In this document: positions 1-64,000 of the stretch, piece by piece
How positions within the stretch are numbered: the stretch's first letter is position 1
How the letters are laid out: each line of letters begins with the position of its first letter
Assembly (NCBI GenBank): GCA_035292445.1
Contig: DATDQB010000020.1
Coordinates: 27,484 to 91,483, forward strand
Source of the DNA: Candidatus Omnitrophota bacterium
GTDB taxonomy: Bacteria; Omnitrophota; Gorgyraeia; Zapsychrales; Zapsychraceae
Length of the DNA stretch: 64,000 nt
Direction: 5' to 3'
Made by a program: the position numbers and the translations under genes
Notes under the pieces: generated by a model
Seen by the model: the letters and a program-made list of their open reading frames with translations, nothing else
Told to the model about the DNA's origin: nothing
Databases searched by the model: none

Positions 1-131
<131 letters not shown>

Positions 132-137
132 TTATTT

Positions 138-1412
138 TTATTTGGACTTTTGCAGTACCAATCGATTGATCTTTATTTGTACACCCGCCAACAACCAAAA
201 TAATACGCTCAGCCGTAAAGAGTAGAAATTAGTATCAACAGAACTGTGAACCAAAAAAGCAAACACGCCGGCAAGCGTCCCTAAAGAAATAACCTCTAAG
301 GTTTTCTGTTCATTATACCTCTCCCTTAAAGAACGAAAGCTGTCTTGGAAAAATTTAACCAATAGGCCCATAAATGCCGCCAATCCCAATAAACCAACCT
401 CCGCAGCCAGCTGGACAAAACAATTATGCGCGTAAGTAGGCGCATACTTGGGAATCCGTCGATAAGATTGAAAGACAGGCGCATACATATTGACACCATG
501 TCCCACGAGGGGCCTATCCTTGATCATCTTCCAGCTGTCTGCCCACACCTCCAACCGCCAAGTGATGGTATTGGACCTCTTTAATAAATTCAGCGTTGAC
601 TGCGCATTGAACGACAGCGGGAAAAATACGGTCAAAAAAAGGAATAAAAGAACTAACAACGACGCTTTCATCTCAAAATTCTTTTTCCATAGGAAATAAA
701 CAATAAAGAAAAACAAAATACCGGCAATCCCTCCGGCCCACGCTCCTCTGGTAAAGGTGATCATCAACGCCCATACCATTACCCCGGACATAACAAACGC
801 TGCCCATCTTACGGATTTTGCTATACCTATAAATAAAACCGACAACGACAAAGGGATCATGGTCAGCATAAAAGCGCCCAGGCTGGCGGGAGCGTTAAAG
901 CTCGCCGTCGCGCGGCCATCCTCTGTGACCGGATGCCCATTGAAAATATCCTTTCCCAAGAAATGATACTGCCCAATAGCATCAAGGGCTGTCGCCCAGG
1001 CCGTAAAGGTAAGGATCCCCAACAAAAGAAAGATTTGCTTTCTGTTCGTGAACACTTCCTGGATGAGCCAAAAAATAGCGAACCATTCCATGAACTTTGT
1101 AATAAAATCCGCCAACGACCGCTGCCATAAGCTGCTGAAGGCAACCGAAATAAGACAGATCAACAAAAAACAATAAATGAACCGATTCAGCACGCTTTCC
1201 GGCGGCTTAAAAGCCTTTAAGAGATAACGCTTATCTTTTCGCATCAACGGCCAATGGATAGCGATCCTTTTGATGATCCACAATGCCACGCTGATAATCA
1301 CACAGCTTTCGACGACCGCTGATGAATAAGGAAGCCAAAAAGCCAAAATATAAAAGAACACACGGATCAGCTTATCAATCTTCTCGGAAAACGACGTTAC
1401 AGATGAAGGCAT
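138..1412 (-). CDS. O-antigen ligase / Wzy_C-domain polytopic membrane protein (WaaL-like)
   Basis: 424 aa with about 10 hydrophobic helices. Contains the Wzy_C/O-antigen-ligase signature block YAPTYAHNCFVQLAAEVGLLGLAAFMGLL in a periplasmic-loop position. Confidence 0.6.
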   Translation of the reverse strand: MPSSVTSFSEKIDKLIRVFFYILAFWLPYSSAVVESCVIISVALWIIKRIAIHWPLMRKDKRYLLKAFKPPESVLNRFIYCFLLICLISVAFSSLWQRSLADFITKFMEWFAIFWLIQEVFTNRKQIFLLLGILTFTAWATALDAIGQYHFLGKDIFNGHPVTEDGRATASFNAPASLGAFMLTMIPLSLSVLFIGIAKSVRWAAFVMSGVMVWALMITFTRGAWAGGIAGILFFFIVYFLWKKNFEMKASLLVLLFLFLTVFFPLSFNAQSTLNLLKRSNTITWRLEVWADSWKMIKDRPLVGHGVNMYAPVFQSYRRIPKYAPTYAHNCFVQLAAEVGLLGLAAFMGLLVKFFQDSFRSLRERYNEQKTLEVISLGTLAGVFAFLVHSSVDTNFYSLRLSVLFWLLAGVQIKINRLVLQKSK

Positions 1413-1418
1413 GGAATT

Positions 1419-2846
1419 TTAATAAGCCCCTTTGCCTTTGATGACGATCGGTATCGTCTGGAACAGGATATTCAGATCCAGCCAAAAAGACCAATTACCG
1501 ATGTACCATATGTCCCATTTCAGCAATCGTTTAAAGGAAATATCGCTGCGGCCCCGGATCTGCCAAAGCCCGGTGATGCCGGGACGGACTTCAAGCCTTT
1601 TCAATTGCCTTAGGTCTTCTTTTCGGATCTGCTCAATAGGCAAAGGCCTTGGGCCGACGAGGCTCATATCGCCCTTTAACACGTTGATAAACTGAGGCAA
1701 TTCATCCAGGCTGTACTTGCGCAACCACCGCCCCATTTTCGTCACTCTGGGGTCATCTTTGATCTTAAAGATTGGACCGTCCGCCTCATTCTTAATGCGG
1801 AGTTCTTCGAGCCTTTTGTCGGCATCCGTCTGCATGCTGCGGAATTTATAAAAATCAAAGATACGCCCGGAGCGGCCATAGCGCCTGGACACATAAAATA
1901 TGGGGCCCGGGCTGTCTAATTTGATAAAAACGGCGATGGCCGTAAAAACGGGAATAAGAACAGGCAGCGCCAATACCGTCACGATCAAATCAAAGATGCG
2001 TTTACTGATCTGCAGCCGAAGCGGGGCCGCCTCACGGTATTCTAAGACAGGGATTATGCCGATATTGTACTTGACCAGCTCTCCCGACATCAGTTCAAAC
2101 CCTTGCGGCACCACCCGCACCGCCACCCCCAATTCTTTAGCCTGCTCCAAAATATCCATAAAGACATCGCTGTCATGATAAACGGTAATGAACACCCGCT
2201 GCACAAACTCCTGGCGGCAGACTTTGGCAAAATCATTTAATTTACCGATAATTCTCGGGCCATCGTAAGCCGGGTCGTTATCTTTAAAATCATCCAAAAA
2301 CCCGACGATACGCATGCCCAACCCCTGGCGCTTGTTGATTTCAGCGGCCAGGCTCCTTCCCACCTTTCCGCCGCCGACGATCAAGACATTGGTGTTGTTA
2401 TACCCTTGGGATACCAAATATTCGACAAACCAACGTTTAATTATACGCCACAACGAAAGAAAGCAAATATTCAAACCCGTGCCGATAAACAGGATGCTGC
2501 GGGGAAATTCCTGAAGGCGCCAAAAATAAAGCGCCACGATGATAACGAGTGAGGCCAGTAAAATGGACCTGATCAACCGCGCGATTTCAAAACCTTCCAG
2601 CATTTCCCGCCGGGTTTGATACAAAGACGGCCTTGAAACTAGAAACAGCAAGGTGACCGCGATCCAGGCCGCGAAAACGGCACGGAAAGAGTTGCTCTCC
2701 AGCAAGAAAACGTTATAAAAGGAAGGTTTCCAGGGAATGGTCTCAGGCCTTAAAAAGCAGGCCAAATAAATCGCCAAAGCGATACAGGCAATATCGATGC
2801 AGATGTAGATAAAACGGACGATCGCGTTTCGGTATCTAAGTCTCAT
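1419..2846 (-). CDS. Polyprenyl-phosphate hexose-1-phosphate transferase (bacterial sugar transferase, WbaP/WcaJ-like initiating enzyme)
   Basis: 475 aa with N-terminal TM helices and a central Rossmann segment (VLIVGGGKVG). The C-terminal Bac_transf domain has the hallmark DELPQFINVLKGDMSLVGPRPLP motif. Confidence 0.85.
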   Translation of the reverse strand: MRLRYRNAIVRFIYICIDIACIALAIYLACFLRPETIPWKPSFYNVFLLESNSFRAVFAAWIAVTLLFLVSRPSLYQTRREMLEGFEIARLIRSILLASLVIIVALYFWRLQEFPRSILFIGTGLNICFLSLWRIIKRWFVEYLVSQGYNNTNVLIVGGGKVGRSLAAEINKRQGLGMRIVGFLDDFKDNDPAYDGPRIIGKLNDFAKVCRQEFVQRVFITVYHDSDVFMDILEQAKELGVAVRVVPQGFELMSGELVKYNIGIIPVLEYREAAPLRLQISKRIFDLIVTVLALPVLIPVFTAIAVFIKLDSPGPIFYVSRRYGRSGRIFDFYKFRSMQTDADKRLEELRIKNEADGPIFKIKDDPRVTKMGRWLRKYSLDELPQFINVLKGDMSLVGPRPLPIEQIRKEDLRQLKRLEVRPGITGLWQIRGRSDISFKRLLKWDIWYIGNWSFWLDLNILFQTIPIVIKGKGAY

Positions 2847-3610
2847 GGCTTCTCTTTCTGCATTTTATCCTTCACCCACGCCAAACAAGAAAGGTATAGA
2901 AAACGCGTATTGCCGAAAATATATCTTTTCCATAACCGTTGCGGCTCGCTCAAAAGCCTAAATAACCATTCCAAACCGGCCCGCTGCATCCAACGGGGAG
3001 CCTGCTTCTTTACGCCGGCGATAAAATCAAAAGCGGCGCCCACCCCGATCATCACGGGGACATCCAGTTTATCACGATGATGGAACATCCAGTATTCCTG
3101 TTTAGGGGCCCCCAGCCCGACCCATAGGATATCGGCTGAGGCATTATTGATCATCGTCAGGATCGGTGCATCTTCCGGCTCGTTCTTGTCCCGAAAAGGC
3201 GGCGCCCAATGGCCGACGATATTTATCTTGGGGAATTGGGATCTTAATTGTTGCGCCAGACGTTGATTGTTCTCCTGTGTCCCCCCGTAGAAGAAATGCC
3301 GGTACCCCCTCGCCTGTCCTTTTTCACATAAAGCCAGCATCAGATCCGGACCATAGGTACGGCCGATGGCTTTCTCCCCCCGCCATTTGCCCACCCACAC
3401 AAGGGGCATACCATCGGGCGTGACCATCCCCGCCTCATTAATGATCTGCCTGAATTGCTCATCATCCTGGGATTCAATGACCGTTGCTACGGGGGCAACG
3501 CACACATAAGTCTTAAAGCGTTGGCTGATCCACCCGTCAATGGTTTGGCAGGCCTGCTCTAAATTGGTGACCGATACACGGACGCCTAAAATGTCGAGGA
3601 TTTGGGACAT
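2843..3610 (-). CDS. WecB/TagA/CpsF-family glycosyltransferase (N-acetylmannosaminyl-type transferase)
   Basis: 255 aa with the family signature ILWVGLGAPKQEYWM. Its start codon overlaps the stop of the upstream sugar transferase. Confidence 0.8.
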   Translation of the reverse strand: MSQILDILGVRVSVTNLEQACQTIDGWISQRFKTYVCVAPVATVIESQDDEQFRQIINEAGMVTPDGMPLVWVGKWRGEKAIGRTYGPDLMLALCEKGQARGYRHFFYGGTQENNQRLAQQLRSQFPKINIVGHWAPPFRDKNEPEDAPILTMINNASADILWVGLGAPKQEYWMFHHRDKLDVPVMIGVGAAFDFIAGVKKQAPRWMQRAGLEWLFRLLSEPQRLWKRYIFGNTRFLYLSCLAWVKDKMQKEKP

Positions 3611-3716
3611 TTTTTTATTAATACTAATATTATTGAATATTTATAGGCTGTAGCTTAGCACAAGCGCTACTTTTAGAAAAGGAATTTTTAAGGGGCGGGT
3701 TGAGCTCTTGCGGGCA
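3611..3716. promoter_or_regulatory. AT-rich intergenic spacer, probable promoter region for the wecG-like/wbaP/waaL/gmd transcription unit
   Basis: At 106 nt this is one of only four sizeable non-coding gaps in the window. It is AT-rich (ttttttattaatactaatattattgaatatttatagg) and lies directly upstream of a minus-strand start. Confidence 0.3.
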
Positions 3717-5159
3717 TCACCTGCTTTGGGGCTTCAACAGTGAATCAGACATTAAAGCGATGGACAATAAGAACAAACTGGCGATCGGTAAAGAATACCT
3801 GGTCAAGACATAACAAGCGGCATAAATGCCGATAAAACCTGCCATGAACATAAACATCAAAAAAGCGTACCTTTCCCGCTCATAGTTCTTGGCCGCATCA
3901 TAAAGCTTATGCCGTTGCCGGTAACAAAAATGGACAAGATAAGAAAATCCCAAAATGGTGAGGGTTGCGATGACCAACCGGATCCCATAACGCAATAAGG
4001 TATTGTTGAACAACCGCTCCAGCCAATCGGGATACAGGACAAAACCAATGCGCGTGGATTCCCAGAAAAACAATTTAAACAATTCCACGACGAAAAAGAA
4101 AGAAAATTGGAACGGGTGTTCCATGATCTTGACTACGGCTATCTCAACCATCGCTTTATGTTTTTTTTCATCGGGATAGGCTTCTAAAAATATATTTCTT
4201 TCTATGACCGTCATATCAACCGAACCAAACCATTCTGTATATCGACACATCTCTTTACTAAAAATCTTCTCACAGACACCTGTACCGGGGATTGAAGCAA
4301 TGTGGGAGAGGATGATCTCTTTCGTTAACGGACGAGCCCGCTTTATGGCACTTCCCATGAAAAGATAATTGTATTTGCCGCCTGTGTAAGTAAAATACCC
4401 GTTATATTTCCTGTTCATTAATTTGACGACGAAAATCCCCCCATTGACCACCAATATTACCGTTAACATAAAAATAGCGGCATTCTTGCAGACATCCCAT
4501 TTTCTCATCCATAGGGAACGCAGCCATATGCTAAGAAATGGCAAAAGACTAAAAATCGTAACAGGCCAAAATACTCCCTTGCCTAAGATCAGCAGTAGTA
4601 AAACACTCGCCGTTACCAATGCTATATTGAAGCAATGCCTGGCATTTCTTTCGTAGATACGCCGCCATGATTCTCCCAACAAAATAACGGACAAAAGGAC
4701 GAAGGGAAAAGCAATGATCTCCGAGTAAAGGCTGAATGCCGCATTGACAATGGCCGGAGAAAACCCAAAATACAGTACTGTCAGGATCTTAATGAAATTA
4801 TGGACACGAAGTTTATCGAGGATATATAAAAGCAGCAGCTGGGTTGAAAAAAGCAGCATGACTTGAATGAGTTTCTGAAAATACTGATAATTCAGCGAAA
4901 AAACCTCTTCCATCTTCATGGAAAACGCGATTGTGAATATAAAAAACGGTTCCCGCTGTGGGCCATCAATAAAATAACTTAGCCAGCCCTTCTCAAAGAC
5001 CGTCCTCCCGGAGAGCTCATAATCAACGGCGTCAAAATGAATGCCCATCTCGCTCGTGAAATAAAGATACGTCCAATAACTGAAGGATAGAAAAATGACA
5101 ATGATCAAGGTCATCAAATATACCGAAGGATTCTCAAATAATTTGGCTATTTTTCTCAT
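3717..5159 (-). CDS. Polytopic membrane protein, possibly a GT-C-fold (ArnT/PMT-like) glycosyltransferase
   Basis: 480 aa with more than 10 hydrophobic helices, an acidic first loop (FDAVDYELSGRT) and a large soluble loop of about 90 aa in the middle. This architecture resembles GT-C transferases rather than a Wzx flippase. No sharp motif is visible. Confidence 0.35.
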   Translation of the reverse strand: MRKIAKLFENPSVYLMTLIIVIFLSFSYWTYLYFTSEMGIHFDAVDYELSGRTVFEKGWLSYFIDGPQREPFFIFTIAFSMKMEEVFSLNYQYFQKLIQVMLLFSTQLLLLYILDKLRVHNFIKILTVLYFGFSPAIVNAAFSLYSEIIAFPFVLLSVILLGESWRRIYERNARHCFNIALVTASVLLLLILGKGVFWPVTIFSLLPFLSIWLRSLWMRKWDVCKNAAIFMLTVILVVNGGIFVVKLMNRKYNGYFTYTGGKYNYLFMGSAIKRARPLTKEIILSHIASIPGTGVCEKIFSKEMCRYTEWFGSVDMTVIERNIFLEAYPDEKKHKAMVEIAVVKIMEHPFQFSFFFVVELFKLFFWESTRIGFVLYPDWLERLFNNTLLRYGIRLVIATLTILGFSYLVHFCYRQRHKLYDAAKNYERERYAFLMFMFMAGFIGIYAACYVLTRYSLPIASLFLLSIALMSDSLLKPQSR

Positions 5160-5183
5160 TGTATTTGCTTTATTTTTACCTAA

Positions 5184-5834
5184 TTAAGCTGATCGCTGGC
5201 GTTCAGACCACAATGTGCGCACTTTATAAATATTATTGTGTTTTGAGGAGAAGACCGCATCCGCCTGAATGGAGCGGTAAAAACGGTTCGGCCGTGCATT
5301 GTTGGCATCGACCTGGGTCATGCAGTAGTCAAACCCCCGCTCATGGAATGCCCTTAGCGCCCTTTTCATCACCAAAATGGGCGCCATGGGGATATATTCC
5401 AGATCAAAATTATTGTGCCACGTCAACAAATACGGCTTTATGCCGACGGCTTTGATCTTTCCGGGAATAACGAACCTTGATTCGAACATGTCAAACAATT
5501 CACCGGGATGCCGCAGGACCTGTTTAAAAAGTTGTATGTACTGCTTGAAACCGATCAGCTTCTTAAGATTTTTCATCGTTGAAGAAAAATCGGTCGTTGC
5601 CGTGATAAAGCACACGAGTTCATCATCTTTGAAATAGCCGAAACCGAAACACTCTTTGGAGCCTAAGATCGCCCGGTAAATGCTTCGAAGGTGTCCTTCC
5701 CCCATTTGGGCGTTGTGCGACCATTCCTGGGCGTTCTTAAAATGGATGGCGGCGCATCGGTCGGCGTCTTGGAGATTGAGTTCTCTAATCATAGACTTCG
5801 GCCTTGCTTTGATGCCGGGCAATAACACGCTCAT
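5184..5834 (-). CDS. Hypothetical protein, possible GNAT-like acyltransferase
   Basis: 216 aa. A C-terminal block (ILVMKRALRAFHERGFDYCMTQVDANNARPNRFYRSIQ) resembles GNAT motif A/B. The start probably lies at an internal Met near 5792 to avoid overlapping the GT4 gene. Confidence 0.3.
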   Translation of the reverse strand: MSVLLPGIKARPKSMIRELNLQDADRCAAIHFKNAQEWSHNAQMGEGHLRSIYRAILGSKECFGFGYFKDDELVCFITATTDFSSTMKNLKKLIGFKQYIQLFKQVLRHPGELFDMFESRFVIPGKIKAVGIKPYLLTWHNNFDLEYIPMAPILVMKRALRAFHERGFDYCMTQVDANNARPNRFYRSIQADAVFSSKHNNIYKVRTLWSERQRSA

Positions 5835-6984
5835 ATATACTTATTAATTCCTGATAATTCTTTTCCGGCGCATATTTTTCTTCAAAAGTCCTTCTCGCAT
5901 TCTGGCGCAAAGATTTCAGATCAGCCTCTTCGTACATCCATTTTATCTTTTGAGCAAGGTCCTGGCTGTCTCCGGAGGTGAAGAAAACACCGTTCTCTTT
6001 ATCCTTAACAAGTTCCCGCAAACTGCCCAAACGGCTCGCCACGACAGGCAGCCCGAAGGAAAAGCTTTCTGAGACGATCCTGGGAAAATTCTCGTAACAA
6101 CGCGAAGGGACAACGGCAAACTTGGCCTGGCTCATCAAGTCTTCCCAAGCCTCATGCGAGGTAAAGCCCAAGATCTCGATGTTTTTAAGATGGTGCTCCT
6201 CAATGAAACGATTTATCTGCTCGCGCATCGGCCCTTCGCCCGCGATCTTCAAGGGCAATGGCGCTAAAAGCCGGTAAGCCTCGAGCAGAACGTCCAATCC
6301 TTTTTCCTGGCTTAAACGGCCCATATATAACGCATAATCTTTATGCTCCTTCAGCTTATAAGAATAGCTTTCCGCAAAATTCGGTTTGACAAAGATCCTT
6401 TCCCCAGGGATACCCCCTTCAATATATTTCCTTTTTGTGAATTCTGATGCGCAAATATAAGCGTTGATCTGATTCAACCACGTTTTTTGCTTGTGATGCC
6501 TTTGCATCATCCGTGTGACAAGGGTGGTGGCCAAGCGCGAGTTTTTATAGCACTTATGCCTTATGCCCTCACCCACCCCTATCTTCAAGCAATCTTCACA
6601 GACCATGTTATCGCGGAAGAATAAGGCGTTGGCGCAAAACATGCGGAAATTATGCAAACTTTGAACAACGGGAACGCCTTCCTCCTGGCAGGCATAATAA
6701 ACAGAAGGCGTCATCATAAAGTGAACATTATGAAAATGGGCGATATCCGGCCTTTCTCTTTTTAAGATGGAGCGGACCTCCCTATAAGTTACCCTCGACC
6801 AACCAATATTCAGATAAGTAAACAGCCTTCTCAAAGGAGAAAGCGATGAAAGCTCGCGGTTATCCCGTCGATACGAAACAACCTCTTGCCCATGTTGGCC
6901 TAATAATCTCTGTTCGGAGGCAACCACCGCGTCTTCGCCTCCTTCGAACTGATATCGGTTATGTCCGATCAATATCTTCATCAA
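5785..6984 (-). CDS. Glycosyltransferase family 4 (GT-B, group 1)
   Basis: 399 aa. The C-terminal GT1/GT4 motif ENFPRIVSESFSFGLPVVASRLGSLRELV (E-x7-E) is present. Confidence 0.8.
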   Translation of the reverse strand: MMKILIGHNRYQFEGGEDAVVASEQRLLGQHGQEVVSYRRDNRELSSLSPLRRLFTYLNIGWSRVTYREVRSILKRERPDIAHFHNVHFMMTPSVYYACQEEGVPVVQSLHNFRMFCANALFFRDNMVCEDCLKIGVGEGIRHKCYKNSRLATTLVTRMMQRHHKQKTWLNQINAYICASEFTKRKYIEGGIPGERIFVKPNFAESYSYKLKEHKDYALYMGRLSQEKGLDVLLEAYRLLAPLPLKIAGEGPMREQINRFIEEHHLKNIEILGFTSHEAWEDLMSQAKFAVVPSRCYENFPRIVSESFSFGLPVVASRLGSLRELVKDKENGVFFTSGDSQDLAQKIKWMYEEADLKSLRQNARRTFEEKYAPEKNYQELISIYERVIARHQSKAEVYD

Positions 6985-6996
6985 AGGTCAACTGTT

Positions 6997-7998
6997 TTAG
7001 ACATTATAAATATCGGGTTTATAAGTCCTGATATTTTTTTTGATCCAATGGCAGGTGCTTCGCAGTCCTTCTTCCAGAGAGATCTTATCTTTCCAATTCG
7101 TCGTGGTATGCAATTTGGTGGCATTAGCCACCAAGCGATAAACTTCGCTCTTAGGGGGCCTTTTGCGTTTTTGGTCCCTCTTCACTTTGACCCGTCTTTT
7201 GATCACTCGTTGGATCACATCGATCAGCTCCGGCAGCGTTGTCTCCACCCCGCTTCCCGAGTTGAAGACTTGGCCGACGGCCTTGGGGGCTTCGGCGATC
7301 TTTAAAAAGGCCTCGACCGTATTGCCCACATAATTGAAATCACGGCTGACATCCAGATTGCCCAATTCGATTGCTTTCTTGCCCGAATAGATCTGAGAAA
7401 CGATCGTCGGGATAATGGCGCGGGCCGACTGACGCGGGCCAAAAGTATTGAAAGGCCTTAAGATGGTGACCGGCAGATCGAAGGAACGGTAAAAAGACAA
7501 CGCCAAACTATCAGCCGCCGATTTACTGGCAGCATAAGGCGATTGAGGATTAATGGGATGGCTTTCATCGATAGGCACGTATTGCGCCGTCCCATAGACT
7601 TCGCTGGTTGAAGTATGGACGATCCTTTTTACCTTGAGCTTTCTGGCCGCCTGAAGGACATTGAGCGTTCCTTTGACATTGGTATCGATATAACTATCCG
7701 GCGAATGATAACTGAAAGGGATGCCAATGAGGGCCGCTAAATGAAAAACGATCTCTGTCCCCTCCATGGCCGTCTGAACGCCGTTAGGGTCCCGCACATC
7801 CCCCGTGAACACATCGATCTTTTGGAGGATTTTTTTGGGCGCCTGCTCGATCCATCCCCAGCTGTTAAAGGAATTGTAATAAACGAAGGCCCTGACCGAA
7901 GCCCCTTTTTCGACCAACCTCTCCACTAAATGGCTCCCGATAAATCCATCGGCTCCGGTTACCAACACCCTTTTATTTTTCCAATTCATAGCACCCAA
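6997..7998 (-). CDS. NAD-dependent nucleotide-sugar epimerase/dehydratase (extended SDR)
   Basis: 333 aa with an N-terminal VLVTGADGFIGSHLVERL Rossmann motif, a TSTSEVYG block and a YAASK catalytic Y-x3-K. Confidence 0.75.
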   Translation of the reverse strand: MGAMNWKNKRVLVTGADGFIGSHLVERLVEKGASVRAFVYYNSFNSWGWIEQAPKKILQKIDVFTGDVRDPNGVQTAMEGTEIVFHLAALIGIPFSYHSPDSYIDTNVKGTLNVLQAARKLKVKRIVHTSTSEVYGTAQYVPIDESHPINPQSPYAASKSAADSLALSFYRSFDLPVTILRPFNTFGPRQSARAIIPTIVSQIYSGKKAIELGNLDVSRDFNYVGNTVEAFLKIAEAPKAVGQVFNSGSGVETTLPELIDVIQRVIKRRVKVKRDQKRKRPPKSEVYRLVANATKLHTTTNWKDKISLEEGLRSTCHWIKKNIRTYKPDIYNV

Positions 7999-8018
7999 CT
8001 TTCTTAAAATATGAACGG

Positions 8019-9515
8019 TTATATTTTAATGATCTCCCCTTGAGGCAATTGACGGCAATAGGCCAATGTCATGCCAAAAAGGCTCCATACGGGTATGGCC
8101 GTATAAGGCAACTCAAAAATAAGAAGTAAATTTGCCGCTACAAACCAGTTGATCAAACAACTGCACAAAAGCAGCCCCACCCACGACCGATGCAACACAA
8201 AAATCCTTATCATCCTATAAAATAAAATAAAGATAGAACATATGAACGCCAACCCTATTATCCCGCTTCGATAGATCAGATGTAAGTACGAATTGTGGGC
8301 TTCGACCCAGCCATCGCGGGTCCACTCCCCGTATCCCATCTTGAAGATCTCTATACTGATGGAACGAAAAGGTTTCCCGTAATCGAAACCGAATATCGGC
8401 TTCGTCTTAACGAAATCGACGATCATATCTCTCCAGATCAAAATACGAAAAAGTCCCGTGCCGATGCTTGTCTTTGACTGGTACTGCGATTCCGACGTAT
8501 CCACTTCAAGATGCAACGGCTCCTGTAACGCATTACTCATAGTTGTATCGTTCGTAGCCATATCGCTCTTCCCAAAATGAATATTCTCTGCTAATTGATC
8601 ACCTGCACGCCCTAACTTCTTAAAAGTTTTAAAGCCGAGGGCTTCCATTTTCTCTTCATTAGGATTATAAAATTTTATCTCCTCGCTTTCAACTCTCTGG
8701 AAAGAGCCTTTTTCATCAGCGATCCTTTTGTCATAGGATACATACATATCATACATTTCCCGGAACATGAAGATCGATCTAAATCCCTCGTTTTTAAAGC
8801 AAAACGTGATCCCTATCGTCATTAAAATAAACACCACAACCCCCAATACCATTTTCCGTCTGGGGACCATATCTCGAATGGAAAATAAAAGAACAACCAA
8901 AAATAGTACGCTCACCAGATTTGAAAGGATCATCATTCTTGCCGTATAGATAAATCGTGGATATGGGATCAAAACGAGCAACGCGACCAACAAGAACAAT
9001 CTTAGATATTTGTTTGGTAACGACCTGACCAAGACCAGGCCTAGGGCGGAACACATGAACAGATAATAATCACCGAAATTGTTCTCATAGAAGATAAGCA
9101 AGAAGATCAGGATGATCAAAGTACAAACGGGAACATTGAAGAAATCCCGCCTGTAGAAATAATAACCGAAGAGAATAAATATCGGATAATAATGGAGCGC
9201 CGCATGCCGCAACGCCAGAGGCCCCCACTCCAGGTATCCTATAAACGCCTTAGAAAGAACAAAGATCCCATAACAAAGGATGAGCAAATGCCATTTGGTA
9301 AACCGTATGGGCTTAAGCCGCCATTTTATCAACAACAACAAGAAACACAACGTCAGGAGAATTTCCCCCACAAAGACCGGAAAATCGAAAAAAGAGAACT
9401 GAATATGCACTTCGGCAAAAACATTCCAGTAAAGAAGATACCCAAGAGAAACACAGCCTATGGCCACAAGAGCTAAGGCGTCAACAATGAATTCTTTGTC
9501 AAAAACTTTCCCCAT
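8019..9515 (-). CDS. Wzy-like O-antigen polymerase (Wzy_C domain polytopic membrane protein)
   Basis: About 498 aa after trimming the track ORF to the internal Met (MGKVFDKEF), so that it abuts the upstream GT2 stop at 9521. It has many TM helices, a long soluble loop of about 100 aa and the C-terminal Wzy_C block WVEAHNSYLHLIYRSGIIGLAF. Confidence 0.55.
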   Translation of the reverse strand: MGKVFDKEFIVDALALVAIGCVSLGYLLYWNVFAEVHIQFSFFDFPVFVGEILLTLCFLLLLIKWRLKPIRFTKWHLLILCYGIFVLSKAFIGYLEWGPLALRHAALHYYPIFILFGYYFYRRDFFNVPVCTLIILIFLLIFYENNFGDYYLFMCSALGLVLVRSLPNKYLRLFLLVALLVLIPYPRFIYTARMMILSNLVSVLFLVVLLFSIRDMVPRRKMVLGVVVFILMTIGITFCFKNEGFRSIFMFREMYDMYVSYDKRIADEKGSFQRVESEEIKFYNPNEEKMEALGFKTFKKLGRAGDQLAENIHFGKSDMATNDTTMSNALQEPLHLEVDTSESQYQSKTSIGTGLFRILIWRDMIVDFVKTKPIFGFDYGKPFRSISIEIFKMGYGEWTRDGWVEAHNSYLHLIYRSGIIGLAFICSIFILFYRMIRIFVLHRSWVGLLLCSCLINWFVAANLLLIFELPYTAIPVWSLFGMTLAYCRQLPQGEIIKI

Positions 9516-9520
9516 AGTTG

Positions 9521-10486
9521 TCAGATATTCTGCGGGTTCATCAATATATAGGCTAATTTCTTGTCTAATCTGCGTCTTTTCAACCACCGTGAGAAAGTCG
9601 GGACCAAGGTCAACAACACGCCGGCAGAGCAAACGGCAAGCATCTTGATGTTAGTGGGGTCCAATTGCATAGCCTTGCGAAAATATGATCTGGCCCTTGT
9701 CGCGTTGGACTCGATCTCATCATAGCCCACATGAAAATAAAAATTGGCCTTGGCCTGGTTAGCCTCCCTCTGCGTGATCCATCCATTATTGGTGTGCTTA
9801 TCTATCACCGCTAACGCTTTCTCTAGACGGGAATATTTAGAGCTTTCATTAACGACATGTTTTCTGTAAACTCCCTGGACTTCATCCAAGAAAACCCCAC
9901 CTGACAAGCGCAGGATCCTCAGCCAGAGATCGAAATCTTCTGCCGTGACGATCTCTTCATTTTCATCGAAATAACCAACCTTATTCAAAATGGCGCTTCT
10001 GACAATGACCGAAGAAGAACAAATAAAATTATTTTTGGTCAGCCTTTTGTATAAAGACCCGCAGCGATCATTAATTTTAGGACCGCGGATGCTCCCATCC
10101 TCAGTTAAGTCAGGGCTTTTTATTTGAAGCTTACAAAAACACAAACCATAAGACCCATCTTTCAGAAGTAGTTCTGTTTGTTTTTCCAATTTCTCGGGAA
10201 ACCACATATCATCCGAATCAAGGAACGCGATAAAATCTCCCTTAGCCTGTTTGATCCCGAAATTGCGGGAAGCGGCAATGATGCCTTTATTGGCGAACTG
10301 ATAATAACGTATCCTTTGATCGGGAACGGACCGGACGATCTGCTCCGTCTTATCTTTTGAAAAATTATCGACAATGATCAACTCAAGATTCCTGTGTGTT
10401 TGACCTAGGACAGAGTCTATCGCTTCTTTAATAAAGGCGGCGTGATTAAAAGTCGGCATGACCACCGATATTAGCGGCTCACTCAT
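9521..10486 (-). CDS. Glycosyltransferase family 2
   Basis: 321 aa. The N-terminal GT2 motif ISVVMPTFNHAAFIKEAIDSVLGQT...ELIIVDNFSKDKT and a DSDD motif (FLDSDDMW) are present. Confidence 0.8.
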   Translation of the reverse strand: MSEPLISVVMPTFNHAAFIKEAIDSVLGQTHRNLELIIVDNFSKDKTEQIVRSVPDQRIRYYQFANKGIIAASRNFGIKQAKGDFIAFLDSDDMWFPEKLEKQTELLLKDGSYGLCFCKLQIKSPDLTEDGSIRGPKINDRCGSLYKRLTKNNFICSSSVIVRSAILNKVGYFDENEEIVTAEDFDLWLRILRLSGGVFLDEVQGVYRKHVVNESSKYSRLEKALAVIDKHTNNGWITQREANQAKANFYFHVGYDEIESNATRARSYFRKAMQLDPTNIKMLAVCSAGVLLTLVPTFSRWLKRRRLDKKLAYILMNPQNI

Positions 10487-11448
10487 TTTTTCTTTCCCGC
10501 CTTAATAGGCTTCTCGAACATCCGCATGGTGGCCAATACCTCTTCCTCCATGTTATTCCTTAATTTAAAACCCGTTTTCTTTAATTTTGTAATTTGGTAA
10601 ACGAAGGGTTGCGCCTTCCGCTCCTTGTCCTTAACGGACAGATCGAGCTGAACCGATTTCCTATAATGGTCCTCGTAAATCTGCGCTACTTTTAAAGCGA
10701 CATCGCATACGGATAAACAACACTCACCGCCAAGATTGAAAATGCCATCTTGCCAGCGTTGAGGGTCCATCGAAAGGACATGCTCTAGCGCCCCCAGGAC
10801 ATCGGTCATCGCGATAAAATCGCGAAATGGATTTCCTTGAGGCACGATCCTTTGGGTTTCTACGGCGTCGCGACAAAACGCATTAAATACGAGTTGTTTG
10901 GCCGTTTCCGCGATCTCATCGTCCTGCGGGTAACCATAAGCATTGGAGAGCCTGAAGATCGCTGTTTTCATGCCCCCCTTACCATTAAGATCCGAAACTA
11001 TCTTTTCGGCTTCCCATTTTGACCGGGCATAATTGTTTTGCGGGTCCGCAGGGTACTGCTCATTGATGTCCCCCGATAATTGTCCGTAGATCTGGAACGT
11101 TGAGAAGTATATGAATTTCTTAATACCAAGCTGAGCCGCGTGATGCGCCGCATGCCTCGTTCCTTCCACATTGACCAACACAGCTAGATCGTTATTCTCC
11201 TGACATAATTTCTGCGGCAATGCGGCTAAATGAACGATGACTTCAGGGCTCTCTTGGTTCAAGGCCTGTTGGATCGACTTCTTATCTTGTAAATCCATAT
11301 AAACTACGCGGCAGTTTCCCTTTGCCCATACCGGGTACTGGCGCCTTGTGGTCGACAAAATAATATCGTCATGGGGCCGTTTTTCCTTAAGAAAACTTGC
11401 CAACCGCCCGCCGATGTAACCTAGTCCGCCGGTAATAAAGATCTTCAT
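10483..11448 (-). CDS. NAD(P)-dependent epimerase/reductase (SDR). By position, probably the 4-ketoreductase of the CDP-6-deoxyhexose branch
   Basis: 321 aa with the MKIFITGGLGYIGGRLASFL Rossmann motif and a YARSK catalytic pair. It lies immediately downstream of the cupin and rfbG genes. Confidence 0.65.
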   Translation of the reverse strand: MKIFITGGLGYIGGRLASFLKEKRPHDDIILSTTRRQYPVWAKGNCRVVYMDLQDKKSIQQALNQESPEVIVHLAALPQKLCQENNDLAVLVNVEGTRHAAHHAAQLGIKKFIYFSTFQIYGQLSGDINEQYPADPQNNYARSKWEAEKIVSDLNGKGGMKTAIFRLSNAYGYPQDDEIAETAKQLVFNAFCRDAVETQRIVPQGNPFRDFIAMTDVLGALEHVLSMDPQRWQDGIFNLGGECCLSVCDVALKVAQIYEDHYRKSVQLDLSVKDKERKAQPFVYQITKLKKTGFKLRNNMEEEVLATMRMFEKPIKAGKKK

Positions 11449-11454
11449 TTTAGA

Positions 11455-11892
11455 TTAATCCCAAGAATAAGGAATTGATGGGTCGGAGATCTCTAATTGT
11501 ACGGACTCCTTTGGGTTATGGGGCATATCCGTGCAATTGGCGATCATCGCCGGTCCGGTGCTTTTGGCTTTAAAAGAATACCAAACATTAGGGGGGATGC
11601 GCACCAGCTGATAATTACCCTCTCCGATCCTGATTTCCTGGACTTCGCCCTTTGTCGAGGAATCAGCACGGTCATCGTAAATGACCAGCTGAAGAACCCC
11701 GACAGGCACGGCGAAATGCTGCGTTTGTTTAAGGTGTTTTTTCCATCCCTTTATAAAGCCGGGGTTGACGGTCGAAAAATAAATTTCCCCAAACCGCTCA
11801 AAATAAGGGGCATCGCATCGAAGCATACGCTTGACACTGCCTCTTTCGTCGTTCATTTCTTTCAGTTTCTCAATGATGACGCCTTTGATCAT
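11455..11892 (-). CDS. RmlC/FdtA-like cupin (NDP-4-keto-6-deoxyhexose 3,5-epimerase or 3,4-ketoisomerase)
   Basis: 145 aa. The size and sequence (DERGSVKRML, GWKKHLKQTQHFAVPVG) fit the small cupin sugar epimerase/isomerase family. It is translationally coupled to rfbG. Confidence 0.55.
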   Translation of the reverse strand: MIKGVIIEKLKEMNDERGSVKRMLRCDAPYFERFGEIYFSTVNPGFIKGWKKHLKQTQHFAVPVGVLQLVIYDDRADSSTKGEVQEIRIGEGNYQLVRIPPNVWYSFKAKSTGPAMIANCTDMPHNPKESVQLEISDPSIPYSWD

Positions 11893-13046
11893 GGATGATT
11901 TTTAAGCTGCGACCATTTGATGTTTTGTTCTTGGGCTTTTTGAATATACTGTTGAATTTGTCCCATGGAAAATCGAACCATATCTTCCTTCTTTTGATAA
12001 TAAACCTTATACCACGCTGCTGTTAACTGCACTGTTTCTTTAAATGTTAACGCCGGACGCCAGCTCAGCCGTTGGTCGGCTTTATCGATCGATAATTGTA
12101 AAAGCGTTGCTTCCTTTCTCTCCCCTTCCAAAGCCGCATGCTCCCAACGGCCTTTTTGTTCCATAAATGTTGCGCTTAGCTCGACCAGCTCGGAAACGGA
12201 ATGGACATCCTGAACACGCGGCCCAAAATTGAACGATTCACCGGCTACACCGTCCGGATTTGTTAGAAGGGATGCTCCCAACCATAAATAACCGCTGATC
12301 GGCTCTAAGACATGCTGCCACGGGCGGGTGGCCTCTGGCTTTCGAATGAGGGCTTTCTGATTCTGGCTCCACGATCTCATGCAATCCGGGATGATCCTAT
12401 CTTTCGCCCAATCGCCCCCTCCGATTACGTTTCCCGCGCGGGCTGACGCGCATTTTATGCCCTCTCCTTTATTAAAAAATGACCGGCAATAAGCGCTGAA
12501 GGCAAGCTCAGCGCACGCCTTAGATGCGCTGTAGGGATCAGCCCCTCCTAGCCGGTCGGTTTCCTTATAACCTTGATTCCACCCGACATTTTCATAGCAT
12601 TTATCGCTGGTAATAATCACTACCGCTTTTACCGTCGGACTATTTTTAACACATTCAAGGACATTGACAGTGCCGCCTAAATTGGTATCAAAGGTGATTT
12701 TTGGTTCATCATAAGAATGACGGACGATAGGTTGGGCAGCCAAATGAAAAACTATCTCAGGCTTAAATTGAGCGAACGCTTTCTCAAGATCGCGGATAGC
12801 ACAAATATCCTTTCTGTGGTCCTTTAGTTTTTTCTTTAATGACAGGGCCTCGAAAAGACAAGGCTGCGTGGGAAGGTATTTGGAAAACCCGGCCACTTGG
12901 GCCCCTAAATGGACCAACCAAAGGCTAAGCCATGACCCTTTAAAGCCCGTATGGCCCGTGACCAGGACCCTTTTGTTCTTATATTGATTTTTGAATAGTT
13001 GGGGAGGGATTACCACTTCTTCCATGCGGGGCGGCCTTCTTCCCAA
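11889..13046 (-). CDS. rfbG: CDP-glucose 4,6-dehydratase
   Basis: The N-terminus KNKRVLVTGHTGFKGSWLSLWLVHLGAQVAGFS and later blocks (EIVFHLAAQPIVRHSY, ITSDKCYEN, ARAGNVIGGGDW, RPWQHVLEP) match RfbG/DdhB almost block for block. The true start is probably the Met at about 13025. Confidence 0.9.
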   Translation of the reverse strand: MGRRPPRMEEVVIPPQLFKNQYKNKRVLVTGHTGFKGSWLSLWLVHLGAQVAGFSKYLPTQPCLFEALSLKKKLKDHRKDICAIRDLEKAFAQFKPEIVFHLAAQPIVRHSYDEPKITFDTNLGGTVNVLECVKNSPTVKAVVIITSDKCYENVGWNQGYKETDRLGGADPYSASKACAELAFSAYCRSFFNKGEGIKCASARAGNVIGGGDWAKDRIIPDCMRSWSQNQKALIRKPEATRPWQHVLEPISGYLWLGASLLTNPDGVAGESFNFGPRVQDVHSVSELVELSATFMEQKGRWEHAALEGERKEATLLQLSIDKADQRLSWRPALTFKETVQLTAAWYKVYYQKKEDMVRFSMGQIQQYIQKAQEQNIKWSQLKNHP

Positions 13047-13783
13047 AGCGTTTTTAAATACTCATAATCCCTATGAGTGTCCATGCATTGCCAAAAACCT
13101 TTGTGCACAAAAACCTTCAATTGACCATCCCTGGCTAATTTGACGAGCGCATCCTTTTCCAAAACACACTGGTTATCATCGCTGAGATAGTCAAAAATCT
13201 TTTTGTTAAAAACGAAATATCCACCGCTGATCGAATTCTTATGGTCATGCGGTTTCTCGTTGAACGCAAGGACACGATCGTCCTCGATCAATAATTCGCC
13301 ATAACGCGATTGAGGAACGACCCCGGTGACCGTGCCGATCTTACCGTGCGCTCTATGAAATTTTAACAACTCCTTGATATCCATATCAATGACGCCATCG
13401 CCATAAGTCAGCATGAACTCGTCATCTTCTATAAATTTCTCGATCTTTTTGACACGCGCGCCTGTCATGACATGTTCACCGGTATCGACCAGCGTTACTT
13501 TCCACCCCTTTTCCAAATGGCGCGGATGGATCGTTATATTTGCTTTACCGAACTCCACGGTAAAATCGTTGGCGATCAATTCGTATTCATAAAAGAAGCG
13601 CCGGATCACTTCCCCCTTGTACCCTAAGCACAGCACAAAATCCTTAAACCCATAGTGCGCATATGTCTTCATGATATGCCAAAGAAGGGGCATGCCCCCG
13701 ATCTCGACCATCGGTTTAGGCTTGACCTCGGTTTCTTCCCGCAACCGGGTCCCTTGCCCCCCACATAAAATAACGACTTTCAT
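13010..13783 (-). CDS. rfbF: Glucose-1-phosphate cytidylyltransferase
   Basis: 257 aa. MKVVILCGGQGTRLREETEVKPKPMVEIGGMPLLWHIMKTYAHYGFKDFVLCLGYKG...GFWQCMDTHRD...PWKKW is a near-textbook RfbF sequence. Confidence 0.92.
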   Translation of the reverse strand: MKVVILCGGQGTRLREETEVKPKPMVEIGGMPLLWHIMKTYAHYGFKDFVLCLGYKGEVIRRFFYEYELIANDFTVEFGKANITIHPRHLEKGWKVTLVDTGEHVMTGARVKKIEKFIEDDEFMLTYGDGVIDMDIKELLKFHRAHGKIGTVTGVVPQSRYGELLIEDDRVLAFNEKPHDHKNSISGGYFVFNKKIFDYLSDDNQCVLEKDALVKLARDGQLKVFVHKGFWQCMDTHRDYEYLKTLWEEGRPAWKKW

Positions 13784-14814
13784 CTTTTTCCTTCTAGTAA
13801 GACTTGTTTTTCTTTGTTTGCGGCTACCTTATAGGGCCTCTTATGGCCCAAATTTCCCAATTTCCTAAAAAATGCCATGATCTTCCTGGGAAAATACCAA
13901 GTACCGATCAGATCAAAACAGAAAGACGCATTCTTATATTTCGAATCCCGCTCACCGCCCGCTTTTTTAGCTAACACCGTCAATACAGTTACATCCATGC
14001 CTCCGGGAATGGTGTCAAACTTGAATTCAAGGCATTCAAAACCGTTCTCGTTGAGCAATCTTAACAAAGAACGTTTAGAAAAATAGGCGAAATGCGTCAA
14101 ATCTATAGGCAAATTCTTGCCTCTCCATCGTCCGAATAGAATCCAGTCAAACACTGTTCCTATATCATAAGGAACTTCGAGATACACAAGACCTCCATCT
14201 TTTACAACCCCTCTTAAATGGCTGATCTCCTTTCGGATATCAACGCAATGCGCTAATACATCGCAAAATAGAACCATATCAACTCCATGATCAGATTTCA
14301 CCTGAGTGGACCAAATATTCAGCTTTTTCACTTTGGGGCTGCAAGATTCTCTGGGAATCGGGTCCAAAACGGTACACCGGTACTTTTCTTCCGCCAGGTC
14401 CTTTAGCATAAACCCGTCCCGGCCGCCGATATCATATATTTCCCTAATTTCCCGCTTATATTTTTTCTCGGCATTTTTAACCATACTATAAATGCGCGCT
14501 GAATAAGCGGAGAGGAATTCACTATTGTTATAAACGAAATCGCCGAAATCTTGGATACGCTCCTCCAGCCGAAAATAGGCATTGTTGTAGATTTCATTCA
14601 ATTCTTGCTCGGTAAAGAATTTGCTGTTGTAGAATAACCGGCACCCCATGCAGCATGAAAGCTCACCTGTAAGATATTCCTGTTTGGCAACCTTGACCAA
14701 AAATTCATCAATGGAAATATCCATGATTTCATTTGTGCCGCTTGATTTAATGGAAAAGGACAGTGAAAATGCCGGTTTATTAGCGCAAATAGGGCATGAG
14801 CTGTAATTTTTCAT
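13780..14814 (-). CDS. SAM-dependent methyltransferase with N-terminal zinc-ribbon (sugar C-/O-methyltransferase-like)
   Basis: 344 aa. It has an N-terminal CPIC...CCMGC zinc ribbon, a class-I methyltransferase motif I IYDIGGRDGFMLKDL and a post-I VKDGGLVYLEVP block. The architecture resembles NDP-hexose C-methyltransferases (TylC3 type). Confidence 0.5.
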   Translation of the reverse strand: MKNYSSCPICANKPAFSLSFSIKSSGTNEIMDISIDEFLVKVAKQEYLTGELSCCMGCRLFYNSKFFTEQELNEIYNNAYFRLEERIQDFGDFVYNNSEFLSAYSARIYSMVKNAEKKYKREIREIYDIGGRDGFMLKDLAEEKYRCTVLDPIPRESCSPKVKKLNIWSTQVKSDHGVDMVLFCDVLAHCVDIRKEISHLRGVVKDGGLVYLEVPYDIGTVFDWILFGRWRGKNLPIDLTHFAYFSKRSLLRLLNENGFECLEFKFDTIPGGMDVTVLTVLAKKAGGERDSKYKNASFCFDLIGTWYFPRKIMAFFRKLGNLGHKRPYKVAANKEKQVLLEGKR

Positions 14815-14832
14815 TGTACGTTTGAGCCTAGA

Positions 14833-15960
14833 TTATGCATTAATAACCTCGTTAACCGTCTTGATAACAAAATCGCATTCTTGCTGTGTTAATTTCGGAT
14901 ATAAAGGTATGGAGATCGTCGAATCCCCTATACGCTCACAGACCGGGAAATCTCCCCGTTTGAAGCGATATTTATTTTGGTAATAGCTCATCAAATGGAT
15001 CGAGCGATAATTCACCGCGACCCCCACGCCCCTTTGCTGCAATTGATGGAGATACTCGTCTCTTTTTTTGGGGTCCACCCAAATGGTAAACAAATGATAG
15101 GCATGTTTGGTCCCGGGAAGCACGATCGGGTATTTAATATATTGATTCTTTTCAAAGGCTTTGAAAAAGCTATCGGCGATCTGTTTGCGAAGCTTTAAGT
15201 ATCCTTCGATGCGGTCGATCTGATGCAGCAAAAGCGCCGCTTCAATATTGCTCATATTGCATTTAAACCCGAGGAAGGCCATATCATAATGCCGGTATAG
15301 TTTTGTATAACGGTCGGCGGCGTCTGTGTCTAATCCATGCGACCTGGCTTTCACAAACCATTCATAGATATTTTTGTCCTGCGTTGATATCGCGCCGCCC
15401 TCTCCGCTTGTAATATTTTTCGTCGCATAAAAACTGTAACAGGAGATATCCGCCAATTGGCCGGCACGAATGCCGTCGCGTTCCCCCTCGAGGCAATGGG
15501 CGCTGTCTTCGATGATCTTCAAATTATGTTTTTTAGCTATTTCTTTTATTCTTTTCATGTCGCACATCTGCCCAAATAAATGCACCGGCAAAATGGCCTT
15601 GGTCTTAGGCGTAATGGCCCGCTCGATCAACGCGGCGTTTATGTTCCCAGTTTCAGCTTCACAATCGACAAAAACGGGCTTGGCATAGCACATTTCAATG
15701 GCGTTGGCGGTTGCCACAAACGACATCGGCGTTGTAATGACCTCATCGCCTTCGCCGATACCAAAATGTTTTAAAGACAATTCCAACGCGCTGGTACAAG
15801 AGGTCAACCCAACGGCATAAGGGGCACGGACATACGCCGCCAATTTCTCTTCGAACTTTTTTGTCCACTCCCCTGTGGTCAAAAAGATCGACTTGAGGAC
15901 TTTGCTCAGCTCGTCAATGTCTTCTTGGGAAATGTTATGTTTGAAAAATTCGACTTTCAT
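14833..15960 (-). CDS. DegT/DnrJ/EryC1/StrS-family PLP-dependent sugar aminotransferase
   Basis: About 375 aa from the internal Met (MKVEFFK) just downstream of the rmlB stop. The catalytic Lys block YSFYATKNITSGEGGAI is present. Confidence 0.8.
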   Translation of the reverse strand: MKVEFFKHNISQEDIDELSKVLKSIFLTTGEWTKKFEEKLAAYVRAPYAVGLTSCTSALELSLKHFGIGEGDEVITTPMSFVATANAIEMCYAKPVFVDCEAETGNINAALIERAITPKTKAILPVHLFGQMCDMKRIKEIAKKHNLKIIEDSAHCLEGERDGIRAGQLADISCYSFYATKNITSGEGGAISTQDKNIYEWFVKARSHGLDTDAADRYTKLYRHYDMAFLGFKCNMSNIEAALLLHQIDRIEGYLKLRKQIADSFFKAFEKNQYIKYPIVLPGTKHAYHLFTIWVDPKKRDEYLHQLQQRGVGVAVNYRSIHLMSYYQNKYRFKRGDFPVCERIGDSTISIPLYPKLTQQECDFVIKTVNEVINA

Positions 15961-15967
15961 CGCTTGA

Positions 15968-16999
15968 TCAATGCATTTCGATTTTGCCATTAGCCGTATG
16001 GATGGGGACATGCTTCATCCACTCCAATTCCTGCCACCAGTCGGGATTGTCCCGATACCATTGAATGGTCTTTCTTAAGCCTTCCTCAACGCTCGTCCTC
16101 GCCTGCCAATCCAATAATTTCTTGGCTTTCTCCGTCGTGGCGCAGTGAAGCTGAACTTGGCCTGGGCGGTTGCCGATATAATCCAACAGGTCCTTGGATC
16201 GGTTAAGTTCTTTAAGGACCAATCTTGCTATATCCAAGACACTGACGGCCTTGCCCGTACCGATATTGATGATTTGATTCTTGATCTTCCCGAAATCTTT
16301 TATGTGAAGGGCCTTGTCAATGGCTTCACAGTGGTCTTCGACGAAGATCCAATCCCGTTTGGCCGTGCCGTCGCCATGGACCGTTAAGGGCTCGTTCTTA
16401 AGAGCGCTGGTGATGAACCGGGGCGTCATTTTTTCCAAATGCTGGCGGGGGCCGTAATTATTGAACGGGCGCAAAATTACGGCCGGGACGTCATAACAGC
16501 TCCAATAAGAATAGACCAAACGGTCGGCCCCGGCTTTGGCACCCGCATACGGCGACATCGGATTCAACGGGTGGTCTTCGCTTATAATATTCCCGATGGC
16601 TGTTCCATAAACTTCCGAAGTGGAAATGTGGATGAACCGCTCGATGTGTTTGAATTTGATCAAGGCGTTCATTAAGGTCTGTGTGCCGATAACGTCCGTA
16701 TGAAAAAATTTGGTGTTGTCAAAAATAGATCTGGCCACATGCGTTTCGGCGGCCAGATGAACGACCATATTGGCCCTTTCCATGAGATCATTAACAATAT
16801 AGGGGTTCGTCACATCGCCGTACCAGAACTCAAAACGCCCGGACTCTCTAATCTTTTGAGAGATATTCTTCTGATTACCGGCATAGGTCAAGGAATCCAG
16901 CACAACGAGATGGTACTCGGGGTATTTCTCGAATAAATATTGCAACAAGTTGCTGCCGATAAAGCCTGCAGCTCCCGTCAAAAGAATTATCTTCTTCAT
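15968..16999 (-). CDS. rmlB: dTDP-glucose 4,6-dehydratase
   Basis: 343 aa. MKKIILLTGAAGFIGSNLLQYL...VVLDSLTYAGNQKNI is the RmlB signature, followed by ISTSEVYG and YAGAK. Confidence 0.85.
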   Translation of the reverse strand: MKKIILLTGAAGFIGSNLLQYLFEKYPEYHLVVLDSLTYAGNQKNISQKIRESGRFEFWYGDVTNPYIVNDLMERANMVVHLAAETHVARSIFDNTKFFHTDVIGTQTLMNALIKFKHIERFIHISTSEVYGTAIGNIISEDHPLNPMSPYAGAKAGADRLVYSYWSCYDVPAVILRPFNNYGPRQHLEKMTPRFITSALKNEPLTVHGDGTAKRDWIFVEDHCEAIDKALHIKDFGKIKNQIINIGTGKAVSVLDIARLVLKELNRSKDLLDYIGNRPGQVQLHCATTEKAKKLLDWQARTSVEEGLRKTIQWYRDNPDWWQELEWMKHVPIHTANGKIEMH

Positions 17000-17841
17000 T
17001 TTCTCTTCTTTCTTAGGACATAAAGTTTTTGAATGCCGAAATCCCCGGAATTCTCGGTTTCCTTATATTGGGCAAAAAAGTTATTGATCGGATTCTCAAA
17101 TGAGTCTTTATCGCTCTTTCCCATAGTGAGGTACCTTAAAAAACGGGAGGCGACATAATAAATGCTCGAGAATTTCCTGACCGCCACTATATCAAAATAA
17201 GGCTTCAGGAATTCTTCGCATTTCGTCTCCTTCAAATATAAATTGAACTCATGGACTTTCAAAGGCTTCAAATGCGCCAATGCCCTCAAGGCATTCATCT
17301 TTTTGAGGCTTCCCTCAAAAGCTTCCGACATCAAATAGAGCCCTCCGGGCTTAAGAACGCGATGGATCTCCAGTATGGCCTTTTTTTGGTTCTTCCAATT
17401 CGGCAAGTTGATCAAGACACGAATGGTATAAGCTGCGTTGAAATGATCGTCTTGAAACGGGATATTTAAAATGTTGCCTTCAATAAATCGGATCCTGTCC
17501 TGAGGGTCCTTTTCTTTTTTCCGGCTCTTGGCAATGGCAATGGCTTTCTCACTATAATCGAAGGCTTCTATGCGGGCATCTTTGGCCTTCGCTACCTTAT
17601 AGGTGGAGAATCCATTTGAACAACCGGCATCTAAAATAAGTCCCCTGTCGGGTAAGTACGCCAAGATATTGTCAATTTCCAACTTCATCATATTTATATC
17701 GCCCCATGAGACCTCATTCGATGCTTTAAATTTCTCGGCATTAGACTCCCAGAAAGAATGGTTCATCCTCATCTTTCTTAATTCTTCATCATTAAGAGTT
17801 ACATTTAAACTTAACGGATTATGCGTGTTTTGACGGTTCAT
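16996..17841 (-). CDS. Class I SAM-dependent methyltransferase
   Basis: About 281 aa from the internal Met at 17841, which abuts the upstream GT4 stop. Motif I is ILDAGCSNGFST and the post-II motif is VLKPGGLYLMSE. Confidence 0.65.
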   Translation of the reverse strand: MNRQNTHNPLSLNVTLNDEELRKMRMNHSFWESNAEKFKASNEVSWGDINMMKLEIDNILAYLPDRGLILDAGCSNGFSTYKVAKAKDARIEAFDYSEKAIAIAKSRKKEKDPQDRIRFIEGNILNIPFQDDHFNAAYTIRVLINLPNWKNQKKAILEIHRVLKPGGLYLMSEAFEGSLKKMNALRALAHLKPLKVHEFNLYLKETKCEEFLKPYFDIVAVRKFSSIYYVASRFLRYLTMGKSDKDSFENPINNFFAQYKETENSGDFGIQKLYVLRKKRK

Positions 17842-19160
17842 TGGCTTAACTGGAACTGCTTTTGAGCTGTGAGGTCCTTTAAATATGAGAGATATTGCTT
17901 GGCCTGGTATTCTTGAGAACACATTTGCCTTAATTGATCGTTCGTCTTTTGTCCTGCGTTCTCGCTTGTTAAACATTCCCAAAGGGCTTGTGCATACGCT
18001 TGAGCATCCAATTCATTCACCAGCCTTCCGTCCTGGTCGCATTGAATAAGATCGCGCGCCACGCCGCGGTTAAAAGCCACGACCGGCGTGTGGCACATAA
18101 ATGATTCAATGACAACCCTCGGGCCAAAATCATCGATCGATGGGCAGGCAAAAATATCGGCAGCCTGAAAGGCCGACGCCATTTTTTGCTCGCCATTGAT
18201 ATGGCCCAAATGCTTCCAAGGAAAAGCCAGTTCAGGCGCTAAGAATCCCTCTGGATTACCTCCGAAAGTTGCAAGAACGACTCTGCCTTTAATGGCATTA
18301 GGCTCGTTTTCCATTCTCTTTTGTAACAGCCGCAGCGCCTCGATCAGGTAACTGGCCCCTTTTCTTTTGTTGGCTACATCTAAATTGAAACAACCGAAAA
18401 GAATGATCTTCGCTTCCTGGGGCAGGTCCCATTCCCTGCGGGATTGCCTTTTATCCCCTTTTCTGAAAATATCCGGATCGACGCCAAGCATAATGCGTTT
18501 AATGGGCTGACGTTTAAAGAGCGAGCTTCTTTCGATATGTTCCTGCACCCAGCTCGAGGCGGTGATCAAGTGGATCGGCAAACCATCCCAATTTTTCTTC
18601 TTTTCATCCCAGTTACGCCTTGATATATCGTTAACAAATGCATTCTTTAATTGGGGGCACTCACCGCAAGAATCTTCGAATTTCCGGCAATCATTATGAA
18701 AATGACACCCTCCCGTTAATGGCTCCATGTCCATCGTTGTCCATACAATAGGCGCGCAAGAATAATGCTGAATATCCCTGATGAGTTGCGGCGAAAGAAA
18801 AGATTGCACGGAATGTAAGCAAAGAATGTCGACTTTTTGTAAATATTTTTTTAACTTGTTCAAAGAAATAAAGGCAAGGCCGAAATTGAATATGGTCTCC
18901 GGGACCCATCTTATCTTCTTCAACTCCCAGCGTAATTTTGCCCAAAGAAATGGCAGGATACTTGGCCCTTTTTGAAAGAAATCTTTTAAAGGACGCAGCG
19001 GCCCTTCGCAGACCTGAATAACCGAATCGTCAACCCCCTTCTTTCTATAAACCAGCATCGTGGAATTCACCCCAAGCTTTCGCAAAGAAGTATGAAGCGA
19101 GTAAACCGCTTTTCCCGCGCCATCAAAATCGTTATTGGTCAAATGGATGATATTCATCAA
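17838..19160 (-). CDS. Glycosyltransferase family 4 (GT-B)
   Basis: 440 aa. A C-terminal GT1/GT4 region (FACPSIDDFGPRVVIESFMCHTPVVAF) is present. Confidence 0.7.
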   Translation of the reverse strand: MMNIIHLTNNDFDGAGKAVYSLHTSLRKLGVNSTMLVYRKKGVDDSVIQVCEGPLRPLKDFFQKGPSILPFLWAKLRWELKKIRWVPETIFNFGLAFISLNKLKKYLQKVDILCLHSVQSFLSPQLIRDIQHYSCAPIVWTTMDMEPLTGGCHFHNDCRKFEDSCGECPQLKNAFVNDISRRNWDEKKKNWDGLPIHLITASSWVQEHIERSSLFKRQPIKRIMLGVDPDIFRKGDKRQSRREWDLPQEAKIILFGCFNLDVANKRKGASYLIEALRLLQKRMENEPNAIKGRVVLATFGGNPEGFLAPELAFPWKHLGHINGEQKMASAFQAADIFACPSIDDFGPRVVIESFMCHTPVVAFNRGVARDLIQCDQDGRLVNELDAQAYAQALWECLTSENAGQKTNDQLRQMCSQEYQAKQYLSYLKDLTAQKQFQLSQ

Positions 19161-19190
19161 TAGTCATGTAAAGATTGACGACTCGGCTGG

Positions 19191-21143
19191 CTATACAGTA
19201 ATCTTTTCCTTAGATTCTGGAGCGAGCTCTAATTTCTCGTCTTTTTGAATGGATTGTTTGGGTCGGGGCTTGATCTCTAGCTCTCGGCTGCCATAAATAG
19301 CACGGATTTTTGCATCTAAGACCTTCTGCACCTGAAGTGTAGAATTAATGCGTTTTTCAATGTGCTTGTATCCAATAATTTTGTGGAAAAGGTTACGCAA
19401 CTTGATCTTCCAATCCTTCAAACCAAGCGTCGGGTAGGCATCTTCTTTCTCCAAATTCTCGATATTCTCCAGAAGTGAAGTTAAGATGAGCGTCTCTTCG
19501 AAATTCCTTCCATAAGGCAGGAGTTCATCTAGAGGAATAATTTTTTCTTCTTTTTCTAAAGGAGAAAAGTCGCCTGTTTCGATGGCTTTAACCTTCATTT
19601 CTATTTCTTCGGTCACATCCTCCGGTTTAATTAACTTGAATTCCTTTAGGGCATTATCGTACTCTTTGCTCACAAAATAATATTCAAACAGAAGTTTGTG
19701 CTTATTGGGCAATTCTTCAACGTCAAACAGATTATCCAGCTTATATTCCTTGGCCTTTTTACAAAATTCCTCGAACCGCTCCATCCGTTTTAAATACGTG
19801 CTGTTGCCGTCCAGGCTTTCCCAATAAAGATGGCCTTTTGACAGATCGATCCCGTACTTTTCCGGATTGGCGTGGCCCGCCGAGCCCGGGTAATATTCAC
19901 AAAAGTTCAAAGAAGGATTGACCATGCTGAAAGCTTTTTTGTTATCCCTTAAGAAATCCATGAGGTATTTAAAATCGTCTTCCGTCTCCGTAGGCAGGCC
20001 GAACATGATATTGACGCTCACATAAAGGCCTGATTTCTTGCCTTCGCGGAGCACGGCGGCGATATCGACGTCCTTGCAAAGGTTCTTGCCCACATCCATC
20101 AACACTTTTAACGAGGGGGTTTCCATGCCGTAGCCCAAAAGCGTACAGCCGGCTTTTTTGAGCTTCTTGTAAAGAGGCATTCGCATTTCCTTGCGGATAA
20201 CGGCATTCTCAAGATTCCACTTCACCCTTTTGTTAAGCCCCGATTCGATCATCAGATCGCAAAATTTCTCCAGCTCGTTTATCTTTGAATTGGAAATGTT
20301 GTCGCACATGCGGAAATAACAGACGTTGGGGTATTGCTCTAATTGGTATTTGATTTCCGCGAAAACGCGTTCTGCCGTGCGCACGCGGAATTGGTTCATG
20401 AACCCGATGGCGCTGCAATAATTGCACTTATTCACGCATCCCCGCGTTGTGTACGTAGGCAAAGTATTGGGCTGATCGTAATATTTGAATTCAAAATCAC
20501 TGAAATCCGGAAAGGGCAGCGAATCCAGCTTTTTGATAAACTCGGCATGGGGCCCGCGGATCAACTTACCGTTATGTTTATAAACAAAACCGGGAACGGC
20601 TTGGCCCTCTTGGCCATTTTTGACCATCTGCATATAACCTAAAAGCGCATTCTCCCCTTCATCCTGGCTTATGGCATGGATATAATCCCGGGCCAGCAAT
20701 GTATCGGTATTTTCCATAAAGCTCGCGACGTCAGGTCCGCCTAACAGATGGATAAATTCTCCGGGCATCATATTGTGCATATCTTCAAAGAAGATCTCGG
20801 CTAATAACCGCGAGGAGCATTGGCAGGAACACCCTACAACGAGCGGATTTAATTCGCGAAGCCGTTGCATGTACTCAAGGAAAATGGCGCGATTCTCTTT
20901 ATAATAATGCTGCATCGCCTCGCGTTCCATGCAGTAATTATAACCATTGGCCATATCCCAATAGCGCCGGTACTTTTTCCCCCCAAAATTATAAGCATAC
21001 GCATTCAGGTCCAATACGGTACATGAAACGTCATTTTCCCGTAAAAAGCTTTTCAATAGTGCGGGCCCTAAAGGCGGGCATCCGACACCCCAGAACGGCA
21101 TCTGGATAATGACAAGATCGGTTTTATGTCCTTTTTTGATCAT
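19191..21143 (-). CDS. B12-binding domain / radical SAM protein (class B radical SAM, methyltransferase-like)
   Basis: 650 aa. It has an N-terminal cobalamin-binding-like segment and a canonical Cx3Cx2C cluster (TTRGCVNKCNYCS). A strong RBS (AGGGAGG) lies 7 nt upstream of the ATG. Confidence 0.8.
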   Translation of the reverse strand: MIKKGHKTDLVIIQMPFWGVGCPPLGPALLKSFLRENDVSCTVLDLNAYAYNFGGKKYRRYWDMANGYNYCMEREAMQHYYKENRAIFLEYMQRLRELNPLVVGCSCQCSSRLLAEIFFEDMHNMMPGEFIHLLGGPDVASFMENTDTLLARDYIHAISQDEGENALLGYMQMVKNGQEGQAVPGFVYKHNGKLIRGPHAEFIKKLDSLPFPDFSDFEFKYYDQPNTLPTYTTRGCVNKCNYCSAIGFMNQFRVRTAERVFAEIKYQLEQYPNVCYFRMCDNISNSKINELEKFCDLMIESGLNKRVKWNLENAVIRKEMRMPLYKKLKKAGCTLLGYGMETPSLKVLMDVGKNLCKDVDIAAVLREGKKSGLYVSVNIMFGLPTETEDDFKYLMDFLRDNKKAFSMVNPSLNFCEYYPGSAGHANPEKYGIDLSKGHLYWESLDGNSTYLKRMERFEEFCKKAKEYKLDNLFDVEELPNKHKLLFEYYFVSKEYDNALKEFKLIKPEDVTEEIEMKVKAIETGDFSPLEKEEKIIPLDELLPYGRNFEETLILTSLLENIENLEKEDAYPTLGLKDWKIKLRNLFHKIIGYKHIEKRINSTLQVQKVLDAKIRAIYGSRELEIKPRPKQSIQKDEKLELAPESKEKITV

Positions 21144-21270
21144 CAGAACCTCCCTAATTATTTATACTTATATATATTAACATACTGTTTAATTTGTGTC
21201 TTCAACTATTATCTGATTTCATCATTTTTATCAGAATCATAACTATTTGTAGCGAAATGATTTACATAAT
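21144..21270. promoter_or_regulatory. AT-rich intergenic region with RBS; probable internal promoter upstream of the B12-radical-SAM gene
   Basis: The 127-nt gap is strongly AT-rich. The minus-strand reading ends ...TATAAGTATAAATAATTAGGGAGGTTCTGATG, with a -10-like TATAAAT and an AGGGAGG Shine-Dalgarno. Confidence 0.35.
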
Positions 21271-21801
21271 TTATAAAGGCGATTGGATCAATTTCTTTTC
21301 TTCAAGGCCCTCCATAATAGCATCAACGATACCGCCGTGATCAACCCTTTCATCATCATTATTAACGACCAGATCCGGATGCAGCGGAGGTTCAAAGTTT
21401 ATATCGACACCGACCACATGCGTTATCTCACCTGCCAAAGCCTTTTTATATAATCCCTTCGGGTCCCGTTTCATGACGGTGTCCATGGACACATCGAGAT
21501 AAACCTCGAAATATTGGGACAAATTCTTCCTATTCCATTCTTGGGATTCGGGGAACAAAGACAAAAGCGCGAACACGACATCTATGCCCTGCTTTTCCAA
21601 ATACTGGCAGAAGCGGCAGATACGCTGGGCATTCTTCTTTCTTTCCTCAATAGTGTGGCCTAAATCATCGCCCATGATGTTCCTGAAAATATCCCCGTCA
21701 AAGAACACGACCGGACGACCCATGGCCGCCAACCTGTCCCTAAGCTTCCGGCCGATGGTCGTTTTTCCCGCGCCTGACAGACCTATGATCCATATAACCA
21801 T
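21271..21801 (-). CDS. Adenylylsulfate (APS) kinase-family protein; by context a Cj1415-like cytidine diphosphoramidate 3'-kinase
   Basis: 176 aa with the Walker A motif IIGLSGAGKTT and APS-kinase layout. The size and neighbourhood match C. jejuni Cj1415 rather than a sulfate-assimilation operon. Confidence 0.8.
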   Translation of the reverse strand: MVIWIIGLSGAGKTTIGRKLRDRLAAMGRPVVFFDGDIFRNIMGDDLGHTIEERKKNAQRICRFCQYLEKQGIDVVFALLSLFPESQEWNRKNLSQYFEVYLDVSMDTVMKRDPKGLYKKALAGEITHVVGVDINFEPPLHPDLVVNNDDERVDHGGIVDAIMEGLEEKKLIQSPL

Positions 21802-21813
21802 CTTGTTCCTTGC

Positions 21814-22593
21814 TTAATTGACAGAAACTACTTTCCCGTCAACAAATAACTCTTTAGCCAACTCATAATCATTTAAGCCGTCGATCTCAAGCCAGCCGCC
21901 GTTGATCTTGACACCGTAGATATCTTCCCCTTCGTTAATAATGCCCTGGAGCATATCGGTCATGAAAGCCTTTTCAAAGGGACGATCGCAGCCCCACGGT
22001 TTTCCTCCCGCTTGACTTATCTTTTCAGCGTTCAGGAACGATCTTTTGAAAGTATCGATCCCCCGCCCCTTGAATTTCATGAGCCCGATGTAACCCGCCT
22101 GCACGTCGGCAATGGCATGGGCGGGCTGGCCGATCACCTTGATCCTGTCTTTGTCGGCGAACCGCAACGCTTCCGCGTCCGCGAGCGGATCAGTGAACCG
22201 CCTTTTCCAATACCTCTCCCAGTTCATGTCGACCACAACGGAAATATCGTGAGGGGCTGCCATGAGCTTTCGCAGCACATCTTCGTTATAAATGATATCC
22301 CCGTAGGAGACGATCGACTCATCCTTCATTTCATGCTGGACGCACCATAAGGTCATGACCATATTGGTCGTGGCGTAACGCTCATTGACATAATACTTGA
22401 CGTCCTTGCGGGAGATCTTCTGCGCCATGTACCCTTTGACGGCAATGATGTCCCGGATGCCGCAGCGCTTCATCATATCGACCTGATGGTCGAAGATGCT
22501 CGTATCGCCGATCGGCACCAGGCATTTCGGTTTTTCGTCGGTGAATGGCCTTAGCCGCTTGCCCTCACCGGCTGCAAGAATGACAGCATTCAT
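21814..22593 (-). CDS. Nucleotidyltransferase (LicC/MobA-like NTP-transferase); by context a Cj1416-like CTP:phosphoglutamine cytidylyltransferase
   Basis: 259 aa. The N-terminal AVILAAGEGKRLRPFTDEKPKCLVPIG motif is the sugar-/phospho-ligand nucleotidyltransferase signature. Confidence 0.75.
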   Translation of the reverse strand: MNAVILAAGEGKRLRPFTDEKPKCLVPIGDTSIFDHQVDMMKRCGIRDIIAVKGYMAQKISRKDVKYYVNERYATTNMVMTLWCVQHEMKDESIVSYGDIIYNEDVLRKLMAAPHDISVVVDMNWERYWKRRFTDPLADAEALRFADKDRIKVIGQPAHAIADVQAGYIGLMKFKGRGIDTFKRSFLNAEKISQAGGKPWGCDRPFEKAFMTDMLQGIINEGEDIYGVKINGGWLEIDGLNDYELAKELFVDGKVVSVN

Positions 22594-22601
22594 CTTTAAC
22601 C

Positions 22602-23540
22602 TTATCCGTCCGTCGTTTTCTGGCTTAATAAAACGGTTATCCTCGCGAAACTGTTGACGAACCCGAATAACTTCTTCTTGGACAGGTTTTCAAAAAAATC
22701 ATCCACCTTCAAATTCAACGGATATCTCTTTGGAATTTCCGATACATAATAATGGGCGCCCACGGACCTTAATGGCAAAAATCCATTTCCCCGGCAAAGC
22801 GCTTTCAAACTCCGCTTGGTGTAGAGCTTCTTCTTCAACTTGTATTTCCAGACATCGTGGCCTTTAAGCATAGACTTTGAATTAAAGAATTTGCTGTTCT
22901 CGAACCTCGCAAAAATAACACCCAGCGTAGACTCGCAGAGAATGGACTTAAAAGACGGGAAAAGCTCGTATTTCTGCCCAAACAGCAAATAGGTCATGGA
23001 GCGGCAGAACCTGCGGAACGACGTGAAATCATTGAGCCCATAGGCCGAGCGCTGGGCAATAAGTAGATGCCCGCCCGGTTTAAGAACGCGCCAAGCCTCC
23101 TTAATCGTGGTTGTATCATCATAAAGATAATGAAGAACACCGGAGGCCACGATCAGATCAAATGTGTTGTCTTCATAGCTCCATCTCGTTTCAAGATTAC
23201 CCACCGTGAAATAATAGTTGCCGTCGAGATCATCCCTTCGGCAACGCTGGGTGGCGATATCACAGAATTTTTCCGAAATATCGATGCCATGGATCTCATG
23301 CCCGCGCTGGCCTATCCGCAACGCGGTCTGGCCTGCGCCGTAACCCAGCTCCATGACCTTAGCGCCCTTGGGAAGTTCAAGCTCATCGACATATTTCAAG
23401 ACTTTCTCTAACCGGCGATTGAGCGAACGGACCGTGTGGCTATCCCAGTCATCATACTGTTTATCCCACTTGACGATCTGTTGGCTGTTCCACCAGCCGC
23501 TCACGGCTTCGATCTGCTGTTCTTTGGTAATATTTTTCAT
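22602..23540 (-). CDS. Class I SAM-dependent methyltransferase (Cj1419/Cj1420-like candidate)
   Basis: 312 aa. Motif I is VMELGYGAGQTA and the post-II motif is VLKPGGHLLIAQ. Confidence 0.7.
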   Translation of the reverse strand: MKNITKEQQIEAVSGWWNSQQIVKWDKQYDDWDSHTVRSLNRRLEKVLKYVDELELPKGAKVMELGYGAGQTALRIGQRGHEIHGIDISEKFCDIATQRCRRDDLDGNYYFTVGNLETRWSYEDNTFDLIVASGVLHYLYDDTTTIKEAWRVLKPGGHLLIAQRSAYGLNDFTSFRRFCRSMTYLLFGQKYELFPSFKSILCESTLGVIFARFENSKFFNSKSMLKGHDVWKYKLKKKLYTKRSLKALCRGNGFLPLRSVGAHYYVSEIPKRYPLNLKVDDFFENLSKKKLFGFVNSFARITVLLSQKTTDG

Positions 23541-23562
23541 CGCGTCCCCAATATTGATCAGA

Positions 23563-25530
23563 TTAAACTAAGATTTCCACTTTTTGTGCATTTTGCGTAA
23601 TGTTTAAATAACTTTCTAAGATCTCAGGTACAAATACGTTCGGCAGTTTATAAGGAACGATATATTTCTCCCGTGGGCCATCCAAAAATTCCTCCACCAT
23701 TTTAACGCCTTCAGCATAATCATTCATAGCCCTCAAGCTCGAACCATAACCGTTCTTGGCATTCTCGCGCAAGATCTGGTATTGCGGCCTGTAGAGCGCT
23801 AAGACCGGTTTGTGTCCGTAGATGGCCTCAAAAAAGACCGTGCTGGGGATGTCGCACAGGACACGGTCGATATAAGGAAACCATTTGGTGACCTTATGCG
23901 AATCGAATTGGATATTTTCATAATTATTCTTGCGTATGATCTCCGCCATCAGATCAACGCTCTGTCCGGGTTGAATGAGCGCCTTCCAAATGAAGAAAAT
24001 ATCTTTTCTCTTCGAGAAGTATTCGGCCAAAGCCTTGTGCCACTGAACGAACTCCGCGGGAAAGGGCTGGTTCTTCTGCACGGACCTGCCGGGAGTCGCC
24101 CCGTAGATGATGGGGACAAAAAGGACCACGCGCCTGCCGCCGGCGGAAACAACGGGCCTGATCTTTTGGTCCTTCGGGAACATGCGGGTCAATTTCCGGA
24201 AAAGATAGGAAAATTCGTGAACTTGCGGATACGCATAATTGAATTCCTTTACAAGCGACTTCTCATGCTCCGCTTCGCTGGCCGACGGGCTGAAAAAGAT
24301 GTCATATTGCCTATTCACGTAAAAAAACCGGCTTTTACACTCATAGGCGTCTGAGCCGTGCGCGAAACCGATGCTTTTTGTCGATGGCGTCAGCCTGGCG
24401 GCCGCGATCGCCGCATGCTCATCGACCGTCCATATATTGGGCGTTGCCACGAAATCAATGTTATTTCTTACATAAAATTCTTTATAGTCCTTAATTCTCG
24501 CGAGCAACTCGGGACAGATATCAAAATAAAAATACTTAAACCGCGACTTAAGGATATGGGAAACATCGATCCCGCATAAATTATTAATCCATCGCATGAC
24601 ATCTCCCCGCAGGATCTTATGGAACAAATCCTCACATGCAACATAGCCCGCTGGATCATGAAGCCCGGTCTCTATACCCCTCGCCCCTAAGTGACTCAAC
24701 GAAAGTTTTTTGGCCGCCTTGCCGGTCTCGAAGTAAATATCAAAACCGTATTTGCGTGAATCCATGACAAAATCCATCGTGCCCATAAGATCGCCGAGAA
24801 CAAAGATCCGCCCTTTCGGTAAATTTGCTTGTTGCGATTTAATACATATCTTCAATCCCCTGTAATAATTCTTAAGTTTTGAGACGGGTAGGATCTTTTT
24901 CAACGAAGCTTTAAAAGTTCGAGGATGGATAGTCGCCTTCAAAGACCGTAAAAAAGAAGGTTTTCTAATTACCGGTACAGGCGCATTAAAAGCAAGACGT
25001 TCGTAGGCTATGCCCCTATCCTTGCAAAGCGGCTCTATTAACTGGGAGAACGGGCTTTCACCGACGGTAAAGGACTGGTCCAGCATTCTTCCGAAAGGAT
25101 GGCCTGAGGGATCGCTCTCTAATAACCGCTCCATCTCTTCGGGGGTGTACTTTGGCCCGTAGAAAAAGATCTTTCCCGGCTTTGCCGACTCGATGAACTT
25201 ACGCAAGATTCTTGTGCTAAGGATTACGTTGTCGGTGAGATATTTGATCGTAAAATAATAAATTGTTGCCAAATTGATCCCTAACTTCTGCGCCTCCGGA
25301 AAGGCCTCTTTAAGCTGTTTGTCAAAATCGTCATACCACGCCAATTGTGCCAAGAGGAATTCATCCGTATTACCCCTGACCTCATAGGAGGTATAAAAAT
25401 CTTCAAGCGGGACATACGAAATGCCACAACGTTCAAGGTCCAATTGCGCCCGCTCGTTTAAGGCTACGGCCCGGGTGTTGGCAGGAAAGGTATAACTCTC
25501 ATGCCATTGTTCAACTAAACAGTAGTCCAT
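23563..25530 (-). CDS. Large hypothetical protein with a GT-B-like C-terminal region (candidate transferase; paralog of 50910-52766)
   Basis: 655 aa. A C-terminal pattern (DIPSTVFFEAIYGHKPVLAL) is typical of GT-B sugar-nucleotide-binding domains. An N-terminal block (PGKIFFYGPKYT) is shared with the 618-aa ORF at 50910-52766. Confidence 0.4.
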   Translation of the reverse strand: MDYCLVEQWHESYTFPANTRAVALNERAQLDLERCGISYVPLEDFYTSYEVRGNTDEFLLAQLAWYDDFDKQLKEAFPEAQKLGINLATIYYFTIKYLTDNVILSTRILRKFIESAKPGKIFFYGPKYTPEEMERLLESDPSGHPFGRMLDQSFTVGESPFSQLIEPLCKDRGIAYERLAFNAPVPVIRKPSFLRSLKATIHPRTFKASLKKILPVSKLKNYYRGLKICIKSQQANLPKGRIFVLGDLMGTMDFVMDSRKYGFDIYFETGKAAKKLSLSHLGARGIETGLHDPAGYVACEDLFHKILRGDVMRWINNLCGIDVSHILKSRFKYFYFDICPELLARIKDYKEFYVRNNIDFVATPNIWTVDEHAAIAAARLTPSTKSIGFAHGSDAYECKSRFFYVNRQYDIFFSPSASEAEHEKSLVKEFNYAYPQVHEFSYLFRKLTRMFPKDQKIRPVVSAGGRRVVLFVPIIYGATPGRSVQKNQPFPAEFVQWHKALAEYFSKRKDIFFIWKALIQPGQSVDLMAEIIRKNNYENIQFDSHKVTKWFPYIDRVLCDIPSTVFFEAIYGHKPVLALYRPQYQILRENAKNGYGSSLRAMNDYAEGVKMVEEFLDGPREKYIVPYKLPNVFVPEILESYLNITQNAQKVEILV

Positions 25531-26588
25531 AAATTATCCTTGGCTCTTTCATAATCTTTCACCATAGATGTCATTGAGTTAAACGCTTCTTCTGAGGCCA
25601 GGGCCTTGACCTCGTCTAATTTTTCCTTCCGTTCATCCTCGGAAAAATCGCGCGGACACTTCTCCCGCTCCAACACCGTGGGAGTATAAGGCGTCGGCTC
25701 CGTTTCGAGAAAGGAACAAATTTGCGATAAAACTTCGTGTGTATTTGTCACGGTTTCATCAAAGGTGACCCTTAAAACCCTCTCACGTCCTTTCTGTGAA
25801 AGCGACTTTAAGGCTTTGTTATAGTGCTTTCTGATGCCTTCGATCATATAAATAACCCTGCCCATCTCGGACAAGCTATTGTACTTTGCCGCCCAATCCG
25901 CGGCATAATAAGGAACGACACTCCCGTTAACTTGGGTCAATACAACCTGGCAGATCTTGCTGTCATAGGTCTCGGAACCGTGCGTGATCCCTTTTTTGTC
26001 GGCACGGGCTGTTGACCTTACTTCCTCGCCATAATGGTGATTAAACCATGAGTAGACCATATCCACCGGATGACGATCGATGAATACTATCTTTAGGAAA
26101 GGAAAAGCCTCGAACCAGCTTTTCGCGTGCCACAAAGCGTCGGACAACGCCAAAACGAGCAGCGGCCGCTTTGTTTCAATATCATCGACGATAAGCCCGC
26201 CCCTTTCTGAAAGGAACCGGTCAAGGTATTTCAAAGGGTCATCCGTATTAAATATGCTGGTTTCATCGACAAAACGCATGTTCATTTCCCTGCCGATCAT
26301 GTTGTCGTATAACTTGAAATCAACTATATAGCGCAGCAAGAACACCAGCACCTCATCGGATAATTTGCCTAAATGATTAAGCGTTCCCAGATGCTCCAAC
26401 AAAATGCTCATCTTGAAATGTTCCGCCCGCTCAAGGCTGCCCACAATGGGCGCCAGCATGCTCTTTCCAGACGTGGGGGCGCCGGTCACGATGACCAAAT
26501 CCTTCAGGAACGTTTCTTTGACCAGTTTTAATTCTTTATTTGCGCTGCTCATATTATTTTTCCGTGAGTTCACTGATCTTCTTTTCAC
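25515..26588 (-). CDS. Sulfotransferase-fold protein (3'-phosphonucleotide-dependent group transferase)
   Basis: 357 aa. A 5'-PSB-like P-loop (IVTGAPTSGKSMLAP) and a 3'-PB-like motif (FIDRHPVDMVYSW, compare eukaryotic RNPKDVAVSYYHF) are both present. Confidence 0.65.
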   Translation of the reverse strand: MKRRSVNSRKNNMSSANKELKLVKETFLKDLVIVTGAPTSGKSMLAPIVGSLERAEHFKMSILLEHLGTLNHLGKLSDEVLVFLLRYIVDFKLYDNMIGREMNMRFVDETSIFNTDDPLKYLDRFLSERGGLIVDDIETKRPLLVLALSDALWHAKSWFEAFPFLKIVFIDRHPVDMVYSWFNHHYGEEVRSTARADKKGITHGSETYDSKICQVVLTQVNGSVVPYYAADWAAKYNSLSEMGRVIYMIEGIRKHYNKALKSLSQKGRERVLRVTFDETVTNTHEVLSQICSFLETEPTPYTPTVLEREKCPRDFSEDERKEKLDEVKALASEEAFNSMTSMVKDYERAKDNLWTTV

Positions 26589-26727
26589 ACCAATCCTTCA
26601 ACACGGTCAAATTCTTGATCGTTTGCTGGACGCTGTACCTGGAATCAGGCCTTTGCCTGGCTGTCTCTTCCCACGTGCGTCCGTCTTTGCTTCCTTTGAT
26701 CTTGGTCATGCACAACCTCTTTCTTGC

Positions 26728-27723
26728 CTAAACCTGGCCGACAACCTGACGACCTTCATAGATCGCTTCTTGCATTGAATAACGGCCATCATATTCTTTT
26801 GCCATCGACTGCAATAACGCAAACGCATCATGTGAGGCCATGCGCTGGATCTCCTCCAACTTCTTGTCCCTGGCCTGCGGATGTACTATCCTCGGGCAGT
26901 TTTCCTTTTTGCAAACACGGGCCGTCTGCCGTGTAGGAGATGTCCCTAAGAAATCAGCAATCTCTTTAATGACGGCGTCCGTATGCGCCGCCAGTCTTTC
27001 AAAAGAAATGATCTTTATCTGCTGTCGCTGTGACGGCGATAAAGCATCATATTTCTGATAATGGCTGTCTTCCAATTTCTTTATCATATGGATGATCCTG
27101 TCGATCTCGGACATATTAAGGTAATCCTGTTCCCAACCGGCGGCGTAATAAGGAAGCGTCTTCGCTCCCCATTCGATCGTCAACGTGGCATTTCGCGGGT
27201 TATCAAAATAGTCGCCGCCATAACCTTTGCCGTACCAGTTAAGCACCATGTCCACGGGGTGTCGCGTGATATGAATCATCCGCATTTGCGGAAAGGAGCT
27301 GAAATAAATATCGGCATGCCAGAGGGCATCATGCACCATGAGAAGATAGAGCCGCCCAGAGCTCTCCATCGCCATTAACGCCGCATCGCCTTCTTTGGCA
27401 AACAGTCTTTTGAGGTAATGGACCGGCCGCGATGATCTCCAAACGCTGCTTAGGTCCCCAAACCTTAAATTCATATTTCTGCCGATCGTCAAATCATAAA
27501 CCATCGCATCAACCGCATAGCGCATCAAACATTTGGCCGCATCATCGGGGATAGACCTTAGGACCTGCATCATGGGAACCTGTTCCATCAAATAATTGAT
27601 GGCGACATGTTCCACTCTGGCCATGCTTGAGACGATCGGCGCCAGCAATGTCTTGCCCGAGCGGGTCAATCCGGTGATCAACACGAGGTTTTTGATGAAA
27701 TTTTGCCGGGTTATTTTAGTCAT
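26728..27723 (-). CDS. Sulfotransferase-fold protein, paralog of 25515-26588
   Basis: 331 aa. It carries the same two motifs (LITGLTRSGKTLLAP and ITRHPVDMVLNWYGKGYG) and is clearly alignable to the neighbouring paralog. Confidence 0.65.
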   Translation of the reverse strand: MTKITRQNFIKNLVLITGLTRSGKTLLAPIVSSMARVEHVAINYLMEQVPMMQVLRSIPDDAAKCLMRYAVDAMVYDLTIGRNMNLRFGDLSSVWRSSRPVHYLKRLFAKEGDAALMAMESSGRLYLLMVHDALWHADIYFSSFPQMRMIHITRHPVDMVLNWYGKGYGGDYFDNPRNATLTIEWGAKTLPYYAAGWEQDYLNMSEIDRIIHMIKKLEDSHYQKYDALSPSQRQQIKIISFERLAAHTDAVIKEIADFLGTSPTRQTARVCKKENCPRIVHPQARDKKLEEIQRMASHDAFALLQSMAKEYDGRYSMQEAIYEGRQVVGQV

Positions 27724-27732
27724 GGGAGATCT

Positions 27733-28419
27733 TTATTTTTTTATGCTGTCCGCGATCCGAAGATCGCTGTTAAAAAATTTCTCGATCAAAAGGCGGTCAT
27801 GTTCACTCATGGGCTTTTGCCGTTCCGGATGCCATTCAATGCCTAAGATCGGATGGGTTTCATGGATGAACCCTTCAATAATGTCATCTTTGACGGCCCA
27901 AGCTAATAGCCCCGCCCCTAAATGGTTTTCTTTAACGGCACAACGATGATAGGAATTAACCTCGAGCTTATCCGAGCCGTAAAACTCTTTAAAATAGTCC
28001 ATCGTAATAGTGACCGTATGAGATTTTGTCACGTGCCCGTCAATTTCGCCTTCCAGCTTTCCGCCAAAATAACAATTTATCAATTGCATGCCACGGCACA
28101 CGCCTAAGACGGGCTTTTTGTTTGCAATAGCCCAGTCCAATAGTTTTGCTTCCGTTATATCCCGGGCCGATCCAGCCCATTTTCCGGACGAATTCTTTTT
28201 TAGTTCCACATTTTCACCATTGCCCAAAATCAACGCCTCGCAACCGAGCTCCTTCACGTAAGTTTCCACGTCCTTGAGCCGGCTTGGTATCAATAAAGGC
28301 ATGTAATCGCATGACTCCAGGTAAACGACCCAGTCGTGGCTGAGGGCATCGCGCAGTTCAACGTATTCCTTCGTCTCAACGGTCCTCATAGTGATGGCAA
28401 CTTTCTTGATCTTACGCAT
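27733..28419 (-). CDS. Class I glutamine amidotransferase-like / peptidase C26 hydrolase; by context a Cj1417-like gamma-glutamyl-CDP-amidate hydrolase
   Basis: 228 aa. It has the GATase1 nucleophile elbow LGVCRGMQLIN and a C-terminal IEWHPE (His/Glu) block. Confidence 0.75.
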   Translation of the reverse strand: MRKIKKVAITMRTVETKEYVELRDALSHDWVVYLESCDYMPLLIPSRLKDVETYVKELGCEALILGNGENVELKKNSSGKWAGSARDITEAKLLDWAIANKKPVLGVCRGMQLINCYFGGKLEGEIDGHVTKSHTVTITMDYFKEFYGSDKLEVNSYHRCAVKENHLGAGLLAWAVKDDIIEGFIHETHPILGIEWHPERQKPMSEHDRLLIEKFFNSDLRIADSIKK

Positions 28420-30832
28420 GGCGCTGACCCATTTCGGTTAAGGGGGTTATTATCTTTTTTTCACAATCCAGGAAAACCTGTTCGGATTTCAACAGCCTCT
28501 CGTATATCAACTCGCCGCATCCGATCGCCGCAGGAATGCCGAATTCAGCGCAGCGAATGGAAATATGGGAAGCCACCCCGCCGTACTTGGTGATGATGCC
28601 CATCGGGCTTTTGGCAAAGATCCAGTCAAAGCCCGGGTCCGCGTTCTCAAGAAGCACAATATGGCCGCTCAGGTCTATTTCTTGCATAGTCTTAATGGTG
28701 TTAAAAGGTAAGAGCTTCCCCTGGATGTTCTTTTTCGTAATAAAATTGGGCTTTGCTTCATAGGGGGCAACAAAGTAAAAATCTTTAACCGATGCAATTA
28801 CAGGGGGAAGTATCACCAAGTCATACCATTCCCTTTCCTTTTTATGCCGATCAATGCTTTGTTGGATCATGTGCCTGGCATAATGGTGGTCGCCCTTTTC
28901 CGGATTCCTGAATTTCATGAGCGTCGGCAGATCCGCGTGGCACAGCTCTTCCCGCTTAAACCCCAACAGCTCACCCGCCTCGGCAATGAGCTCAAGCGCG
29001 TCGCTGAGGCTCTTGGTGAACTCAAACTTCGCATATTCCCGGTTTTCGGTCGCTGATCTGATGAAATTCAGCAGATCTTCTGCCTTACCGTTAAGGCCGC
29101 GCTCGCGCATAGCATCCGTAATCCGTTGATATACAGCCGGAGAGACTTCAAATTTATGGTCTGGCCGCTTTGTCGCTTTGGATGCGGCTTTTTGGCTAAA
29201 AAGGTGCGATGACTGGTCATAACGCGGCGTTGTAATGTCATAGGTCCCCGCGCGCAGATGGCCATAGCGCTTCAGAAAATCCTTTTTGGAAAGTTTTCCG
29301 TCCTGAAATAAATAGGAATCGTCATTAAACTGCGAGGCGACCGTACGGATGGAATTGAAAAAATCATGGTAAAAATCTTCCGTGATGACCCCCTGGTCCT
29401 TTAGACTGTTCAACAAACTTTTTGCAATGAATGCCAGCCTTGCCTGGCGAGAAAAAGGCAGCGTGCCGTATTTCTTGCAGTTTTGCAAGATATGGAATGC
29501 CGTATTCAATATTTCCCAGGGTGTCTTTTCCTGTTTCTCATGAAAGGCAATGATCTGCTCGCGCCGATCAGTAAGAAAACGGACCATATCAAGGTCTTCT
29601 TGGGAGATCCTTTGGTAATCCTGAAGAAGCCTCGCCGTTAAGCGCTTGATCGCCTGCTTAAACTCATCGATCCCCCCCCTTGTGAAACCCTCTTGCAGGA
29701 GAGCCTCGAGGGATCTGTCTGTCGAGAAATCATAACATGTCCAAAGGATCTCAAATTCCACCTTATCCTGAAGCGACGGATTCTTCTTTAATTTCCCTAA
29801 ATAAAAATTGATCAGCTTTTCTCTCAGATCGTCAGAAATGTCGACCGGTGTCAGCGAATTGAAACTGATGCGGGTATCGATATAGGGCTTTTTGGCAAAC
29901 GACACCATGAGCTCAGCGGGAAAAACATCATAATACCCAAGCGATGTCCTGGCCTCATGCCAGATCTCATCGGTGACAATGAAACTATAGATGGTATAGT
30001 CAAGCGTGTTGGGGCGGCTTCCGATGATCTCCGATGGGTTCCAATCCGGCATGTCCCCGAACACGGTCCCCTCCCCGGCCAAATGCGGTATCCGCCGGGA
30101 ATACCGATTGAACTTTTTGGCCATGTCGATGATCAGATGCTCGACAAATTCATCTTGAGGGATTTCCAACGCGCTGTTAGCCGCCAACGGCCGCACCTGG
30201 AAGATCACCACGCGATTGGACCGCGTGATCGCGAATTCAATATCAAGCACTTGGCCGGAAAATAATGCCTCGATCTCTTTAACAGCCCTCAATAAATTCG
30301 CCCATTTCTCCTCCAACTCGCTTCCATTGAAGTGGGATATATAAACCGTCTGGCCTTCCATGCCTCCTGTCACCGTGTCCGTCCTGCCGCTTCTCTCATC
30401 AAAATTAATGACATAATACGGCGCGTTGGTGCCGATCTGCCGGGTGAAAATAACGCCGCTCACGATGATATCCCGCGTCTGCGGCTGGATAAGGATCTGG
30501 TCATCCTTGGTATGGACTTTTGATTTGCTGTATGAGGCAACAACGCGTTCAACGGCTTCCCTGATATGCTCCGGCTTGGGCTCGACATTCAACTCGCTAT
30601 GAAAAGCTCCGGCCTGTGATTGAAGCTGTGTGTCCTCGGCGAAAGCGGAGCTGCGCACAATAAGTCTTTCCGATTTGAACCGCTCACAGACCGCTTCGAC
30701 CACTTTCTCTTTGCCGTTCACCCATTCATGGACGGTACAATAGAAAATGTCTTCGATCCGGGAGTTCTTTACCCTCGGTTTCAACCAGTTCAGCACGTTT
30801 GTTTTTGATAATCTTTCTATTTCAGATTGCAT
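28412..30832 (-). CDS. PEP-synthase / pyruvate-phosphate-dikinase-like phosphotransferase lacking the PEP-binding barrel; by context a Cj1418-like L-glutamine (amide) kinase
   Basis: 806 aa. It has an N-terminal PPDK_N/ATP-grasp hallmark (LIVRSSAFAEDTQLQSQAG) and a C-terminal phospho-His swivel domain (KYGGVASHISIRCAEFGIPAAIGCG). There is no TIM-barrel PEP domain. Confidence 0.7.
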   Translation of the reverse strand: MQSEIERLSKTNVLNWLKPRVKNSRIEDIFYCTVHEWVNGKEKVVEAVCERFKSERLIVRSSAFAEDTQLQSQAGAFHSELNVEPKPEHIREAVERVVASYSKSKVHTKDDQILIQPQTRDIIVSGVIFTRQIGTNAPYYVINFDERSGRTDTVTGGMEGQTVYISHFNGSELEEKWANLLRAVKEIEALFSGQVLDIEFAITRSNRVVIFQVRPLAANSALEIPQDEFVEHLIIDMAKKFNRYSRRIPHLAGEGTVFGDMPDWNPSEIIGSRPNTLDYTIYSFIVTDEIWHEARTSLGYYDVFPAELMVSFAKKPYIDTRISFNSLTPVDISDDLREKLINFYLGKLKKNPSLQDKVEFEILWTCYDFSTDRSLEALLQEGFTRGGIDEFKQAIKRLTARLLQDYQRISQEDLDMVRFLTDRREQIIAFHEKQEKTPWEILNTAFHILQNCKKYGTLPFSRQARLAFIAKSLLNSLKDQGVITEDFYHDFFNSIRTVASQFNDDSYLFQDGKLSKKDFLKRYGHLRAGTYDITTPRYDQSSHLFSQKAASKATKRPDHKFEVSPAVYQRITDAMRERGLNGKAEDLLNFIRSATENREYAKFEFTKSLSDALELIAEAGELLGFKREELCHADLPTLMKFRNPEKGDHHYARHMIQQSIDRHKKEREWYDLVILPPVIASVKDFYFVAPYEAKPNFITKKNIQGKLLPFNTIKTMQEIDLSGHIVLLENADPGFDWIFAKSPMGIITKYGGVASHISIRCAEFGIPAAIGCGELIYERLLKSEQVFLDCEKKIITPLTEMGQRHA

Positions 30833-32069
30833 GCGATACCTTCTTGTTTCCGGTCACTTCAAAGACCTTCTCCCCCATGACTTCGGCCAGGTATTGTGCG
30901 ATCAACTGATTTCCTTTTTTTGTAATGTGGCCCCCATACAGATCCTCTGTATAAAAAGTCGCCAAATCCTGCTTAAGAATAAAATCGCTTAGATCAATGA
31001 CGGTCATCTCCTTGCCGATCTCTTGGTAGAATGGACGATAAGCAGATCCCCTCTTAAAATGCACAATACGCTTTAGGTCCATAAGCTGCGGTATAACGAC
31101 GATGACGGGCTGATGCCCGCGACCTTCGGCCCCGGCCTTGAAACGCATCAAAATGGATTTTAACAAAGCACAAGATTCTTTATCAGAATACATTTGATGG
31201 GCTTGATCGATATTACCCTCCATAATGATCTGAAACGGCCTGTTCTCGAGCGTCGAATTGGAACGCTTCACGGACCGCGCCAGAACCCGGACAATGAGGC
31301 TTGCGATCAGCCGGCTGTTCCTTTTAAAATTACGAAAATAACTTAGCGTGTAAGGAAAACGGAATTGCATATGCCGAAACTTTGAGGCGTAAAACCCGTC
31401 GTTTTTCCGAAGGTCTCTCAATTTCGGTTCCAGCTCTCTAAAATCCTCTTGTGTTTGCATCACGTTCGGTAAAAGCTCCAACTGTCCGTCTTTGAGCACG
31501 AACCTCGGCTTGAAAGCAAACGTGTTACCGAACTCCAGATAATGCTTCCAATACGACTGCACGCGGCAGATCGTCTCCGGGACAAAGGAGAATATAACAA
31601 TCTTCACCGAATCCGCCAGCTGCGTCCGCTCATAACGTAACAATGTTTGGTCAACCCCGTAATTTCCCACCCCGTAATTGGACACGCCGATACCTAACAG
31701 CTGCGTCAAATAGACCTGCCAAGTCTCGTCGTCATTGACCTGCCGGCAAAAATTGTAAGAATCCCCGAAGGTGGCGATTGTCTCTTCTTTATCCGCCAAC
31801 AACGGATTTGTCCTGCCGCCTTTGGCATCGATCGTGAACGTCGTACGAACGTCGCGCGCCTTTTCCGCGCCCGAGGTATGGGGCCTTCGCACCCATCCTA
31901 ACTGCCCATCGAAGCCGTGATTGAAAAACTTCTCCAACCCCTGCTTGTCCAAAGCCGGCAATTCATCTGCTTCCGTGATAAGCCATTGGAAATCCCTGTG
32001 CAAATATTTGATCAGCGCAATAAAAGCCACCTCAAGCAATATAATTCCTATTAGGATAGAGTAGATCAT
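30822..32069 (-). CDS. Membrane-anchored SGNH/GDSL-family hydrolase (candidate glycan O-acyl esterase/transferase)
   Basis: 415 aa. It has an N-terminal TM helix and a GDSL block-I TIATFGDSYNF. The size and anchor resemble AlgJ/AlgX-type proteins. Confidence 0.5.
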   Translation of the reverse strand: MIYSILIGIILLEVAFIALIKYLHRDFQWLITEADELPALDKQGLEKFFNHGFDGQLGWVRRPHTSGAEKARDVRTTFTIDAKGGRTNPLLADKEETIATFGDSYNFCRQVNDDETWQVYLTQLLGIGVSNYGVGNYGVDQTLLRYERTQLADSVKIVIFSFVPETICRVQSYWKHYLEFGNTFAFKPRFVLKDGQLELLPNVMQTQEDFRELEPKLRDLRKNDGFYASKFRHMQFRFPYTLSYFRNFKRNSRLIASLIVRVLARSVKRSNSTLENRPFQIIMEGNIDQAHQMYSDKESCALLKSILMRFKAGAEGRGHQPVIVVIPQLMDLKRIVHFKRGSAYRPFYQEIGKEMTVIDLSDFILKQDLATFYTEDLYGGHITKKGNQLIAQYLAEVMGEKVFEVTGNKKVSHAI

Positions 32070-33154
32070 CGCTCTTCTTTCGCCAAAAGATGCCTGGCGC
32101 GGCCTCCATTAACATAATCCCATCGTAAAGGGCTTCCCTTTTTAATATTCTTGATAGCCTGCTTTCCCCAGAATTTATCGGCATATTTGGGGCTCAATCC
32201 ATGGCCGGGCCTGATGGAGCGGACATTGTTCTCATCAAACTTCTCGCCCTTTTTGATGTCCCTGACCGCAAACAACGACCGCCTGAAAACACGGCTTTTC
32301 ATTTCCTCTTGGCTAATGACGTTCTTTTCCTGGCCTAACGCTTTCTCCACAAGCCGGATATGATCAACCAATGTTTTCAGCTCATGCGGATCGATGGAAA
32401 AGAAACTATCCGGTGTCTTGTGCCGCTTCGATAGAATAAAATGCTTTTCAACGAGGACCGCCCCCAGGGTAACGGCAACCAATGCCATGTCGACCCCTAA
32501 AGTGTGATCGGAAAACCCAATGGGGCACTTAAATCGTTCCTCCATCGCCGGAATAGCGCGTAAATTCATCTCCTCAGGAATTGCCGGATAATTGCTGACG
32601 CATTTTAATAGAATGATCTCTTTTGCCCCTGCTTCGCGTGCCGCCTTAACAGCCTCTTCTATTTCCTGTTCGGAAGCCATGCCGCTGGACATAATTAATG
32701 GTTTCTTGGTCTTGGCGGCATACTTGATCAATGGTATGTCGACCAATTCAAAGGAAGAAATTTTGTGCGCCGGAACATTGAGATCTTCCAACAGATCAAT
32801 GCTCGTTTTATCAAAAGCCGATGAAAAAAAGCAGATCCCTTCATCGTCACAAACCTTTTTCAGCTTCTTGAACCAATGCCACGGGGTATAGCCCTTTTTA
32901 TAAAGCTGATACAAAGTTTGCCCGCCCCATTTGGGATGTTTGACCTGAAAATATTTGTTACTGCTGTTCAATGTAATGGTATCCGGCGTATACGTCTGGA
33001 ATTTCACCGCATCGGCCCCGCAGGCCTTGGCCTCTTTGATCATGTTGACGGCACGGTCGAACTTTTGGCCATGATTGGCGGAGATCTCCGCGACAATAAA
33101 TGCCGGGCAATTGTCACCTATTTGTTTATTGCCGATACGTATTTTTGTCATCAT
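32066..33154 (-). CDS. NeuB-family nonulosonic acid synthase (sialic/pseudaminic/legionaminic acid synthase), copy 1
   Basis: 362 aa. IVAEISANHGQKFDRAVNMIKEAKACGADAVKFQTY is present, followed by a C-terminal SAF domain. Confidence 0.85.
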   Translation of the reverse strand: MMTKIRIGNKQIGDNCPAFIVAEISANHGQKFDRAVNMIKEAKACGADAVKFQTYTPDTITLNSSNKYFQVKHPKWGGQTLYQLYKKGYTPWHWFKKLKKVCDDEGICFFSSAFDKTSIDLLEDLNVPAHKISSFELVDIPLIKYAAKTKKPLIMSSGMASEQEIEEAVKAAREAGAKEIILLKCVSNYPAIPEEMNLRAIPAMEERFKCPIGFSDHTLGVDMALVAVTLGAVLVEKHFILSKRHKTPDSFFSIDPHELKTLVDHIRLVEKALGQEKNVISQEEMKSRVFRRSLFAVRDIKKGEKFDENNVRSIRPGHGLSPKYADKFWGKQAIKNIKKGSPLRWDYVNGGRARHLLAKEER

Positions 33155-34611
33155 TTATCCTTTAGATAAACAAGCGCTTTGGACCTGACATTCTTGACCG
33201 TCAAATTCTTCCGGAACTCAAATCGGGCCTTTTCAAAGGCGCGGATCGAGGCGGCATTCTTTTCCTTTATGATCGCCGTCACGGAACGGATATCGCTTCT
33301 TTGCCTTAACAAACGATCGACACTGCGCGAAATGACAGATGGGCTTAAGCTCAACCCTCTGATAGAGGGATCCAAACTGATACTAATAACAGCGTCCTTA
33401 CGCGCAGGGTCCACTTGGAATCGGATTTGCCCTTGCACGTCTTCTTGACCGTTTAAAACATAGAACATGCAATTCTTATCCTTTAACTTTCCGTCAAACC
33501 ATTTCAAATGCTCATTCCAACGAATCTTGCGGGTATTCGATGAATTGGCCCGGGCCAAAGGATCATTGGATATTTGAAATATCCTTTTAGCATCCTCATA
33601 TCGGGCTTTTCTCAACTGGAATCTACCCTTATAGTAATGGAAAAGTACATCCTGAATGATCCGCCTCGCGCCAAGGCCATCCACCAACGATTGTCCTTTA
33701 AAGGACCTTTCCCGTCGAATGGCTTCACTCTTATAGGCCAACAAGGTCTCCTTAAGTTCATCCATCAAACGGGGATGGTTCGAGCGTCCAATATAGGCGA
33801 CGAACCCCAATCGTTCATACTTCTTGATGTTCGGTAGCTGATTGTCCGCCAAGCATAGAGCTATCGTTGGGACCCCCATGCCGGCCAGTTCGTTCAACGT
33901 TTGTCCACCGGCGGAAATGCACAGATCCACCTTGGCCATGAGCCTTCTTAGATCTTTTGCATTTAAAAAAGGATAGGCCCTGATGTCCGTGGACCGGCCT
34001 GCATGAACGGGGCCGATGACATGGGATTGTAACCCGCATTCTCTAACAACACGAATGATCCTATCCATCAGATCCCTGTTCCTGGTCCCTCCTAGGCTGA
34101 TCAAAATATGAGCCAAATCTTTACGAATATTTTTCTTCTTCTTAAGGTTAAAACCATTTCTAAGCATCGCATAACGCTGGCCAATGAGATATTGCAAGCC
34201 CTTGCGATTCCTGTACCCCACGTCCCTTTTATCGCTGATCGTCGCATTAATGACCGCATGCGCATCATAGGCCAGGCGATCATAGTCATCGAAGACAACG
34301 ACGAACGGCTTTCGGTCGCTGGCATAGAGTTGGCGATAGAACGCTAGCGGCGCCTGATAGGAATCGACAAAGACGATCGTATCCTTCTTTAAATTCTTCA
34401 ACACGCTGCGAGATCGCTTCAACCAATCGATCGATTCATAGGGGCATCCCGCTTCTCTCATATATTTTCGACCATAAGCATCGGCCCTGACGAGAAATCG
34501 CACGTTCATCTTAGGCTTAAACGTTGCAAACCCCTGGAAAAGGCTTAAGCACCTGCTTAAATGGCCAAAGCCCTGTTTCTTCCCGCCTTCTGTTAATATA
34601 CGGATGTCCAT
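33151..34611 (-). CDS. Bifunctional PseG-like UDP-sugar hydrolase / PseH-like GNAT N-acetyltransferase fusion
   Basis: 486 aa. The N-terminal GFGHLSRCLSL motif is the PseG G-x-G-H-x-x-R signature, and the hydrolase domain spans about 320 aa. The C-terminal 150 aa form a GNAT fold (QIRFQV...ISISLDPSIRGLSLS...ASIRAFEKARF), resembling PseH. Confidence 0.6.
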   Translation of the reverse strand: MDIRILTEGGKKQGFGHLSRCLSLFQGFATFKPKMNVRFLVRADAYGRKYMREAGCPYESIDWLKRSRSVLKNLKKDTIVFVDSYQAPLAFYRQLYASDRKPFVVVFDDYDRLAYDAHAVINATISDKRDVGYRNRKGLQYLIGQRYAMLRNGFNLKKKKNIRKDLAHILISLGGTRNRDLMDRIIRVVRECGLQSHVIGPVHAGRSTDIRAYPFLNAKDLRRLMAKVDLCISAGGQTLNELAGMGVPTIALCLADNQLPNIKKYERLGFVAYIGRSNHPRLMDELKETLLAYKSEAIRRERSFKGQSLVDGLGARRIIQDVLFHYYKGRFQLRKARYEDAKRIFQISNDPLARANSSNTRKIRWNEHLKWFDGKLKDKNCMFYVLNGQEDVQGQIRFQVDPARKDAVISISLDPSIRGLSLSPSVISRSVDRLLRQRSDIRSVTAIIKEKNAASIRAFEKARFEFRKNLTVKNVRSKALVYLKDK

Positions 34612-34613
34612 CT

Positions 34614-35393
34614 CTATTTCCTTACAGGAATCCCCTGCTTTTCCATATCTTCTTTACATGTCATCGGTGTAATGCTCGTAAAATGAAAGATGCTGGCAGC
34701 GGATACGGCCGAGGCCCCTTGTTGGATCGCGGCACTGCAATCACTGGGGCTCGCCGCTCCTCCCGCCACAATTAAAGGAATATCCCTGACGATGGAGGCC
34801 GCATACCGGATCAGATCCAGATCGTACCCGCTCATTTTTCCGTCCAGATCCACGTTATTGAGCAATATCTCCCCGACTTTACAATATTCCATCAATATTT
34901 TAAGGACCTCTTCAAAGGTATAGCGGATCTCACGCCCCGCATGGGAATACAACTTATACTGGCCATCCTCCCCTTTTCGAACATCGATGGATGCGACAAT
35001 GCATTGGCTTCCAAAGACCTCGACCGCCTGTTTGACGACATCAATGTCGTCAAAAATAATCGTGTTCAGCGATACTTTATCCGCTCCCGCCTCCAACGCG
35101 TTGGCGATGTCTTGGCAGGACCTTAAACCACCCCCTACAGTTAACGGCATAAAACAATGGTCCGCAACAGTTGAAACGGTATGCAGGTCAATGCCCCGAC
35201 CCTTTTTGGAGGCGTCGATATCCAGTAAGATCAACTCATCAATGTTACGGTTGTTATACACCCTGGCCACCGTTATCGGATTGCCCAGATTGCGACGGAC
35301 ATCGAACTGGATCGTTTTAACGACGGAATAACCGTCCAACAGGACAAGCGGTATGACGCGGTGGCGCAACATGATCAATATTTCCCCTTGCAA
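34614..35393 (-). CDS. HisF-like cyclase subunit (imidazole-glycerol-phosphate-synthase-like; acetamidino-sugar amidotransferase component), copy 1
   Basis: 259 aa. RVIPLVLLDGYSVVKTIQF...DELILLDIDAS...PLTVGGGLRS is present. Confidence 0.8.
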   Translation of the reverse strand: MQGEILIMLRHRVIPLVLLDGYSVVKTIQFDVRRNLGNPITVARVYNNRNIDELILLDIDASKKGRGIDLHTVSTVADHCFMPLTVGGGLRSCQDIANALEAGADKVSLNTIIFDDIDVVKQAVEVFGSQCIVASIDVRKGEDGQYKLYSHAGREIRYTFEEVLKILMEYCKVGEILLNNVDLDGKMSGYDLDLIRYAASIVRDIPLIVAGGAASPSDCSAAIQQGASAVSAASIFHFTSITPMTCKEDMEKQGIPVRK

Positions 35394-35986
35394 AAATTTT
35401 CAAGTAACTTAAGCCCGGCCTTTTGGCTTTTCTCCGGATGGAATTGAAAACCTAAAATGTTCTCCTTTTGGACGCCGGCAATAAAATCCTTCCCGTAATG
35501 GCAGGTGGCCGTTTGGACCTTTTCATCGGGAACGAATTCGTAACTGTGCACGAAATAAAAACACGGGGCGGCCGGCATGTTATCAAATACAGGAAAATTG
35601 CCAAAACTCACATCATTCCATCCTATGTGGGGCAGCTTGACGCCGTTAAGGCTATGGCGCAAATGGGACACCCTTCCTTTAATAAGGTCCAACCCTTCGC
35701 TTGGCCCGCCTTCTTCCCCTTGGCTGGCGAGCAGTTGCATCCCCAAACAAATGCCCAAAATGGGTGTCTTATCTTCGATAACTCTTTTTCTGATGGCCTC
35801 ACGCAATCCCGTCGATTTTAAACGGCTTGAACCTTCGGCAAAACTTCCGACACCAGGCAAGATCATCTTTTCACAATTAATGACGTCTTCAAGACGATCC
35901 GACACTTTATGTTCCACGTTCAAGAACTTGAGCGCACGGCTGACGCTGGCAATATTGCTGATCTTTAGATCGATGACCGTGATCAT
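35375..35986 (-). CDS. HisH-like glutamine amidotransferase subunit
   Basis: 203 aa with a GATase1 fold (ILGICLGMQLL). It forms a pair with the HisF-like gene. Confidence 0.8.
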   Translation of the reverse strand: MITVIDLKISNIASVSRALKFLNVEHKVSDRLEDVINCEKMILPGVGSFAEGSSRLKSTGLREAIRKRVIEDKTPILGICLGMQLLASQGEEGGPSEGLDLIKGRVSHLRHSLNGVKLPHIGWNDVSFGNFPVFDNMPAAPCFYFVHSYEFVPDEKVQTATCHYGKDFIAGVQKENILGFQFHPEKSQKAGLKLLENFCKGKY

Positions 35987-37179
35987 TTATTAGGCTCCTT
36001 GAGCGAAACGGCCCTTACCATATCAAGCGATTCATCTTCAGAAATATCATAGCCATAATCGGTCTTCGTCAACCGGCCGTTCTCCTTAACTAAATTTCCC
36101 TTCGCATCGCAAACAAAAATCTTTTTGTTGGTGAACCGATCGAGCGTGGCCCAAAATTCTTCTTCCGTGATATTCAAATACTTGATGAAATCCAGAATAT
36201 ACCTCATGGGCAATTCGCCGTCATATTGGCGGGCAAGTCTTAAAGCCTTATCGCGCGATATATTGCCCCGGCGAATCTCCAAGCTGAGCTGGTCCGTTGC
36301 CCGGGAATACCCGTATTTTAGGAACTTCATGTAATCATGCAGGCCGCTGGCCCATTTACAGTCAAGGTTCTCGTAATCAAAATACGCGTTCTCGACGCGG
36401 CCGTAAGGGCAGGCCTTCCATCCCAATGATTTCATCATTTCCGCGTTCTTGGCGCCATTCCATGGCAGATAGTAACCAAGGAACAATCCCGTAACGCCGA
36501 CCTCTTTTAATTCCTTGTCGCTGGGATATTCAAAAGTAATCAAATCCTTGCGGTCGAACCCCTCTTCATAAAGATCCGATATCCGGTACCCGTACATCTG
36601 GAATTGTTCAAGCCAGTTGCGGTCCAAATAATTATTCTCCCGTTTGGCCGCCGGGCCGCCGTACTCGAACTGGGAATTCTCTCCCCAAATGACCAGCGGC
36701 ACTTTGTATTGGACCGCGACACGAATGGGTGCCGTAAAAATGCCGATATGCTCCGGCCAGCAACTATCACCTAGATCAAAAAATCCTTTGCGGACCATTT
36801 CCCGGTATGCTTTGCGGTTGGCCGATACGAACAGAACATCGAAACCAAGCTCCCGAAGGTACAATAAATTTTCTTTGCCATGCTCGGTCATTTCGCAAGG
36901 CACATGATTGACGCACAATGGGTTCATGCCGTATTTGTATTTCATCGTATAGGCCTGGAAACAGCTGTCCTTGCCACCGCTCACGGGAATGATGCAGTCC
37001 CACCAAGTCCCGTTCTTGTTACGGTAGCGCTCCAGGACCTCGATAAATTCCTTTTCGCGGCCGGCCCAATCAATTTCCTTTTTACGAAGGGCCGAACGGC
37101 AAGCGTCGCAAATTCCATGCTCGTCGAAGACCTGCTCGGGCCGCGTGTCCGGCATTATGCAGTTATTGCAGTATTTCAT
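35983..37179 (-). CDS. N-acetyl sugar amidotransferase (PP-loop ATP pyrophosphatase, WbuX/LPS-biosynthesis family), copy 1
   Basis: 398 aa. It has an N-terminal zinc ribbon (CNNC...CDAC) followed by the PP-loop IIPVSGGKDS. Confidence 0.8.
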   Translation of the reverse strand: MKYCNNCIMPDTRPEQVFDEHGICDACRSALRKKEIDWAGREKEFIEVLERYRNKNGTWWDCIIPVSGGKDSCFQAYTMKYKYGMNPLCVNHVPCEMTEHGKENLLYLRELGFDVLFVSANRKAYREMVRKGFFDLGDSCWPEHIGIFTAPIRVAVQYKVPLVIWGENSQFEYGGPAAKRENNYLDRNWLEQFQMYGYRISDLYEEGFDRKDLITFEYPSDKELKEVGVTGLFLGYYLPWNGAKNAEMMKSLGWKACPYGRVENAYFDYENLDCKWASGLHDYMKFLKYGYSRATDQLSLEIRRGNISRDKALRLARQYDGELPMRYILDFIKYLNITEEEFWATLDRFTNKKIFVCDAKGNLVKENGRLTKTDYGYDISEDESLDMVRAVSLKEPNK

Positions 37180-37915
37180 TGTATTTGCGATCCGTTCTTT
37201 GCTTTGTCAGCTTTTCCAAATAAAAATTAGCCAAAAGGATATCATCCGGCGTGTCTATTTCCAAAGTATAGATCTTCTCTTTCTGGACCACCGGTATAAT
37301 TTCCTTGCATAAATAAACATGGGCCTTTCTGATCCCGATCGTTTCATATAGATTTTTTGCCCGTACCACGATGACGGAACCGTCCAATAAATAATGGTTC
37401 GAGAACTCCTGCCTTCGGATGGCGTACACATCGCTTTCAAGCGGTTGCAACCGGTTCTTTTTATTCGCCACCTTCATTAATTCCGGGCGTTGTTCCACCT
37501 CATAGCAAGTGACGCATGAATCGGCATCATCCGCTTCAACGAGTCGCTGAACAACCTCGTCAATAAGGCCCTGCGGCCGGAAAGGAACATTGGCCTGCAG
37601 CCAAACAACGATATCGGCGTTGTAATTCTGTGTTTTTTTCAAATGTTCCACCGCATGAAGCAGCGCTTCTTCAATGGGGGAATCGTCTTTCGCGTACTGG
37701 GCCGGCCGGTCGATCACCTCAACTTTGTAACGATGCAGGACATTTTCCTTAATGAGCGGGCAATCCGTGGAAATAACGACCTTATCGAGCAGTTTCGCTT
37801 CCAACGCCGATTCGATGGTGTAGCCGATAAGCGGCTTCCCGTTCAGGTCCATGATATTCTTGTTTTTGATCCCTTTACTCCCCCCGCGGGCGGGAATTAT
37901 ACCTACGATCTTCAT
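37163..37915 (-). CDS. Acylneuraminate (nonulosonate) cytidylyltransferase, CMP-sugar synthetase, copy 1
   Basis: The signature MKIVGIIPARGGSKGIKNKNI is present. The likely start is the internal Met at 37915. Confidence 0.85.
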   Translation of the reverse strand: MKIVGIIPARGGSKGIKNKNIMDLNGKPLIGYTIESALEAKLLDKVVISTDCPLIKENVLHRYKVEVIDRPAQYAKDDSPIEEALLHAVEHLKKTQNYNADIVVWLQANVPFRPQGLIDEVVQRLVEADDADSCVTCYEVEQRPELMKVANKKNRLQPLESDVYAIRRQEFSNHYLLDGSVIVVRAKNLYETIGIRKAHVYLCKEIIPVVQKEKIYTLEIDTPDDILLANFYLEKLTKQRTDRKYNEILQ

Positions 37916-37997
37916 ATTGTCTCCCGTCATTCTTTTTTTCTATTCTGACGAGGCTCGCCCGCCAAAATTAATTTATTTTGGCGAGGCGGCCTATTAT

Positions 37998-39743
37998 TTA
38001 TAAATCGGCTTTCGAGGCACCTCGAATGGTAGGTTTTTCGTCGTTTGTCATTGTCGCTAAGTCAACTCTTTTCGAGTGTCGTCCCGGATGTCGTTTCGTA
38101 TTCTGTCCTCCCAATTCATTGACAGCCCACCAGGATAAAGCAATGATCTCTTCATCAGGTAAGTCGCTAAAATTTGTCGACACCTGCTCACCCTGCTCGC
38201 CTAACTTAAGAAAATACTGCTCGATCATATCATCATCCGCCGGGCCTTTTTTGCCCGTAACAGCTTTGGCAATAAGCCCTTTTTCTAAAGCCAAGTCCCA
38301 GAATGACGTTGCCGGATAAGCGGTCGTAAAGAAGAATACTTCCGGCTTTAAACCGATCTCCCTGCATACATCAACGGTTTCCTGGACGGTTTCCTTTGTT
38401 TCGCCGGGAGAGCCGATCATAAAAGAACAATCGGCATACCCTAAAACACGCTGCGTTTCTCTGATGGCGATCTTGATCTTCTCCGGTGTTTGGCCGCTTT
38501 TATCAATACTTTTAAGTATGATGGGGCTGGCCGTCTCGACGCCATAGCCGGCCTGCCTCATACCGACCTCATACGCTAACTCCAAGATGTTCTTCCGTCC
38601 TTGCTTTTGGGCGCGGACAACATCATCGGCGATGATATTGGTCCGGCACGTTGCCCCCCACATGACCTCAAAACCGTCTTTTTTCTTGCGATCACGCAGT
38701 TCATCGCACAATTCCATGGCCCAACGGTAATCCGTCATCAGCAGATCATCAAGGAAATGGATGTAGCCCGCGTTATAGCGCGCGCTGACGTATTGCATCT
38801 CATCCACCACTTCTTTCGGGCTTCGCAGGCGATATGTCTTCCCCAAATAAGAAGCGTAACAATAATCGCAGGCCTTGGCGGCGTAAGGGCAGCCGCGGGA
38901 GGCGATCATCTCGACAGAATTTATTGATACGCTGGCGCTTCCGTCCGACCATTTATTTTTCCAGTTCAAGTGGCCCACAGGGTTCTTTTTGTATACTTCA
39001 TCAATAGGCCATCGGGACCTTAAAGGCCATGGCAATGAATCCAAACCGAGCTCACGGGACGGCACGGATGAGCGTGAGCCGTTATTGCGGGCCTCAAACC
39101 GGCCGTTGCCCAGATCATGCCGGTAAGCGATCCCTTCAAGCCCTTCAAAAGATAACCGCTTTTCGATGCGCTGAAGAATTTCCGAAAAAATAACCTCCCC
39201 CTCTTTGATAACGGCTACGTCGATAGGCAACCTTTGGACCATAAAATCCGGCAAGCATGAGGCAATGCCGCCACCGAGAATGATCGGAATATTTGGTGCG
39301 TATTTCTTACAAAGACGCGTGATCTGCCGGATCCGCCCATATTGAGTAATGATCCCGCCGATACCAATAACATCCGGCCGGGCCTTCGACAAACATGCGA
39401 CAATATGATTTTCCACCCAACGGTCGAACTCCGCGGGCGACATTTTAATAGGTTCTTTCCTCAACGCATTAAGGTCCAATGCCTCCACGCGGTGCCCATC
39501 CATCAGCGCTACCGAAGCGACATATCCCTGGCCTAAAGGCATGATGTTCGGGTATGACCATTCGCGGATGGGCGGATTGATCAAAAGAAGCTTTAACCCC
39601 CCTTCCCGCGGGGTAAACAATTTCTCGGATTCCTCCGTCGTGATGCGCGGCCAGTTAGAATACTCTATCTGGCTGGAAAGATTAAAACGCTCGAAAAATC
39701 TTTCCGGTGCCGCCGTTTGCTCTGTAATAATTGTATCGGGCAT
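37998..39743 (-). CDS. B12-binding domain / radical SAM protein, copy 2 (non-canonical cluster spacing)
   Basis: 581 aa. It has an N-terminal B12-domain-like LKLLLINPPIRE...PLGQGYVASVAL. The cysteine cluster is SRGCPYAAKACDYC (Cx6Cx2C). It aligns to the 53661-55253 paralog. Confidence 0.7.
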   Translation of the reverse strand: MPDTIITEQTAAPERFFERFNLSSQIEYSNWPRITTEESEKLFTPREGGLKLLLINPPIREWSYPNIMPLGQGYVASVALMDGHRVEALDLNALRKEPIKMSPAEFDRWVENHIVACLSKARPDVIGIGGIITQYGRIRQITRLCKKYAPNIPIILGGGIASCLPDFMVQRLPIDVAVIKEGEVIFSEILQRIEKRLSFEGLEGIAYRHDLGNGRFEARNNGSRSSVPSRELGLDSLPWPLRSRWPIDEVYKKNPVGHLNWKNKWSDGSASVSINSVEMIASRGCPYAAKACDYCYASYLGKTYRLRSPKEVVDEMQYVSARYNAGYIHFLDDLLMTDYRWAMELCDELRDRKKKDGFEVMWGATCRTNIIADDVVRAQKQGRKNILELAYEVGMRQAGYGVETASPIILKSIDKSGQTPEKIKIAIRETQRVLGYADCSFMIGSPGETKETVQETVDVCREIGLKPEVFFFTTAYPATSFWDLALEKGLIAKAVTGKKGPADDDMIEQYFLKLGEQGEQVSTNFSDLPDEEIIALSWWAVNELGGQNTKRHPGRHSKRVDLATMTNDEKPTIRGASKADL

Positions 39744-39753
39744 AAAACCCTCC

Positions 39754-40416
39754 TTATTTTTTCACCACATAACATGGGCTTTGACAAAATGATAAATATT
39801 GAACCTGGACTTTCTTGTCCTTGAAATAATCATTCACGGCTTTTGTCTCTCCAGGGAAAAAATTATAATCATCCAAGATCAGAACGCCTCCCTTGGATAG
39901 CCGCGGGTAGAGCAGCTCTAAAATGACTTTTGAAGGCTCGTAAATATCGACATCCAGATTGATCAAAGAAACTTTCAGGTCCGGATGACTTTTAAGATAA
40001 TCCGGCAAAGTTTTTGTGATATCACCTTCGATCAGATCAATGTCCTTGTAAACGCCTTTGTGTTTCAGCACTTCGATCAATTGGTCCCGGGAAATACTCT
40101 CATCGCCGCACATGGTGATGTGGCGTTCCCGCAATCCCTTATCCGGCTCGAATGCCGTTTCAGGGAATTCCCCGAAAGAATCAAAGCCGACGATCCGTTT
40201 ATTGGATTTACCACGGATCAGTTCACGAAACGCCGCAAAGCGCACGAGAGAACACCCCTTTAATATTCCGAATTCCATGATGTCACCGGGGACATCCAAC
40301 GCCATTTTAAAGAGCTCATAATGCGCGATGATTTTCTTCAGACGCGAGTTGTCGCAGGAAAGATAAAAATTATTTTCATAATCGAATGTTTTGTCAAAAT
40401 CCGGTAATGTGATCAT
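39754..40416 (-). CDS. Macrocin-O-methyltransferase (TylF)-family SAM-dependent O-methyltransferase
   Basis: 220 aa. GDIMEFGILKGCS is present, and the C-terminal acidic metal-binding region (DDYNFFPGE) is typical of TylF/MycF sugar O-methyltransferases. Confidence 0.6.
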   Translation of the reverse strand: MITLPDFDKTFDYENNFYLSCDNSRLKKIIAHYELFKMALDVPGDIMEFGILKGCSLVRFAAFRELIRGKSNKRIVGFDSFGEFPETAFEPDKGLRERHITMCGDESISRDQLIEVLKHKGVYKDIDLIEGDITKTLPDYLKSHPDLKVSLINLDVDIYEPSKVILELLYPRLSKGGVLILDDYNFFPGETKAVNDYFKDKKVQVQYLSFCQSPCYVVKK

Positions 40417-40418
40417 GG

Positions 40419-41642
40419 TCAGACTCCTACTGATACCTTTTCCTCAACGGCACTCAGCAACCCTTCGATGACACGCTCGCAGTCTCTGCGGCTCATGGCC
40501 GGATATAAAGGAAGGGTGATCGCGGTATCGTAATATTTCTCAGCCTGCGGAAAATCGCCTCTTTTATACCCGAACCGGTCCCTGTAAAAAGGAAGAAAAT
40601 GTATCGGGATATAGTGGACGTGCACGCCGATCTTTTTGGCCCTTAATTCCTCGAATATTTTCCGCCGAGATTTCTTCAGATTGGCCGGATTTAATCGCAC
40701 CATATATAAATGCCAGGTGTTCTGCCGGTCATTTTCCTGATAAGGAACGATCAATTTGTTGGACCTGGAAAAGGCCTGATCGTATAAAGCAGCGATCTCA
40801 CGGCGGCGCTTTAGGAAACGGTCCAATTTCTTCAACTGGCTCAAACCCAACGCGCATTGCATATCGGTGATGCGGTAATTGAACCCCAAGGCTTGCATCT
40901 CGTAATACCACGGGGCTTTTGTCTTGCTCTTCTCACCGTTATTGAAGGTGTTCTCATTATCCGCAGCCTGCTCCGTCAAAAGCATGTCCTCATCAAGATT
41001 GGTGATCCCATGCGTTCGAAATAATTTAATCTTTTTGGCGAATTGCGCGTCATTGGTCGTTACCATCCCCCCTTCGCCGGTCGTGATATGCTTGACCGGA
41101 TGAAAAGAGAAGATCGTCATATCCGTGAGGCTGCCAACGGGCCGATCCTTATAGGTCGCACCGAGTGCGTGGGCCGCGTCTTCAATGACAATGAGGTTAT
41201 GTTTCCTGGCAATGGCGTTGATCTCATCCATATCGCACGGCTGGCCGGTAAAATCAACAGGGATGATGGCCTTTGTTCGCGGCGTAATGGCTTTCTCCAA
41301 CTTTTTGGGGTCCATGCAATACGTGTCGGGTTTGATATCCGCGAACTTGACCTTGGCTCCTAGAAAAAGCGCGCAATTCCCGCTGGCCGAAAATGAGATC
41401 GGGGAAGTGATGACCTCGTCCCCTTCGCCCACCCCCGCCGCGAAACACGCGCAATGAAGGGCCGCAGTACCTGTAGCCACCGCCACCGCGTATTTGGCGC
41501 CCACCCGTTTGGCGATCGCCTCTTCAAACTCGGCGATCTTGGGCCCTTGGGTGAGCCAATCGCTTTTCAAGACCTCGACAACGGCTTCGATATCGTCGTC
41601 TTCGATCGTTTGTTTTCCGTAAGGAATAAATGATTCAGGCAT
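40419..41642 (-). CDS. DegT/DnrJ/EryC1/StrS-family PLP-dependent sugar aminotransferase (PseC/LegC-like)
   Basis: 407 aa. The catalytic Lys block is FSFHPVKHITTGEGGMV. Confidence 0.85.
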   Translation of the reverse strand: MPESFIPYGKQTIEDDDIEAVVEVLKSDWLTQGPKIAEFEEAIAKRVGAKYAVAVATGTAALHCACFAAGVGEGDEVITSPISFSASGNCALFLGAKVKFADIKPDTYCMDPKKLEKAITPRTKAIIPVDFTGQPCDMDEINAIARKHNLIVIEDAAHALGATYKDRPVGSLTDMTIFSFHPVKHITTGEGGMVTTNDAQFAKKIKLFRTHGITNLDEDMLLTEQAADNENTFNNGEKSKTKAPWYYEMQALGFNYRITDMQCALGLSQLKKLDRFLKRRREIAALYDQAFSRSNKLIVPYQENDRQNTWHLYMVRLNPANLKKSRRKIFEELRAKKIGVHVHYIPIHFLPFYRDRFGYKRGDFPQAEKYYDTAITLPLYPAMSRRDCERVIEGLLSAVEEKVSVGV

Positions 41643-41655
41643 ACTCCAGAGTCCT

Positions 41656-43089
41656 TTACCTGTAATTCAGCTCTTTTAAGCTGGCGATGTTGCTGTATTG
41701 GGGCAGATCAAGGTCCCCAAAATTATCAAAACTTTCATAAACCGCTTTCATCTCTTTTAAACCGTCCTTGACACTTACTTTCGATTTGAACCCGAGGACC
41801 TTCTCGATCTTCGAAAAATCGACGCGGTAATTGCGCTGGTCCACGATCTTTTCCTGGATCTCGACCATCGTGCCGGGAAAAACTTCTTGCGTCATTTTGG
41901 CCAGCTCGGCGATGGTATGGTTTTGTTCACCTGCGCCGACATTAAAACATTGCGCCCGCACCTCTTCGATGGGCGCGTCTAATGTCTTAATAATGGCCTC
42001 ACAAACATCCTGAACATGGACATTGGGCCGCCACTGGTTGCCGCCGAAAACATCGATCTTTCCCTTCTGAAGGGCGTTCTTGGCGAAGGTATTAACGACC
42101 AGGTCAAAACGGGGCCGAAAAGAATGCCCGAACACTGTCCCAAGCCTTAAGATCGTGGGCGCGAATAACGGATTCGGAAGGTTACAGACAGAAAGGATCG
42201 ATTCCTCGACCAGCGCTTTGATCCGCGCGTACAATGATACCGGCTGTAGAGGGGATTCTTCCGTCAAGAAAACATCCGGATTCTCGCTGGCGCCATAAAC
42301 GCTGCATGACGATGTATAGATGAACCGGTTGATATTCAAATGGGAGCATAAATGCGCCATGGACGTCACGGAAAGATAGTTGGTCTTAAGCGTTGTTTGT
42401 GGGGCCAGGGAACACGCCGGGTCTCCCACGAGCTCTGCCAGATAGACGACCGCATCCACCCCATCGACAGCCTGCACGATGTCATCGATATTGGTCGCGT
42501 CCCCCTGGATCAGAGTGAAATAGTTCGGATCAAGCCCTTTGAGGGAATTGTCGGAATAAATCAATTTATCCAGGACCCGTACGTGCCAGCCCAACCGGAT
42601 AAGATTGCGCACCAAAACCGACCCGATGTACCCGGCGCCGCCGACGACAAGAACGGTATGCCGCGCCAATTTTACATCGGATGACTGTTCATACTGTCCA
42701 AGTGACTCTAGGTTGATCATACCCAAAACTTTTGATTCATCAGAAACGACCGGAACCATCGCGTAAAGGAACTGCACTTGGCCGTAGCGCTGTTTGATAT
42801 CTTCAATTATCTCGCTTATTTTGTATTCTTTATTGAATTGATTCTCTTGAATGTAAACAGGCGATTGATTCATGATCGCTTTTAAGGGCGTGCTGACCGA
42901 ATGGCCATGAAGGATCGCTTTGCGTAAATCTCCGGGGGAGACGACACCGCGGAGCTTATAGTCCTTATCAACGATCATTACGATCGTCCATTGACGCCCT
43001 TCCACCAGCTGTAAGGCGTCCGAGATCTTATTTTCCTCCCGCAGGCATTCGGCCTTGATCAACTGAGAGCTCTTTAATTTTCTAGGCAT
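41656..43089 (-). CDS. CBS-pair domain fused to NAD-dependent nucleotide-sugar dehydratase/epimerase (PseB/LegB-like candidate)
   Basis: 477 aa. It has an N-terminal CBS pair, then the Rossmann motif VLVVGGAGYIGSVLVRNL, TSSCSVYG and a YARIK catalytic pair. Confidence 0.7.
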   Translation of the reverse strand: MPRKLKSSQLIKAECLREENKISDALQLVEGRQWTIVMIVDKDYKLRGVVSPGDLRKAILHGHSVSTPLKAIMNQSPVYIQENQFNKEYKISEIIEDIKQRYGQVQFLYAMVPVVSDESKVLGMINLESLGQYEQSSDVKLARHTVLVVGGAGYIGSVLVRNLIRLGWHVRVLDKLIYSDNSLKGLDPNYFTLIQGDATNIDDIVQAVDGVDAVVYLAELVGDPACSLAPQTTLKTNYLSVTSMAHLCSHLNINRFIYTSSCSVYGASENPDVFLTEESPLQPVSLYARIKALVEESILSVCNLPNPLFAPTILRLGTVFGHSFRPRFDLVVNTFAKNALQKGKIDVFGGNQWRPNVHVQDVCEAIIKTLDAPIEEVRAQCFNVGAGEQNHTIAELAKMTQEVFPGTMVEIQEKIVDQRNYRVDFSKIEKVLGFKSKVSVKDGLKEMKAVYESFDNFGDLDLPQYSNIASLKELNYR

Positions 43090-43098
43090 ATGTTCCCC

Positions 43099-43539
43099 CT
43101 ATCTTTCTTCGATCTTCCACGGGTCCCAATATTTGGCGTCATAACGGTAATCGTCCCCGAGGCTTTCCTGCAGGGTCGATGTCGAATAGAAGATTACCTT
43201 CGTGTCTTTTGTCAACGTCTTGAACCCGTTGGCATAACCGGCAGGGATCATCAATACGGCCGGCGTCTTCTCGCTAAGCACAAAACGTTCGACCTTCGCG
43301 TCTTTACTGGGACTCTTCCAGTCGTCTATCTTGACCGCCGCAAGGATCGCCGAACCGCAGGTGACGCTCGCATATTTCGCTTCTTTTTTATGGGCATGCC
43401 AAGCCCGGATGAACCCCGCGCGGTGGTTTGAAACGATATAAAACCGCCGGATATCTTTCATATCGAAATCATTGCAGAACTGGATCTGCCCCCGGTCATC
43501 GACGGCCAGTCCGCCTTTTATCAATTTGACTTCATCCAT
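43099..43539 (-). CDS. FdtA/WxcM-like cupin (NDP-4-keto-6-deoxy-sugar 3,4-ketoisomerase family)
   Basis: 146 aa. GFIRAWHAHKKEAKY matches the FdtA RGFHAHKK motif. Confidence 0.6.
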   Translation of the reverse strand: MDEVKLIKGGLAVDDRGQIQFCNDFDMKDIRRFYIVSNHRAGFIRAWHAHKKEAKYASVTCGSAILAAVKIDDWKSPSKDAKVERFVLSEKTPAVLMIPAGYANGFKTLTKDTKVIFYSTSTLQESLGDDYRYDAKYWDPWKIEER

Positions 43540-44781
43540 TTAGTTCTCCTTATCCCCATAGACCGTATGCCGCAATTTCCATTGCCCGCCCTCTTTGCGC
43601 CAAAGGTGAGGTGAGCGGAATTCATCACATAATTCATGAAACCGTGCTTGGTCCATGCCGATATGCCCCATAACCTCTTTAAAATATTTTTCCGGGAACT
43701 CCCCGTCAAAACGTTTGACGAGCGCGATCCCTTCTTCACGGGAAATATGCCTATTACGGATCTCTTGCGAAGCATCATATGTTGCACGCCCAATACCGAA
43801 CTTTATATACGTTGTGTAATAGTGAAACCCGTCAATTTTATCGTCCAAGCTGTTATATTTGCTGTATGTCCCTTCGGAACGGACAGGGTTTGCCTGAAAT
43901 CCCGCATTTTCAACCGAATAATAATACGCCTCTTGAGGCGTCCACTTCAAATAGTAGCCCAAGTAATGCACCTCTATTTTATGCTGTTCGATTTCTCTAT
44001 AATCCGCGGGCAAATATATTTTTATTTCGTGATCGCTTAGGCCATATTTTTCCTTTAATTCACGAACGGAAACCCCGCTGATAAATAGCTCTTCATAACG
44101 ATTGGCCGAATAATAGGATTTATCGCGCAACGATGTTTGGTTATCCGCGAAAGGATTCCCGTATTCCGACTCATTTTCCCCGTAAAATATAAGCGGGATA
44201 TTAAATTTTATAGCGATCTTGGGTGCTAAGTTCTTTTGGCCTAAAATGAACGGCTGAAAGGGATGCAGGAGGTTCTCGATCGCCAGGCGTGTTAATAACG
44301 TGTGCACGCTCCCATTATAATTAAAAGAAATATTATCGAATCCCCCCTTATCAATCCAGTTCCGGAAGTTCTTGTACCCGACATCTGTATAAAGGATCGG
44401 CGGCCACGTAACCGTTAAGGGATGCATGCCATATTTTGTTTTCAGGACATGGGACTGTAAGATACTGTCTTTCCCCCCGCTTCCTGGGACAATGCAGTCA
44501 TATTCTCCGTCATGGCGGCGGTACTTATCGCACAACGCCTGCAATTCCATCTCCCGCTGCTTCCAATCAATTGTTTCTTTTATATCCGCATAACGGCACG
44601 CATCACAGATGCCATCGTCACCGATCCTGATGGTTGAGTGGGCCTTATTGACGGCGTGTTTAAATTCGATCGAAGAAGACGGCCGCTGATTGGAGATGAC
44701 GCATCGCTTGCAGAACTTCACCTCTTTAGGCAACCCATATTTTACTTCCAACTCTTCTTTTATATTCTCTTGAACGCCCAT
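43540..44781 (-). CDS. N-acetyl sugar amidotransferase (PP-loop family), copy 2
   Basis: 413 aa. It has a zinc ribbon (CKRC...CDAC) and the PP-loop IVPGSGGKDS. It is a paralog of 35983-37179. Confidence 0.8.
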   Translation of the reverse strand: MGVQENIKEELEVKYGLPKEVKFCKRCVISNQRPSSSIEFKHAVNKAHSTIRIGDDGICDACRYADIKETIDWKQREMELQALCDKYRRHDGEYDCIVPGSGGKDSILQSHVLKTKYGMHPLTVTWPPILYTDVGYKNFRNWIDKGGFDNISFNYNGSVHTLLTRLAIENLLHPFQPFILGQKNLAPKIAIKFNIPLIFYGENESEYGNPFADNQTSLRDKSYYSANRYEELFISGVSVRELKEKYGLSDHEIKIYLPADYREIEQHKIEVHYLGYYLKWTPQEAYYYSVENAGFQANPVRSEGTYSKYNSLDDKIDGFHYYTTYIKFGIGRATYDASQEIRNRHISREEGIALVKRFDGEFPEKYFKEVMGHIGMDQARFHELCDEFRSPHLWRKEGGQWKLRHTVYGDKEN

Positions 44782-44826
44782 TGAATCATTCCTCTCTAAA
44801 TCATAACAGCCAAGTTAGAATGAAAA

Positions 44827-44961
44827 TTCCAAGAAACAAGATACAATAACCAAACAATCATCAATAAACAAATTCCAAATTCAAAACCGACCCAAGTTTG
44901 GTCTATTTGGTTATTGTTATTTGGGTATTGTTTGTTTCTTGTACCTTGGTTATTGGTTATT
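44827..44961. repeat. Imperfect palindromic intergenic repeat element, copy A (about 135 nt)
   Basis: Left arm ttccaagaaacaagatacaataaccaaacaat...ccaaattcaaaaccgacc. Right arm ggtctatttggttattg...tttgtttcttgtaccttgg. The arms are mutually reverse-complementary (caagaaacaa against ttgtttcttg). It shares words (aacaagataca, ccaaattcaaaa, tcttgtaccttgg) with the element at 53499-53635. Confidence 0.55.
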
Positions 44962-44982
44962 TCACGCATAGTATTGTTTGAC

Positions 44983-45867
44983 TTATACAGCCTTCGTCAA
45001 TTCCCCGCTGTCAGCGGTTTTATGCCGGCATGAAATGCCCTGCTTGGTCAGGTATTCCTTAATGGTGGCCAAACTTGCTTTTTCCAATTTTGACGAAAAT
45101 TTCCCTTTTTTCAGGAATTCAACGTTGCCTTCACCCTGATAATCGGATTCAAAGCTGTGGTTCTCGATAAATTCATAATGGATCATTGAAGCCAGACTGA
45201 CGGCATCGGCCTTGCCCTCAGTAATAACTTCCTTAATATGTTCCAATTTGCCGGCGCCGCCGTTGGCGATGACCGGAACGGAAACATTCTCTGAGATCAT
45301 TTTTGTAAGGGCTATGTCATAGCCTTGCCCGGTCCCCTCCCGGTCTACGGAGGTGACCATGATCTCACCGGCCCCCAGGCCAACAGCTTCCTGCGCCCAT
45401 TCAAAGGCGTCCCTGCCCGTATATTCACGGCCGTTATCCGTGTAAACCAGATACCGCCCATCCGGCTGCTTAATGGCTTCTATAGAGACTAATATCGTTG
45501 AAGAACCAAAAACCCGCGCTGCTTCCGTGATCAGCGATGGATTATTGACCGCTGCCGTGTTCAAAGACACCTTATCCGCCCCGGCCCTTAAGACAGCGCG
45601 GATATCCTCAATACTTCGCAAGCCCCCGCCTACGGTAAGCGGTATGAACGATTCCCTGGCTGTGCGCTCAACAATATCCAGCAAATTATTACGCCCATAC
45701 AAACTCGCGACCACGTCCATATAAATAAGTTCGTCAGCGCCATTCTCATAATAGAATCTTGAGAAATTCTCGGGCTTTCCCAGCACACGCAAGCCTTCTA
45801 AGTGAATGCCCTTCACTAAATTAGGCCCTTTGATATCCATCCTGGCTATGACACGAATGTTCTTCAT
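44983..45867 (-). CDS. HisF-like cyclase subunit, copy 2 (C-terminally extended)
   Basis: 294 aa. IRVIARMDIKGPNLVKGIHLEG...DELIYMDVVAS...PLTVGGGLRS is present. No adjacent HisH partner is visible. Confidence 0.75.
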   Translation of the reverse strand: MKNIRVIARMDIKGPNLVKGIHLEGLRVLGKPENFSRFYYENGADELIYMDVVASLYGRNNLLDIVERTARESFIPLTVGGGLRSIEDIRAVLRAGADKVSLNTAAVNNPSLITEAARVFGSSTILVSIEAIKQPDGRYLVYTDNGREYTGRDAFEWAQEAVGLGAGEIMVTSVDREGTGQGYDIALTKMISENVSVPVIANGGAGKLEHIKEVITEGKADAVSLASMIHYEFIENHSFESDYQGEGNVEFLKKGKFSSKLEKASLATIKEYLTKQGISCRHKTADSGELTKAV

Positions 45868-47057
45868 GAGAACCTTAGATCATAAAATTGTTTTTTTAAT
45901 AAATGTTGTGCGATCTTAGTGCTTTTGATCTTATCCTTGATGCGCCTGCTTACTTTTCCGTCGCGATACCGTTCATAAGGATTGGGCTTGCGGCTGATGC
46001 GCCTTGCGAACGGCTTCGATAATCCCTTTTTGATACCTGCGAGTATCCCGGATTTCGTGCCTTGGACATCGATCACATTAGTGCCGCGCACGCGCCCCTT
46101 TTGACGGTCCCCGATATTGACCACCGGAATCCCGAACGATGCCGCCTCGATGATCCCGCTCGATGAATTTCCGACCATGATATCGCAATGCTGCAGGCAG
46201 CTCATATAACGCAACTGCCCCAAACTATCGAATAATCTGTTATTTCGTCCATTTTGCAGGCAAAACTTTTTAATTGTCTCATTGATCGACCGTCCGCCCA
46301 TATCAGCATTTGCCTTTGTAAAGATCGCACGCATGTTCGTCTGTTTAAGCGCGGAACAGATGCCTTTGATCTGGGCGGCCGGCGATTTGCCGTTCAGCGT
46401 CTCGGGATGGAACGTCACCAAAGCCGTCGGCCTGCTCAGATCCATTCGAAGCTCACGGGCCAATTCCCGTTTGTTCAATAATTTCTGCTTATGGACCACA
46501 TCCAACCCCGGCGCCCCGAAATTGAAAACCGATTCCGGTCGCTCTCCCATTTGAATGACGCGCTTTCGGTAATCCTCTGTAGAAACGAAATGAAGTGTTG
46601 CCATCTTGGTTATGGAATGGCGGATCCCTTCGTCAACAACCCCTTGCGTTGATTCTCCCCCATGAATATGCGCAATGGGGATCCGCGCCATATATGCGGC
46701 GATGGCCGAAGACAGGATCTCGAAGCGATCCCCTAAAAGAACGACCCAGTCAGGTTTTAACCGAAAGAACGCTTTGGCAAACAACCGGCATCCCAACCCT
46801 ATAGACTCCGTTACTCCCAAAGAAGTATCATCAAAACGCAACACATTGACTTTTTCATCGATATCAAACCCGTCTTTCAGGATAGTCTTATAGGTCATTC
46901 CGTGCTCTTTTGATAGATGCATCCCGGATACAACAAGCTGAAGCTTCAATGCCTTGTCCTTCTTGACTTCCTTTAAGAACTCATAGAGAAGGCCATAATC
47001 AGCCCTTGAGCCGGTGACCACACAGATCTTTTTACGTTTTAAGCGAGTTGTTCCCAT
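45864..47057 (-). CDS. UDP-N-acetylglucosamine 2-epimerase, hydrolysing type (NeuC/LegG family)
   Basis: 397 aa. The NeuC N-terminal signature is ICVVTGSRADYGLLYEFLKEV...QLVVSGMHL. Confidence 0.85.
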   Translation of the reverse strand: MGTTRLKRKKICVVTGSRADYGLLYEFLKEVKKDKALKLQLVVSGMHLSKEHGMTYKTILKDGFDIDEKVNVLRFDDTSLGVTESIGLGCRLFAKAFFRLKPDWVVLLGDRFEILSSAIAAYMARIPIAHIHGGESTQGVVDEGIRHSITKMATLHFVSTEDYRKRVIQMGERPESVFNFGAPGLDVVHKQKLLNKRELARELRMDLSRPTALVTFHPETLNGKSPAAQIKGICSALKQTNMRAIFTKANADMGGRSINETIKKFCLQNGRNNRLFDSLGQLRYMSCLQHCDIMVGNSSSGIIEAASFGIPVVNIGDRQKGRVRGTNVIDVQGTKSGILAGIKKGLSKPFARRISRKPNPYERYRDGKVSRRIKDKIKSTKIAQHLLKKQFYDLRFS

Positions 47058-48136
47058 TTGATAACGGAGTCCTCCGGGATCCTTCTTTGTACTATTCTGC
47101 CGACGACACGATTGATATCCTTAGGAGCGATGCCTGTGCCCGGTCTTTTCACCACAATATCCCGGTCTGTGATCATCTGTCCTTTTTTCAGCCCATGTAC
47201 CGCGACCAGGCTTTTGCGGGCGATATTCCTATTCTTCATTTCACATGCTGCCGCAGATTTAATGCCGTTTCCCAAACTTAACGTCACATGGCGGATCATA
47301 CGAACCATTTTTTTGAATTCATCCGGCTCCATGGACGCCTTGTGATCTGGTCCCCTCATAACGCGGTCCAACGTGATATGTTTCTCGATGACGCGGGCAC
47401 CCAAAGCGACCGCGGCCACCGCCACTTCAACTCCCAGCGTATGGTCTGAGTATCCTACGGGCAGCTTAAATTGCTTTTCCAAGCTCAACATGGCTTTCAA
47501 GTTCACATCCTTGTACGGGGCCGGATATTCGCTGACACAATGCAGCAAAATGATCTTTGTATTTCCCGCTTTCCTGATGATCTGGACCGCTTCTTGTACT
47601 TCATCCATATTGGACATCCCCGTTGAGAGGATCATTTCCTTCTTTTTCTTGGCGATATATTCTAAGAGCAGTAAATGGGTCAGATCGCCCGAGGAGATCT
47701 TATAGACCTGCACTTTTAAACGCTCCAACAGATCAACGCTTTCAAAATCGAAAGGTGTCGACAAAAAAAGGATCTTCCTCTTTTTGCAATGGTCCTTTAA
47801 TTCTTTAAAACCCTCGAAAGGCAATTCCAATTTTCTAATCAGATCATACTGATCGCGGATATCCGCACCTACATTCCTTCTTTGATAATCCGCCAATTTT
47901 GTTCTTCTCGATAACAGATTCTGTGCCTTGAACGTTTGAAACTTTATACCGTCCGCCCCCGCATTTTTTGCAGCGTCAATAAGCTGTTTGGCAATCTTCA
48001 TATTTCCGTTATGATTGACGCCTGCTTCGGCAATAATAAAAACGTGATTACTGGATAATAGACGCGATGTCACTAACAGCTCCTTTTCGGCGGGCCGGTG
48101 TCCCCCAATATGTGCCCGCTTCTTTGCAATCATCAA
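47039..48136 (-). CDS. NeuB-family nonulosonic acid synthase, copy 2
   Basis: About 365 aa. VFIIAEAGVNHNGNMKIAKQLIDAAKNAGADGIKFQTF is present. The track start is a TTG codon, and the true start is probably further in, to limit overlap with the upstream acetyltransferase. Confidence 0.85.
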   Translation of the reverse strand: MMIAKKRAHIGGHRPAEKELLVTSRLLSSNHVFIIAEAGVNHNGNMKIAKQLIDAAKNAGADGIKFQTFKAQNLLSRRTKLADYQRRNVGADIRDQYDLIRKLELPFEGFKELKDHCKKRKILFLSTPFDFESVDLLERLKVQVYKISSGDLTHLLLLEYIAKKKKEMILSTGMSNMDEVQEAVQIIRKAGNTKIILLHCVSEYPAPYKDVNLKAMLSLEKQFKLPVGYSDHTLGVEVAVAAVALGARVIEKHITLDRVMRGPDHKASMEPDEFKKMVRMIRHVTLSLGNGIKSAAACEMKNRNIARKSLVAVHGLKKGQMITDRDIVVKRPGTGIAPKDINRVVGRIVQRRIPEDSVIKWEQLA

Positions 48137-48716
48137 CCACCGTAGCCCCCGCTCCTATAAGACATCCTGGCGCGATCCTTTTGCCGACGATGACCGTACT
48201 GCCGGGGCCTATCAGAGACCCTTGCCCTATAAATACCCCTCCGCATAACGTCACGCCGGGCGCAACATGAACATGGTCTTCGATAACGCAATCGTGATCG
48301 ACCGATGATGTTGTATTAATAATGGCATTGTTGCCTATGCGACTGCCCGGGCCTATGATAACGCCTGCCGCGATAAATACGCCGCGGCCTAACTGCGCAT
48401 TACCGGATACGACCGCGCTCGGATGGATCACGTTAGGAAAACCAAAACCGATTCGCTGCACATCCTGGAAAAGGCTTTGGCGCGTTTTGTTATCCACCAC
48501 AGACCCAACGCAAATAAAAGCGTACCGATAGCCTTGGTCGAATAATGCCTGTAAGTCCTCATCACGGCCTAGAACAGGGACCCCGTCAACTGACTCTCCT
48601 TTGGTGAATAAAGGATCGGTAATGCCTGCGATCTCATATTGCCCGCTACTTTTTATCGCGTCGATAACAACACGGCAATGACCTCCCCCTCCTATTAATA
48701 AGACTTTGTCTTTCAT
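48048..48716 (-). CDS. NeuD/PglD-family hexapeptide-repeat sugar N/O-acetyltransferase
   Basis: 222 aa. It has an N-terminal Rossmann-like KVLLIGGGGHCRVVIDAI and C-terminal left-handed beta-helix hexapeptide repeats (IGPGSRIGNNAIINTTS...). Confidence 0.8.
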   Translation of the reverse strand: MKDKVLLIGGGGHCRVVIDAIKSSGQYEIAGITDPLFTKGESVDGVPVLGRDEDLQALFDQGYRYAFICVGSVVDNKTRQSLFQDVQRIGFGFPNVIHPSAVVSGNAQLGRGVFIAAGVIIGPGSRIGNNAIINTTSSVDHDCVIEDHVHVAPGVTLCGGVFIGQGSLIGPGSTVIVGKRIAPGCLIGAGATVVDDCKEAGTYWGTPARRKGAVSDIASIIQ

Positions 48717-49816
48717 GTACTGACCTTGGCCTTCTTTAAGATCTCACACACATATTCAATATCTTCATTTGTATTCAACGTTGAACTGGGCAAACATAGG
48801 CCGCGTTCATAGATCTCTTGGGCAACAGCATATTCCGCCTTGGCAAAACGCTGGTACGGCGGGAATGACGTCACCGGCATGAATATTCTTCGTGATTGGA
48901 TCCCCGCCAGTTCTAACTGCTTTTGGGTCTCTTGGACATCGGTCTCAGCATCAAAGAGAGCGCACGTCAACCAAAATGAAGGTTGGGTTTGAGGGTAAGC
49001 TTCTTGGAACACGATCGAACCCAAAGAAGAAAGGCGCCGACGATAGATATCATTAAACGCCTTTTTCTGCTGAAGGAATTGTTCAAAACTCTCCATTTGG
49101 GCGAGCCCTAACGCGGCCTGGATATTCGTCATGCGATAATTAAAACCTATTTCCGAATAATAATGGTCCCCTTCCAGATCCCGCGCTTGATTGACCAGGC
49201 ATCTGATGTGCCGGCTTCGCTTCTCCTGGGCGCTCACGACCATGCCTCCGCTTGCGGTCGTCATCGTTTTATTGCCGTTAAAGCTGAAACATCCGAAATC
49301 CCCGAACGTTCCCACATGGGCTCCCTTATAGGTCGCGCCTAGCGCTTCCGTCGCGTCCTCAACGACAAAAAGGTCATTTTCCTTCGCAATGTCCATGATC
49401 TCATCCATCGCGCAGGGATTGCCGTAAAGATGCACCGGAATGATGGCCTTTGTTCTTTCGGTGATGTTCTTACGGATCTCTTTAGGATCGATATTCCATG
49501 TCTTTGGGTCGACATCCACAAAAACAGGTGTGGCGCCGCAATACATAACGGGGTTGACCGTCGCAATGAACGTTAACGCGGGTACGATCACTTCATCGCC
49601 GGGCCCGATGCCAAGCTCGTGTAAAGATATGTGCAGCGCCGCCGTGCCGCTTTGCGTGGCTACGCCATAAGGCGAGCCTAAACGATGGGCGAGTGTGTCC
49701 TCAAATGTCTTTACAAATGTTCCCACGGAAGACACGTACCCGCTGTCAATGGCCTCATTGACATATTTTTTTTCTGTTGCCCCGACACGGGGCGCGTCTA
49801 AATATATTTTTTTCAT
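48713..49816 (-). CDS. DegT-family PLP-dependent sugar aminotransferase (LegC/PglE-like)
   Basis: 367 aa. The catalytic Lys is in FSFNGNKTMTTASGG. Confidence 0.85.
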   Translation of the reverse strand: MKKIYLDAPRVGATEKKYVNEAIDSGYVSSVGTFVKTFEDTLAHRLGSPYGVATQSGTAALHISLHELGIGPGDEVIVPALTFIATVNPVMYCGATPVFVDVDPKTWNIDPKEIRKNITERTKAIIPVHLYGNPCAMDEIMDIAKENDLFVVEDATEALGATYKGAHVGTFGDFGCFSFNGNKTMTTASGGMVVSAQEKRSRHIRCLVNQARDLEGDHYYSEIGFNYRMTNIQAALGLAQMESFEQFLQQKKAFNDIYRRRLSSLGSIVFQEAYPQTQPSFWLTCALFDAETDVQETQKQLELAGIQSRRIFMPVTSFPPYQRFAKAEYAVAQEIYERGLCLPSSTLNTNEDIEYVCEILKKAKVST

Positions 49817-49834
49817 TGGGTCGGCCTATTGCTT

Positions 49835-50908
49835 TTATACACGGTCGAGTTCCTCAACACTTCTTCGGTATTCTTCCCATTGCCCGACATCGATCCAGGA
49901 CTTCTCGCTGATCGGGAAAACAGACACTTTGCCGCCGGATTTTCTTACCCTTTCGATCAGATCCGTCATATGAAACACTTTATTGCGAGGGATGTAGGTA
50001 AGGGCCTTTTGGCTCAGGACATACATCCCGGTGCTGACCAAATAATCAAAAGAAGGCTTTTCCTGTAACTTGCTCAGCTCTCCCCCGTCATTGATCTCAC
50101 AGATCCCGTAAGGGACGACAAAGTGCCGCATGGAACCCACCAGCGTGATATCATTCCCGTTTTCCTGGTGGAACTTGACTAGTTCGCTGTAATCGCAATC
50201 GATGATAATGTCGCAATTCGTGACAAGGACGTCGCTATGCACCGTATTCAAGAGTTTTGTCAGGCACCCAGCTGTTCCCAGCGGTTTTCTTTCAATGAGA
50301 TATTCGATCTGATACTTGGGCTCTAATTCTTCGAAATAGGCCTTGATGATCTTCGATTTGTAGTTCAACGAGATGTAAAATTTTTTCACGCCGAATTCGC
50401 GTAACTTACCGATGATTATCTCGATGATCGGCTTTCCCTTAATGGGGATGAGCGGCTTAGGCAAAATTTCTGTGAACGGCGCCAGCCGCGTCCCGCTGCC
50501 GCCCGCCATGACCACGACCGGGACATTCAATTTCCGTTGATGGCGTTTCTTTGCCCCGTTAAAGACCGCATCCCACACCAGCACATCGACGATATTTCTA
50601 TTGGCGTCAATGACAGGATAGCAGTCTATTTTCTCTTTAAGCATCGCCTTCTTGACGTCTTCCAAATCATAATTCTCGCCAAATACGCGCGGTTTATTGT
50701 TATAGATCTCCTTGACCCCGCTTGAGACTTTACCGTTGGAGAGCACCCACCGGCGCACATCCCCATCCGTTACCGTGCCCAGTAAACGCTGCTTCTCATC
50801 GACCACGAATGCGATGCGCTTTGAATTATTATCCATGACGCGCATGGCTTCTTTGATGCTCGTTAGTTCCGTAATGAGAAATTTTTCAAGACTCTTTGAC
50901 ATATCCAT
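49835..50908 (-). CDS. CBS-pair domain fused to sugar-1-phosphate nucleotidyltransferase (PtmE-like)
   Basis: 357 aa. An N-terminal CBS pair is followed by VVVMAGGSGTRLAPFTEILPKPLIPIKGKPII. This is the same architecture as the GlcNAc-1-P guanylyltransferase of the C. jejuni legionaminic acid pathway. Confidence 0.7.
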   Translation of the reverse strand: MDMSKSLEKFLITELTSIKEAMRVMDNNSKRIAFVVDEKQRLLGTVTDGDVRRWVLSNGKVSSGVKEIYNNKPRVFGENYDLEDVKKAMLKEKIDCYPVIDANRNIVDVLVWDAVFNGAKKRHQRKLNVPVVVMAGGSGTRLAPFTEILPKPLIPIKGKPIIEIIIGKLREFGVKKFYISLNYKSKIIKAYFEELEPKYQIEYLIERKPLGTAGCLTKLLNTVHSDVLVTNCDIIIDCDYSELVKFHQENGNDITLVGSMRHFVVPYGICEINDGGELSKLQEKPSFDYLVSTGMYVLSQKALTYIPRNKVFHMTDLIERVRKSGGKVSVFPISEKSWIDVGQWEEYRRSVEELDRV

Positions 50909-50909
50909 T

Positions 50910-52766
50910 TTAAACTCCTATCAATTCGCCGCTTGCCGCATATAAATGCTGGTGCAGCCTCTGTTGCGCCTGGCCGTCGCAATAACGGTCGATATATTTT
51001 TTTACATACGCATCCTGGTATTCCTTGAATTCCTCTTCACTGCATTCATGAAGCCAATAGTGGGCGGCTTGCTTGAGCTGGTCATATCCTCTCACGCAAA
51101 ACTTTGGCATCTTGAATACGTCGAACACGGCCTGGTCAAACCTGTCTGATGTGACCTGACAGACCGCTCTTACGCCGCCAACGAGCGCTTCCTGGGTGGC
51201 GCTCGAATTAAAACCGCCGATCACCAGATCAAATATTCCCATAAAATCAAAACTCGCATAATGGGGCGCTTTTTCATTCGCAAAAATGACCCGCTCATGG
51301 CTGATGAGCTTCTTGAATTCAGCGTTCAACTCCTTGCTCTGCTCTATCGCATCCTGGCTTCTTGTCTTGAATATGAAAAAATACTGTTCGTGCTCTTGGA
51401 TGAAACGGTATGCATCGCGATAGCTCGCAATACCTTCCTCCAAATTAAAAAACCCGGCCCTTCCTATCGCCGTATCAAAAAACCCTATCAATTTTCTATC
51501 GAGCGGGACGCCGAATTCCCTTTTCAGCCGATCCTTACGTGCAGGATCATGCTTAGTCTCATAAATGATATCGGAGGGGTACGTGCCTGTATCAACATAA
51601 TTCTCGATGCAGTTCCTTGATCTTGAAAAATTATTGAGCGAAATAAAGTTTGAAAAGATGGTGCCGTAGACCGTATAACTGTAATACAAGTCAATGGGCA
51701 AACTCATATCTTCCCTGTAAACATAATCAAAACTCGCCGATTTGTAGACAAACACGGTTTGAGAACCATGCCTTTCCTGTATCAAGGTGCGCGAGACGCT
51801 CCCCGGGTCCTGAACAGCGATGAATTTCTCAACCCTGTACTTCTCGAAAAACATTCCCCATTCGATGAAATCCTTGATGGTCTTCAGATAAACCCTTAAC
51901 ACACCGAGCTTAGGCTTTTGAACCGACCGGAAAAGTGTTTGTAGGTGCTTGATCCCGGGAAGTATATTCTTTCGATAGACTTCCTGACTGAAATTTCTCG
52001 TCATTTCCTTGAAATAACATTGGTCGAACCCGTTCCCCGAAAGCCTCTCCAGAACCGGCGCCGACATCTTTCTGTCCATGACATAAAGCGTGTCCTTTTG
52101 ATCAACGCCCGTTTCAGGATGGATAAACTCAAGCTTGTTGATGTTCTTTTTCAGATCGATCCCGCTATCGAACATGAGTGCTGCATTCTTGTATTCTTTT
52201 ACTGCATATTTGGTTTCTTTGCCCTTCATGGTAAATTGCAAAATGGTTGGATAGAATTTTATCCCCATTCGGTAAACGAAGCTGGTTTTCAGTTCCTGCT
52301 GATACATCGCGTTAAGGTACCATGCGGGTATCGTAAAGCAATCCGGCAAGAAGCCTTTCTTTTCGGCCAAGATCTTGTAGATCGAATAATAAAATGGCTT
52401 CGGTATGAAATGTATCTTCTCTTTAATGTTGTGTTTCTTGACAAATTCGACGGCGAACGCAAAAGAGATCATAAGATCGGCCAACTGGGCAACGATCTCC
52501 TTTTGCATAAAGTTCTTCGCCCGAGGATCGGCAAAGGCGCGTATCAGGGCTTCTTCCTGTTCTTGCGTCACATAGTCCCGGTAAAACCAATCCATGGCTT
52601 TGGCCGCTTGAGAGCGCACAACATAGCGCTGGGTCAGATCAAATAGATCGCATTCAAGCAAGGTCGCATTGCGGCAATCCCCCTCTGCAACATAAAGGGA
52701 ACTATAGCCCTTGCATCTTGAAGGCTTATATTGAGCCGCGTGTTCTAATAAACAGACTTTTGACAT
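50910..52766 (-). CDS. Large hypothetical protein with a GT-B-like C-terminal region; paralog of 23563-25530 (candidate nonulosonate or other group transferase)
   Basis: 618 aa. The C-terminal LVIGGFNSSATQEALVGGV pattern and the N-terminal KEKIHFIPKPFYYS block are shared with the 655-aa ORF. Confidence 0.4.
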   Translation of the reverse strand: MSKVCLLEHAAQYKPSRCKGYSSLYVAEGDCRNATLLECDLFDLTQRYVVRSQAAKAMDWFYRDYVTQEQEEALIRAFADPRAKNFMQKEIVAQLADLMISFAFAVEFVKKHNIKEKIHFIPKPFYYSIYKILAEKKGFLPDCFTIPAWYLNAMYQQELKTSFVYRMGIKFYPTILQFTMKGKETKYAVKEYKNAALMFDSGIDLKKNINKLEFIHPETGVDQKDTLYVMDRKMSAPVLERLSGNGFDQCYFKEMTRNFSQEVYRKNILPGIKHLQTLFRSVQKPKLGVLRVYLKTIKDFIEWGMFFEKYRVEKFIAVQDPGSVSRTLIQERHGSQTVFVYKSASFDYVYREDMSLPIDLYYSYTVYGTIFSNFISLNNFSRSRNCIENYVDTGTYPSDIIYETKHDPARKDRLKREFGVPLDRKLIGFFDTAIGRAGFFNLEEGIASYRDAYRFIQEHEQYFFIFKTRSQDAIEQSKELNAEFKKLISHERVIFANEKAPHYASFDFMGIFDLVIGGFNSSATQEALVGGVRAVCQVTSDRFDQAVFDVFKMPKFCVRGYDQLKQAAHYWLHECSEEEFKEYQDAYVKKYIDRYCDGQAQQRLHQHLYAASGELIGV

Positions 52767-53473
52767 TTCTTCTCTTCCAGGTATTGCAGGGCGATCGCCA
52801 GATCGCCGCTCGTGTCAATATCAACGGATGACTTTTCATCCATGATAAAAGGCAATATATGCTTGTTGTGGTCCTGTAAATGGCACATGATCTCTGACGA
52901 GCCTAAGTAAATGGCCCCGTTAGGCAAATAATATGTATCTAAACCTTGGCGTTGCCGTTTCGTCAGGGCTTCATCAAAACAGAATTCAATATACCCGGCA
53001 TCATTCGTTCTCATCAGCCAGGCCGTCTTCTGAGGGGCTCGCGTGACAGAGATCAGATGATCTTTTTCTGTTTTTTTGTGCCGAAAATAATGCTCGATCG
53101 CCTGATCGATCTCTTTAGCTGACCTTAACGGCGACGTTGGCTGAAGAAGGACAATATAATCATATTGGCAATGCTCGTTCTCCTTGAGCCAGTTGACACA
53201 ATGCTCAATGGCGTGCTCGATCAATGATTCATCCTGGGCGAGTTGCGCCGGCCTTAAGAACGGAACGTCCGCACCGCCCTGACGAGCAATAGCGGCAATG
53301 GCTTCACTGTCCGTCGAAACAATGGTCCGGTCAATGTATTGGGAACCCTTGGCCGCCTCGATCGTCCAGCGGATCAACGATTTGCCACCAAGATCGGCAA
53401 GGTTCTTGTTCTTTAAACCCTTGGACCCGGCTCTTGCCCCAATGAACGCCAATATATTCTTCTTATTGAACAT
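52745..53473 (-). CDS. Acylneuraminate (nonulosonate) cytidylyltransferase, CMP-sugar synthetase, copy 2
   Basis: 242 aa. ILAFIGARAGSKGLKNKN...LLQPTSPLRS is present. Confidence 0.8.
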   Translation of the reverse strand: MFNKKNILAFIGARAGSKGLKNKNLADLGGKSLIRWTIEAAKGSQYIDRTIVSTDSEAIAAIARQGGADVPFLRPAQLAQDESLIEHAIEHCVNWLKENEHCQYDYIVLLQPTSPLRSAKEIDQAIEHYFRHKKTEKDHLISVTRAPQKTAWLMRTNDAGYIEFCFDEALTKRQRQGLDTYYLPNGAIYLGSSEIMCHLQDHNKHILPFIMDEKSSVDIDTSGDLAIALQYLEEKKCQKSVY

Positions 53474-53498
53474 TTCTTAATTGTCCTAATTATCCTTT

Positions 53499-53635
53499 AA
53501 GGTACAAGATAACAAGATACAAGTTCCAAACAAATCCCAAGCACCAAATTCAAAATAACAAACGGTCCGATAGGAATATTTGTTTGAAATTTGGGATTTG
53601 GAGTTTGTTTGTACCTTGTTTCTTGTATCTTGGAA
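53499..53635. repeat. Imperfect palindromic intergenic repeat element, copy B (about 137 nt)
   Basis: Left arm aaggtacaagataacaagatacaagttccaaacaaatcccaagcaccaaattcaaaataacaaacggtcc. Right arm gtttgaaatttgggatttggagtttgtttgtaccttgtttcttgtatcttggaa. The arms are reverse-complementary around the centre ggtccgatagg. It is related to copy A at 44827-44961. Confidence 0.55.
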
Positions 53636-53660
53636 TTTCATATTTCTATTTGATATTCTC

Positions 53661-55253
53661 TTATAATGGTTTCGCTTCTTTTTCTATAGGGGCATTGACC
53701 TTTTTATTGACCATATTGAAAGATGGCCCTGAAACGGCCAACGGCCTTGTCAACGCGTCCGCATCACCCCAATGTTTGCGGGTCTGCTCCAATAACCGCA
53801 GGTCCCTTTGCATGACAATTTGCTGTAAACCCAACAATTGCGCCGGTGAAAATTTATGGGAGATCGTTGCGGTGATCCGGGACGCATCCCCCAGGTCTTT
53901 GACAAAGGCCTCGAGATCGCCGGCATATTGCTGAAGGATCGAATCCTTATACGCGTAGTACCATTCCGATCCCGGATAAGGTGTTGCAAAGTGCGGCTTG
54001 GTATGGATGCCCAGTTTGATCAGGCATTCAATGGTCGTTTTCACACTTTCAAACGATTCCTGGGGAAAACCGATAATGATATTAGGGATGGGGATGATAC
54101 CCGATTCCATGCATATCTTCGGCGCCTCAAGATTGTTCTGTTGATTAACGCCCTTGCCTAAATTCTTAAGAATAAAGGGATCAAAGGACTCGATCCCGTA
54201 AACAAGGTGAGAGCAACCCGACTTATACATAAGGTCCAATAACTCTTTATTCGCCAAACTCGCGTGGCTTGTTCCCGACCAAAATACACCGCCTTTGTTC
54301 TCCTCATCGGGCGTCCCGTCCCGCCGGGAACTCGGTTGAAGCCCCTCTTTGATCCATAGATCACAAAGTTCCTGCAACCAGGATCTTTGTCCGGTGCGGC
54401 GGCTCGTCACATCCATCGTCATAAGGTTCTCATCGATAAAATTGATAAAATCGATCTGATATTTTTTCACTAACGTTTTGACCATATCCACGATATAGCG
54501 CGGGCTGTGGTAGCGGATATTGCGCCCGTACGTAAAACGCACGTCATTCTCGCCATGCTCGTTCTTTTCGATCACCATGTCGCCGGTCGTCCCCAAATGC
54601 CAGCAGAATTTGCAGACCAAACCGCATCCTAAACTGCCCATAATATCTATCCGCCTTTTTGAGCAGAAAGCGGCCTCGCTAAAGAGCAGCTGTGAATTCT
54701 TGAAATAGATCTCCAGAGGAAGCAGGTCCCAGGCCGGATAAGGCAACACATCCATGTCCTTGATATTTGGCCGGACCGGCGTTAGAACGCCCTTTTTATT
54801 CTTGTCCCGGTAACAGATGCCCAACGTATTTGTAAAATCATGGTCGTTCTTACCGATCTTATCGAGGATCTCGGGCCATGTAACGAACGATTCCCCCATA
54901 AGGCCCAGATCGATCTCGGGCAGCCATTCCATCATCTCTTTGGGCATACTGGTAAAGAACCCGCCGCCGGCAACAATAAATGACTTGGGGGAAATTTGCT
55001 TGCAGATCTTAAGCGTTCTCTTGATCGAGCCATACGTCGTTGTCAATCCGCCGATCGCGATGACATCCCAATCATCCGCGGCGCAGACCTTTTTCATCAT
55101 TTCCGGCCCCTTGCGCCAGGCGTTCTCGTCATAGATCTGGACTTGATGCCCCTTTTCGACCGCAATGCTGGCCAACAAACTTATCCCATAAGGGATGTGT
55201 TTTGGGTCATCTTCCTCCCTCACAATAGGATTGATCATCAATACTTTGGCCAT
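53661..55253 (-). CDS. B12-binding domain / radical SAM protein, copy 3
   Basis: 530 aa. It has an N-terminal B12-domain-like AKVLMINPIVRE...PYGISLLASIAV and a canonical cluster SLGCGLVCKFC (Cx3Cx2C). Confidence 0.8.
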   Translation of the reverse strand: MAKVLMINPIVREEDDPKHIPYGISLLASIAVEKGHQVQIYDENAWRKGPEMMKKVCAADDWDVIAIGGLTTTYGSIKRTLKICKQISPKSFIVAGGGFFTSMPKEMMEWLPEIDLGLMGESFVTWPEILDKIGKNDHDFTNTLGICYRDKNKKGVLTPVRPNIKDMDVLPYPAWDLLPLEIYFKNSQLLFSEAAFCSKRRIDIMGSLGCGLVCKFCWHLGTTGDMVIEKNEHGENDVRFTYGRNIRYHSPRYIVDMVKTLVKKYQIDFINFIDENLMTMDVTSRRTGQRSWLQELCDLWIKEGLQPSSRRDGTPDEENKGGVFWSGTSHASLANKELLDLMYKSGCSHLVYGIESFDPFILKNLGKGVNQQNNLEAPKICMESGIIPIPNIIIGFPQESFESVKTTIECLIKLGIHTKPHFATPYPGSEWYYAYKDSILQQYAGDLEAFVKDLGDASRITATISHKFSPAQLLGLQQIVMQRDLRLLEQTRKHWGDADALTRPLAVSGPSFNMVNKKVNAPIEKEAKPL

Positions 55254-56296
55254 TATGCTCGCTCCCCTCTCATCGACCCCAGAAATGAATCCAGGTTAAC
55301 ACATTGGATATTTTCACTAAAAAGGGTTCCCGCTTCCGTGCAGTTATAGGTCTCGGAGGTCTTTTTCTCCAATAACCCCAGGAAATTCCTTCGGTACCAA
55401 TAGTAAGTCGGGTCCGTATAAAATTTTTCTTTTGTTAAAGGGAACTCAAAATCCATGAAACATTGATCAATGTCTGAATCGCCCTCCAGATGATGGATCA
55501 ATTCATAATACGTCTGCGTTTTCTCCTTGGGCGTATCATAATAATAACCAAAGTCCATACCCACCAAGCCAATGCGGGGTATCTTTAAGATGGAATTCGC
55601 GAATACCCATGAGGCCGTTCCCACCGTTCCTCCTGTTGCCATACAGGGAAGTTTATTGATGGCGTATATCCTTTTTGTCAAACTGTCCGGCCTTTTCGGG
55701 TCATCCACAAGCGGGTTCCACCAATAGAGATCGCCCTTGGCTTCCTTTAATCTTTTAACAACATTGCGAGGAGCAGAGCTCGCAATGATAAATCTGCTTA
55801 AATGGCCCTGCTGATCAACGAGCTTAATATGTTCCTGATTCTGTTCGATCGAATTCTTGCGAAACGCCATATCCAGATCCTGCCTTGCGAAATAATCGTC
55901 AGCTTCGGCGTGCTTTTCAAAATCATGGTCGCCGAACCAGCGCACGATCCTGCTCGGATGGGGATCAAGGGTCAAGACAAAATCTGGTATAAGCCCCGCC
56001 TTAAGACAGGCGATATAGGCCCCATCGACGGCGATCACGCTGCCCCGAAACCCTTGCGCCGCGATCCTTTTGATCGAATTTCTCTTATACACGCTTGGCC
56101 CCGCGCTGATCACAATGGCCGATCTGGCCTTTTCACCCACTAAAGGAGGCAATTGTTTGATCGTTCTTTTCGCATCCGGCAAATTCAAACCGGCATGCTT
56201 GACCAATGTATCCGCGTGCCGCTGATAACCAACGCCGGCTACCTGCTCAACGATCTCCTTAAATTTATTTTCCTTAATTCCCGCTCCAGAACTCAC
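55253..56296 (-). CDS. Hypothetical protein (weak resemblance to DUF115/MptE-like proteins of the motility-accessory-factor type; unverified)
   Basis: 347 aa and soluble. A segment AIVISAGPSVYKRN...LTLDPHP recalls the GPS-containing core of DUF115 proteins. No firm motif is visible. Confidence 0.3.
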   Translation of the reverse strand: MSSGAGIKENKFKEIVEQVAGVGYQRHADTLVKHAGLNLPDAKRTIKQLPPLVGEKARSAIVISAGPSVYKRNSIKRIAAQGFRGSVIAVDGAYIACLKAGLIPDFVLTLDPHPSRIVRWFGDHDFEKHAEADDYFARQDLDMAFRKNSIEQNQEHIKLVDQQGHLSRFIIASSAPRNVVKRLKEAKGDLYWWNPLVDDPKRPDSLTKRIYAINKLPCMATGGTVGTASWVFANSILKIPRIGLVGMDFGYYYDTPKEKTQTYYELIHHLEGDSDIDQCFMDFEFPLTKEKFYTDPTYYWYRRNFLGLLEKKTSETYNCTEAGTLFSENIQCVNLDSFLGSMRGERA

Positions 56297-56508
56297 TACT
56301 CACCGTCCCCTTCCCACGTTAATTCCGTTCTTTCCATATAAACCATACTCCCGCCTAGCGAAGCCAACGCTTTCGCCCTTAATTGCTCACGAACAGAAGA
56401 TTTCTCAACCTTTTCATCATTTGCCTTTATAGGATTTTTGACTTTAAAATTGCCTTTTAAGATATCTTCTTCCATTTTTCCCTCCCGCTCATTTTTCCTC
56501 ATTTCCAT
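56296..56508 (-). CDS. Small hypothetical ORF (70 aa), Lys/Glu-rich
   Basis: It fills the 256-nt gap between the ABC exporter stop and the next gene. Its stop overlaps the downstream start (ATGA). There is no similarity clue, so it may be spurious. Confidence 0.25.
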   Translation of the reverse strand: MEMRKNEREGKMEEDILKGNFKVKNPIKANDEKVEKSSVREQLRAKALASLGGSMVYMERTELTWEGDGE

Positions 56509-56551
56509 AAATCAGAAGGAAATGAGCGAGGCTCGCCCCAACGGGGCGGCC

Positions 56552-58330
56552 TTATTTGGTCAGCAGTTCCAACTCCTGCAGTTTGACCATTGTTTGGAAC
56601 GCCCCCCGCTCAATACGGCTCAATTCCTGGTAATTGCCGGACTCAATAACTTCGCCCCTTTCAAAAACATATATGCAATCTGCTTTCTTAATGGTTGAAA
56701 GGCGGTGCGCTATAACAACAATTGTCGTTTCATGAGAAATATTTTCGATGGCTTTTTGTATATACAATTCCGATTGAGTATCGAGCGCGCTTGTCGCCTC
56801 ATCCAGGATCAACAATGTCGGGTTTCTCAATAATGCCCGAGCCAGGGCCAGTCGCTGTTTCTGGCCTCCGGATAAACGGACGCCACGATCTCCAACGATC
56901 GTGTCATAGCCGTCCTTAAATTGCTTTACAAACTCATCCACATAGGCTTTGCGGCAGGCCTCTTCGATATCCGCCTTAGTTGCCTTATCATTTGCCCACA
57001 GGAGATTATCACGGATGGTCATATTAAAGAGTATGCTCTCTTGAGGAACATAGCCGACCTTCTGGCGATAAGAATTAAGGTTAAACTCCATCAGGGGAAC
57101 ACCGTCAAAGCAAATCGTTCCTTCTTTGGGCTCATAAAGCCCTAATATAAGATCAACCAGCGTTGATTTCCCTGCTCCCGATTTTCCAACAAGAGCGACC
57201 ATATTTCCCTTCGGGATATCCAAATTCACATTTTTAAGGACCGGATGGTCCGGCGTATAAGCAAAAGATACTTGCCTTATGGTGATCTTGTCTTCAAATC
57301 CCTCAAACTTTCTTGTGCCGCCTCTTTCCCGAAGATCAAAAGCCATCTGCCTGAAGCGCTTGAGCTGTTCATAGCTTGGAGCAAAACCTTTCAATGTTAA
57401 CCGGTCCGAGATCAAGTTCCCGACGTTCATCGCACCCTTTAACAACGCCAACATTAAGACCGTAAGCGCCGATAAAGGCACGTCAAAATACTTGGACAGG
57501 ACCAGGGCCGTCACGATGATGGCTATGACCAAAGGTCGATACATTAAAGGGACGAATATCCCAAGGATCTGCGATTTGATGGTCACCGCCGTATGGGCAT
57601 CATAGGCCTTTTCCAGTTCTTTAATTCCCTTCTCTTGATTCCCGAATCCCAGGACAATTTTGGCCAAAGTTAAGTTCTCCTGAATGACAACATAGATTTC
57701 ATTGGCCGTTGATGTATTAAGCACCCCTAATCGGTAGCTTAATTTGCCGAACAACAAAAATGGCAATGCGATCAAGATAGTGGCCGCTCCGGTGATCATC
57801 GTCAACTGCCAAGAAATATAGAAAGGCACTATCAGATACGCGGCTGTTTGCACCAGCCGGGAGAAAAAATACGCCAAATTGGTGAACGTATCGACCACGA
57901 CCGACATCTCCCGACTAAAAGTATTGATCAATTCCCCTTGCCGCACTTTACTAAAAAACTCCCATCTGGCCTGAAAAAAATCTCGATAAGTCCCCATCAT
58001 CATTTCACGCAAAAATATGTACTTCGCCCGTAAAATGGAGCGTTTTGCCAGAATTTCAAAAACGCTCGTCAAAATAATAAAGACCAAGAATACCAGCGTC
58101 CAACTTATAAGACTTACGGGTAAATGAAGCCATTGGAGCATTTCAATGGCCTTTTGTGTCATCGGGCTCACATTCTCAAGTTCCGGATTCGTGACAAATT
58201 CAACTAACGGCCCAATGGTAAAGATCGTGGAAACATTGACAATGCTTAAAGCGATGGTCAACAATATCGTCCTAATCAATTGCGGCGAAAACTTCCCAAA
58301 TAATTCTTTTATAAAATCATTTAATTTCAT
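56552..58330 (-). CDS. ABC transporter, fused permease/ATPase (MsbA/PglK-type exporter)
   Basis: 592 aa. Six N-terminal TM helices are followed by Walker A GKSGAGKST, the ABC signature LSGGQKQRLALARALL and Walker B ILDEATSALD. Confidence 0.9.
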   Translation of the reverse strand: MKLNDFIKELFGKFSPQLIRTILLTIALSIVNVSTIFTIGPLVEFVTNPELENVSPMTQKAIEMLQWLHLPVSLISWTLVFLVFIILTSVFEILAKRSILRAKYIFLREMMMGTYRDFFQARWEFFSKVRQGELINTFSREMSVVVDTFTNLAYFFSRLVQTAAYLIVPFYISWQLTMITGAATILIALPFLLFGKLSYRLGVLNTSTANEIYVVIQENLTLAKIVLGFGNQEKGIKELEKAYDAHTAVTIKSQILGIFVPLMYRPLVIAIIVTALVLSKYFDVPLSALTVLMLALLKGAMNVGNLISDRLTLKGFAPSYEQLKRFRQMAFDLRERGGTRKFEGFEDKITIRQVSFAYTPDHPVLKNVNLDIPKGNMVALVGKSGAGKSTLVDLILGLYEPKEGTICFDGVPLMEFNLNSYRQKVGYVPQESILFNMTIRDNLLWANDKATKADIEEACRKAYVDEFVKQFKDGYDTIVGDRGVRLSGGQKQRLALARALLRNPTLLILDEATSALDTQSELYIQKAIENISHETTIVVIAHRLSTIKKADCIYVFERGEVIESGNYQELSRIERGAFQTMVKLQELELLTK

Positions 58331-59552
58331 GATTTACTAAAACCTCCGCGGGATTTTCCTCCAAAAGATACCGATTATTTCTTAGAAAATTTGTGCCAAT
58401 TCTTGATAGATGTCCATAAGCATAATGATCAGGTGGATAAAGACTTCTGTATTTCTTCTGAAGTATGTCTTCATCATCCTTCTTTACCCATATCCCCTCA
58501 AGACGCTCATGCATCTCTTTGACTAGATCCAAGATCTCATCAGGAGTGTTTTCGACCACCTCTAAATCGGCATTTCTATAAAGCTTAGTATCCCACCATT
58601 TATCAGCACCATAAGCAAGAATCTCCCGGTAGCTTAAATACCGTTGCCTTTTGATATCCCAAAGCTTTTTGCTTATATAAACATCCCCTTTCCGCCAAGC
58701 AACGGAATAGAGTATATAAGGGGTATTGGTGTAGGCGACAGGTACATTAAAAAGCCATGGTACCGTAATTAATCCGCCATCTGTGCCGATAAAGAATTTA
58801 CATTTAGCGCTTAAATAAATATCCCCAAAATCTGAATGATATTGACGGGCATAATCAATCACCTTAGGGTGATGGACTGGGATTTCGTCTTTAACAACTT
58901 TGCCCATGCGTAACACATAAAATCCCTTCGAAATAAGATAATTAATGACCAAAGCGTAATTTTTGATATGGCAATCGCGAAAATCATGGGCGGAGGAATC
59001 TTTACCCGGCAGATGCTGTTCTAGATACGCCGAATCCCTGACATGCAAACAAACAAAAGGTTCCCCCTGCTTTATTCCCATTTTCGACAATAACGCTTGG
59101 CCCTGCTTTTCCTCTTCATCGGTAAAACTTAATTGCGGTGGCGTATAAGTAAAATCTTCGAAAGGATCCTTCCATTCCTGTAAAGTAAACCATAAAGGAG
59201 ATTTGCTTGTTAACTGCCGGACCTTCCAATACATATGCAACAAAATCTTGTTTTCAATAATGCACATGACCCTTTTTTGCATTTTTAATAACTGCTCATT
59301 GGCCGGCCTCCCACTGAAGAATATATGCCATTCTTTCTTTGCCGATGGTTGGGTTTTTCGCCTGCGCAAATAAAGCTCTGTATTGGTGGCCAATTCGCCT
59401 AAGCGCGAATAAATAAGGTGCCCGAACCGCCAATTAAAAACAGGTTGTAATAATCTCAATACGGCAAAAACAGGCAAGCCGACAAAGAGCAAAAGCAACC
59501 TTATGGGCGGTTTAATGATTTTCTGGTTAATTAATGCAAGATTAATTGTCAT
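58317..59552 (-). CDS. Hypothetical protein with N-terminal TM helix
   Basis: About 411 aa from the internal Met (MTINLALINQ) at 59552, which abuts the upstream radical SAM stop. No recognisable catalytic motif is visible. Confidence 0.35.
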   Translation of the reverse strand: MTINLALINQKIIKPPIRLLLLFVGLPVFAVLRLLQPVFNWRFGHLIYSRLGELATNTELYLRRRKTQPSAKKEWHIFFSGRPANEQLLKMQKRVMCIIENKILLHMYWKVRQLTSKSPLWFTLQEWKDPFEDFTYTPPQLSFTDEEEKQGQALLSKMGIKQGEPFVCLHVRDSAYLEQHLPGKDSSAHDFRDCHIKNYALVINYLISKGFYVLRMGKVVKDEIPVHHPKVIDYARQYHSDFGDIYLSAKCKFFIGTDGGLITVPWLFNVPVAYTNTPYILYSVAWRKGDVYISKKLWDIKRQRYLSYREILAYGADKWWDTKLYRNADLEVVENTPDEILDLVKEMHERLEGIWVKKDDEDILQKKYRSLYPPDHYAYGHLSRIGTNFLRNNRYLLEENPAEVLVNHEIK

Positions 59553-60657
59553 TATTCGACATTTCCTTGGCTTGAATCGTTGCTCCGCCCTGCCGATCAT
59601 GCAAATTTTTATTCCAGTTTTCCATTTTATCGAGCACATTATAAAACGTTGTATAAGGCGACGGATTGCGGATGAGAAATCCGTCCCTAACCTCTTCTTT
59701 CATTTCAAATGTTTCAACCCAATAATCACATGGTTTACAAAAAGACAATTCATCCCATCGTCCGCTATTGTGTAACTCCCTTAATTCATTCATTCGCTTA
59801 TTATTCCATACGGCCCGTACGCCACCCTCCTTAAAAACATTCCCTACGACAATATCGGGTTGTTCGGCCGTAATGACACAAGGAGACACGTCCCCATTGG
59901 CCCGAATAACGATGTCCCGAAATAATTGTTTACAGGGGACGCGAGGAGGAAGATCGGCGCGCGTAAAGCCGGGTATTTCGGAAATATCCGGCGTCAGGTC
60001 TTTGATATAACCGGTAATGCGAATAACATCTATTTTTTTCTTCCAAAAATCAAGAAAGCTGGGAATCTCATGATAATTGTAGTCCGTTTCGACAAACGTA
60101 ACGCCGATGCGGGGAAGTTTTTTATCCCCTCTGATCCTGATCAATAATTCAACGTTTTCAATCAACTTATCGAGACGGGTAATACCTCGCGCCTTTTTTA
60201 AGGTCTCCGGCGTCATGGCATCGATGCTTACGTTAATGGAGTCATACTGGACATCAACAAGAAGTTGACAAAGCTCCTCATTAAGCGTGAGACCGTTCGT
60301 ATTAAATGTTCCCACTAAACCGCATTCTTTAACTTTCCGAACGGCAAAGGGAAATGTTTTGGCAATCAAAGGCTCGTTGGCCACATTTAACGTAACCGAG
60401 GGCTTATAGGGGGCGACTTCTTCAAAAATGGAGGTGATTTGGATAGCCGACATATGAATGGGCGTCTTATAATAAGGAGAATAGTTTTCCGGTTTCCTTT
60501 TTTCAACACTGTGGTGACGGCAATGGGGACAAGCCAAATTACACGTATTGGTCAACTCCAACCGCACAATATCCGGCATGAGATTATGACTCAATACAAC
60601 TTCTTTCCTTTCACTCTGATTGATAACCATTTGCTTCGACTTGGCATGTACTGTCAT
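59542..60657 (-). CDS. Radical SAM domain protein with Cys-rich C-terminal (SPASM/twitch-like) region
   Basis: 371 aa. The N-terminal cluster is LTNTCNLACPHC (Cx3Cx2C), and C-terminal cysteines are present (SPCVITAEQ...SFCKPCDYW). Confidence 0.75.
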   Translation of the reverse strand: MTVHAKSKQMVINQSERKEVVLSHNLMPDIVRLELTNTCNLACPHCRHHSVEKRKPENYSPYYKTPIHMSAIQITSIFEEVAPYKPSVTLNVANEPLIAKTFPFAVRKVKECGLVGTFNTNGLTLNEELCQLLVDVQYDSINVSIDAMTPETLKKARGITRLDKLIENVELLIRIRGDKKLPRIGVTFVETDYNYHEIPSFLDFWKKKIDVIRITGYIKDLTPDISEIPGFTRADLPPRVPCKQLFRDIVIRANGDVSPCVITAEQPDIVVGNVFKEGGVRAVWNNKRMNELRELHNSGRWDELSFCKPCDYWVETFEMKEEVRDGFLIRNPSPYTTFYNVLDKMENWNKNLHDRQGGATIQAKEMSNNDN

Positions 60658-60667
60658 AAAATCCTCC

Positions 60668-61780
60668 TTAACAACGTGATATTGATGCGGTTGTTGGGTT
60701 TAAACTTGCCGGATTGTCACCATCCACATCCGATTTAGAAATATATAAATTTTCCAGAATAGGGGCACAATGCTCCCCCACTAAGAAAGAAAAACTTTGC
60801 TCTTTCTTTATCTGTTGAATAGGCGATAATCGCATCGGAAGGATCAAGCGGTCAAAGGGTTCTTCCTCTGCCCCCAACTCCCTCCATGTCTGTCCGAAAG
60901 TTTTATTCGAACAAATAAAATCAGCATAAGCGCAGCCGGTATTTTTTAATTGGAATAAAACTTGTTGCAGCAAAGAAATTCCGTCCCTATGCCCCTCTTC
61001 ATCAGCGGGATAGAAGAAATCCACGATTCGCCCAACCAATGCCTCAAAACTACCGAATGCTTGCTCTATTCGGTAAACGCATACGGCCGGGCGGTGCTGT
61101 TTTCCCGCTAAGATAATACGGTACTTAAAGAACGGATGCTCCGTGTATCTGTGGGTCAAATAGTCTAACGATCGAATGACAGAAAAATTCAACTGAGGAT
61201 ATAATTCCCAACGGGGATTATAATTTTCTTGCTTCGAAATTAAATCTCTCGTCACGGCTGAAGGAAAATCTTTGGGTTTAAAAATAAACTTTTCTAACTC
61301 CCCCTCCAAAGCCTTTGGAGGTAACATCGGGATGCTTTGATCCTTATCCAACACGCAAAGATATCGCGGGATGTGGTGCACGCATGACCAACCCAAACTC
61401 ATCAAAAGAGGCAGGCCCTGCTCACTCGCGTTGAGCGTAAGCACCAAAGGAAACATCTCCTGTGCTTTCTTTATTAATAATACCCCCACTCCTCGAGGAG
61501 CATCCTTTCTGACCATCCAATGAGTAAACCATGCCGACTGGACCTCTTGACCGGGTGTTCCCCAGTGGGCAGCCAATGGAACGTACCCCATAATGCCAAC
61601 CAAGCGGTCATTGTCCCAAGCGCAAATAACTGTCGCCTTAGCGTCATTTTCCTTGAGTTTAACCTGCCACTCAAAAAACTCCCTGGAGCAAAGGGGATGA
61701 TCCGGCCTATACGTCTCACGCACAAATTCAAGAAAATCTTCCCAGTCTGACATTTGCAAGAACTCTTCAACCCTGATCAT
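60668..61780 (-). CDS. Hypothetical protein, possible acyl-CoA/ACP N-acyltransferase-fold enzyme
   Basis: 370 aa and soluble. The assignment rests on size and on the ACP/FkbH genes immediately upstream. No sharp motif is visible. Confidence 0.25.
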   Translation of the reverse strand: MIRVEEFLQMSDWEDFLEFVRETYRPDHPLCSREFFEWQVKLKENDAKATVICAWDNDRLVGIMGYVPLAAHWGTPGQEVQSAWFTHWMVRKDAPRGVGVLLIKKAQEMFPLVLTLNASEQGLPLLMSLGWSCVHHIPRYLCVLDKDQSIPMLPPKALEGELEKFIFKPKDFPSAVTRDLISKQENYNPRWELYPQLNFSVIRSLDYLTHRYTEHPFFKYRIILAGKQHRPAVCVYRIEQAFGSFEALVGRIVDFFYPADEEGHRDGISLLQQVLFQLKNTGCAYADFICSNKTFGQTWRELGAEEEPFDRLILPMRLSPIQQIKKEQSFSFLVGEHCAPILENLYISKSDVDGDNPASLNPTTASISRC

Positions 61781-62007
61781 CTAACATCCTTGTTTGACAA
61801 AATCGATTTAATTAACTTAAAGCTCTGCATTTCTAATACATCCTGGTCGGTCAACTTGACCCCGAATTCTTCCTCAATGGCCGTAATAAGCTTCAAATGG
61901 TTCAATGAATCCCAATTCTCGACCGTATAGGGAGTCGCGCCCTCATTAATCTCATCTTCCGGGACCTCAAGCACTATAGATAAAATTTTCCTGATCTTTT
62001 CTTCCAT
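61777..62007 (-). CDS. Acyl carrier protein
   Basis: 76 aa. The phosphopantetheine-attachment DSL motif sits in ENWDSLNHLKLITAIEEEFG and the protein is acidic. Confidence 0.7.
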   Translation of the reverse strand: MEEKIRKILSIVLEVPEDEINEGATPYTVENWDSLNHLKLITAIEEEFGVKLTDQDVLEMQSFKLIKSILSNKDVR

Positions 62008-63736
62008 TTCTTACCTCAATATAATTAATGTTCTTGGAACGGTATCGGCTGATATCCAAAACATACTTGCTGGAATTTTTGTCTGCGACATCTAATATGA
62101 AGGAACATTCATCATAGAAATTCTTGGCCACACCATTTTTCGCCGTTTGAATATAGTTTGCTTTAACTGTTTTTATACGGCTCTGTTTTAAGGCTTCGAC
62201 CAGCTGATCCATAAAGGCGTATTCCAGATTTCTTCCGATAACCCGACAACTCATCAGGAACGTGTCTATTTCTGCCACAGAAGATTTTGCATCAAGCATC
62301 GCAATGGAAACGCCTGTCACGCCGCTATCACCAAACTTATCCGATACGGAAAACGCATAAACTCTTGCCCCCTCATGGCAAATAAAATTCTTAATCTCAT
62401 TTTCCGTGTAACGCTTAGTCGTCAAATTAAATTGATTTGTCTTTTGGCACATTTGTGAAATGCGCGGGATAAGGCTTTCGTCATTTTCAAAAATGGTCAT
62501 TTTAAGCTTGAGAGAAGCAAAATATTCTTCCATATTAACGAATTCCTTTTTTGCTTCCTCTCTTTCTAACTGTCTTTTATACATCTTTATTTTGCTGATA
62601 TCTTCTTCAGTCGATGATCCCTTATAAAACAAATTCATATGTTCCCTCATGAGCCTTGGATAATCATATAATTTATCAGGCACCTGGAATGTCTTGACTT
62701 CGGGAATCTCTCTTCTGATGAAATCGATTTCAAAAGGGGAATCGTCCACATAAACAATACTGTCCAAGCCGATGTTCAACTCTTGGACTATCGCTCTGAG
62801 ATTAACGGCCTTATCGGACCAATTGATCTTCTTAATAGCAATATGCTCATCCCTTAACTGCATATCAGGATGCCTCGCGATCAGCTCTTCCACTTCTTGA
62901 TAATTATTCTTGGAACATAATCCGATAATGACGCCCTGCTTGGCCAGAGCAAGCGCCAAGGCTTGAATTTCAGCGAAAATCGCGCCATCTTTTGTAGTGG
63001 GGGACATCTCGATCCTTTCCATACCATCTTCTCCTAAAATCCCCTTCCATAACGTGTTATCGCAATCAAAAATGATAGCCTTTTTTGATTTCCCATTGAC
63101 TGAACAAAAAAACGGCATAATATGCTGCGCATAGGCTCGATAAAAATTGACCGTATACAATGCTTTCGAAGAATAATAATGTCTTAAATCAACGCTTTCC
63201 CTAAGCCCGAGGCCCGCTATGACCTTATCAAGATCGATTAAATGAACATTGCGACCAACATGATCTTCCAAATACCGGTTCAATTGCCGGGCGAGTTGCT
63301 CGAAGCGGTTTGTTTCAAGGCTCACCGCATTAAAAGGAAGTGCAGAGAATTTGTTCAGGATGACAAAAGGGGTTTTTTGCAAATTCTTTAATGTAAAATC
63401 GATCTCTCCTTTTACCTTTTCCAATAGCTCATTTAACTGCTTTTCATCCCATGTTTCGGCCTTATATGGTAATCCTTCAAGCACGTTCCAAAGTTCCCAA
63501 AAAATAATAACCCCGTTTGATTCGCAATATTTCCGTGCATCCTGAACAATATTATCGTAATCACCGATGTGGACCTTGGCAGGAATTCCTTCCGCTCGTA
63601 ATGAATATTCCAGAATCTCTTTCAAAAGATTGATGGTAGAATTGGAAAATGCCGCGATATTATAAGTTTCAGCAGTAAGGCTGCGGCCCAATTCTTGATT
63701 CGCTTTTAAAATCTCTGTGTAAGATAGATCTTTCAT
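61967..63736 (-). CDS. FkbH-like HAD-superfamily (subfamily IIIC) phosphatase / acyl-ACP loader
   Basis: 589 aa. The HAD motif I in the IIIC signature context is AIIFDCDNTLWKG, and it is preceded by a long FkbH-type N-terminal domain. Confidence 0.65.
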   Translation of the reverse strand: MKDLSYTEILKANQELGRSLTAETYNIAAFSNSTINLLKEILEYSLRAEGIPAKVHIGDYDNIVQDARKYCESNGVIIFWELWNVLEGLPYKAETWDEKQLNELLEKVKGEIDFTLKNLQKTPFVILNKFSALPFNAVSLETNRFEQLARQLNRYLEDHVGRNVHLIDLDKVIAGLGLRESVDLRHYYSSKALYTVNFYRAYAQHIMPFFCSVNGKSKKAIIFDCDNTLWKGILGEDGMERIEMSPTTKDGAIFAEIQALALALAKQGVIIGLCSKNNYQEVEELIARHPDMQLRDEHIAIKKINWSDKAVNLRAIVQELNIGLDSIVYVDDSPFEIDFIRREIPEVKTFQVPDKLYDYPRLMREHMNLFYKGSSTEEDISKIKMYKRQLEREEAKKEFVNMEEYFASLKLKMTIFENDESLIPRISQMCQKTNQFNLTTKRYTENEIKNFICHEGARVYAFSVSDKFGDSGVTGVSIAMLDAKSSVAEIDTFLMSCRVIGRNLEYAFMDQLVEALKQSRIKTVKANYIQTAKNGVAKNFYDECSFILDVADKNSSKYVLDISRYRSKNINYIEVRNGRKDQENFIYSA

Positions 63737-64000
63737 AACATAACTTGTCCACCATTGACTCTGATGGTCTCTCCTGTTAAAAAATCCGATTTCTCTGAGG
63801 CCAGAAAACTGATAGTCCCGGCAATGTCCTGCGCCGTTGCGATCCTCCCCAGGGGAGTTTGCGCCTCGGTCAACAATCGAACCCTCTCGGGTATATTGGC
63901 AATCAACTCCGTATCTGTCATTCCGGGGGACACCAAGTTTACCCGGATCCCCTTTGGCGCCAATTCAAGAGCCAAAGCCTTGGTGAATCCGTGCAAGCCT
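63733..64000 (-). CDS. Short-chain dehydrogenase/reductase (FabG-like 3-oxoacyl-ACP reductase), C-terminal fragment; gene continues past window end
   Basis: The SDR C-terminus is ALELAPKGIRVNLVSPGMTDTEL...GETIRVNGG. The ORF is open to the window edge. Confidence 0.7.
   Translation of the reverse strand, partial: GLHGFTKALALELAPKGIRVNLVSPGMTDTELIANIPERVRLLTEAQTPLGRIATAQDIAGTISFLASEKSDFLTGETIRVNGGQVML

Follow-up and report, generated by a model that had tools for sequence, protein, structure and literature searches.

A GT-B-fold transferase linked to a Cj1415-1418-like phosphoramidate cassette in Omnitrophota and distinct in sequence from Cj1421/Cj1422

The gene at positions 23563-25530 (minus strand) of the window, by which we mean the whole 64,000-nt stretch analysed here from an uncultured Candidatus Omnitrophota MAG, encodes a soluble 655-aa protein that is a genuine, uncharacterised GT-B (two-lobed) transferase and belongs to a large family for which no curated model exists. 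The gene lies within a cassette of C. jejuni-type phosphoramidate genes, and its product is, as far as sequence and profile comparisons reach, unrelated to the Cj1421/Cj1422 MeOPN transferases. Our favoured, if tentative, reading is that the protein is a glycosyltransferase dedicated to the decorated glycan, with a cytidine-nucleotide donor and probably a nonulosonate as the sugar transferred.

The open reading frame begins with an ATG, and this start is backed by 16 homologs sharing 42-63% identity, in which M1 is invariant and the N-terminus conserved. The gene and the upstream sulfotransferase-fold gene overlap over 16 nt, and 22 nt separate its end from the methyltransferase gene at 22602-23540; no hydrophobic TM-like window was found in its product. 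The family comprises 558 representatives, nearly all of them 600-650 aa long. H391, which is followed by a glycine, is the only invariant histidine of the family, while K516, D560, P562 and E568 are near-invariant (K516, D560 and E568 having been counted over 139 members), and the core residues are conserved alike in near and distant members. Two further residues, D394 and H498, are fully conserved in the near clade and are variable or replaced by Q elsewhere. Pfam and NCBIfam searches with the protein, its relatives and a 618-aa protein encoded elsewhere in the window returned only Glyco_trans_4_2 (E 0.0055, 6 of 17 members) and local TIGR04331 matches. Sequence and profile searches of the PDB with the family alignments and a C. 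jejuni alignment yielded nothing meaningful, and tblastn of the protein against plasmids gave no match.

The GT-B-style fold proposed in the preliminary description is supported by structure prediction: the AF2 model is of high quality (pLDDT 91.6, pTM 0.92), and its two Rossmann-like halves superpose on solved GT-B enzymes. A Foldseek search against the PDB returned 144 matches at E<=1e-3, and all 50 of those listed are GT-B enzymes, including 2-epimerases, OtsA, CalG, BshA and TagF-like capsule polymerases. The best matches are UDP-GlcNAc 2-epimerases, NeuC among them; the capsule polymerases 8qoy and 8a0c, one of which was solved with CMP, follow with E-values of 2e-6 to 8e-6. K516, D560 and E568 may contact the nucleotide in the C-terminal half.

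The surrounding genes, all on the minus strand, were compared by BLASTP with a fetched C. jejuni locus. This locus was reached through a 1.1-kb Campylobacter metagenome fragment, using as query a degenerate MYNPNSAIE pattern (primer ak265; PMC3907429); scans of genome contigs for C. jejuni with primer CS-1246 and with a degenerate MYNPNSAIE pattern gave no match. Judged by sequence, the neighbours are true homologs of Cj1418, Cj1417, Cj1416 and Cj1415: an L-glutamine kinase of the PEP-utilising enzyme family (28412-30832; NF004508, E 3e-258; 32% identity over 809 aa, E 2e-148), a gamma-glutamyl-CDP-amidate hydrolase (Peptidase_C26/GATase; 27733-28419; 29% identity, E 2e-20), a CTP:phosphoglutamine cytidylyltransferase (21814-22593; Pfam NTP_transf_3; 35% identity, E 7e-54) and a cytidine diphosphoramidate 3'-kinase of the APS-kinase fold (21271-21801; Pfam APS_kinase; 41% identity, E 3e-40). 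The hydrolase also matches NF045546 (E 9e-31), with 107.5 bits against a model cutoff of 250 bits. As the preliminary description had it, the GT-B gene is situated between a SAM methyltransferase gene and a sulfotransferase-fold gene, and Pfam confirms both assignments. The 312-aa methyltransferase (22602-23540), which probably O-methylates the phosphoramidate, is co-inherited with the GT-B protein and has orthologs of 46-66% identity at three other cassette loci (L001, L002 and L007), while it shares just 21% identity with the Cj1419-like protein. The first sulfotransferase-fold protein (25515-26588) scores 32.9 bits with Pfam Sulfotransfer_3 (cutoff 27), also matches Sulfotransfer_1, and carries the motifs VTGAPTSGKSML and DRHPVDMVYSW; the second (26728-27723) scores 37 bits with Sulfotransfer_3. 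Both were examined by alignment and a clade HMM, and they are paralogs of about 35% identity.

The five members of the GT-B family with at least 31% identity (the window, L001, L002/3, L007 and L017) all lie within or directly adjoining cassette genes. The gene order is shuffled among these loci, cassette genes flank the family gene on both sides in three of them, and the GT-B protein and the 312-aa methyltransferase diverge in step. The module as such recurs on at least four other contigs. Distant members, of about 20-30% identity (L009-L013, n=5), all lie in nonulosonic-acid clusters containing NeuB, CMP-synthetase, PseG/H and amidotransferase genes, and the glutamine-kinase cassette is in view at none of them, suggesting that the ancestral job of the family does not need phosphoramidate. 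Overall, NeuB or CMP-nonulosonate synthetase genes are located near the family gene in the window and in the fetched flanks of 8 out of 10 family loci, a small sample, and a biased one because the family itself led to its cassette-positive loci; in the flanks fetched for L007 and L017, no nonulosonate genes are visible. Conversely, the glutamine-kinase cassette is found without the family in Leptospira ilyithenensis, Nanoarchaeia and C. jejuni, and homologs of the kinase, at least 6,435 clusters of them, occur in Omnitrophota, Leptospira and Nanoarchaeota. At its end, the Leptospira cassette encodes a different protein of 588 aa with a weak match to NF046086 (E 1e-7), the type of Tannerella Pse/Leg transferases proven genetically (PMC5420450). 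At non-cassette loci, a 'triad' made up of a family member, a sulfotransferase and a methyltransferase was also considered; it was weakened, as orthologs of the 312-aa methyltransferase are confined to cassette loci.

The likeness to Cj1421/Cj1422 is one of size, as previously pointed out (655 aa versus 622 aa for the C. jejuni MeOPN transferase; about 600-650 aa in both cases), and of setting, next to a methyltransferase and Cj1415-1418-type donor genes. The preliminary description had gone further, placing the gene in the Cj1421/Cj1422 position and recognising a clear paralog at 50910-52766. The place relative to the cassette stands, but the kinship does not: Cj1421/Cj1422 are DUF8374 (PF28160) and DUF2972 (PF11186) proteins, and the GT-B family shows no sign of either. 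Whereas the C. jejuni protein (L005:11881-13746) matches PF11186 with an E-value of 4e-37, the window protein and 16 close relatives do not match it at E<=1. A comparison of the family profile with the C. jejuni enzyme, the DUF8374 N-terminal region of which reads MYNPNSAIERVKNHLAYKLGQ..., gave an hhalign probability of 0.24%, the N-termini being unrelated. The HLxYKLGQ repeats of the Cj1421/Cj1422 N-terminus are likewise absent, as is the poly-G phase-variation tract of the C. jejuni genes (23563-25530 is free of G/C runs of 7 or more). As for the supposed paralog, a 618-aa orphan encoded at 50910-52766 on the minus strand and flanked by genes for a CMP-nonulosonate synthetase and a PtmE-like protein, its best BLASTP E-value is 0.11 with no collinear alignment, phmmer matched none of 165 family members, the 139-sequence family HMM scores it at 1.6 bits, and hhalign gives a probability of 0.6%. 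All that the two proteins share is a C-terminal pattern generic to GT-B enzymes, in which a strand ends in K and D-x-x-S-[ST]-x-x-x-E-A follows. The 618-aa protein is not demonstrably related to the GT-B protein by sequence, and the window holds no true paralog of the latter. Common ancestry of both proteins with Cj1421/Cj1422, for which the three similar lengths and the short C-terminal pattern might speak, is already refuted at the level of sequences and profiles, and we regard it as highly improbable overall.

The sulfotransferase-fold neighbours, which the preliminary description had missed as candidates for the Cj1421/1422 role, are candidates at least as good as the GT-B protein. Every bacterial cassette seen outside Campylobacter has a member of their clade, and so does that of Leptospira, where its gene directly adjoins the kinase gene (E 4e-75) and the GT-B family is lacking. 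The clade tracks the cassette more widely than the GT-B family does and is the better candidate for the phosphoramidate transferase. The accepted phosphoramidate donor bears a 3'-phosphate, as PAPS does (PMC11800397), and such a PAPS-like donor would suit a sulfotransferase fold. By eye, Cj1421-like proteins display GCSGHT and TRDPLSRLKTW motifs separated by 84 residues; hhalign probabilities between them and the sulfotransferase-like neighbours are not significant (1.3-1.6%, from shallow alignments), so that a common fold is at present a lead.

The GT-B family was also compared with other glycan enzymes. The uncharacterised LIC12162 family (TIGR04331/PF27859) is of similar length (a model of 585 positions), shares the C-terminal D-x-P-S-T-x-F-F-E-A nucleotide-binding motif and, like the GT-B family, occurs in surface-glycan and nonulosonate clusters, having been reported beside sialic-acid genes (PMC6679464). 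Relatives of the window protein reach 17.8-21.2 bits with TIGR04331 (E 1e-4; cutoff 225, about 40 residues aligned) and precomputed PF27859 matches rated only 'weak' or 'faint', while the window protein itself gives no match even at E<=10; the LIC12162 family is at best a distant sister. Faint as it is, this likeness recurs among the relatives and speaks for the nonulosonate reading. The Tannerella forsythia Pse/Leg-derivative transferases (BFO_1060 family, TagB-like), whose genes adjoin a methyltransferase gene and a locus for nonulosonate biosynthesis (PMC5420450), are also of GT-B type and serve as the working model for the function proposed here. They are, however, about 445 aa long and carry HP and D/E-D/E-G motifs, whereas the window protein has HG and no D/E-D/E-G: neither of these sialyl/nonulosonate transferase motifs (GT38/52/80, BFO_1060) is present, the family columns contain no conserved D/E-D/E-G triplet, and NF046086 is not matched. 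Of the families named for comparison in the preliminary description, Capsule_synth (KpsC/KpsS, PF05159), Maf (MptE-like/DUF115, PF01973) and the TagF family (Glyphos_transf, PF04464; E<=1) were without a match in the window protein and its 16 close relatives; the structural likeness to TagF-like polymerases is unspecific.

Taking these observations together, we propose that the GT-B protein is a cytoplasmic, fixed part of an eight-gene module in the Omnitrophota lineage, which would comprise the four enzymes making 3'-phospho-cytidine-5'-diphosphoramidate, one or two sulfotransferase-fold proteins, the 312-aa SAM methyltransferase and the GT-B protein. Its C-terminal Rossmann half, with K516, D560 and E568, would accommodate a sugar activated by a cytidine nucleotide, for which a CMP-nonulosonate supplied by the adjacent NeuB and CMP-synthetase genes is the most plausible candidate, and His391 in the N-terminal half may activate the acceptor. 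The enzyme would thus install the residue that bears, or adjoins, the decoration; the PAPS-type sulfotransferase-fold neighbours would transfer the phosphoramidate, which the methyltransferase would then O-methylate. The window holds two nonulosonate pathways, one of which ends just upstream of the cassette. Several observations point away from a nonulosonate substrate, namely the missing HP and D/E-D/E-G motifs, the two loci (L007 and L017) where nonulosonate genes were not seen, and the other candidate nonulosonate transferases of the window, which are the 618-aa orphan and a Maf-type domain in a separate gene at 55253-56296.

The preliminary description had offered phosphoramidate transfer and nonulosonate transfer as alternatives, and both are still alive. 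The linkage of the members with at least 31% identity to the cassette, together with their divergence in step with the cassette methyltransferase, fits a direct role in phosphoramidate transfer equally well. The GT-B protein would then itself be the phosphoramidate transferase, non-homologous to Cj1421/22, and would belong to a clade of this cytidine-nucleotide-binding family that had exchanged a CMP-sugar donor for CDP-amidate or the 3'-phosphate of the latter. Once deprotonated by His391, a sugar hydroxyl would attack the beta-phosphorus and displace CMP; the sulfotransferase-fold neighbours would be ordinary sulfotransferases. TagF-like CDP-glycerol/ribitol phosphotransferases (Bcs3 and Cps3D included), which have a GT-B-like fold, take their donor from cytidine nucleotides, release CMP and employ a histidine base, provide a mechanistic precedent, and the Foldseek matches to capsule polymerases of this kind are in line with it, although these enzymes are absent from the top structural matches, which are epimerases and ordinary glycosyltransferases, and Glyphos_transf is without a sequence match. 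The clade-specific D394 and H498 next to the catalytic motif also favour this role, as does locus L007, where an ATP-sulfurylase fusion and a CysQ-like phosphatase beside the sulfotransferase-fold gene would fit a separate, genuine sulfation branch. Against it stand the distant members in clusters with no cassette in view, the three lineages with the cassette and without the family, and the conserved 3'-kinase, which points to a PAPS-like donor whose natural partner is the sulfotransferase fold. On balance we consider such a direct role possible but somewhat unlikely.

Still less probable is that the protein is another kind of GT-B enzyme, such as a TagF/TagB-like CDP-alcohol phosphotransferase forming a phosphodiester link, a hydrolysing 2-epimerase or a PseG-like hydrolase. 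The fold also houses chemistry other than glycosyl transfer, and the best structural matches are indeed 2-epimerases; yet the nonulosonate pathways of the window and related loci already possess Epimerase_2 or PseG-like genes of their own, neither Epimerase_2 nor Glyphos_transf gives a sequence signal, and the family, at 600-650 aa, has an extra N-terminal region compared with these enzymes of roughly 370 aa.

According to a 2019 review, no genus but Campylobacter had by then been found to have O-methyl phosphoramidate (PMC6429109); in that genus, the enzymes attaching MeOPN are defined by gene knockouts only (PMC11800397). The Omnitrophota genome possesses the four donor-making genes with a different candidate attachment set, two sulfotransferase-fold proteins, a GT-B protein and a dedicated methyltransferase, in place of the DUF2972 proteins. 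It is possible, though somewhat unlikely, that the near clade constitutes a second, independent class of phosphoramidate transferases (GT-B; CDP-amidate or its 3'-phosphate in, CMP out) or transfers a phosphoramidate-modified nonulosonic acid. If either were true, O-methyl-phosphoramidate-type glycans would extend well outside Campylobacter, to Omnitrophota and related uncultured lineages, with a different attachment machinery. In any case, the protein gives access to a family of about 560 clusters, and identifying which protein of the module moves the phosphoramidate would provide enzymes that are soluble and not phase-variable for a reaction so far not reconstituted and would indicate how far P-N-decorated glycans extend.

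The 655-aa target protein is encoded on the minus strand (ORF 23563..25530, ATG start). It aligns over its whole length with 16 homologs (42-63% identity) from an invariant Met1 onward, so both gene and start codon are real. An exact public match is annotated as hypothetical in a Candidatus Omnitrophota MAG, on a 223-kb contig. The gene and the window have the same G+C content (0.462), and the gene lacks homopolymer tracts. As the preliminary description had stated, the gene lies between the methyltransferase and sulfotransferase-fold genes: its start shares 16 nt with the upstream sulfotransferase-fold gene, and 22 nt separate its end from the methyltransferase gene downstream. Every large ORF of the 64-kb window is on the minus strand, and together they form one surface-glycan cluster.

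The cassette around the target, recognized by Pfam/NCBIfam matches and encoded on the minus strand, comprises a PRK05849-type PEP-utilising enzyme (Cj1418-like glutamine kinase; 28412-30832; E 3e-258), a Peptidase_C26 amidotransferase (Cj1417-like; 27733-28419), sulfotransferase-fold proteins 2 (26728-27723) and 1 (25515-26588), a SAM methyltransferase (22602-23540), an NTP transferase (Cj1416-like; 21814-22593) and an APS-kinase-fold protein (Cj1415-like; 21271-21801). For comparison we used the capsule locus of a complete C. jejuni genome (L005), reached from the N-terminus of the 81-176 O-methyl phosphoramidate (MeOPN) transferases, supplied by a primer sequence (PMC3907429), via a degenerate pattern and a Campylobacter fragment. 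BLASTP matched the Cj1418-, Cj1416-, Cj1415- and Cj1417-like proteins to those of L005 (32% identity over 809 aa, E 2e-148; 35%, E 7e-54; 41%, E 3e-40; and 29%, E 2e-20, respectively) and the methyltransferase to the Cj1419-like protein (21%, E 6e-5), which makes the cassette a genuine Cj1415-1418-type one. In Campylobacter, the Cj1415-1418 enzymes produce CDP-phosphoramidate 3'-phosphate, which is probably the donor (PMC11800397). A run of eight C (29672-29679; G8 on the coding strand), the sole G/C run of at least 8 in the window, lies within the intact glutamine-kinase gene.

Among 1.84 billion cluster representatives, a profile built from close homologs recovered 558 proteins at E<=1e-3, of which 210 reached E<=1e-30; almost all of the 558 are 600-650 aa long and match over their full length. 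Across 139 full-length members H391 is invariant, and L24, W65, D70, D100, A377, F513, K516, N539, D560, P562, E568 and P575 are nearly so. AlphaFold2 with a deep alignment gave a pLDDT of 91.6 and a pTM of 0.92 (the score was just 67.9 with a shallow one). Foldseek returned 144 PDB matches to the target model at E<=1e-3, the best 50 of which were all GT-B enzymes; UDP-GlcNAc 2-epimerases, OtsA, CalG1/3, BshA and the TagF-like capsule polymerases 8qoy and 8a0c are among those listed. The structure search thus bears out the earlier suggestion of a GT-B-like protein, and the target has the GT-B fold. Its domain division, drawn from secondary structure rather than model coordinates, suggests an extra N-terminal alpha/beta region (~residues 1-180) before two Rossmann halves (~240-450 and ~467-620); the first half would contain H391, and the second K516, D560 and E568. 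No membrane-span-like hydrophobic window was found in the target. The only curated family giving any signal was LIC12162 (PF27859/TIGR04331), with precomputed 'weak' or 'faint' Pfam matches on several family members and 17.8-21.2 bits over ~40 residues for two relatives, against a cutoff of 225; the target itself did not match. Membership tests for Cj1421/Cj1422, the LIC12162 family, HP-motif sialyltransferases, TagF, Capsule_synth and Maf were negative for the target, which is most aptly placed in an uncurated GT-B family.

The MeOPN transferase genes of L005 correspond to one 622-aa protein and one frameshifted copy, both with an N-terminal DUF8374 (PF28160) and a C-terminal DUF2972 (PF11186), in agreement with the published make-up of these enzymes (PMC5808241). 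The target family profile aligned to the 622-aa enzyme with an hhalign probability of 0.24%, and DUF2972 was detected at E<=1 in 0 of 17 close relatives. The preliminary assignment of the target to the Cj1421/Cj1422 position stands, but the target is unrelated to those two enzymes. In the Cj1421-like protein (L005:11881-13749), GCSGHT (~aa 248) and ILTRDPLSRLKTW (~aa 326) are 84 residues apart, the spacing of sulfotransferase 5'-PSB and 3'-PB motifs; hhalign gave no significant match between this protein and the sulfotransferase-like clade.

The 618-aa protein at 50910-52766 (minus strand), previously regarded as a clear paralog of the target, proved not to be one. BLASTP yielded scattered fragments alone (best E 0.11), phmmer found no match to it among 165 family members, it scored 1.6 bits with the 139-sequence family HMM, and hhalign gave 0.6% probability. 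What hhalign aligned is a C-terminal pattern generic to GT-B proteins (a strand with K at its end, then D-x-x-S-[ST]-x-x-x-E-A), probably the feature earlier read as paralogy. The protein has no Pfam/NCBIfam match and no relative among the fetched loci. This orphan, with one hydrophobic window near aa 91, is flanked by genes for a CMP-nonulosonate synthetase (52745-53473) and a PtmE-like CBS+NTP-transferase protein (49835-50908). Two separate nonulosonic-acid pathways lie within 32066-49816 (minus strand) and nearby, with NeuB genes at 32066-33154 and 47039-48136, CMP-synthetase genes at 37163-37930 and 52745-53473 (all minus strand), two HisF-like and one HisH-like gene, and PglD-like, DegT and Epimerase_2 genes. 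A 347-aa protein (55253-56296, minus strand) carries an MptE-like (DUF115) domain, as in Maf-type nonulosonate transferases; its gene adjoins a B12 radical-SAM gene and a legionaminic-type subcluster. The glycan cluster encodes three B12-binding radical-SAM proteins (19191-21143, 37998-39743 and 53661-55253, minus strand). The cassette-side one weakly resembles PhpK/Sden_1168-type P-methyltransferases (E 2e-16 to 2.5e-15, far below the cutoffs), and similar genes lie beside the cassette in L001 and L002 and also occur in a flanking position in L010.

The close and moderately close family members whose loci were compared all lie within or adjoin the cassette, in varying gene order: P0013 (52% identity; L001: sulfotransferase-fold, IS, sulfotransferase-fold, target homolog, methyltransferase, kinase, C26, NTP transferase, APS-kinase-fold), P0016 (43%; L002/L003: kinase, C26, target homolog, APS-kinase-fold, GT1, NTP transferase), P0019 (37%; L007: kinase, APS-kinase-fold, C26, CysQ-like, NTP transferase, methyltransferase, sulfotransferase-fold, ATP-sulfurylase fusion, target homolog) and P0030 (~32%; L017: C26, NTP transferase, APS-kinase-fold, unknown, sulfotransferase-fold, target homolog, methyltransferase). 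The 312-aa methyltransferase is orthologous across cassette loci (66, 54 and 46% identity), and its order of divergence matches that of the target. Five more distant members (P0035, L010; P0045, L009; P0090, L011; P0106, L012; P0150, L013) reside in nonulosonic-acid clusters that also encode NeuB, CMP-synthetase, PseG/H fusions and HisH/HisF-type amidotransferases, and no glutamine-kinase cassette is in view at these loci. In L001 an IS element (HTH_Tnp_1 and rve integrase genes; L001:7684-8597) separates the two sulfotransferase-fold genes. A 729-751-aa pyruvate-kinase-like, PUA_2 and ATP-sulfurylase fusion (L007:7643-9832, L015:15862-18117, L016:15874-18117) adjoins the glutamine-kinase cassette in two lineages that are very distant from each other, and may serve either true sulfate activation or a variant phosphoramidate pathway; the CysQ-like gene of L007 is of the Inositol_P type.

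Glutamine kinase homologs form at least 6,435 clusters, in Omnitrophota, Nanoarchaeota, Leptospira and others. Many, above all in Nanoarchaeota, carry an N-terminal CTP_transf_like fusion and some also an APS-kinase domain (for example P0218-P0285, L002:6025-8895 and L015:10001-12904), which puts two or three pathway steps into one protein. The cassette occurs without any target-family member in Leptospira ilyithenensis (L014), a Nanoarchaeia MAG (L015/L016) and C. jejuni. The sulfotransferase-fold proteins of the window belong to a tight clade (motifs VTGxxRSGKSML and RHPxDxVYSW) present in every bacterial non-Campylobacter cassette seen (window 25515-26588 and 26728-27723, minus strand; L001:6324-7295 and 8981-9997; L002:17027-18055; L007:6303-7604; L017:3553-4533; L014:12433-13416); in L. 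ilyithenensis the clade gene directly adjoins the kinase (E 4e-75). We regard this clade as a strong candidate for the true phosphoramidate transferase. The L. ilyithenensis cassette ends with a different, 588-aa protein (L014:14914-16680) with a weak BFO_1060 match (E 1e-7) and a C-terminal motif pattern as in the target family (hhalign 3.8%); the BFO_1060 family includes knockout-proven Tannerella Pse/Leg-derivative transferases of GT-B/TagB type (PMC5420450).

The 3'-phosphate of the donor makes it a PAPS look-alike, and the sulfotransferase-fold clade is a more faithful companion of the cassette than the target family. The ancestral job of that family does not require phosphoramidate; its members are tied to nonulosonate-rich glycan clusters, and core residues are identical in near and distant members. 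For these reasons we tentatively favour a division of labour in which sulfotransferase-fold proteins would transfer the phosphoramidate, the 312-aa methyltransferase would then methylate it, and the target would be a glycosyltransferase, probably CMP-nonulosonate dependent, installing the residue concerned. The main rival, which we consider somewhat less likely, is that the near clade switched donor and that the target itself transfers phosphoramidate by TagF-like chemistry. It draws on the strict cassette linkage of members at >=31% identity (5 of 5), on substitutions specific to the clade next to the catalytic His (D394, H498), and on the apparently separate sulfation branch of L007. Few loci were sampled, and the way in which they were found biases the set; neither the division of labour nor this rival is proven.

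MeOPN-type gene sets beyond Campylobacter have already been noted in Borg elements (bioRxiv 10.1101/2024.11.05.622173), so the spread of the cassette is not itself new. The module around the target represents a novel version of the MeOPN system in which the candidate attachment enzymes differ.

Follow-up and report, generated by a model that had tools for sequence, protein, structure and literature searches.

Two putative nonulosonic acid cassettes with a single HisH gene in a surface-glycan island of Candidatus Omnitrophota

Results

The analysed stretch of DNA (64,000 nucleotides, called the window below) comes from a Candidatus Omnitrophota genome and is part of an island of surface-glycan genes that exceeds 80 kb and also has Wzy-like genes, an exporter of the ABC type and an initiating transferase. 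Positions 32066-53473 hold 20 genes, all on the minus strand, closely packed and frequently overlapping. Families were assigned by NCBIfam and Pfam profile searches with curated cutoffs, and the E-values of the matches to named families in this array (about 1e-24 to 1e-158) are far too low for chance matches. The array consists of a legionaminic-type cassette 1 (43540-53473, with a separate LegB gene at 6997-7998, also on the minus strand) and a pseudaminic-like cassette 2 (32066-43539), each of which encodes a separate cytidylyltransferase and WbuX/HisF-like pair. The synthase encoded at 47039-48136, with a predicted LegI role, passed the NeuB_NnaB model TIGR03569 (458 bits, cutoff 400) and failed the PseI model (333 bits, cutoff 340), whereas the synthase at 32066-33154 passed the PseI model TIGR03586 (457 bits, cutoff 340) and failed the NeuB model (323 bits, cutoff 400). 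The presence of two distinct nonulosonate branches is supported by this assignment of the synthases to different curated families, each failing the cutoff of the other. The paralogue pairs of the two cassettes are only 31-40% identical; the pairs are thus old, which speaks for two joined cassettes and not for a recent duplication. An earlier reading of the sequence alone had listed two NeuB-family synthases, two CMP-nonulosonate synthetases, a hydrolysing NeuC-type 2-epimerase, a PseG-GNAT fusion, a NeuD-type acetyltransferase, and two amidotransferases and two HisF-like proteins with one HisH, and all of these were recovered by the profile searches.

The first gene of cassette 1 encodes cytidylyltransferase 1 (52745-53473; PF02348, CTP_transf_3, 84.7 bits), a CMP-nonulosonate synthetase of the NeuA/LegF type. 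Its best solved relative is the CMP-N-acetylneuraminate synthetase 6ifd (135 bits) and it scored 132 bits with the PseF model (cutoff 206). Neither of the two cytidylyltransferases matched a LegF-specific model, and both stayed below every curated NCBIfam cutoff. The next gene (50910-52766) encodes a 618-aa protein of unknown function without a Pfam or NCBIfam match. A word-indexed search found no homologue of this protein and its single-sequence AlphaFold model (pLDDT 36) was unusable; its residues 2-600 align at 24% identity (E 7e-53) with a 631-aa protein of locus L085 labelled PF27878 (PFTS_polysacc). The genes that follow encode a CBS-domain sugar-1-phosphate nucleotidyltransferase of PtmE architecture (49835-50908; PF00571 and PF00483), a LegC-family DegT aminotransferase (48713-49816; TIGR04181, 412.5 bits, which is 7.5 bits under the cutoff of 420), a NeuD/PglB-family N-acetyltransferase with a predicted LegH role (48048-48716; TIGR03570, 225.6 bits, cutoff 160.8) and the NeuB-type synthase, whose true start is probably internal since the match to the family model starts only at residue 32. 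They are succeeded by a hydrolysing NDP-sugar 2-epimerase of the NeuC/LegG type (45864-47057; TIGR03568, 459 bits, cutoff 236), the HisF-like barrel WbuZ1 (44983-45867; PF00977, 208 bits; 274 bits with the WbuZ model, below its cutoff of 300) and the PP-loop N-acetyl-sugar amidotransferase WbuX1 (43540-44781; TIGR03573, 357 bits, cutoff 203). The LegB-type 4,6-dehydratase (6997-7998; TIGR04180, 475.5 bits, cutoff 475) is displaced and lies at a distance of about 40 kb from the other genes of the branch.

The same gene set (LegB, LegC, NeuD, NeuB, NeuC, PtmE-like protein, cytidylyltransferase and WbuZ-HisH-WbuX) recurs in 80 loci from many phyla (L005-L084), and this recurrence makes the assignment of branch 1 as legionaminic-type a strong one. 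Cassette 1 is a member of this environmental family by its partner genes. The PtmE-like gene is conserved among the related cassettes, most of which contain homologues of cytidylyltransferase 1 (28-45% identity) and, inside the cassette, of LegB (48-60%); across many phyla, the orthologues of WbuX1 are 65-76% identical to it, and for the copies in the 80 loci the values are 65-73% (WbuX1) and 57-71% (WbuZ1). The window differs from the common arrangement in the position of LegB and in the deletion of HisH.

The missing second HisH, to which the sequence-only reading had drawn attention, proved to be a real departure from the norm. HisH lies directly upstream of WbuX1 in 72 of the 74 informative related loci, and the contiguous order WbuZ1-HisH-WbuX1 was found in 65 of them. 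In the window, the corresponding place (44782-44982; 201 bp, 31% GC) is occupied by an AT-rich palindromic element that folds into a long hairpin (-48.8 kcal/mol, z = -2.8) and whose arms have copies at other intergenic positions of the same genome. A search of this gap with an HMM of HisH, based on 70 orthologues, detected no relic of the gene (best score -0.3 bits), and tblastn revealed no second HisH in the 64 kb; the inspected region comprised the window with its 10-kb flanks. WbuX1 retains every column that is invariant among its orthologues. In the numbering of T. maritima HisF, WbuZ1 keeps R5, E46, D98, K99 and E167, and it deviates at 3 of the 124 columns with a conservation of 90% or more in 73 orthologues (orthologue median 2, maximum 8). 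The presence of HisH in nearly all related loci, the palindrome in its place and the conservation of WbuZ1 and WbuX1 identify its absence from cassette 1 as a secondary loss, as judged from these comparisons.

The pair WbuZ1/WbuX1 could be a non-functional leftover, so that only the pseudaminic-like sugar would be amidinated and branch 1 would deliver a plain di-N-acetyl sugar. The loss of HisH and the repeat-like palindrome in its place fit this explanation, but both reading frames are intact, the deviation of WbuZ1 is of the usual extent, the invariant columns of WbuX1 are all kept and the identical sequence was obtained from several independent assemblies. We consider it very improbable.

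The sole glutaminase subunit of the window is the HisH of cassette 2 (35375-35986; TIGR01855, 210 bits, cutoff 105), which carries the complete sets of catalytic residues (C80, H183 and E185) and docking residues (W123, Y144 and K186). This protein and the 70 HisH proteins that are the usual partners of WbuZ1 alike have the catalytic triad and the equivalents of W123, Y138 and K181. These common docking residues make cross-pairing possible, although they do not demonstrate it, and a single HisH serving both barrels is the most likely arrangement on the present comparisons. An excess of WbuX over HisH genes is not rare, being seen in 7 of the 80 loci, and in L011 two WbuX and two WbuZ genes stand beside exactly one HisH. 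The alternative that WbuX1 and WbuZ1 run on free ammonia after the loss of HisH, with no glutaminase used and nothing shared, appears unlikely, if less so than a dead gene pair. Barrels of the HisF type accept ammonium in vitro, as is known for imidazole glycerol phosphate synthase, and the acidobacterial locus L021, the only other legionaminic-type locus with a HisH-less WbuZ1-WbuX1 state, has no second set (and no second HisH) within 13 kb, so operation without a cluster-encoded HisH may be viable. However, the HisH-docking Asp98 and the ammonia-gate residues of WbuZ1 are unchanged, a compatible HisH is encoded 8 kb downstream in the same array, and the retention of HisH in almost all related cassettes argues that glutamine-derived ammonia normally matters.

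Cassette 2 starts with an RmlC-like cupin (43099-43539; PF00908, 40 bits, cutoff 27), predicted to be a keto-sugar epimerase, whose best solved relative is the GDP-4-keto-heptose 3-epimerase 8dak (a weak 27 bits). It is followed by a CBS-pair protein with an extended SDR domain (41656-43089) and a PseC-family DegT aminotransferase (40419-41642; TIGR03588, 526 bits, cutoff 423) that is closer to ArnB (266 bits) than to H. pylori PseC (213 bits) among solved structures. Three DegT aminotransferases had been ascribed to the array by the sequence-only reading; this one and LegC lie in it and the third lies outside, at 14833-16011. Two putative tailoring genes encode a TylF-type O-methyltransferase (39754-40416; PF05711, 72 bits), present also in the related modules L086, L087, L088 and L173, and a B12-binding radical SAM enzyme, probably a methyltransferase (37998-39743; PF02310 and PF04055), with a 69% identical orthologue at the same position in L085. 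Cytidylyltransferase 2 (37163-37930; PF02348, 95 bits), a divergent CMP-nonulosonate synthetase, is 31% identical to cytidylyltransferase 1; a CTP_transf_3 gene comes after the aminotransferase, directly or past one tailoring gene, in five modules (L085-L088, L175). WbuX2 (35983-37179; TIGR03573, 363 bits) has 31% identity to WbuX1 and 69% to its orthologue in the syntenic L086, and WbuZ2 (34614-35393; WbuZ model 252 bits, AglZ/HisF2 model 225 bits) has 39% to WbuZ1. A PseG-like GT-B domain is fused to a GNAT domain (PF13302) with a predicted PseH role (33151-34611); the halves stayed below the curated cutoffs (104 bits for PseG, cutoff 154; 38 bits for PseH, cutoff 93) and a sequence search of solved structures found no PseG. 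Fusions of this kind, 489-515 aa long, are also encoded in L086, L087, L088, L174 and L175. The PseI-family synthase ends the cassette, and the order WbuX2-HisH-WbuZ2-PseG/GNAT-PseI is repeated in L086 and L175. Both cassettes are also combined in L088 and L173.

One WbuX/WbuZ set might act on another N-acetyl sugar of the same glycan and not on a nonulosonate, as in the synthesis of FucNAm or ManNAc3NAmA by WbuXYZ or WbpG. The WbuX family TIGR03573 is defined on hexosamine-derived acetamidino sugars, and there are other amino-sugar routes in the island, which has its third DegT gene in the window and a fourth just beyond it. Against such a substrate, which we regard as improbable, WbuZ1-HisH-WbuX1 lies within the legionaminic-type cassettes in nearly all of the 80 loci and the second set directly precedes PseG/GNAT-PseI in the window as well as in L086 and L175.

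PseB was not found in the window or in the 10 kb on each side of it; PseB, like a second HisH, could be encoded elsewhere in the genome. The CBS-SDR, of the two CBS-domain enzymes named by the sequence-only reading, had been called a dehydratase, and this designation was rejected on its motif, while that of the PtmE-type nucleotidyltransferase stood. The protein reads YTSSCSVYG (with Y287 and K291) where the window's own LegB and RmlB-like proteins read STSEVYG; its motif contains no acidic residue and the acid/base residues of 4,6-dehydratases are absent. All of 120 family members have S260, S261, S263, Y287 and K291, and 115 of them have C262. The best solved relative is 6vo6 (140 bits), which we take to be the C4-dehydrogenase Cj1427, and the closer solved relatives that can be named are presumably C4 epimerases. 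We predict that the CBS-SDR is an NAD-dependent SDR of the C4-oxidoreductase/epimerase type. In all eight other contexts found, the cupin, CBS-SDR and DegT aminotransferase genes are adjacent, with the cupin immediately upstream of the CBS-SDR. A NeuB/SAF synthase gene lies within 10 kb of this trio in seven of the eight, and no PseB-type gene is evident within 10 kb in any of them.

Branch 2 could instead be an ordinary pseudaminic acid pathway, with PseB encoded elsewhere or with the cupin inverting C5 of the LegB keto-sugar, and with the CBS-SDR in a side job such as C4 epimerization of a precursor. PseC and PseI above their curated equivalog cutoffs are in line with this, three 4,6-dehydratase-type SDRs are encoded in the window (6997-7998, 15968-16999 and 11889-13046), and in principle the cupin might turn the product of LegB into that of PseB. 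On the other side, the trio is contiguous in every other context, each of them lacking a nearby PseB-type gene, and SDR-only relatives of the same motif class tend to adjoin PseC-like aminotransferases. This tight pairing suggests that the SDR makes the keto substrate of the aminotransferase. Of the alternatives considered here, an ordinary pathway is the least improbable, but we still hold it to be doubtful.

Discussion

The region is best interpreted as two old, independently widespread nonulosonic acid cassettes that have been linked head to tail, with all their genes in a single array of the same direction. We put the probability of this reading, jointly with the proposed sugar routes, the HisH loss and the HisH sharing, at roughly 60%. 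The PtmE-like protein, LegC, NeuD, NeuB, NeuC, cytidylyltransferase 1 and the distant LegB would convert an NDP-GlcNAc precursor to a CMP-legionaminic-type sugar, one N-acetyl group of which would be turned into an acetamidino group by WbuX1/WbuZ1. In cassette 2, the CBS-SDR would oxidize C4 of an NDP-sugar, the cupin would then epimerize the keto intermediate and the PseC-like aminotransferase would aminate C4; with TylF and B12-radical SAM tailoring, this would lead to a pseudaminic-like sugar by a PseB-free route. Cassette 1 formerly carried HisH between WbuZ1 and WbuX1, and the HisH of cassette 2 would now most likely supply ammonia to both barrels. We infer from the genes the identities of both sugars, the chemistry of the SDR and cupin, and which acetamido group becomes acetamidino; the adjacency of the genes suggests an acetamidino group on each sugar. 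The expectation of legionaminic-type and pseudaminic-type products stands for two branches and for the type of the first, but branch 2 is not canonical, with no PseB, the PseG and PseH halves below cutoffs, and, where a dehydratase had been named, an SDR of the predicted C4-oxidoreductase/epimerase type paired with the cupin.

Sets of a PP-loop amidotransferase, a HisH-like glutaminase and a HisF-like barrel are known as WbuX/WbuY/WbuZ (E. coli O145, P. aeruginosa O12) and WbpG/HisH2/HisF2 (P. aeruginosa O5), and the NCBIfam families WbuX, WbuZ and AglZ/HisF2 match proteins of the window. These systems modify hexosamine derivatives with a single set in each cluster, whereas the window has two diverged sets in nonulosonate cassettes, one of them without a glutaminase. 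The canonical PseB-C-H-G-I-F pathway of H. pylori and C. jejuni is matched by PseC and PseI above cutoffs and by PseG-like, GNAT and cytidylyltransferase functions; the differences are the lack of PseB, the scores of PseG, PseH and PseF below cutoffs and the added conserved TylF, B12-radical SAM and acetamidino genes.

The flagellin glycosylation locus of C. jejuni likewise combines pseudaminic-type and legionaminic-type sugar genes with two WbuX-family amidotransferases but only one HisH, with a CBS-containing PtmE in a GDP-sugar route and with a nearby DUF115/Maf-like gene; acetamidino derivatives of both sugar types have been reported (PMC12102941, PMC13130089, PMC7371886). There, PseA-HisH-HisF (Cj1316c-Cj1314c) coexists with a second paralogue, PtmG/Cj1324 (PMC12102941). 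The window differs in having two HisF-like barrels instead of one, no PseB, a fused and divergent PseG and PseH, and a polysaccharide island in place of a flagellar locus. Cj1427 is a GDP-heptose C4-dehydrogenase (PMC10680097) and acts in C. jejuni capsular heptose synthesis with cupin 3- and 3,5-epimerases; as in the window, an extended SDR free of dehydratase residues is paired with an RmlC-like cupin that uses, in the window by prediction, its 4-keto product. The SDR of the window differs by its N-terminal CBS pair and by its context, a nonulosonate cassette, and it is followed by an aminotransferase and not by a C4-reductase.

The individual parts of the region are familiar. Cassette 1 is a widespread set minus its own glutaminase gene, and the route of cassette 2, in which an unstudied pair of enzymes with predicted functions would take the place of PseB, normally the first enzyme, is an uncharacterised variant.

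Gene content and arrangement

The window is one long run of minus-strand genes, and the gene inventory that the sequence-only reading had proposed between 32066 and 53473 was borne out by profile searches. In the order of transcription, the legionaminic-type set (branch 1) opens with cytidylyltransferase 1 (52745-53473) and a 618-aa protein of unassigned function (50910-52766), which are followed by a CBS + NTP-transferase protein of the PtmE architecture (49835-50908), a LegC-family aminotransferase (48713-49816), a NeuD/PglB acetyltransferase (48048-48716), a NeuB-type synthase (47039-48136), a hydrolysing NeuC (45864-47057), the barrel protein WbuZ1 (44983-45867), a gap of 201 bp (44782-44982) and the amidotransferase WbuX1 (43540-44781). 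The pseudaminic-like set (branch 2) continues on the same strand with an RmlC-like cupin (43099-43539), a CBS + extended SDR protein (CBS-SDR, 41656-43089), a PseC-family aminotransferase (40419-41642), a TylF methyltransferase (39754-40416), a B12-radical-SAM enzyme (37998-39743), cytidylyltransferase 2 (37163-37930), WbuX2 (35983-37179), HisH (35375-35986), WbuZ2 (34614-35393), a PseG-like/GNAT fusion (33151-34611) and a PseI-family synthase (32066-33154). All of these proteins except the 618-aa one were assigned by profile. A third DegT gene, also claimed for this interval, does exist but lies outside it, at 14833-16011. Promoter and terminator signals were no more frequent than in shuffled sequence, and Rfam had zero matches in the window.

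The presence of two parallel branches thus stands as observed, and its interpretation was supported in part. The supposed duplication of the machinery is not a local one. The paralogues share just 40% (NeuB/PseI), 39% (WbuZ1/WbuZ2), 33% (LegC/PseC), 31% (WbuX1/WbuX2) and 31% (the cytidylyltransferases) identity, and therefore two long-separated sets were brought together here.

Legionaminic-type branch

Several enzymes of branch 1 pass curated models: the hydrolysing 2-epimerase (TIGR03568, 459 bits, cutoff 236), the NeuB-type synthase (TIGR03569, 458 bits, cutoff 400) and the NeuD/PglD-type N-acetyltransferase (TIGR03570, 226 bits, cutoff 161). The NDP-GlcNAc 4,6-dehydratase LegB (6997-7998), encoded 40 kb away from the other genes of the branch, reaches 475.5 bits with TIGR04180 (cutoff 475). 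The product of 48713-49816 scores 412.5 bits with the LegC model TIGR04181 (cutoff 420), its best family by a wide margin. The candidates for PtmE (a GlcN-1-P nucleotidyltransferase with CBS domains) and LegF (CMP-Leg synthetase) match no curated PtmE- or LegF-specific model; their CBS + NTP_transferase and CTP_transf_3 architectures agree with these roles and their synteny is conserved. A legionaminic pathway of the C. jejuni type (GDP route) would end in a 5,7-diamino-3,5,7,9-tetradeoxy-D-glycero-D-galacto-nonulosonate.

With an alignment of WbuX1 relatives as query, one genome per species was scanned; this yielded 80 related loci from Planctomycetota, Acidobacteriota, Chloroflexota, Bacteroidota, Nitrospirota, Desulfobacterota, candidate phyla and others, in which the WbuX1 copies are 65-73% identical to that of the window. 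When these loci were searched by tblastn with the window proteins, LegB, LegC, NeuD, NeuB, NeuC, the PtmE-like protein and the cytidylyltransferase were found as partners of WbuX1 almost everywhere. Branch 1 thus belongs to a legionaminic-type cassette that is very widespread and carries its own acetamidino module; this cassette is common in the environment.

The 618-aa protein encoded between cytidylyltransferase 1 and the PtmE-like protein matches no family in the libraries searched, and its single-sequence AlphaFold model was unusable. A 631-aa protein labelled PF27878 (24% identity), encoded in L085, a CBS-SDR homologue module of another organism, is the one relative seen. We regard it as a candidate nonulosonate transferase or polymerase.

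Glutaminase supply of the two acetamidino modules

Across the 64 kb, HisH is present in one copy only, as had been noticed from the sequence. This copy belongs to set 2, and set 1 has none of its own. Among the 74 related loci with enough upstream DNA, WbuZ1, HisH and WbuX1 are contiguous in 65; in five others HisH and WbuX1 stand together with the barrel gene elsewhere, and two have an insertion between HisH and WbuX1. The remaining loci are L021 (Acidobacteria), which has WbuZ1-WbuX1 without HisH as in the window, and L030, which has WbuX1 alone. A degraded HisH in the 201-bp gap or in a C-terminal extension of WbuZ1 was considered and rejected: tblastn and an HMM built from 70 orthologues found nothing, and the length of WbuZ1 (about 290 aa) is normal within its family. 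The gap, which occupies the usual position of HisH, has 31% GC and can form a long imperfect hairpin (−48.8 kcal/mol, z = −2.8; none of 200 shuffles was as stable). HisH is in its usual place in nearly all related loci, and the gap is relic-free and repeat-like; its absence from set 1 is therefore a secondary loss.

Parts of the AT-rich palindrome of 44782-44982, copies of its arms, recur between other genes of this genome, namely at 53616-53638 of the window and, beyond its high end, at 1291-1325 and 1913-1956 of L091. The element resembles a small palindromic repeat.

At the level of sequence, WbuX1 and WbuZ1 show no sign of decay. Both WbuX copies pass TIGR03573, the model for PP-loop N-acetyl-sugar amidotransferases (357 and 363 bits, cutoff 203), and WbuX1 keeps every invariant column. 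WbuZ1 (274 bits) and WbuZ2 (252 bits) both fall under the equivalog cutoff of the WbuZ model (300); WbuZ1 deviates at 3 of 124 well-conserved columns in comparison with 73 orthologues, which themselves deviate at 0-8. The ammonia-gate and HisH-docking residues of HisF (R5, E46, D98, K99 and E167) are found in both barrels, and the HisH of the window has the catalytic triad and the equivalents of W123, Y138 and K181. The same triad and docking residues occur in the 70 HisH proteins that normally partner WbuZ1. The numbering is that of the T. maritima HisF and HisH sequences, checked against known residue numbers.

The sequence-only reading had left two options for set 1, sharing of the glutaminase subunit or ammonia-dependent operation. 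Unequal subunit numbers are not rare: WbuX genes outnumber HisH genes in 7 of the 80 loci, L011 among them has one HisH for two WbuX and two WbuZ genes, and C. jejuni has PseA-HisH-HisF plus the paralogue PtmG (PMC12102941). These cases favour the sharing of a single HisH by both WbuZ barrels. The less favoured alternative, that WbuX1 and WbuZ1 would run on ammonia alone, is kept alive by the HisH-less WbuZ1-WbuX1 pair of L021. A disrupted HisH suspected in another organism, in the CBS-SDR module L173, where the gene call covers 87 aa only, was dismissed after tblastn showed a full-length copy.

Pseudaminic-like branch

The PseC and PseI proteins of branch 2 pass their models (TIGR03588, 526 bits, cutoff 423; TIGR03586, 457 bits, cutoff 340). 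The matches to PseH (38 bits, cutoff 93), PseG (104 bits, cutoff 154) and PseF (100 bits, cutoff 206) are all under the cutoffs, but these are still the best-matching families, so that the three roles may yet be filled. PseB, the inverting UDP-GlcNAc 4,6-dehydratase of the Polysacc_synt_2 family, was not found in the window, where the best protein reached 72 bits (cutoff 408), nor was it seen within 10 kb past either end.

The CBS-SDR, which the sequence-only reading had called a dehydratase, is probably not one. Extended SDRs acting as 4,6-dehydratases carry an acidic pair or a Glu beside the catalytic Ser/Thr (TDE, TSE or SDK motif). The CBS-SDR has Y-T-S-S-C-S-V-Y-G, with no acidic residue, as against S-T-S-E-V-Y-G in LegB and the RmlB-like proteins of the window. 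Among 120 members of its family the motif never holds an acidic residue; the serines, Tyr287 and Lys291 do not vary, and 115 members have the Cys. The best solved relative, by sequence similarity only, is 6vo6 (140 bits), which we take to be Cj1427; the next ones are presumably C4 epimerases, with dehydratases ranking lower. C4 dehydrogenases like Cj1427 release a stable 4-keto product, and their bound NADH is recycled by 2-oxoglutarate. Cj1427 acts as a GDP-heptose C4-dehydrogenase (PMC10680097). The best solved relatives of the cupin, a weak match, are GDP-4-keto-heptose epimerases.

The genes for the cupin, the CBS-SDR and a DegT aminotransferase were adjacent in all of the eight modules sampled, which are CBS-SDR homologues on long contigs of other organisms. 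Each module also had a CTP_transf_3 gene, seven had a NeuB/SAF synthase within 10 kb, five the PseG-like/GNAT fusion and four TylF; a PseB-type gene was evident in none of the eight. The order WbuX2-HisH-WbuZ2-PseG/GNAT-PseI is repeated in L086 and L175, the module accompanies a complete legionaminic-type cassette in L088 and L173, and a PtmE-like CBS-nucleotidyltransferase directly precedes the cupin in L176.

The most economical reading is that the trio substitutes for PseB. The CBS-SDR would oxidise C4 of an NDP-HexNAc, the cupin would epimerise the resulting keto sugar and the PseC-like enzyme would aminate it. We consider it possible, with a probability of about 0.3, that the trio is a widespread dehydratase-free entry to 5,7-diamino nonulosonates in which C4 is oxidised and the 6-OH retained, the product being an undescribed pseudaminic-like sugar with a 9-OH or another new configuration.

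A metagenome scan with the CBS-SDR alignment relied on generic Rossmann-type patterns. It mostly retrieved an SDR-only sister family, and so brought no larger set of CBS-fused modules. The sister proteins (metagenome loci L094-L136) are without the CBS pair, are 40-48% identical to the SDR domain and are often encoded beside a PseC-like aminotransferase where NeuB is absent. Such neighbourhoods suggest that oxidise-then-aminate pairs are a general device for making 4-amino sugars.

C. jejuni already shows one locus with two nonulosonate pathways, both with an acetamidino option, and only one HisH. In the literature searched there was no account of the cupin/CBS-SDR entry to a pseudaminic-like pathway or of such a module, no report of nonulosonates from Omnitrophota and no description of a natural 5,7-diamino-3,5,7-trideoxy nonulosonate.

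Island context and tailoring genes

The island encodes an ABC exporter, several glycosyltransferases and a DUF115/Maf-like protein; at its low end an initiating phosphoglycosyl transferase and Wzy-like genes are followed by pgk, tpi and secG, and on the other side it reaches further sugar-tailoring genes past the high end of the window. Because of the exporter and the glycosyltransferase, Maf-like and Wzy-like genes, the sugars are most likely destined for a surface polysaccharide or a protein glycan.

Directly downstream of PseI, a set at 21271-30832 resembles the C. jejuni pathway to the phosphoramidate donor. It comprises a PPDK-like 806-aa protein (28412-30832; PRK05849, 859 bits), a GATase close to gamma-glutamyl-CDP-amidate hydrolase (27733-28419), an NTP_transf_3 enzyme (21814-22593) and an APS-kinase-like protein (21271-21801), with two sulfotransferase-fold genes in their midst (26728-27723 and 25515-26588). 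We map the phosphoramidate-type genes onto Cj1415-Cj1418. A Cj1416-type role for one of the CTP_transf_3 enzymes was rejected, since the NTP_transf_3 enzyme fits it and each CTP_transf_3 gene has a conserved position in its own cassette. The PPDK-like gene follows the PseI-type synthase in L085, where a GATase comes next, and stands after an intervening sulfotransferase gene in L086, which ends inside it. Phosphoramidation or sulfation of the nonulosonate, or of its glycan, is possible. CBS-SDR modules repeatedly adjoin sulfotransferases (L087, L088, L174 and L176), in three of these four also pyruvate-kinase/ATP-sulfurylase fusions, which hints at sulfation of the sugar or its glycan in several lineages. 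If the 9-OH is retained, the products of the O-methyl, sulfo or phosphoramidate tailoring genes found repeatedly beside the modules could act on it.

The 415-aa protein of 30822-32069, whose gene overlaps the PseI stop by 4 bp, combines an N-terminal membrane helix with an SGNH/GDSL fold (AlphaFold pLDDT 95) in which G-D-S 102-104 and His381 are invariant. Its family is large and unnamed, with 4100 cluster representatives. GDSL esterases and the peptidoglycan O-acetyltransferase PatB are among its Foldseek matches, and it may act on the glycan as an esterase or O-acyl transferase. At 60668-63736 and just past the high end of the window (8817-11960 of L091), genes for an FkbH-domain protein, a 76-aa carrier protein, a GNAT-like protein of 370 aa and a MaoC/SDR fusion are grouped, which suggests a glyceroyl-type acyl donor for amino-sugar N-acylation, as in N-glyceroyl nonulosonates. 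Three B12-binding radical SAM proteins and one radical SAM/SPASM protein are encoded among the glycan genes (53661-55253, 37998-39743, 19191-21143 and 59542-60657), a density unusual for a sugar island; their chemistry is probably C-methylation.

Biological implications

Nonulosonic acids decide how phages, predators and immune systems see bacterial surfaces, and structure prediction from genomes hinges on the recognition of complete pathways. The legionaminic-type cassette with its acetamidino triad is among the most conserved glycan modules across uncultured phyla, and a triad whose glutaminase can go while the barrel and the amidotransferase stay constrained is a natural test of HisH:HisF-type modularity. 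In a large family of "pseudaminic" clusters PseB is missing and the start is made by an uncharacterised CBS-SDR/cupin pair; where pseudaminic acid is called on PseC and PseI only, the predicted sugar may therefore be wrong. These findings do not overturn known biology, and they make the CBS-SDR/cupin entry a concrete target for enzymology.

Follow-up and report, generated by a model that had tools for sequence, protein, structure and literature searches.

The described systems closest to the elements analyzed here are the intervening sequences (IVSs) of bacterial rRNA genes. In the 23S rRNA of Coxiella burnetii, the IVS is a selfish element of 428 nt that has terminal inverted repeats and an S23p ORF; it carries three or four tandem GACAGAT heptamers, the number varying between strains, and is cleaved by RNase III within the stem (PMC4990558). 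S23p ORFs occur in the IVSs of C. burnetii and Leptospira, while short ORF-less forms are found in helix 25/45 of Salmonella and helix 9 of alphaproteobacteria, and excision by RNase III has been shown for IVSs of Coxiella, Salmonella, Leptospira, and alphaproteobacteria (summarized in PMC4990558). Insertions in CPR rRNA, too, have been observed to carry S23p ORFs (PMC11270868). The protein family (PF05635/TIGR02436) is variously named 23S rRNA intervening-sequence protein, S23p, or four-helix-bundle protein, and the literature relates it to Avd, the accessory protein of diversity-generating retroelements (DGRs). Knowledge of IVSs and their ORF goes back to the early 1990s; their origin and spread, and the function of S23p, are not understood (PMC4990558).

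The window, that is, the whole 64-kb stretch of DNA analyzed, derives from a Candidatus Omnitrophota MAG and contains two imperfect palindromes of ~140 nt, A (44821-44964) and B (53499-53638). Re-reading the sequence confirmed both palindromes where a preliminary description had placed them, as well as the shared words quoted from them and the minus-strand neighbors on both sides of each. These neighbors are sugar- and glycan-biosynthesis genes in an operon-like minus-strand cluster, and every window ORF of at least 150 aa (55/55) lies on the minus strand. The same description had counted four sizeable non-coding spacers; between ORFs of at least 150 aa we found instead ~10 gaps longer than 50 nt, several of them with small genes. 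The window holds no rRNA, tRNA, or tmRNA gene, and neither A nor B lies inside a 23S or 16S rRNA gene. The DNA of A and B is 100% identical in four independent assemblies. The MAG occurs in aquifer samples (ERZ27254861, ERZ27254865, JGI 3300002124, and SRR3989296). The features of the two sites are as follows.

43540-44781, minus strand: N-acetyl sugar amidotransferase, 413 aa, downstream of A (named from an identical NCBI protein, Candidatus Omnitrophota MAG)
44782-44982: spacer holding A, between co-directional minus-strand genes
about 44821-44884, plus-strand reading: CAA arm of A (exact pattern 44837-44871; arm profile 44824-44882, E = 3.8e-7)
44885-44904: apical loop of A, sequence aaccgacccaagtttggtct
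44905-44964, plus-strand reading: TTG arm of A (pattern 44914-44948 on the minus strand; profile E = 1.4e-5)
44983-45867, minus strand: HisF-like protein (His_biosynth), upstream of A
52745-53473, minus strand: cytidylyltransferase (CTP_transf_3), downstream of B
53474-53660: spacer holding B, between co-directional minus-strand genes
about 53497-53562, plus-strand reading: CAA arm of B (pattern 53513-53547; profile 53503-53559, E = 5e-8)
53563-53577: apical loop of B
53578-53641, plus-strand reading: TTG arm of B (pattern 53591-53625 on the minus strand; profile E = 3.7e-9)
53661-55253, minus strand: B12-binding radical SAM enzyme, upstream of B

The arms of A (44821-44880 and 44905-44964) measure 60 nt each, are 73% complementary, and stand 24 nt apart; the core arms of B (53512-53558 and 53580-53626) measure 47 nt and are 77% complementary, the ends at 53499 and 53638 being defined by the arm profile. 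Each element occupies most of its ~190-200-nt spacer, and A ends 40 nt from the start codon of the amidotransferase gene and 19 nt from the stop codon of the HisF-like gene. The interior loops (15-24 nt) contain no PF05635 ORF. On the minus-strand transcript, where the CAA arm of A becomes a 3' UUG arm, the predicted folds reach -44.6 kcal/mol for A (z = -3.75) and -50.8 kcal/mol for B (z = -5.2), in agreement with the long imperfect hairpin described previously, with a stem G+C content of ~31% across the elements. A and B are only ~68% identical, so that their likeness reflects a common architecture and not a recent local duplication.

The preliminary description had correctly recognized arms of about 60 nt, but the GC-rich center that it placed between them is a variable loop, and the repeat structure of the arms had been missed. 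Both arms of A and B consist of eight or nine heptamers of the form nnnnCAA (TTGnnnn in the mirror arm), among which a single shortened unit produces an invariant CAAACAA; in the CAA arm of A the units read, on the plus strand, AAAATTCCAA GAAACAA GATACAA TAACCAA ACAA TCATCAA TAAACAA ATTCCAA ATTCAA. The outer end of the arm is sharp (AAAwwCCAA). The pattern CAA-N4-CAA-N4-CAAACAA-N4-CAA-N4-CAA occurs exactly in all four arms of A and B, compared with 0.00 expected from shuffled sequences, and a period-7 scan of the 64 kb found runs of CAA/TTG at the A and B sites alone. A profile built from arms of other genomes likewise matches just these four arms in the window (E = 4e-9 to 1e-5). The sequence logo of 126 arms from other genomes shows the same fixed layout, comprising a sharp end, three units, CAAACAA, and three or four further units, with an outer AA (91% and 87%) that leads into wwCCAA, and with random sequence outside; this AA-wwCCAA boundary is not part of the search pattern. 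The N4 vocabulary in the logo is restricted (ATTC, ATCC, GATA, GCAC, TAAC, and others), and arm order is CAA before TTG in 46 of 47 adjacent pairs.

Arms are 76.5% complementary to their own partner and 74.4% complementary to arms from other genomes and phyla. It is therefore the heptamer sequence that is conserved and not the helix, and covariation models are uninformative for a family in which own and foreign complementarity are nearly equal. Mismatches counted on the sense strand comprise 89 of the G.U type, 78 of the A.C type, and 287 transversions, and thus no wobble bias specific to the RNA strand was found. The sequences give no sign of selection for pairing in the RNA, and the conservation of the heptamers leaves room for a protein reader acting on RNA or DNA. 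Arm identity is higher within genomes (0.76) than between them (0.69; p = 1e-15).

A pattern scan of one genome per species matched at least 120 loci. The phyla represented among the matches listed include Omnitrophota, Patescibacteria, Acidobacteriota, Aminicenantes, Desulfobacterota, Planctomycetota, Verrucomicrobiota, Bacteroidota/Ignavibacteria, Chloroflexota, and others, with more than 10 phyla overall. Excluding the window, the matches listed comprise at least 68 palindromes with a CAA arm, a loop, and a TTG arm, while 42 arms stand alone and 19 matches are (CAACAAA)n microsatellites unrelated to the family. Loops vary across the family both in sequence and in length (3 to ~200 nt). Among the matches listed, 55 of the 57 palindromes with two callable flanks are intergenic. 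With A and B included, a crude ORF caller placed 41 of 70 palindromes between co-directional, nine between convergent, and seven between divergent genes, two apparently within genes, and 11 at contig ends. The elements typically fill their spacer, most lie inside operon-like gene runs, and in many phyla the flanking genes are unrelated housekeeping genes. Solitary arms between co-directional genes carry CAA on the sense strand in 15 cases and on the opposite strand in five.

The position of A is not shared by related gene pairs: four loci with orthologous pairs (L125-L128; 71-76% identity, too distant for an empty-site comparison) have neither spacer nor element, and in another Omnitrophota locus the HisF-like, HisH-like, and amidotransferase genes abut with no spacer. 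The element is thus not a conserved fixture of this gene pair. A metagenome scan with the 618-aa neighbor, aimed at empty or filled orthologous sites, returned no relatives. At the gathering thresholds of Rfam 15 the window has no match, and a permissive Rfam scan of A yielded only look-alikes of plant miRNA precursors (23 bits against a threshold of 211). Searching the literature with sequence strings returned only unrelated primer matches, and no description of the family was found in the openly searchable literature.

Two relatives connect A and B to the rRNA IVSs. One of them, in locus L061 (4575-4708), is gene-less and is inserted, with a length of 154 nt, into the apical loop of a hairpin in LSU rRNA (model positions ~139-143); we take this site to be helix 9, where IVSs have been documented. 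The arms of this insertion can be aligned gap-free with those of A, B, and a gene-bearing copy from the genome of A and B (74% mean column identity). A family member within a hairpin loop of 23S rRNA places these palindromes in one class with the classical rRNA IVS. The family accordingly spans both settings, whereas A and B, which lie between protein-coding genes, are not themselves rRNA IVSs.

The second relative was found with the arm profile from other genomes in the 10 kb past the right end of the window. It is a third copy, situated on the contig of A and B ~8 kb outside the window, and is a full-length cassette, with the following coordinates in locus L130.

1290-1954: full-length cassette
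1290-1354: CAA arm
1380-1892: gene for the 170-aa protein
1891-1954: TTG arm

Between the arms lies a gene for a 170-aa protein assigned to PF05635 (23S_rRNA_IVP) with E = 1e-15 and to TIGR02436 (four helix bundle protein) with E = 2e-21, whose best match among solved structures is PDB 2rld, a five-chain entry. The full-length form thus comprises a 5' arm of ~8 nnnnCAA heptamers, a PF05635/TIGR02436 gene of ~120-170 aa, and a mirror-image TTGnnnn arm. The outer 20 nt of the TTG arm of A (CTTGGTTATTGGTTATTTCA) are identical to the outer end of this cassette. The six arms of this genome (A, B, and the cassette) are 74% alike, and at ~68-74% identity the copies are old. These three are the copies in the 84 kb of this genome that were covered. 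The preliminary description had held that a locally duplicated spacer would be all that was left if there were no further copies and no transcript boundary or processing at the two sites. Further copies do exist, namely this cassette and at least 68 palindromic relatives elsewhere, so that this refutation does not apply, and the low identity of A and B speaks against a recent local duplication.

The arms bracket a PF05635 ORF also in a Bacteroidales MAG (L049) and a degraded 78-aa S23p remnant in an Acidobacteriota MAG (L075). In the reverse direction, we took 80 metagenomic loci picked solely for encoding a relative of the L130 protein (41-71% identity). In 37 of the 80, the gene has a CAA arm directly before it and a TTG arm directly after it, and 17 more loci have one arm, the other flank being cut off by a contig end in six of them; arms in the wrong orientation numbered only five. 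Most of the loci without an arm match have degenerate or variant heptamer arms, e.g., nnnCTAA. Gene-less and gene-bearing palindromes also occur side by side in the same loci. None of 20 S23p cassette loci checked for rRNA contained it, and the S23p protein matched no PADLOC defense model. No known transposase or nuclease accompanies the elements, the cassette gene encoding a four-helix-bundle protein.

The start codon of the cassette ORF lies inside the inner arm unit tgacCAA (N-terminus MTKIQNSKP...YDLEERT), and in the modeled fold of the full-length cassette, in which the arms form the basal stem (-170.7 kcal/mol, z = -4.6), the mirror sequence TTGgtcaTTG would sequester the AUG. No S23p remnants were found in the longer loops of gene-less elements (all E > 0.7), and L075 is the sole intermediate between the two forms; derivation of the gene-less form by deletion is therefore not demonstrated, and the gene could alternatively have entered pre-existing hairpins.

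The likeness to IVSs extends to terminal inverted repeats forming a long stem around a variable interior, an optional passenger gene of the same family (PF05635), ORF-less forms of ~100-150 nt, and a patchy distribution over phyla. With the Coxiella IVS the elements also share tandem heptamers at the stem/ORF boundary, the unit being nnnnCAA here and GACAGAT there. They differ in that A, B, and nearly all relatives found occupy spacers between protein-coding genes and that the primary sequence of the arms is conserved (nnnnCAA, CAAACAA core, AAAwwCCAA end). We class the heptamer hairpin family as a sequence-conserved, intergenic, and mostly gene-less branch of IVS-type elements, for which we found no prior description in Rfam or the openly searchable literature.

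Since A and B share their arms with an S23p cassette and with an rRNA IVS member, we regard them as probable gene-less miniatures within a widespread family of selfish, IVS-type hairpin cassettes, and the hairpin that they would form within the operon transcript as a probable substrate of RNase III. A and B would be transcribed together with the minus-strand glycan-biosynthesis operon, between its cistrons. The C/A-rich 5' arm would emerge first and, not folding on itself, stay unstructured until the G/U-rich 3' arm follows, whereupon the two could pair into an imperfect hairpin whose stem would measure ~55-60 nt. As in IVSs, this stem would be cut by RNase III, which would separate the upstream from the downstream cistrons, leaving ends that may stay protected in a duplex. 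Such protection would make an insertion nearly harmless to the host and allow it to persist. In gene-bearing copies, the same fold may restrict S23p translation to the time before the 3' arm is transcribed. As for a protein that reads the heptamers, the putatively pentameric S23p is the obvious candidate. RNA processing or attenuation had been among the earlier suggestions for A and B; by analogy with the rRNA member of the family and with RNase III cleavage in Coxiella (PMC4990558), processing appears the most plausible effect, while no signature of an attenuator or terminator is present.

Some of the same observations fit other explanations. In line with the earlier suggestion of protein-binding palindromes, the heptamers might serve as sites on duplex, extruded, or single-stranded DNA for a cooperative binder, either an S23p pentamer or a small repressor-like protein, in an operator-, nucleoid-, or partition-like role. 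Conserved heptamer sequence with little arm-to-arm covariation, the lack of a sense-strand wobble bias, the strictly convergent polarity of the arms, and flanking-gene orientations (41, nine, and seven) that resemble those of any spacer are all in keeping with this, and precedents exist: the target of the omega repressor of pSM19035 is an array of WATCACW heptads, arranged as direct or inverted repeats, that of ParG is a set of ACTC boxes spaced by 4 bp, and Avd-family proteins have been described as nucleic-acid binders. We nevertheless consider a DNA-level role unlikely, given a family member inside a 23S rRNA gene, where the RNA-level fate is the documented one, the strand preference of solitary arms between co-directional genes, and full-length arms that enclose and partly encode an ORF whose AUG they would sequester, an arrangement sensible at the RNA level. 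The position of A and B between co-directional genes of one operon-like cluster, their stable predicted hairpins, their tightly filled spacers, and the age and divergence of the copies would also suit REP-like intercistronic RNA elements that the host has selected to tune cistron stability or translation in the glycan operon and that are neither selfish nor mobile. This is quite improbable for elements whose placement is not shared by relatives of this gene pair, which recur beside unrelated housekeeping genes in many phyla and in rRNA, which are tightly linked to a specific passenger gene, and whose arm pairs do not covary.

Chance and termination can be weighed against the same data. In most prokaryotic genomes, heptamers reportedly rank first in frequency among the units of long simple-sequence repeats (Mrazek 2007, as cited in PMC4679880), and expansion of units does occur, as in locus L131 with ~14 copies of gataCAA, so that heptanucleotide microsatellites placed head to head by chance, as functionless products of slippage, deserve mention. 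The units within one arm differ, however, the true (CAACAAA)n microsatellites recovered with the same pattern look quite different, and fixed architecture and conservation across phyla are contrary to slippage; the arm logo, the link to one gene family, and the polarity of 46 to 1 largely refute this very improbable origin. Intrinsic terminators, attenuators, or small-RNA genes would share the long hairpin and its A-rich and T-rich sides (AAA...TTT ends), but the stems are AU-rich, with neither a G+C-rich base nor a U-tract, no Rfam family exceeds its threshold, and most relatives sit inside operon-like runs, which makes such a role highly unlikely. A scan of 44000-54500 for terminator-like sites listed neither A nor B, and promoter-like sites are fewer than chance in the region, those beside the elements being of the weakest class (9/12) and not counted.

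A CRISPR array, already rejected in the preliminary description, is incompatible with contiguous 7-nt units in two inverted arrays. Integron attC sites were dismissed in view of flanking genes that encode operon enzymes and arms that are conserved in sequence, while a Rho rut site and an Hfq or CsrA sponge were set aside, by reasoning alone, for their unfitting period and context. Phages were also considered as carriers; among 120 viral contigs matched with the same pattern, six were arm-like by profile and none was palindromic, and these matches were attributed to chance.

In addition to IVSs, several repeat systems resemble the elements in part. Like REP/REPIN sequences and their RAYT genes, they are short imperfect palindromes dispersed in intergenic DNA, with gene-less doublets far outnumbering genes bracketed by two inverted copies and with copies more alike within than between genomes. 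The bracketed gene here, however, encodes a PF05635 four-helix-bundle protein with no known catalytic motif, and not a Y1/HUH transposase, and the arms are ~60 nt long and built of heptamers, whereas a REP measures 20-35 nt; with three copies in 84 kb, their density is also low. The MITE-like nature suggested earlier holds insofar as the elements, ~140 bp long, intergenic, and ended by terminal inverted repeats, behave as non-autonomous miniatures of a gene-carrying cassette. It fails in that no known transposase is present and the copies in the 84 kb are 68-75% identical rather than near-identical; target-site duplications, which the preliminary description had proposed to look for, are also missing, as direct repeats of 2-8 nt around 68 elements with profile-defined ends are no commoner than in shuffled pairings.

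Heptanucleotide repeats have been described in bacteria as the STRR of cyanobacteria and as TAACTGA in Beggiatoaceae, Cyanobacteria, and Bacteroidetes (PMC4679880), and these share the period of 7, intergenic placement often by start codons, a patchy cross-phylum spread suggestive of transfer, and a nucleic-acid-binding protein as the suspected reader. They are direct repeats of one unit, whereas here variable units surround a fixed CAA, and the paired arrays face each other in a fixed polarity, have defined ends, and are linked to a single gene family. The cassette protein, through its family literature and its best structural match, the five-chain 2rld, recalls Avd, but no reverse transcriptase, template, or variable repeat is found near the cassette. 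Arrays of the omega repressor similarly consist of contiguous 7-bp units, direct or inverted, that are read cooperatively. In that system the sequence is WATCACW and the arrays are plasmid-borne and promoter-linked, while no ribbon-helix-helix gene is present here, and the resemblance is mechanistic only.

A broader idea, which we offer as speculative and on balance doubtful, is that PF05635 S23p/Avd-like pentamers are sequence-specific readers of the tandem 7-9-nt repeats on either side of their own genes. Together with these repeats, the protein would form an unrecognized class of self-propagating cassettes, REPIN-RAYT-like but of other chemistry, that moves between phyla, seeds rRNA IVSs and hundreds of gene-less heptamer hairpins in operon spacers, A and B among them, and has a repeat dialect for each subfamily; the dialects may include CAA/TTG, CTAA variants, GACAGAT (Coxiella), GATACAG, TGGTCTGTC, and TTCGATG.

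At least one large S23p subfamily, then, is found mainly outside rRNA, in the form of a compact cassette whose heptamer arms are conserved in sequence, and many gene-less hairpins have been left between genes in more than 10 phyla, including the little-studied Omnitrophota and CPR. The defined 60-nt arm consensus and its cognate 120-170-aa protein are concrete reagents, and the elements are a candidate for a new Rfam or repeat family. In large screens, '23S rRNA IVP' proteins have been associated with CRISPR arrays (PMC10910872), for which S23p genes bracketed by repeats are the probable reason. Annotation also calls for care, as gene callers put spurious small ORFs inside the arms. Different short-period arrays flank further PF05635 genes in the loci retrieved, namely TTCGATG and GATACAG, both of period 7, GAGCGTCG of period 8, and TGGTCTGTC of period 9, which suggests that bracketing by subfamily-specific repeats is a general property of the PF05635 family.

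A third copy of the hairpin-element family lies on the same contig as the window, approximately 8 kb past window position 64,000, in the ENA record ERZ27254861 k141_2874523 (locus L130), and this copy is full length:

L130 1290-1954: full-length copy, in the order CAA arm, gene, TTG arm
L130 1380-1892: gene encoding a 170-aa PF05635/TIGR02436 (S23p) protein, between the arms

Over its outer 20 nt, this copy matches the right end of element A exactly. A gene-less member of the family (L061 4575-4708, uncultured bacterium MJ110830A_bin-153) forms a 154-nt intervening sequence in LSU rRNA, where it is inserted into a hairpin loop (model positions ~139-143).

The spacer occupied by element A (window 44782-44982) corresponds to the position at which another member of the Omnitrophota (compared region, L125 9315-10004) carries a HisH-like GATase gene, located between HisF-like and amidotransferase genes with overlapping stop and start codons; in the window, a GATase gene is situated elsewhere (35375-35986). 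Within element A, the ENA annotation includes a 57-aa ORF without a Pfam match (L001 9813-9986, equivalent to window ~44796-44969). This ORF is almost certainly spurious, and such calls represent an annotation hazard for the hairpin-element family.

Upstream of the S23p gene in L131 (~2060-2200), ~14 gataCAA units follow one another in tandem, which argues that single heptamer units expand by slippage. In L133, the TTG arm (2888-2947) of an S23p cassette stops 10 nt short of a tmRNA gene (2957-3384). Both arms of the S23p cassette in L170 (~430-962) are split by short G+C-rich palindromes (e.g., gacctgcctgcagcaggcaggg), which look like a second small element nested there; G+C-rich inserts resembling them are also present in the loops of L117 and L097.

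Genes belonging to other PF05635 subfamilies, identified in L114 and L009, are flanked by short tandem repeats of different kinds, some of them direct, not inverted:

L114 1264-1428, 1838-1920, 3886-3958, 4082-4141 and 4520-4626, and L009 5184-5700: repeat-flank sites
Repeat units at these loci: GAGCGTCG (period 8), GATACAG (7), TGGTCTGTC (9) and TTCGATG (7)

Bracketing by repeats may therefore be general to the PF05635 protein family. In a figure legend from a large screen for CRISPR discovery, '23S rRNA IVP' appears with the CRISPR-like-array-associated proteins (PMC10910872); this association would be a false one, explained by the short tandem repeats that bracket these genes.

Half elements, defined as solitary arrays whose partner arm is absent within 260 nt, are represented by 42 CAA arrays among the matches listed in L005-L124 (e.g., L015 3875-3930; L016 4962-5017 and 7917-7972). 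Where solitary arrays among the matches listed lie between co-directional genes, the sense strand reads CAA in 15 cases and TTG in 5. The same search pattern also caught plain (CAACAAA)n microsatellites of Cyanobacteria and Bacteroidota, which are unrelated to the family (among the matches listed, in L005, L011, L012, L019, L030, L099, L105 and L122).

The window itself (1-64000) is one very long cluster for glycan and nonulosonic-acid biosynthesis, and its 55 ORFs of 150 aa or more all lie on the minus strand. It encodes NeuB, UDP-GlcNAc 2-epimerases, several DegT aminotransferases, three B12-radical-SAM enzymes, cytidylyltransferases, Wzy-like proteins and glycosyltransferases. Two further spacers contain the 12-mer CGAGGCTCGCCC (37949-37960 and 56527-56538), in each case adjoining a small G+C-rich inverted repeat. 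With 2 matches observed vs. 0.27 expected, and two reached in 3 of 100 shuffles, CGAGGCTCGCCC may be a second spacer motif, unrelated to the hairpin elements.
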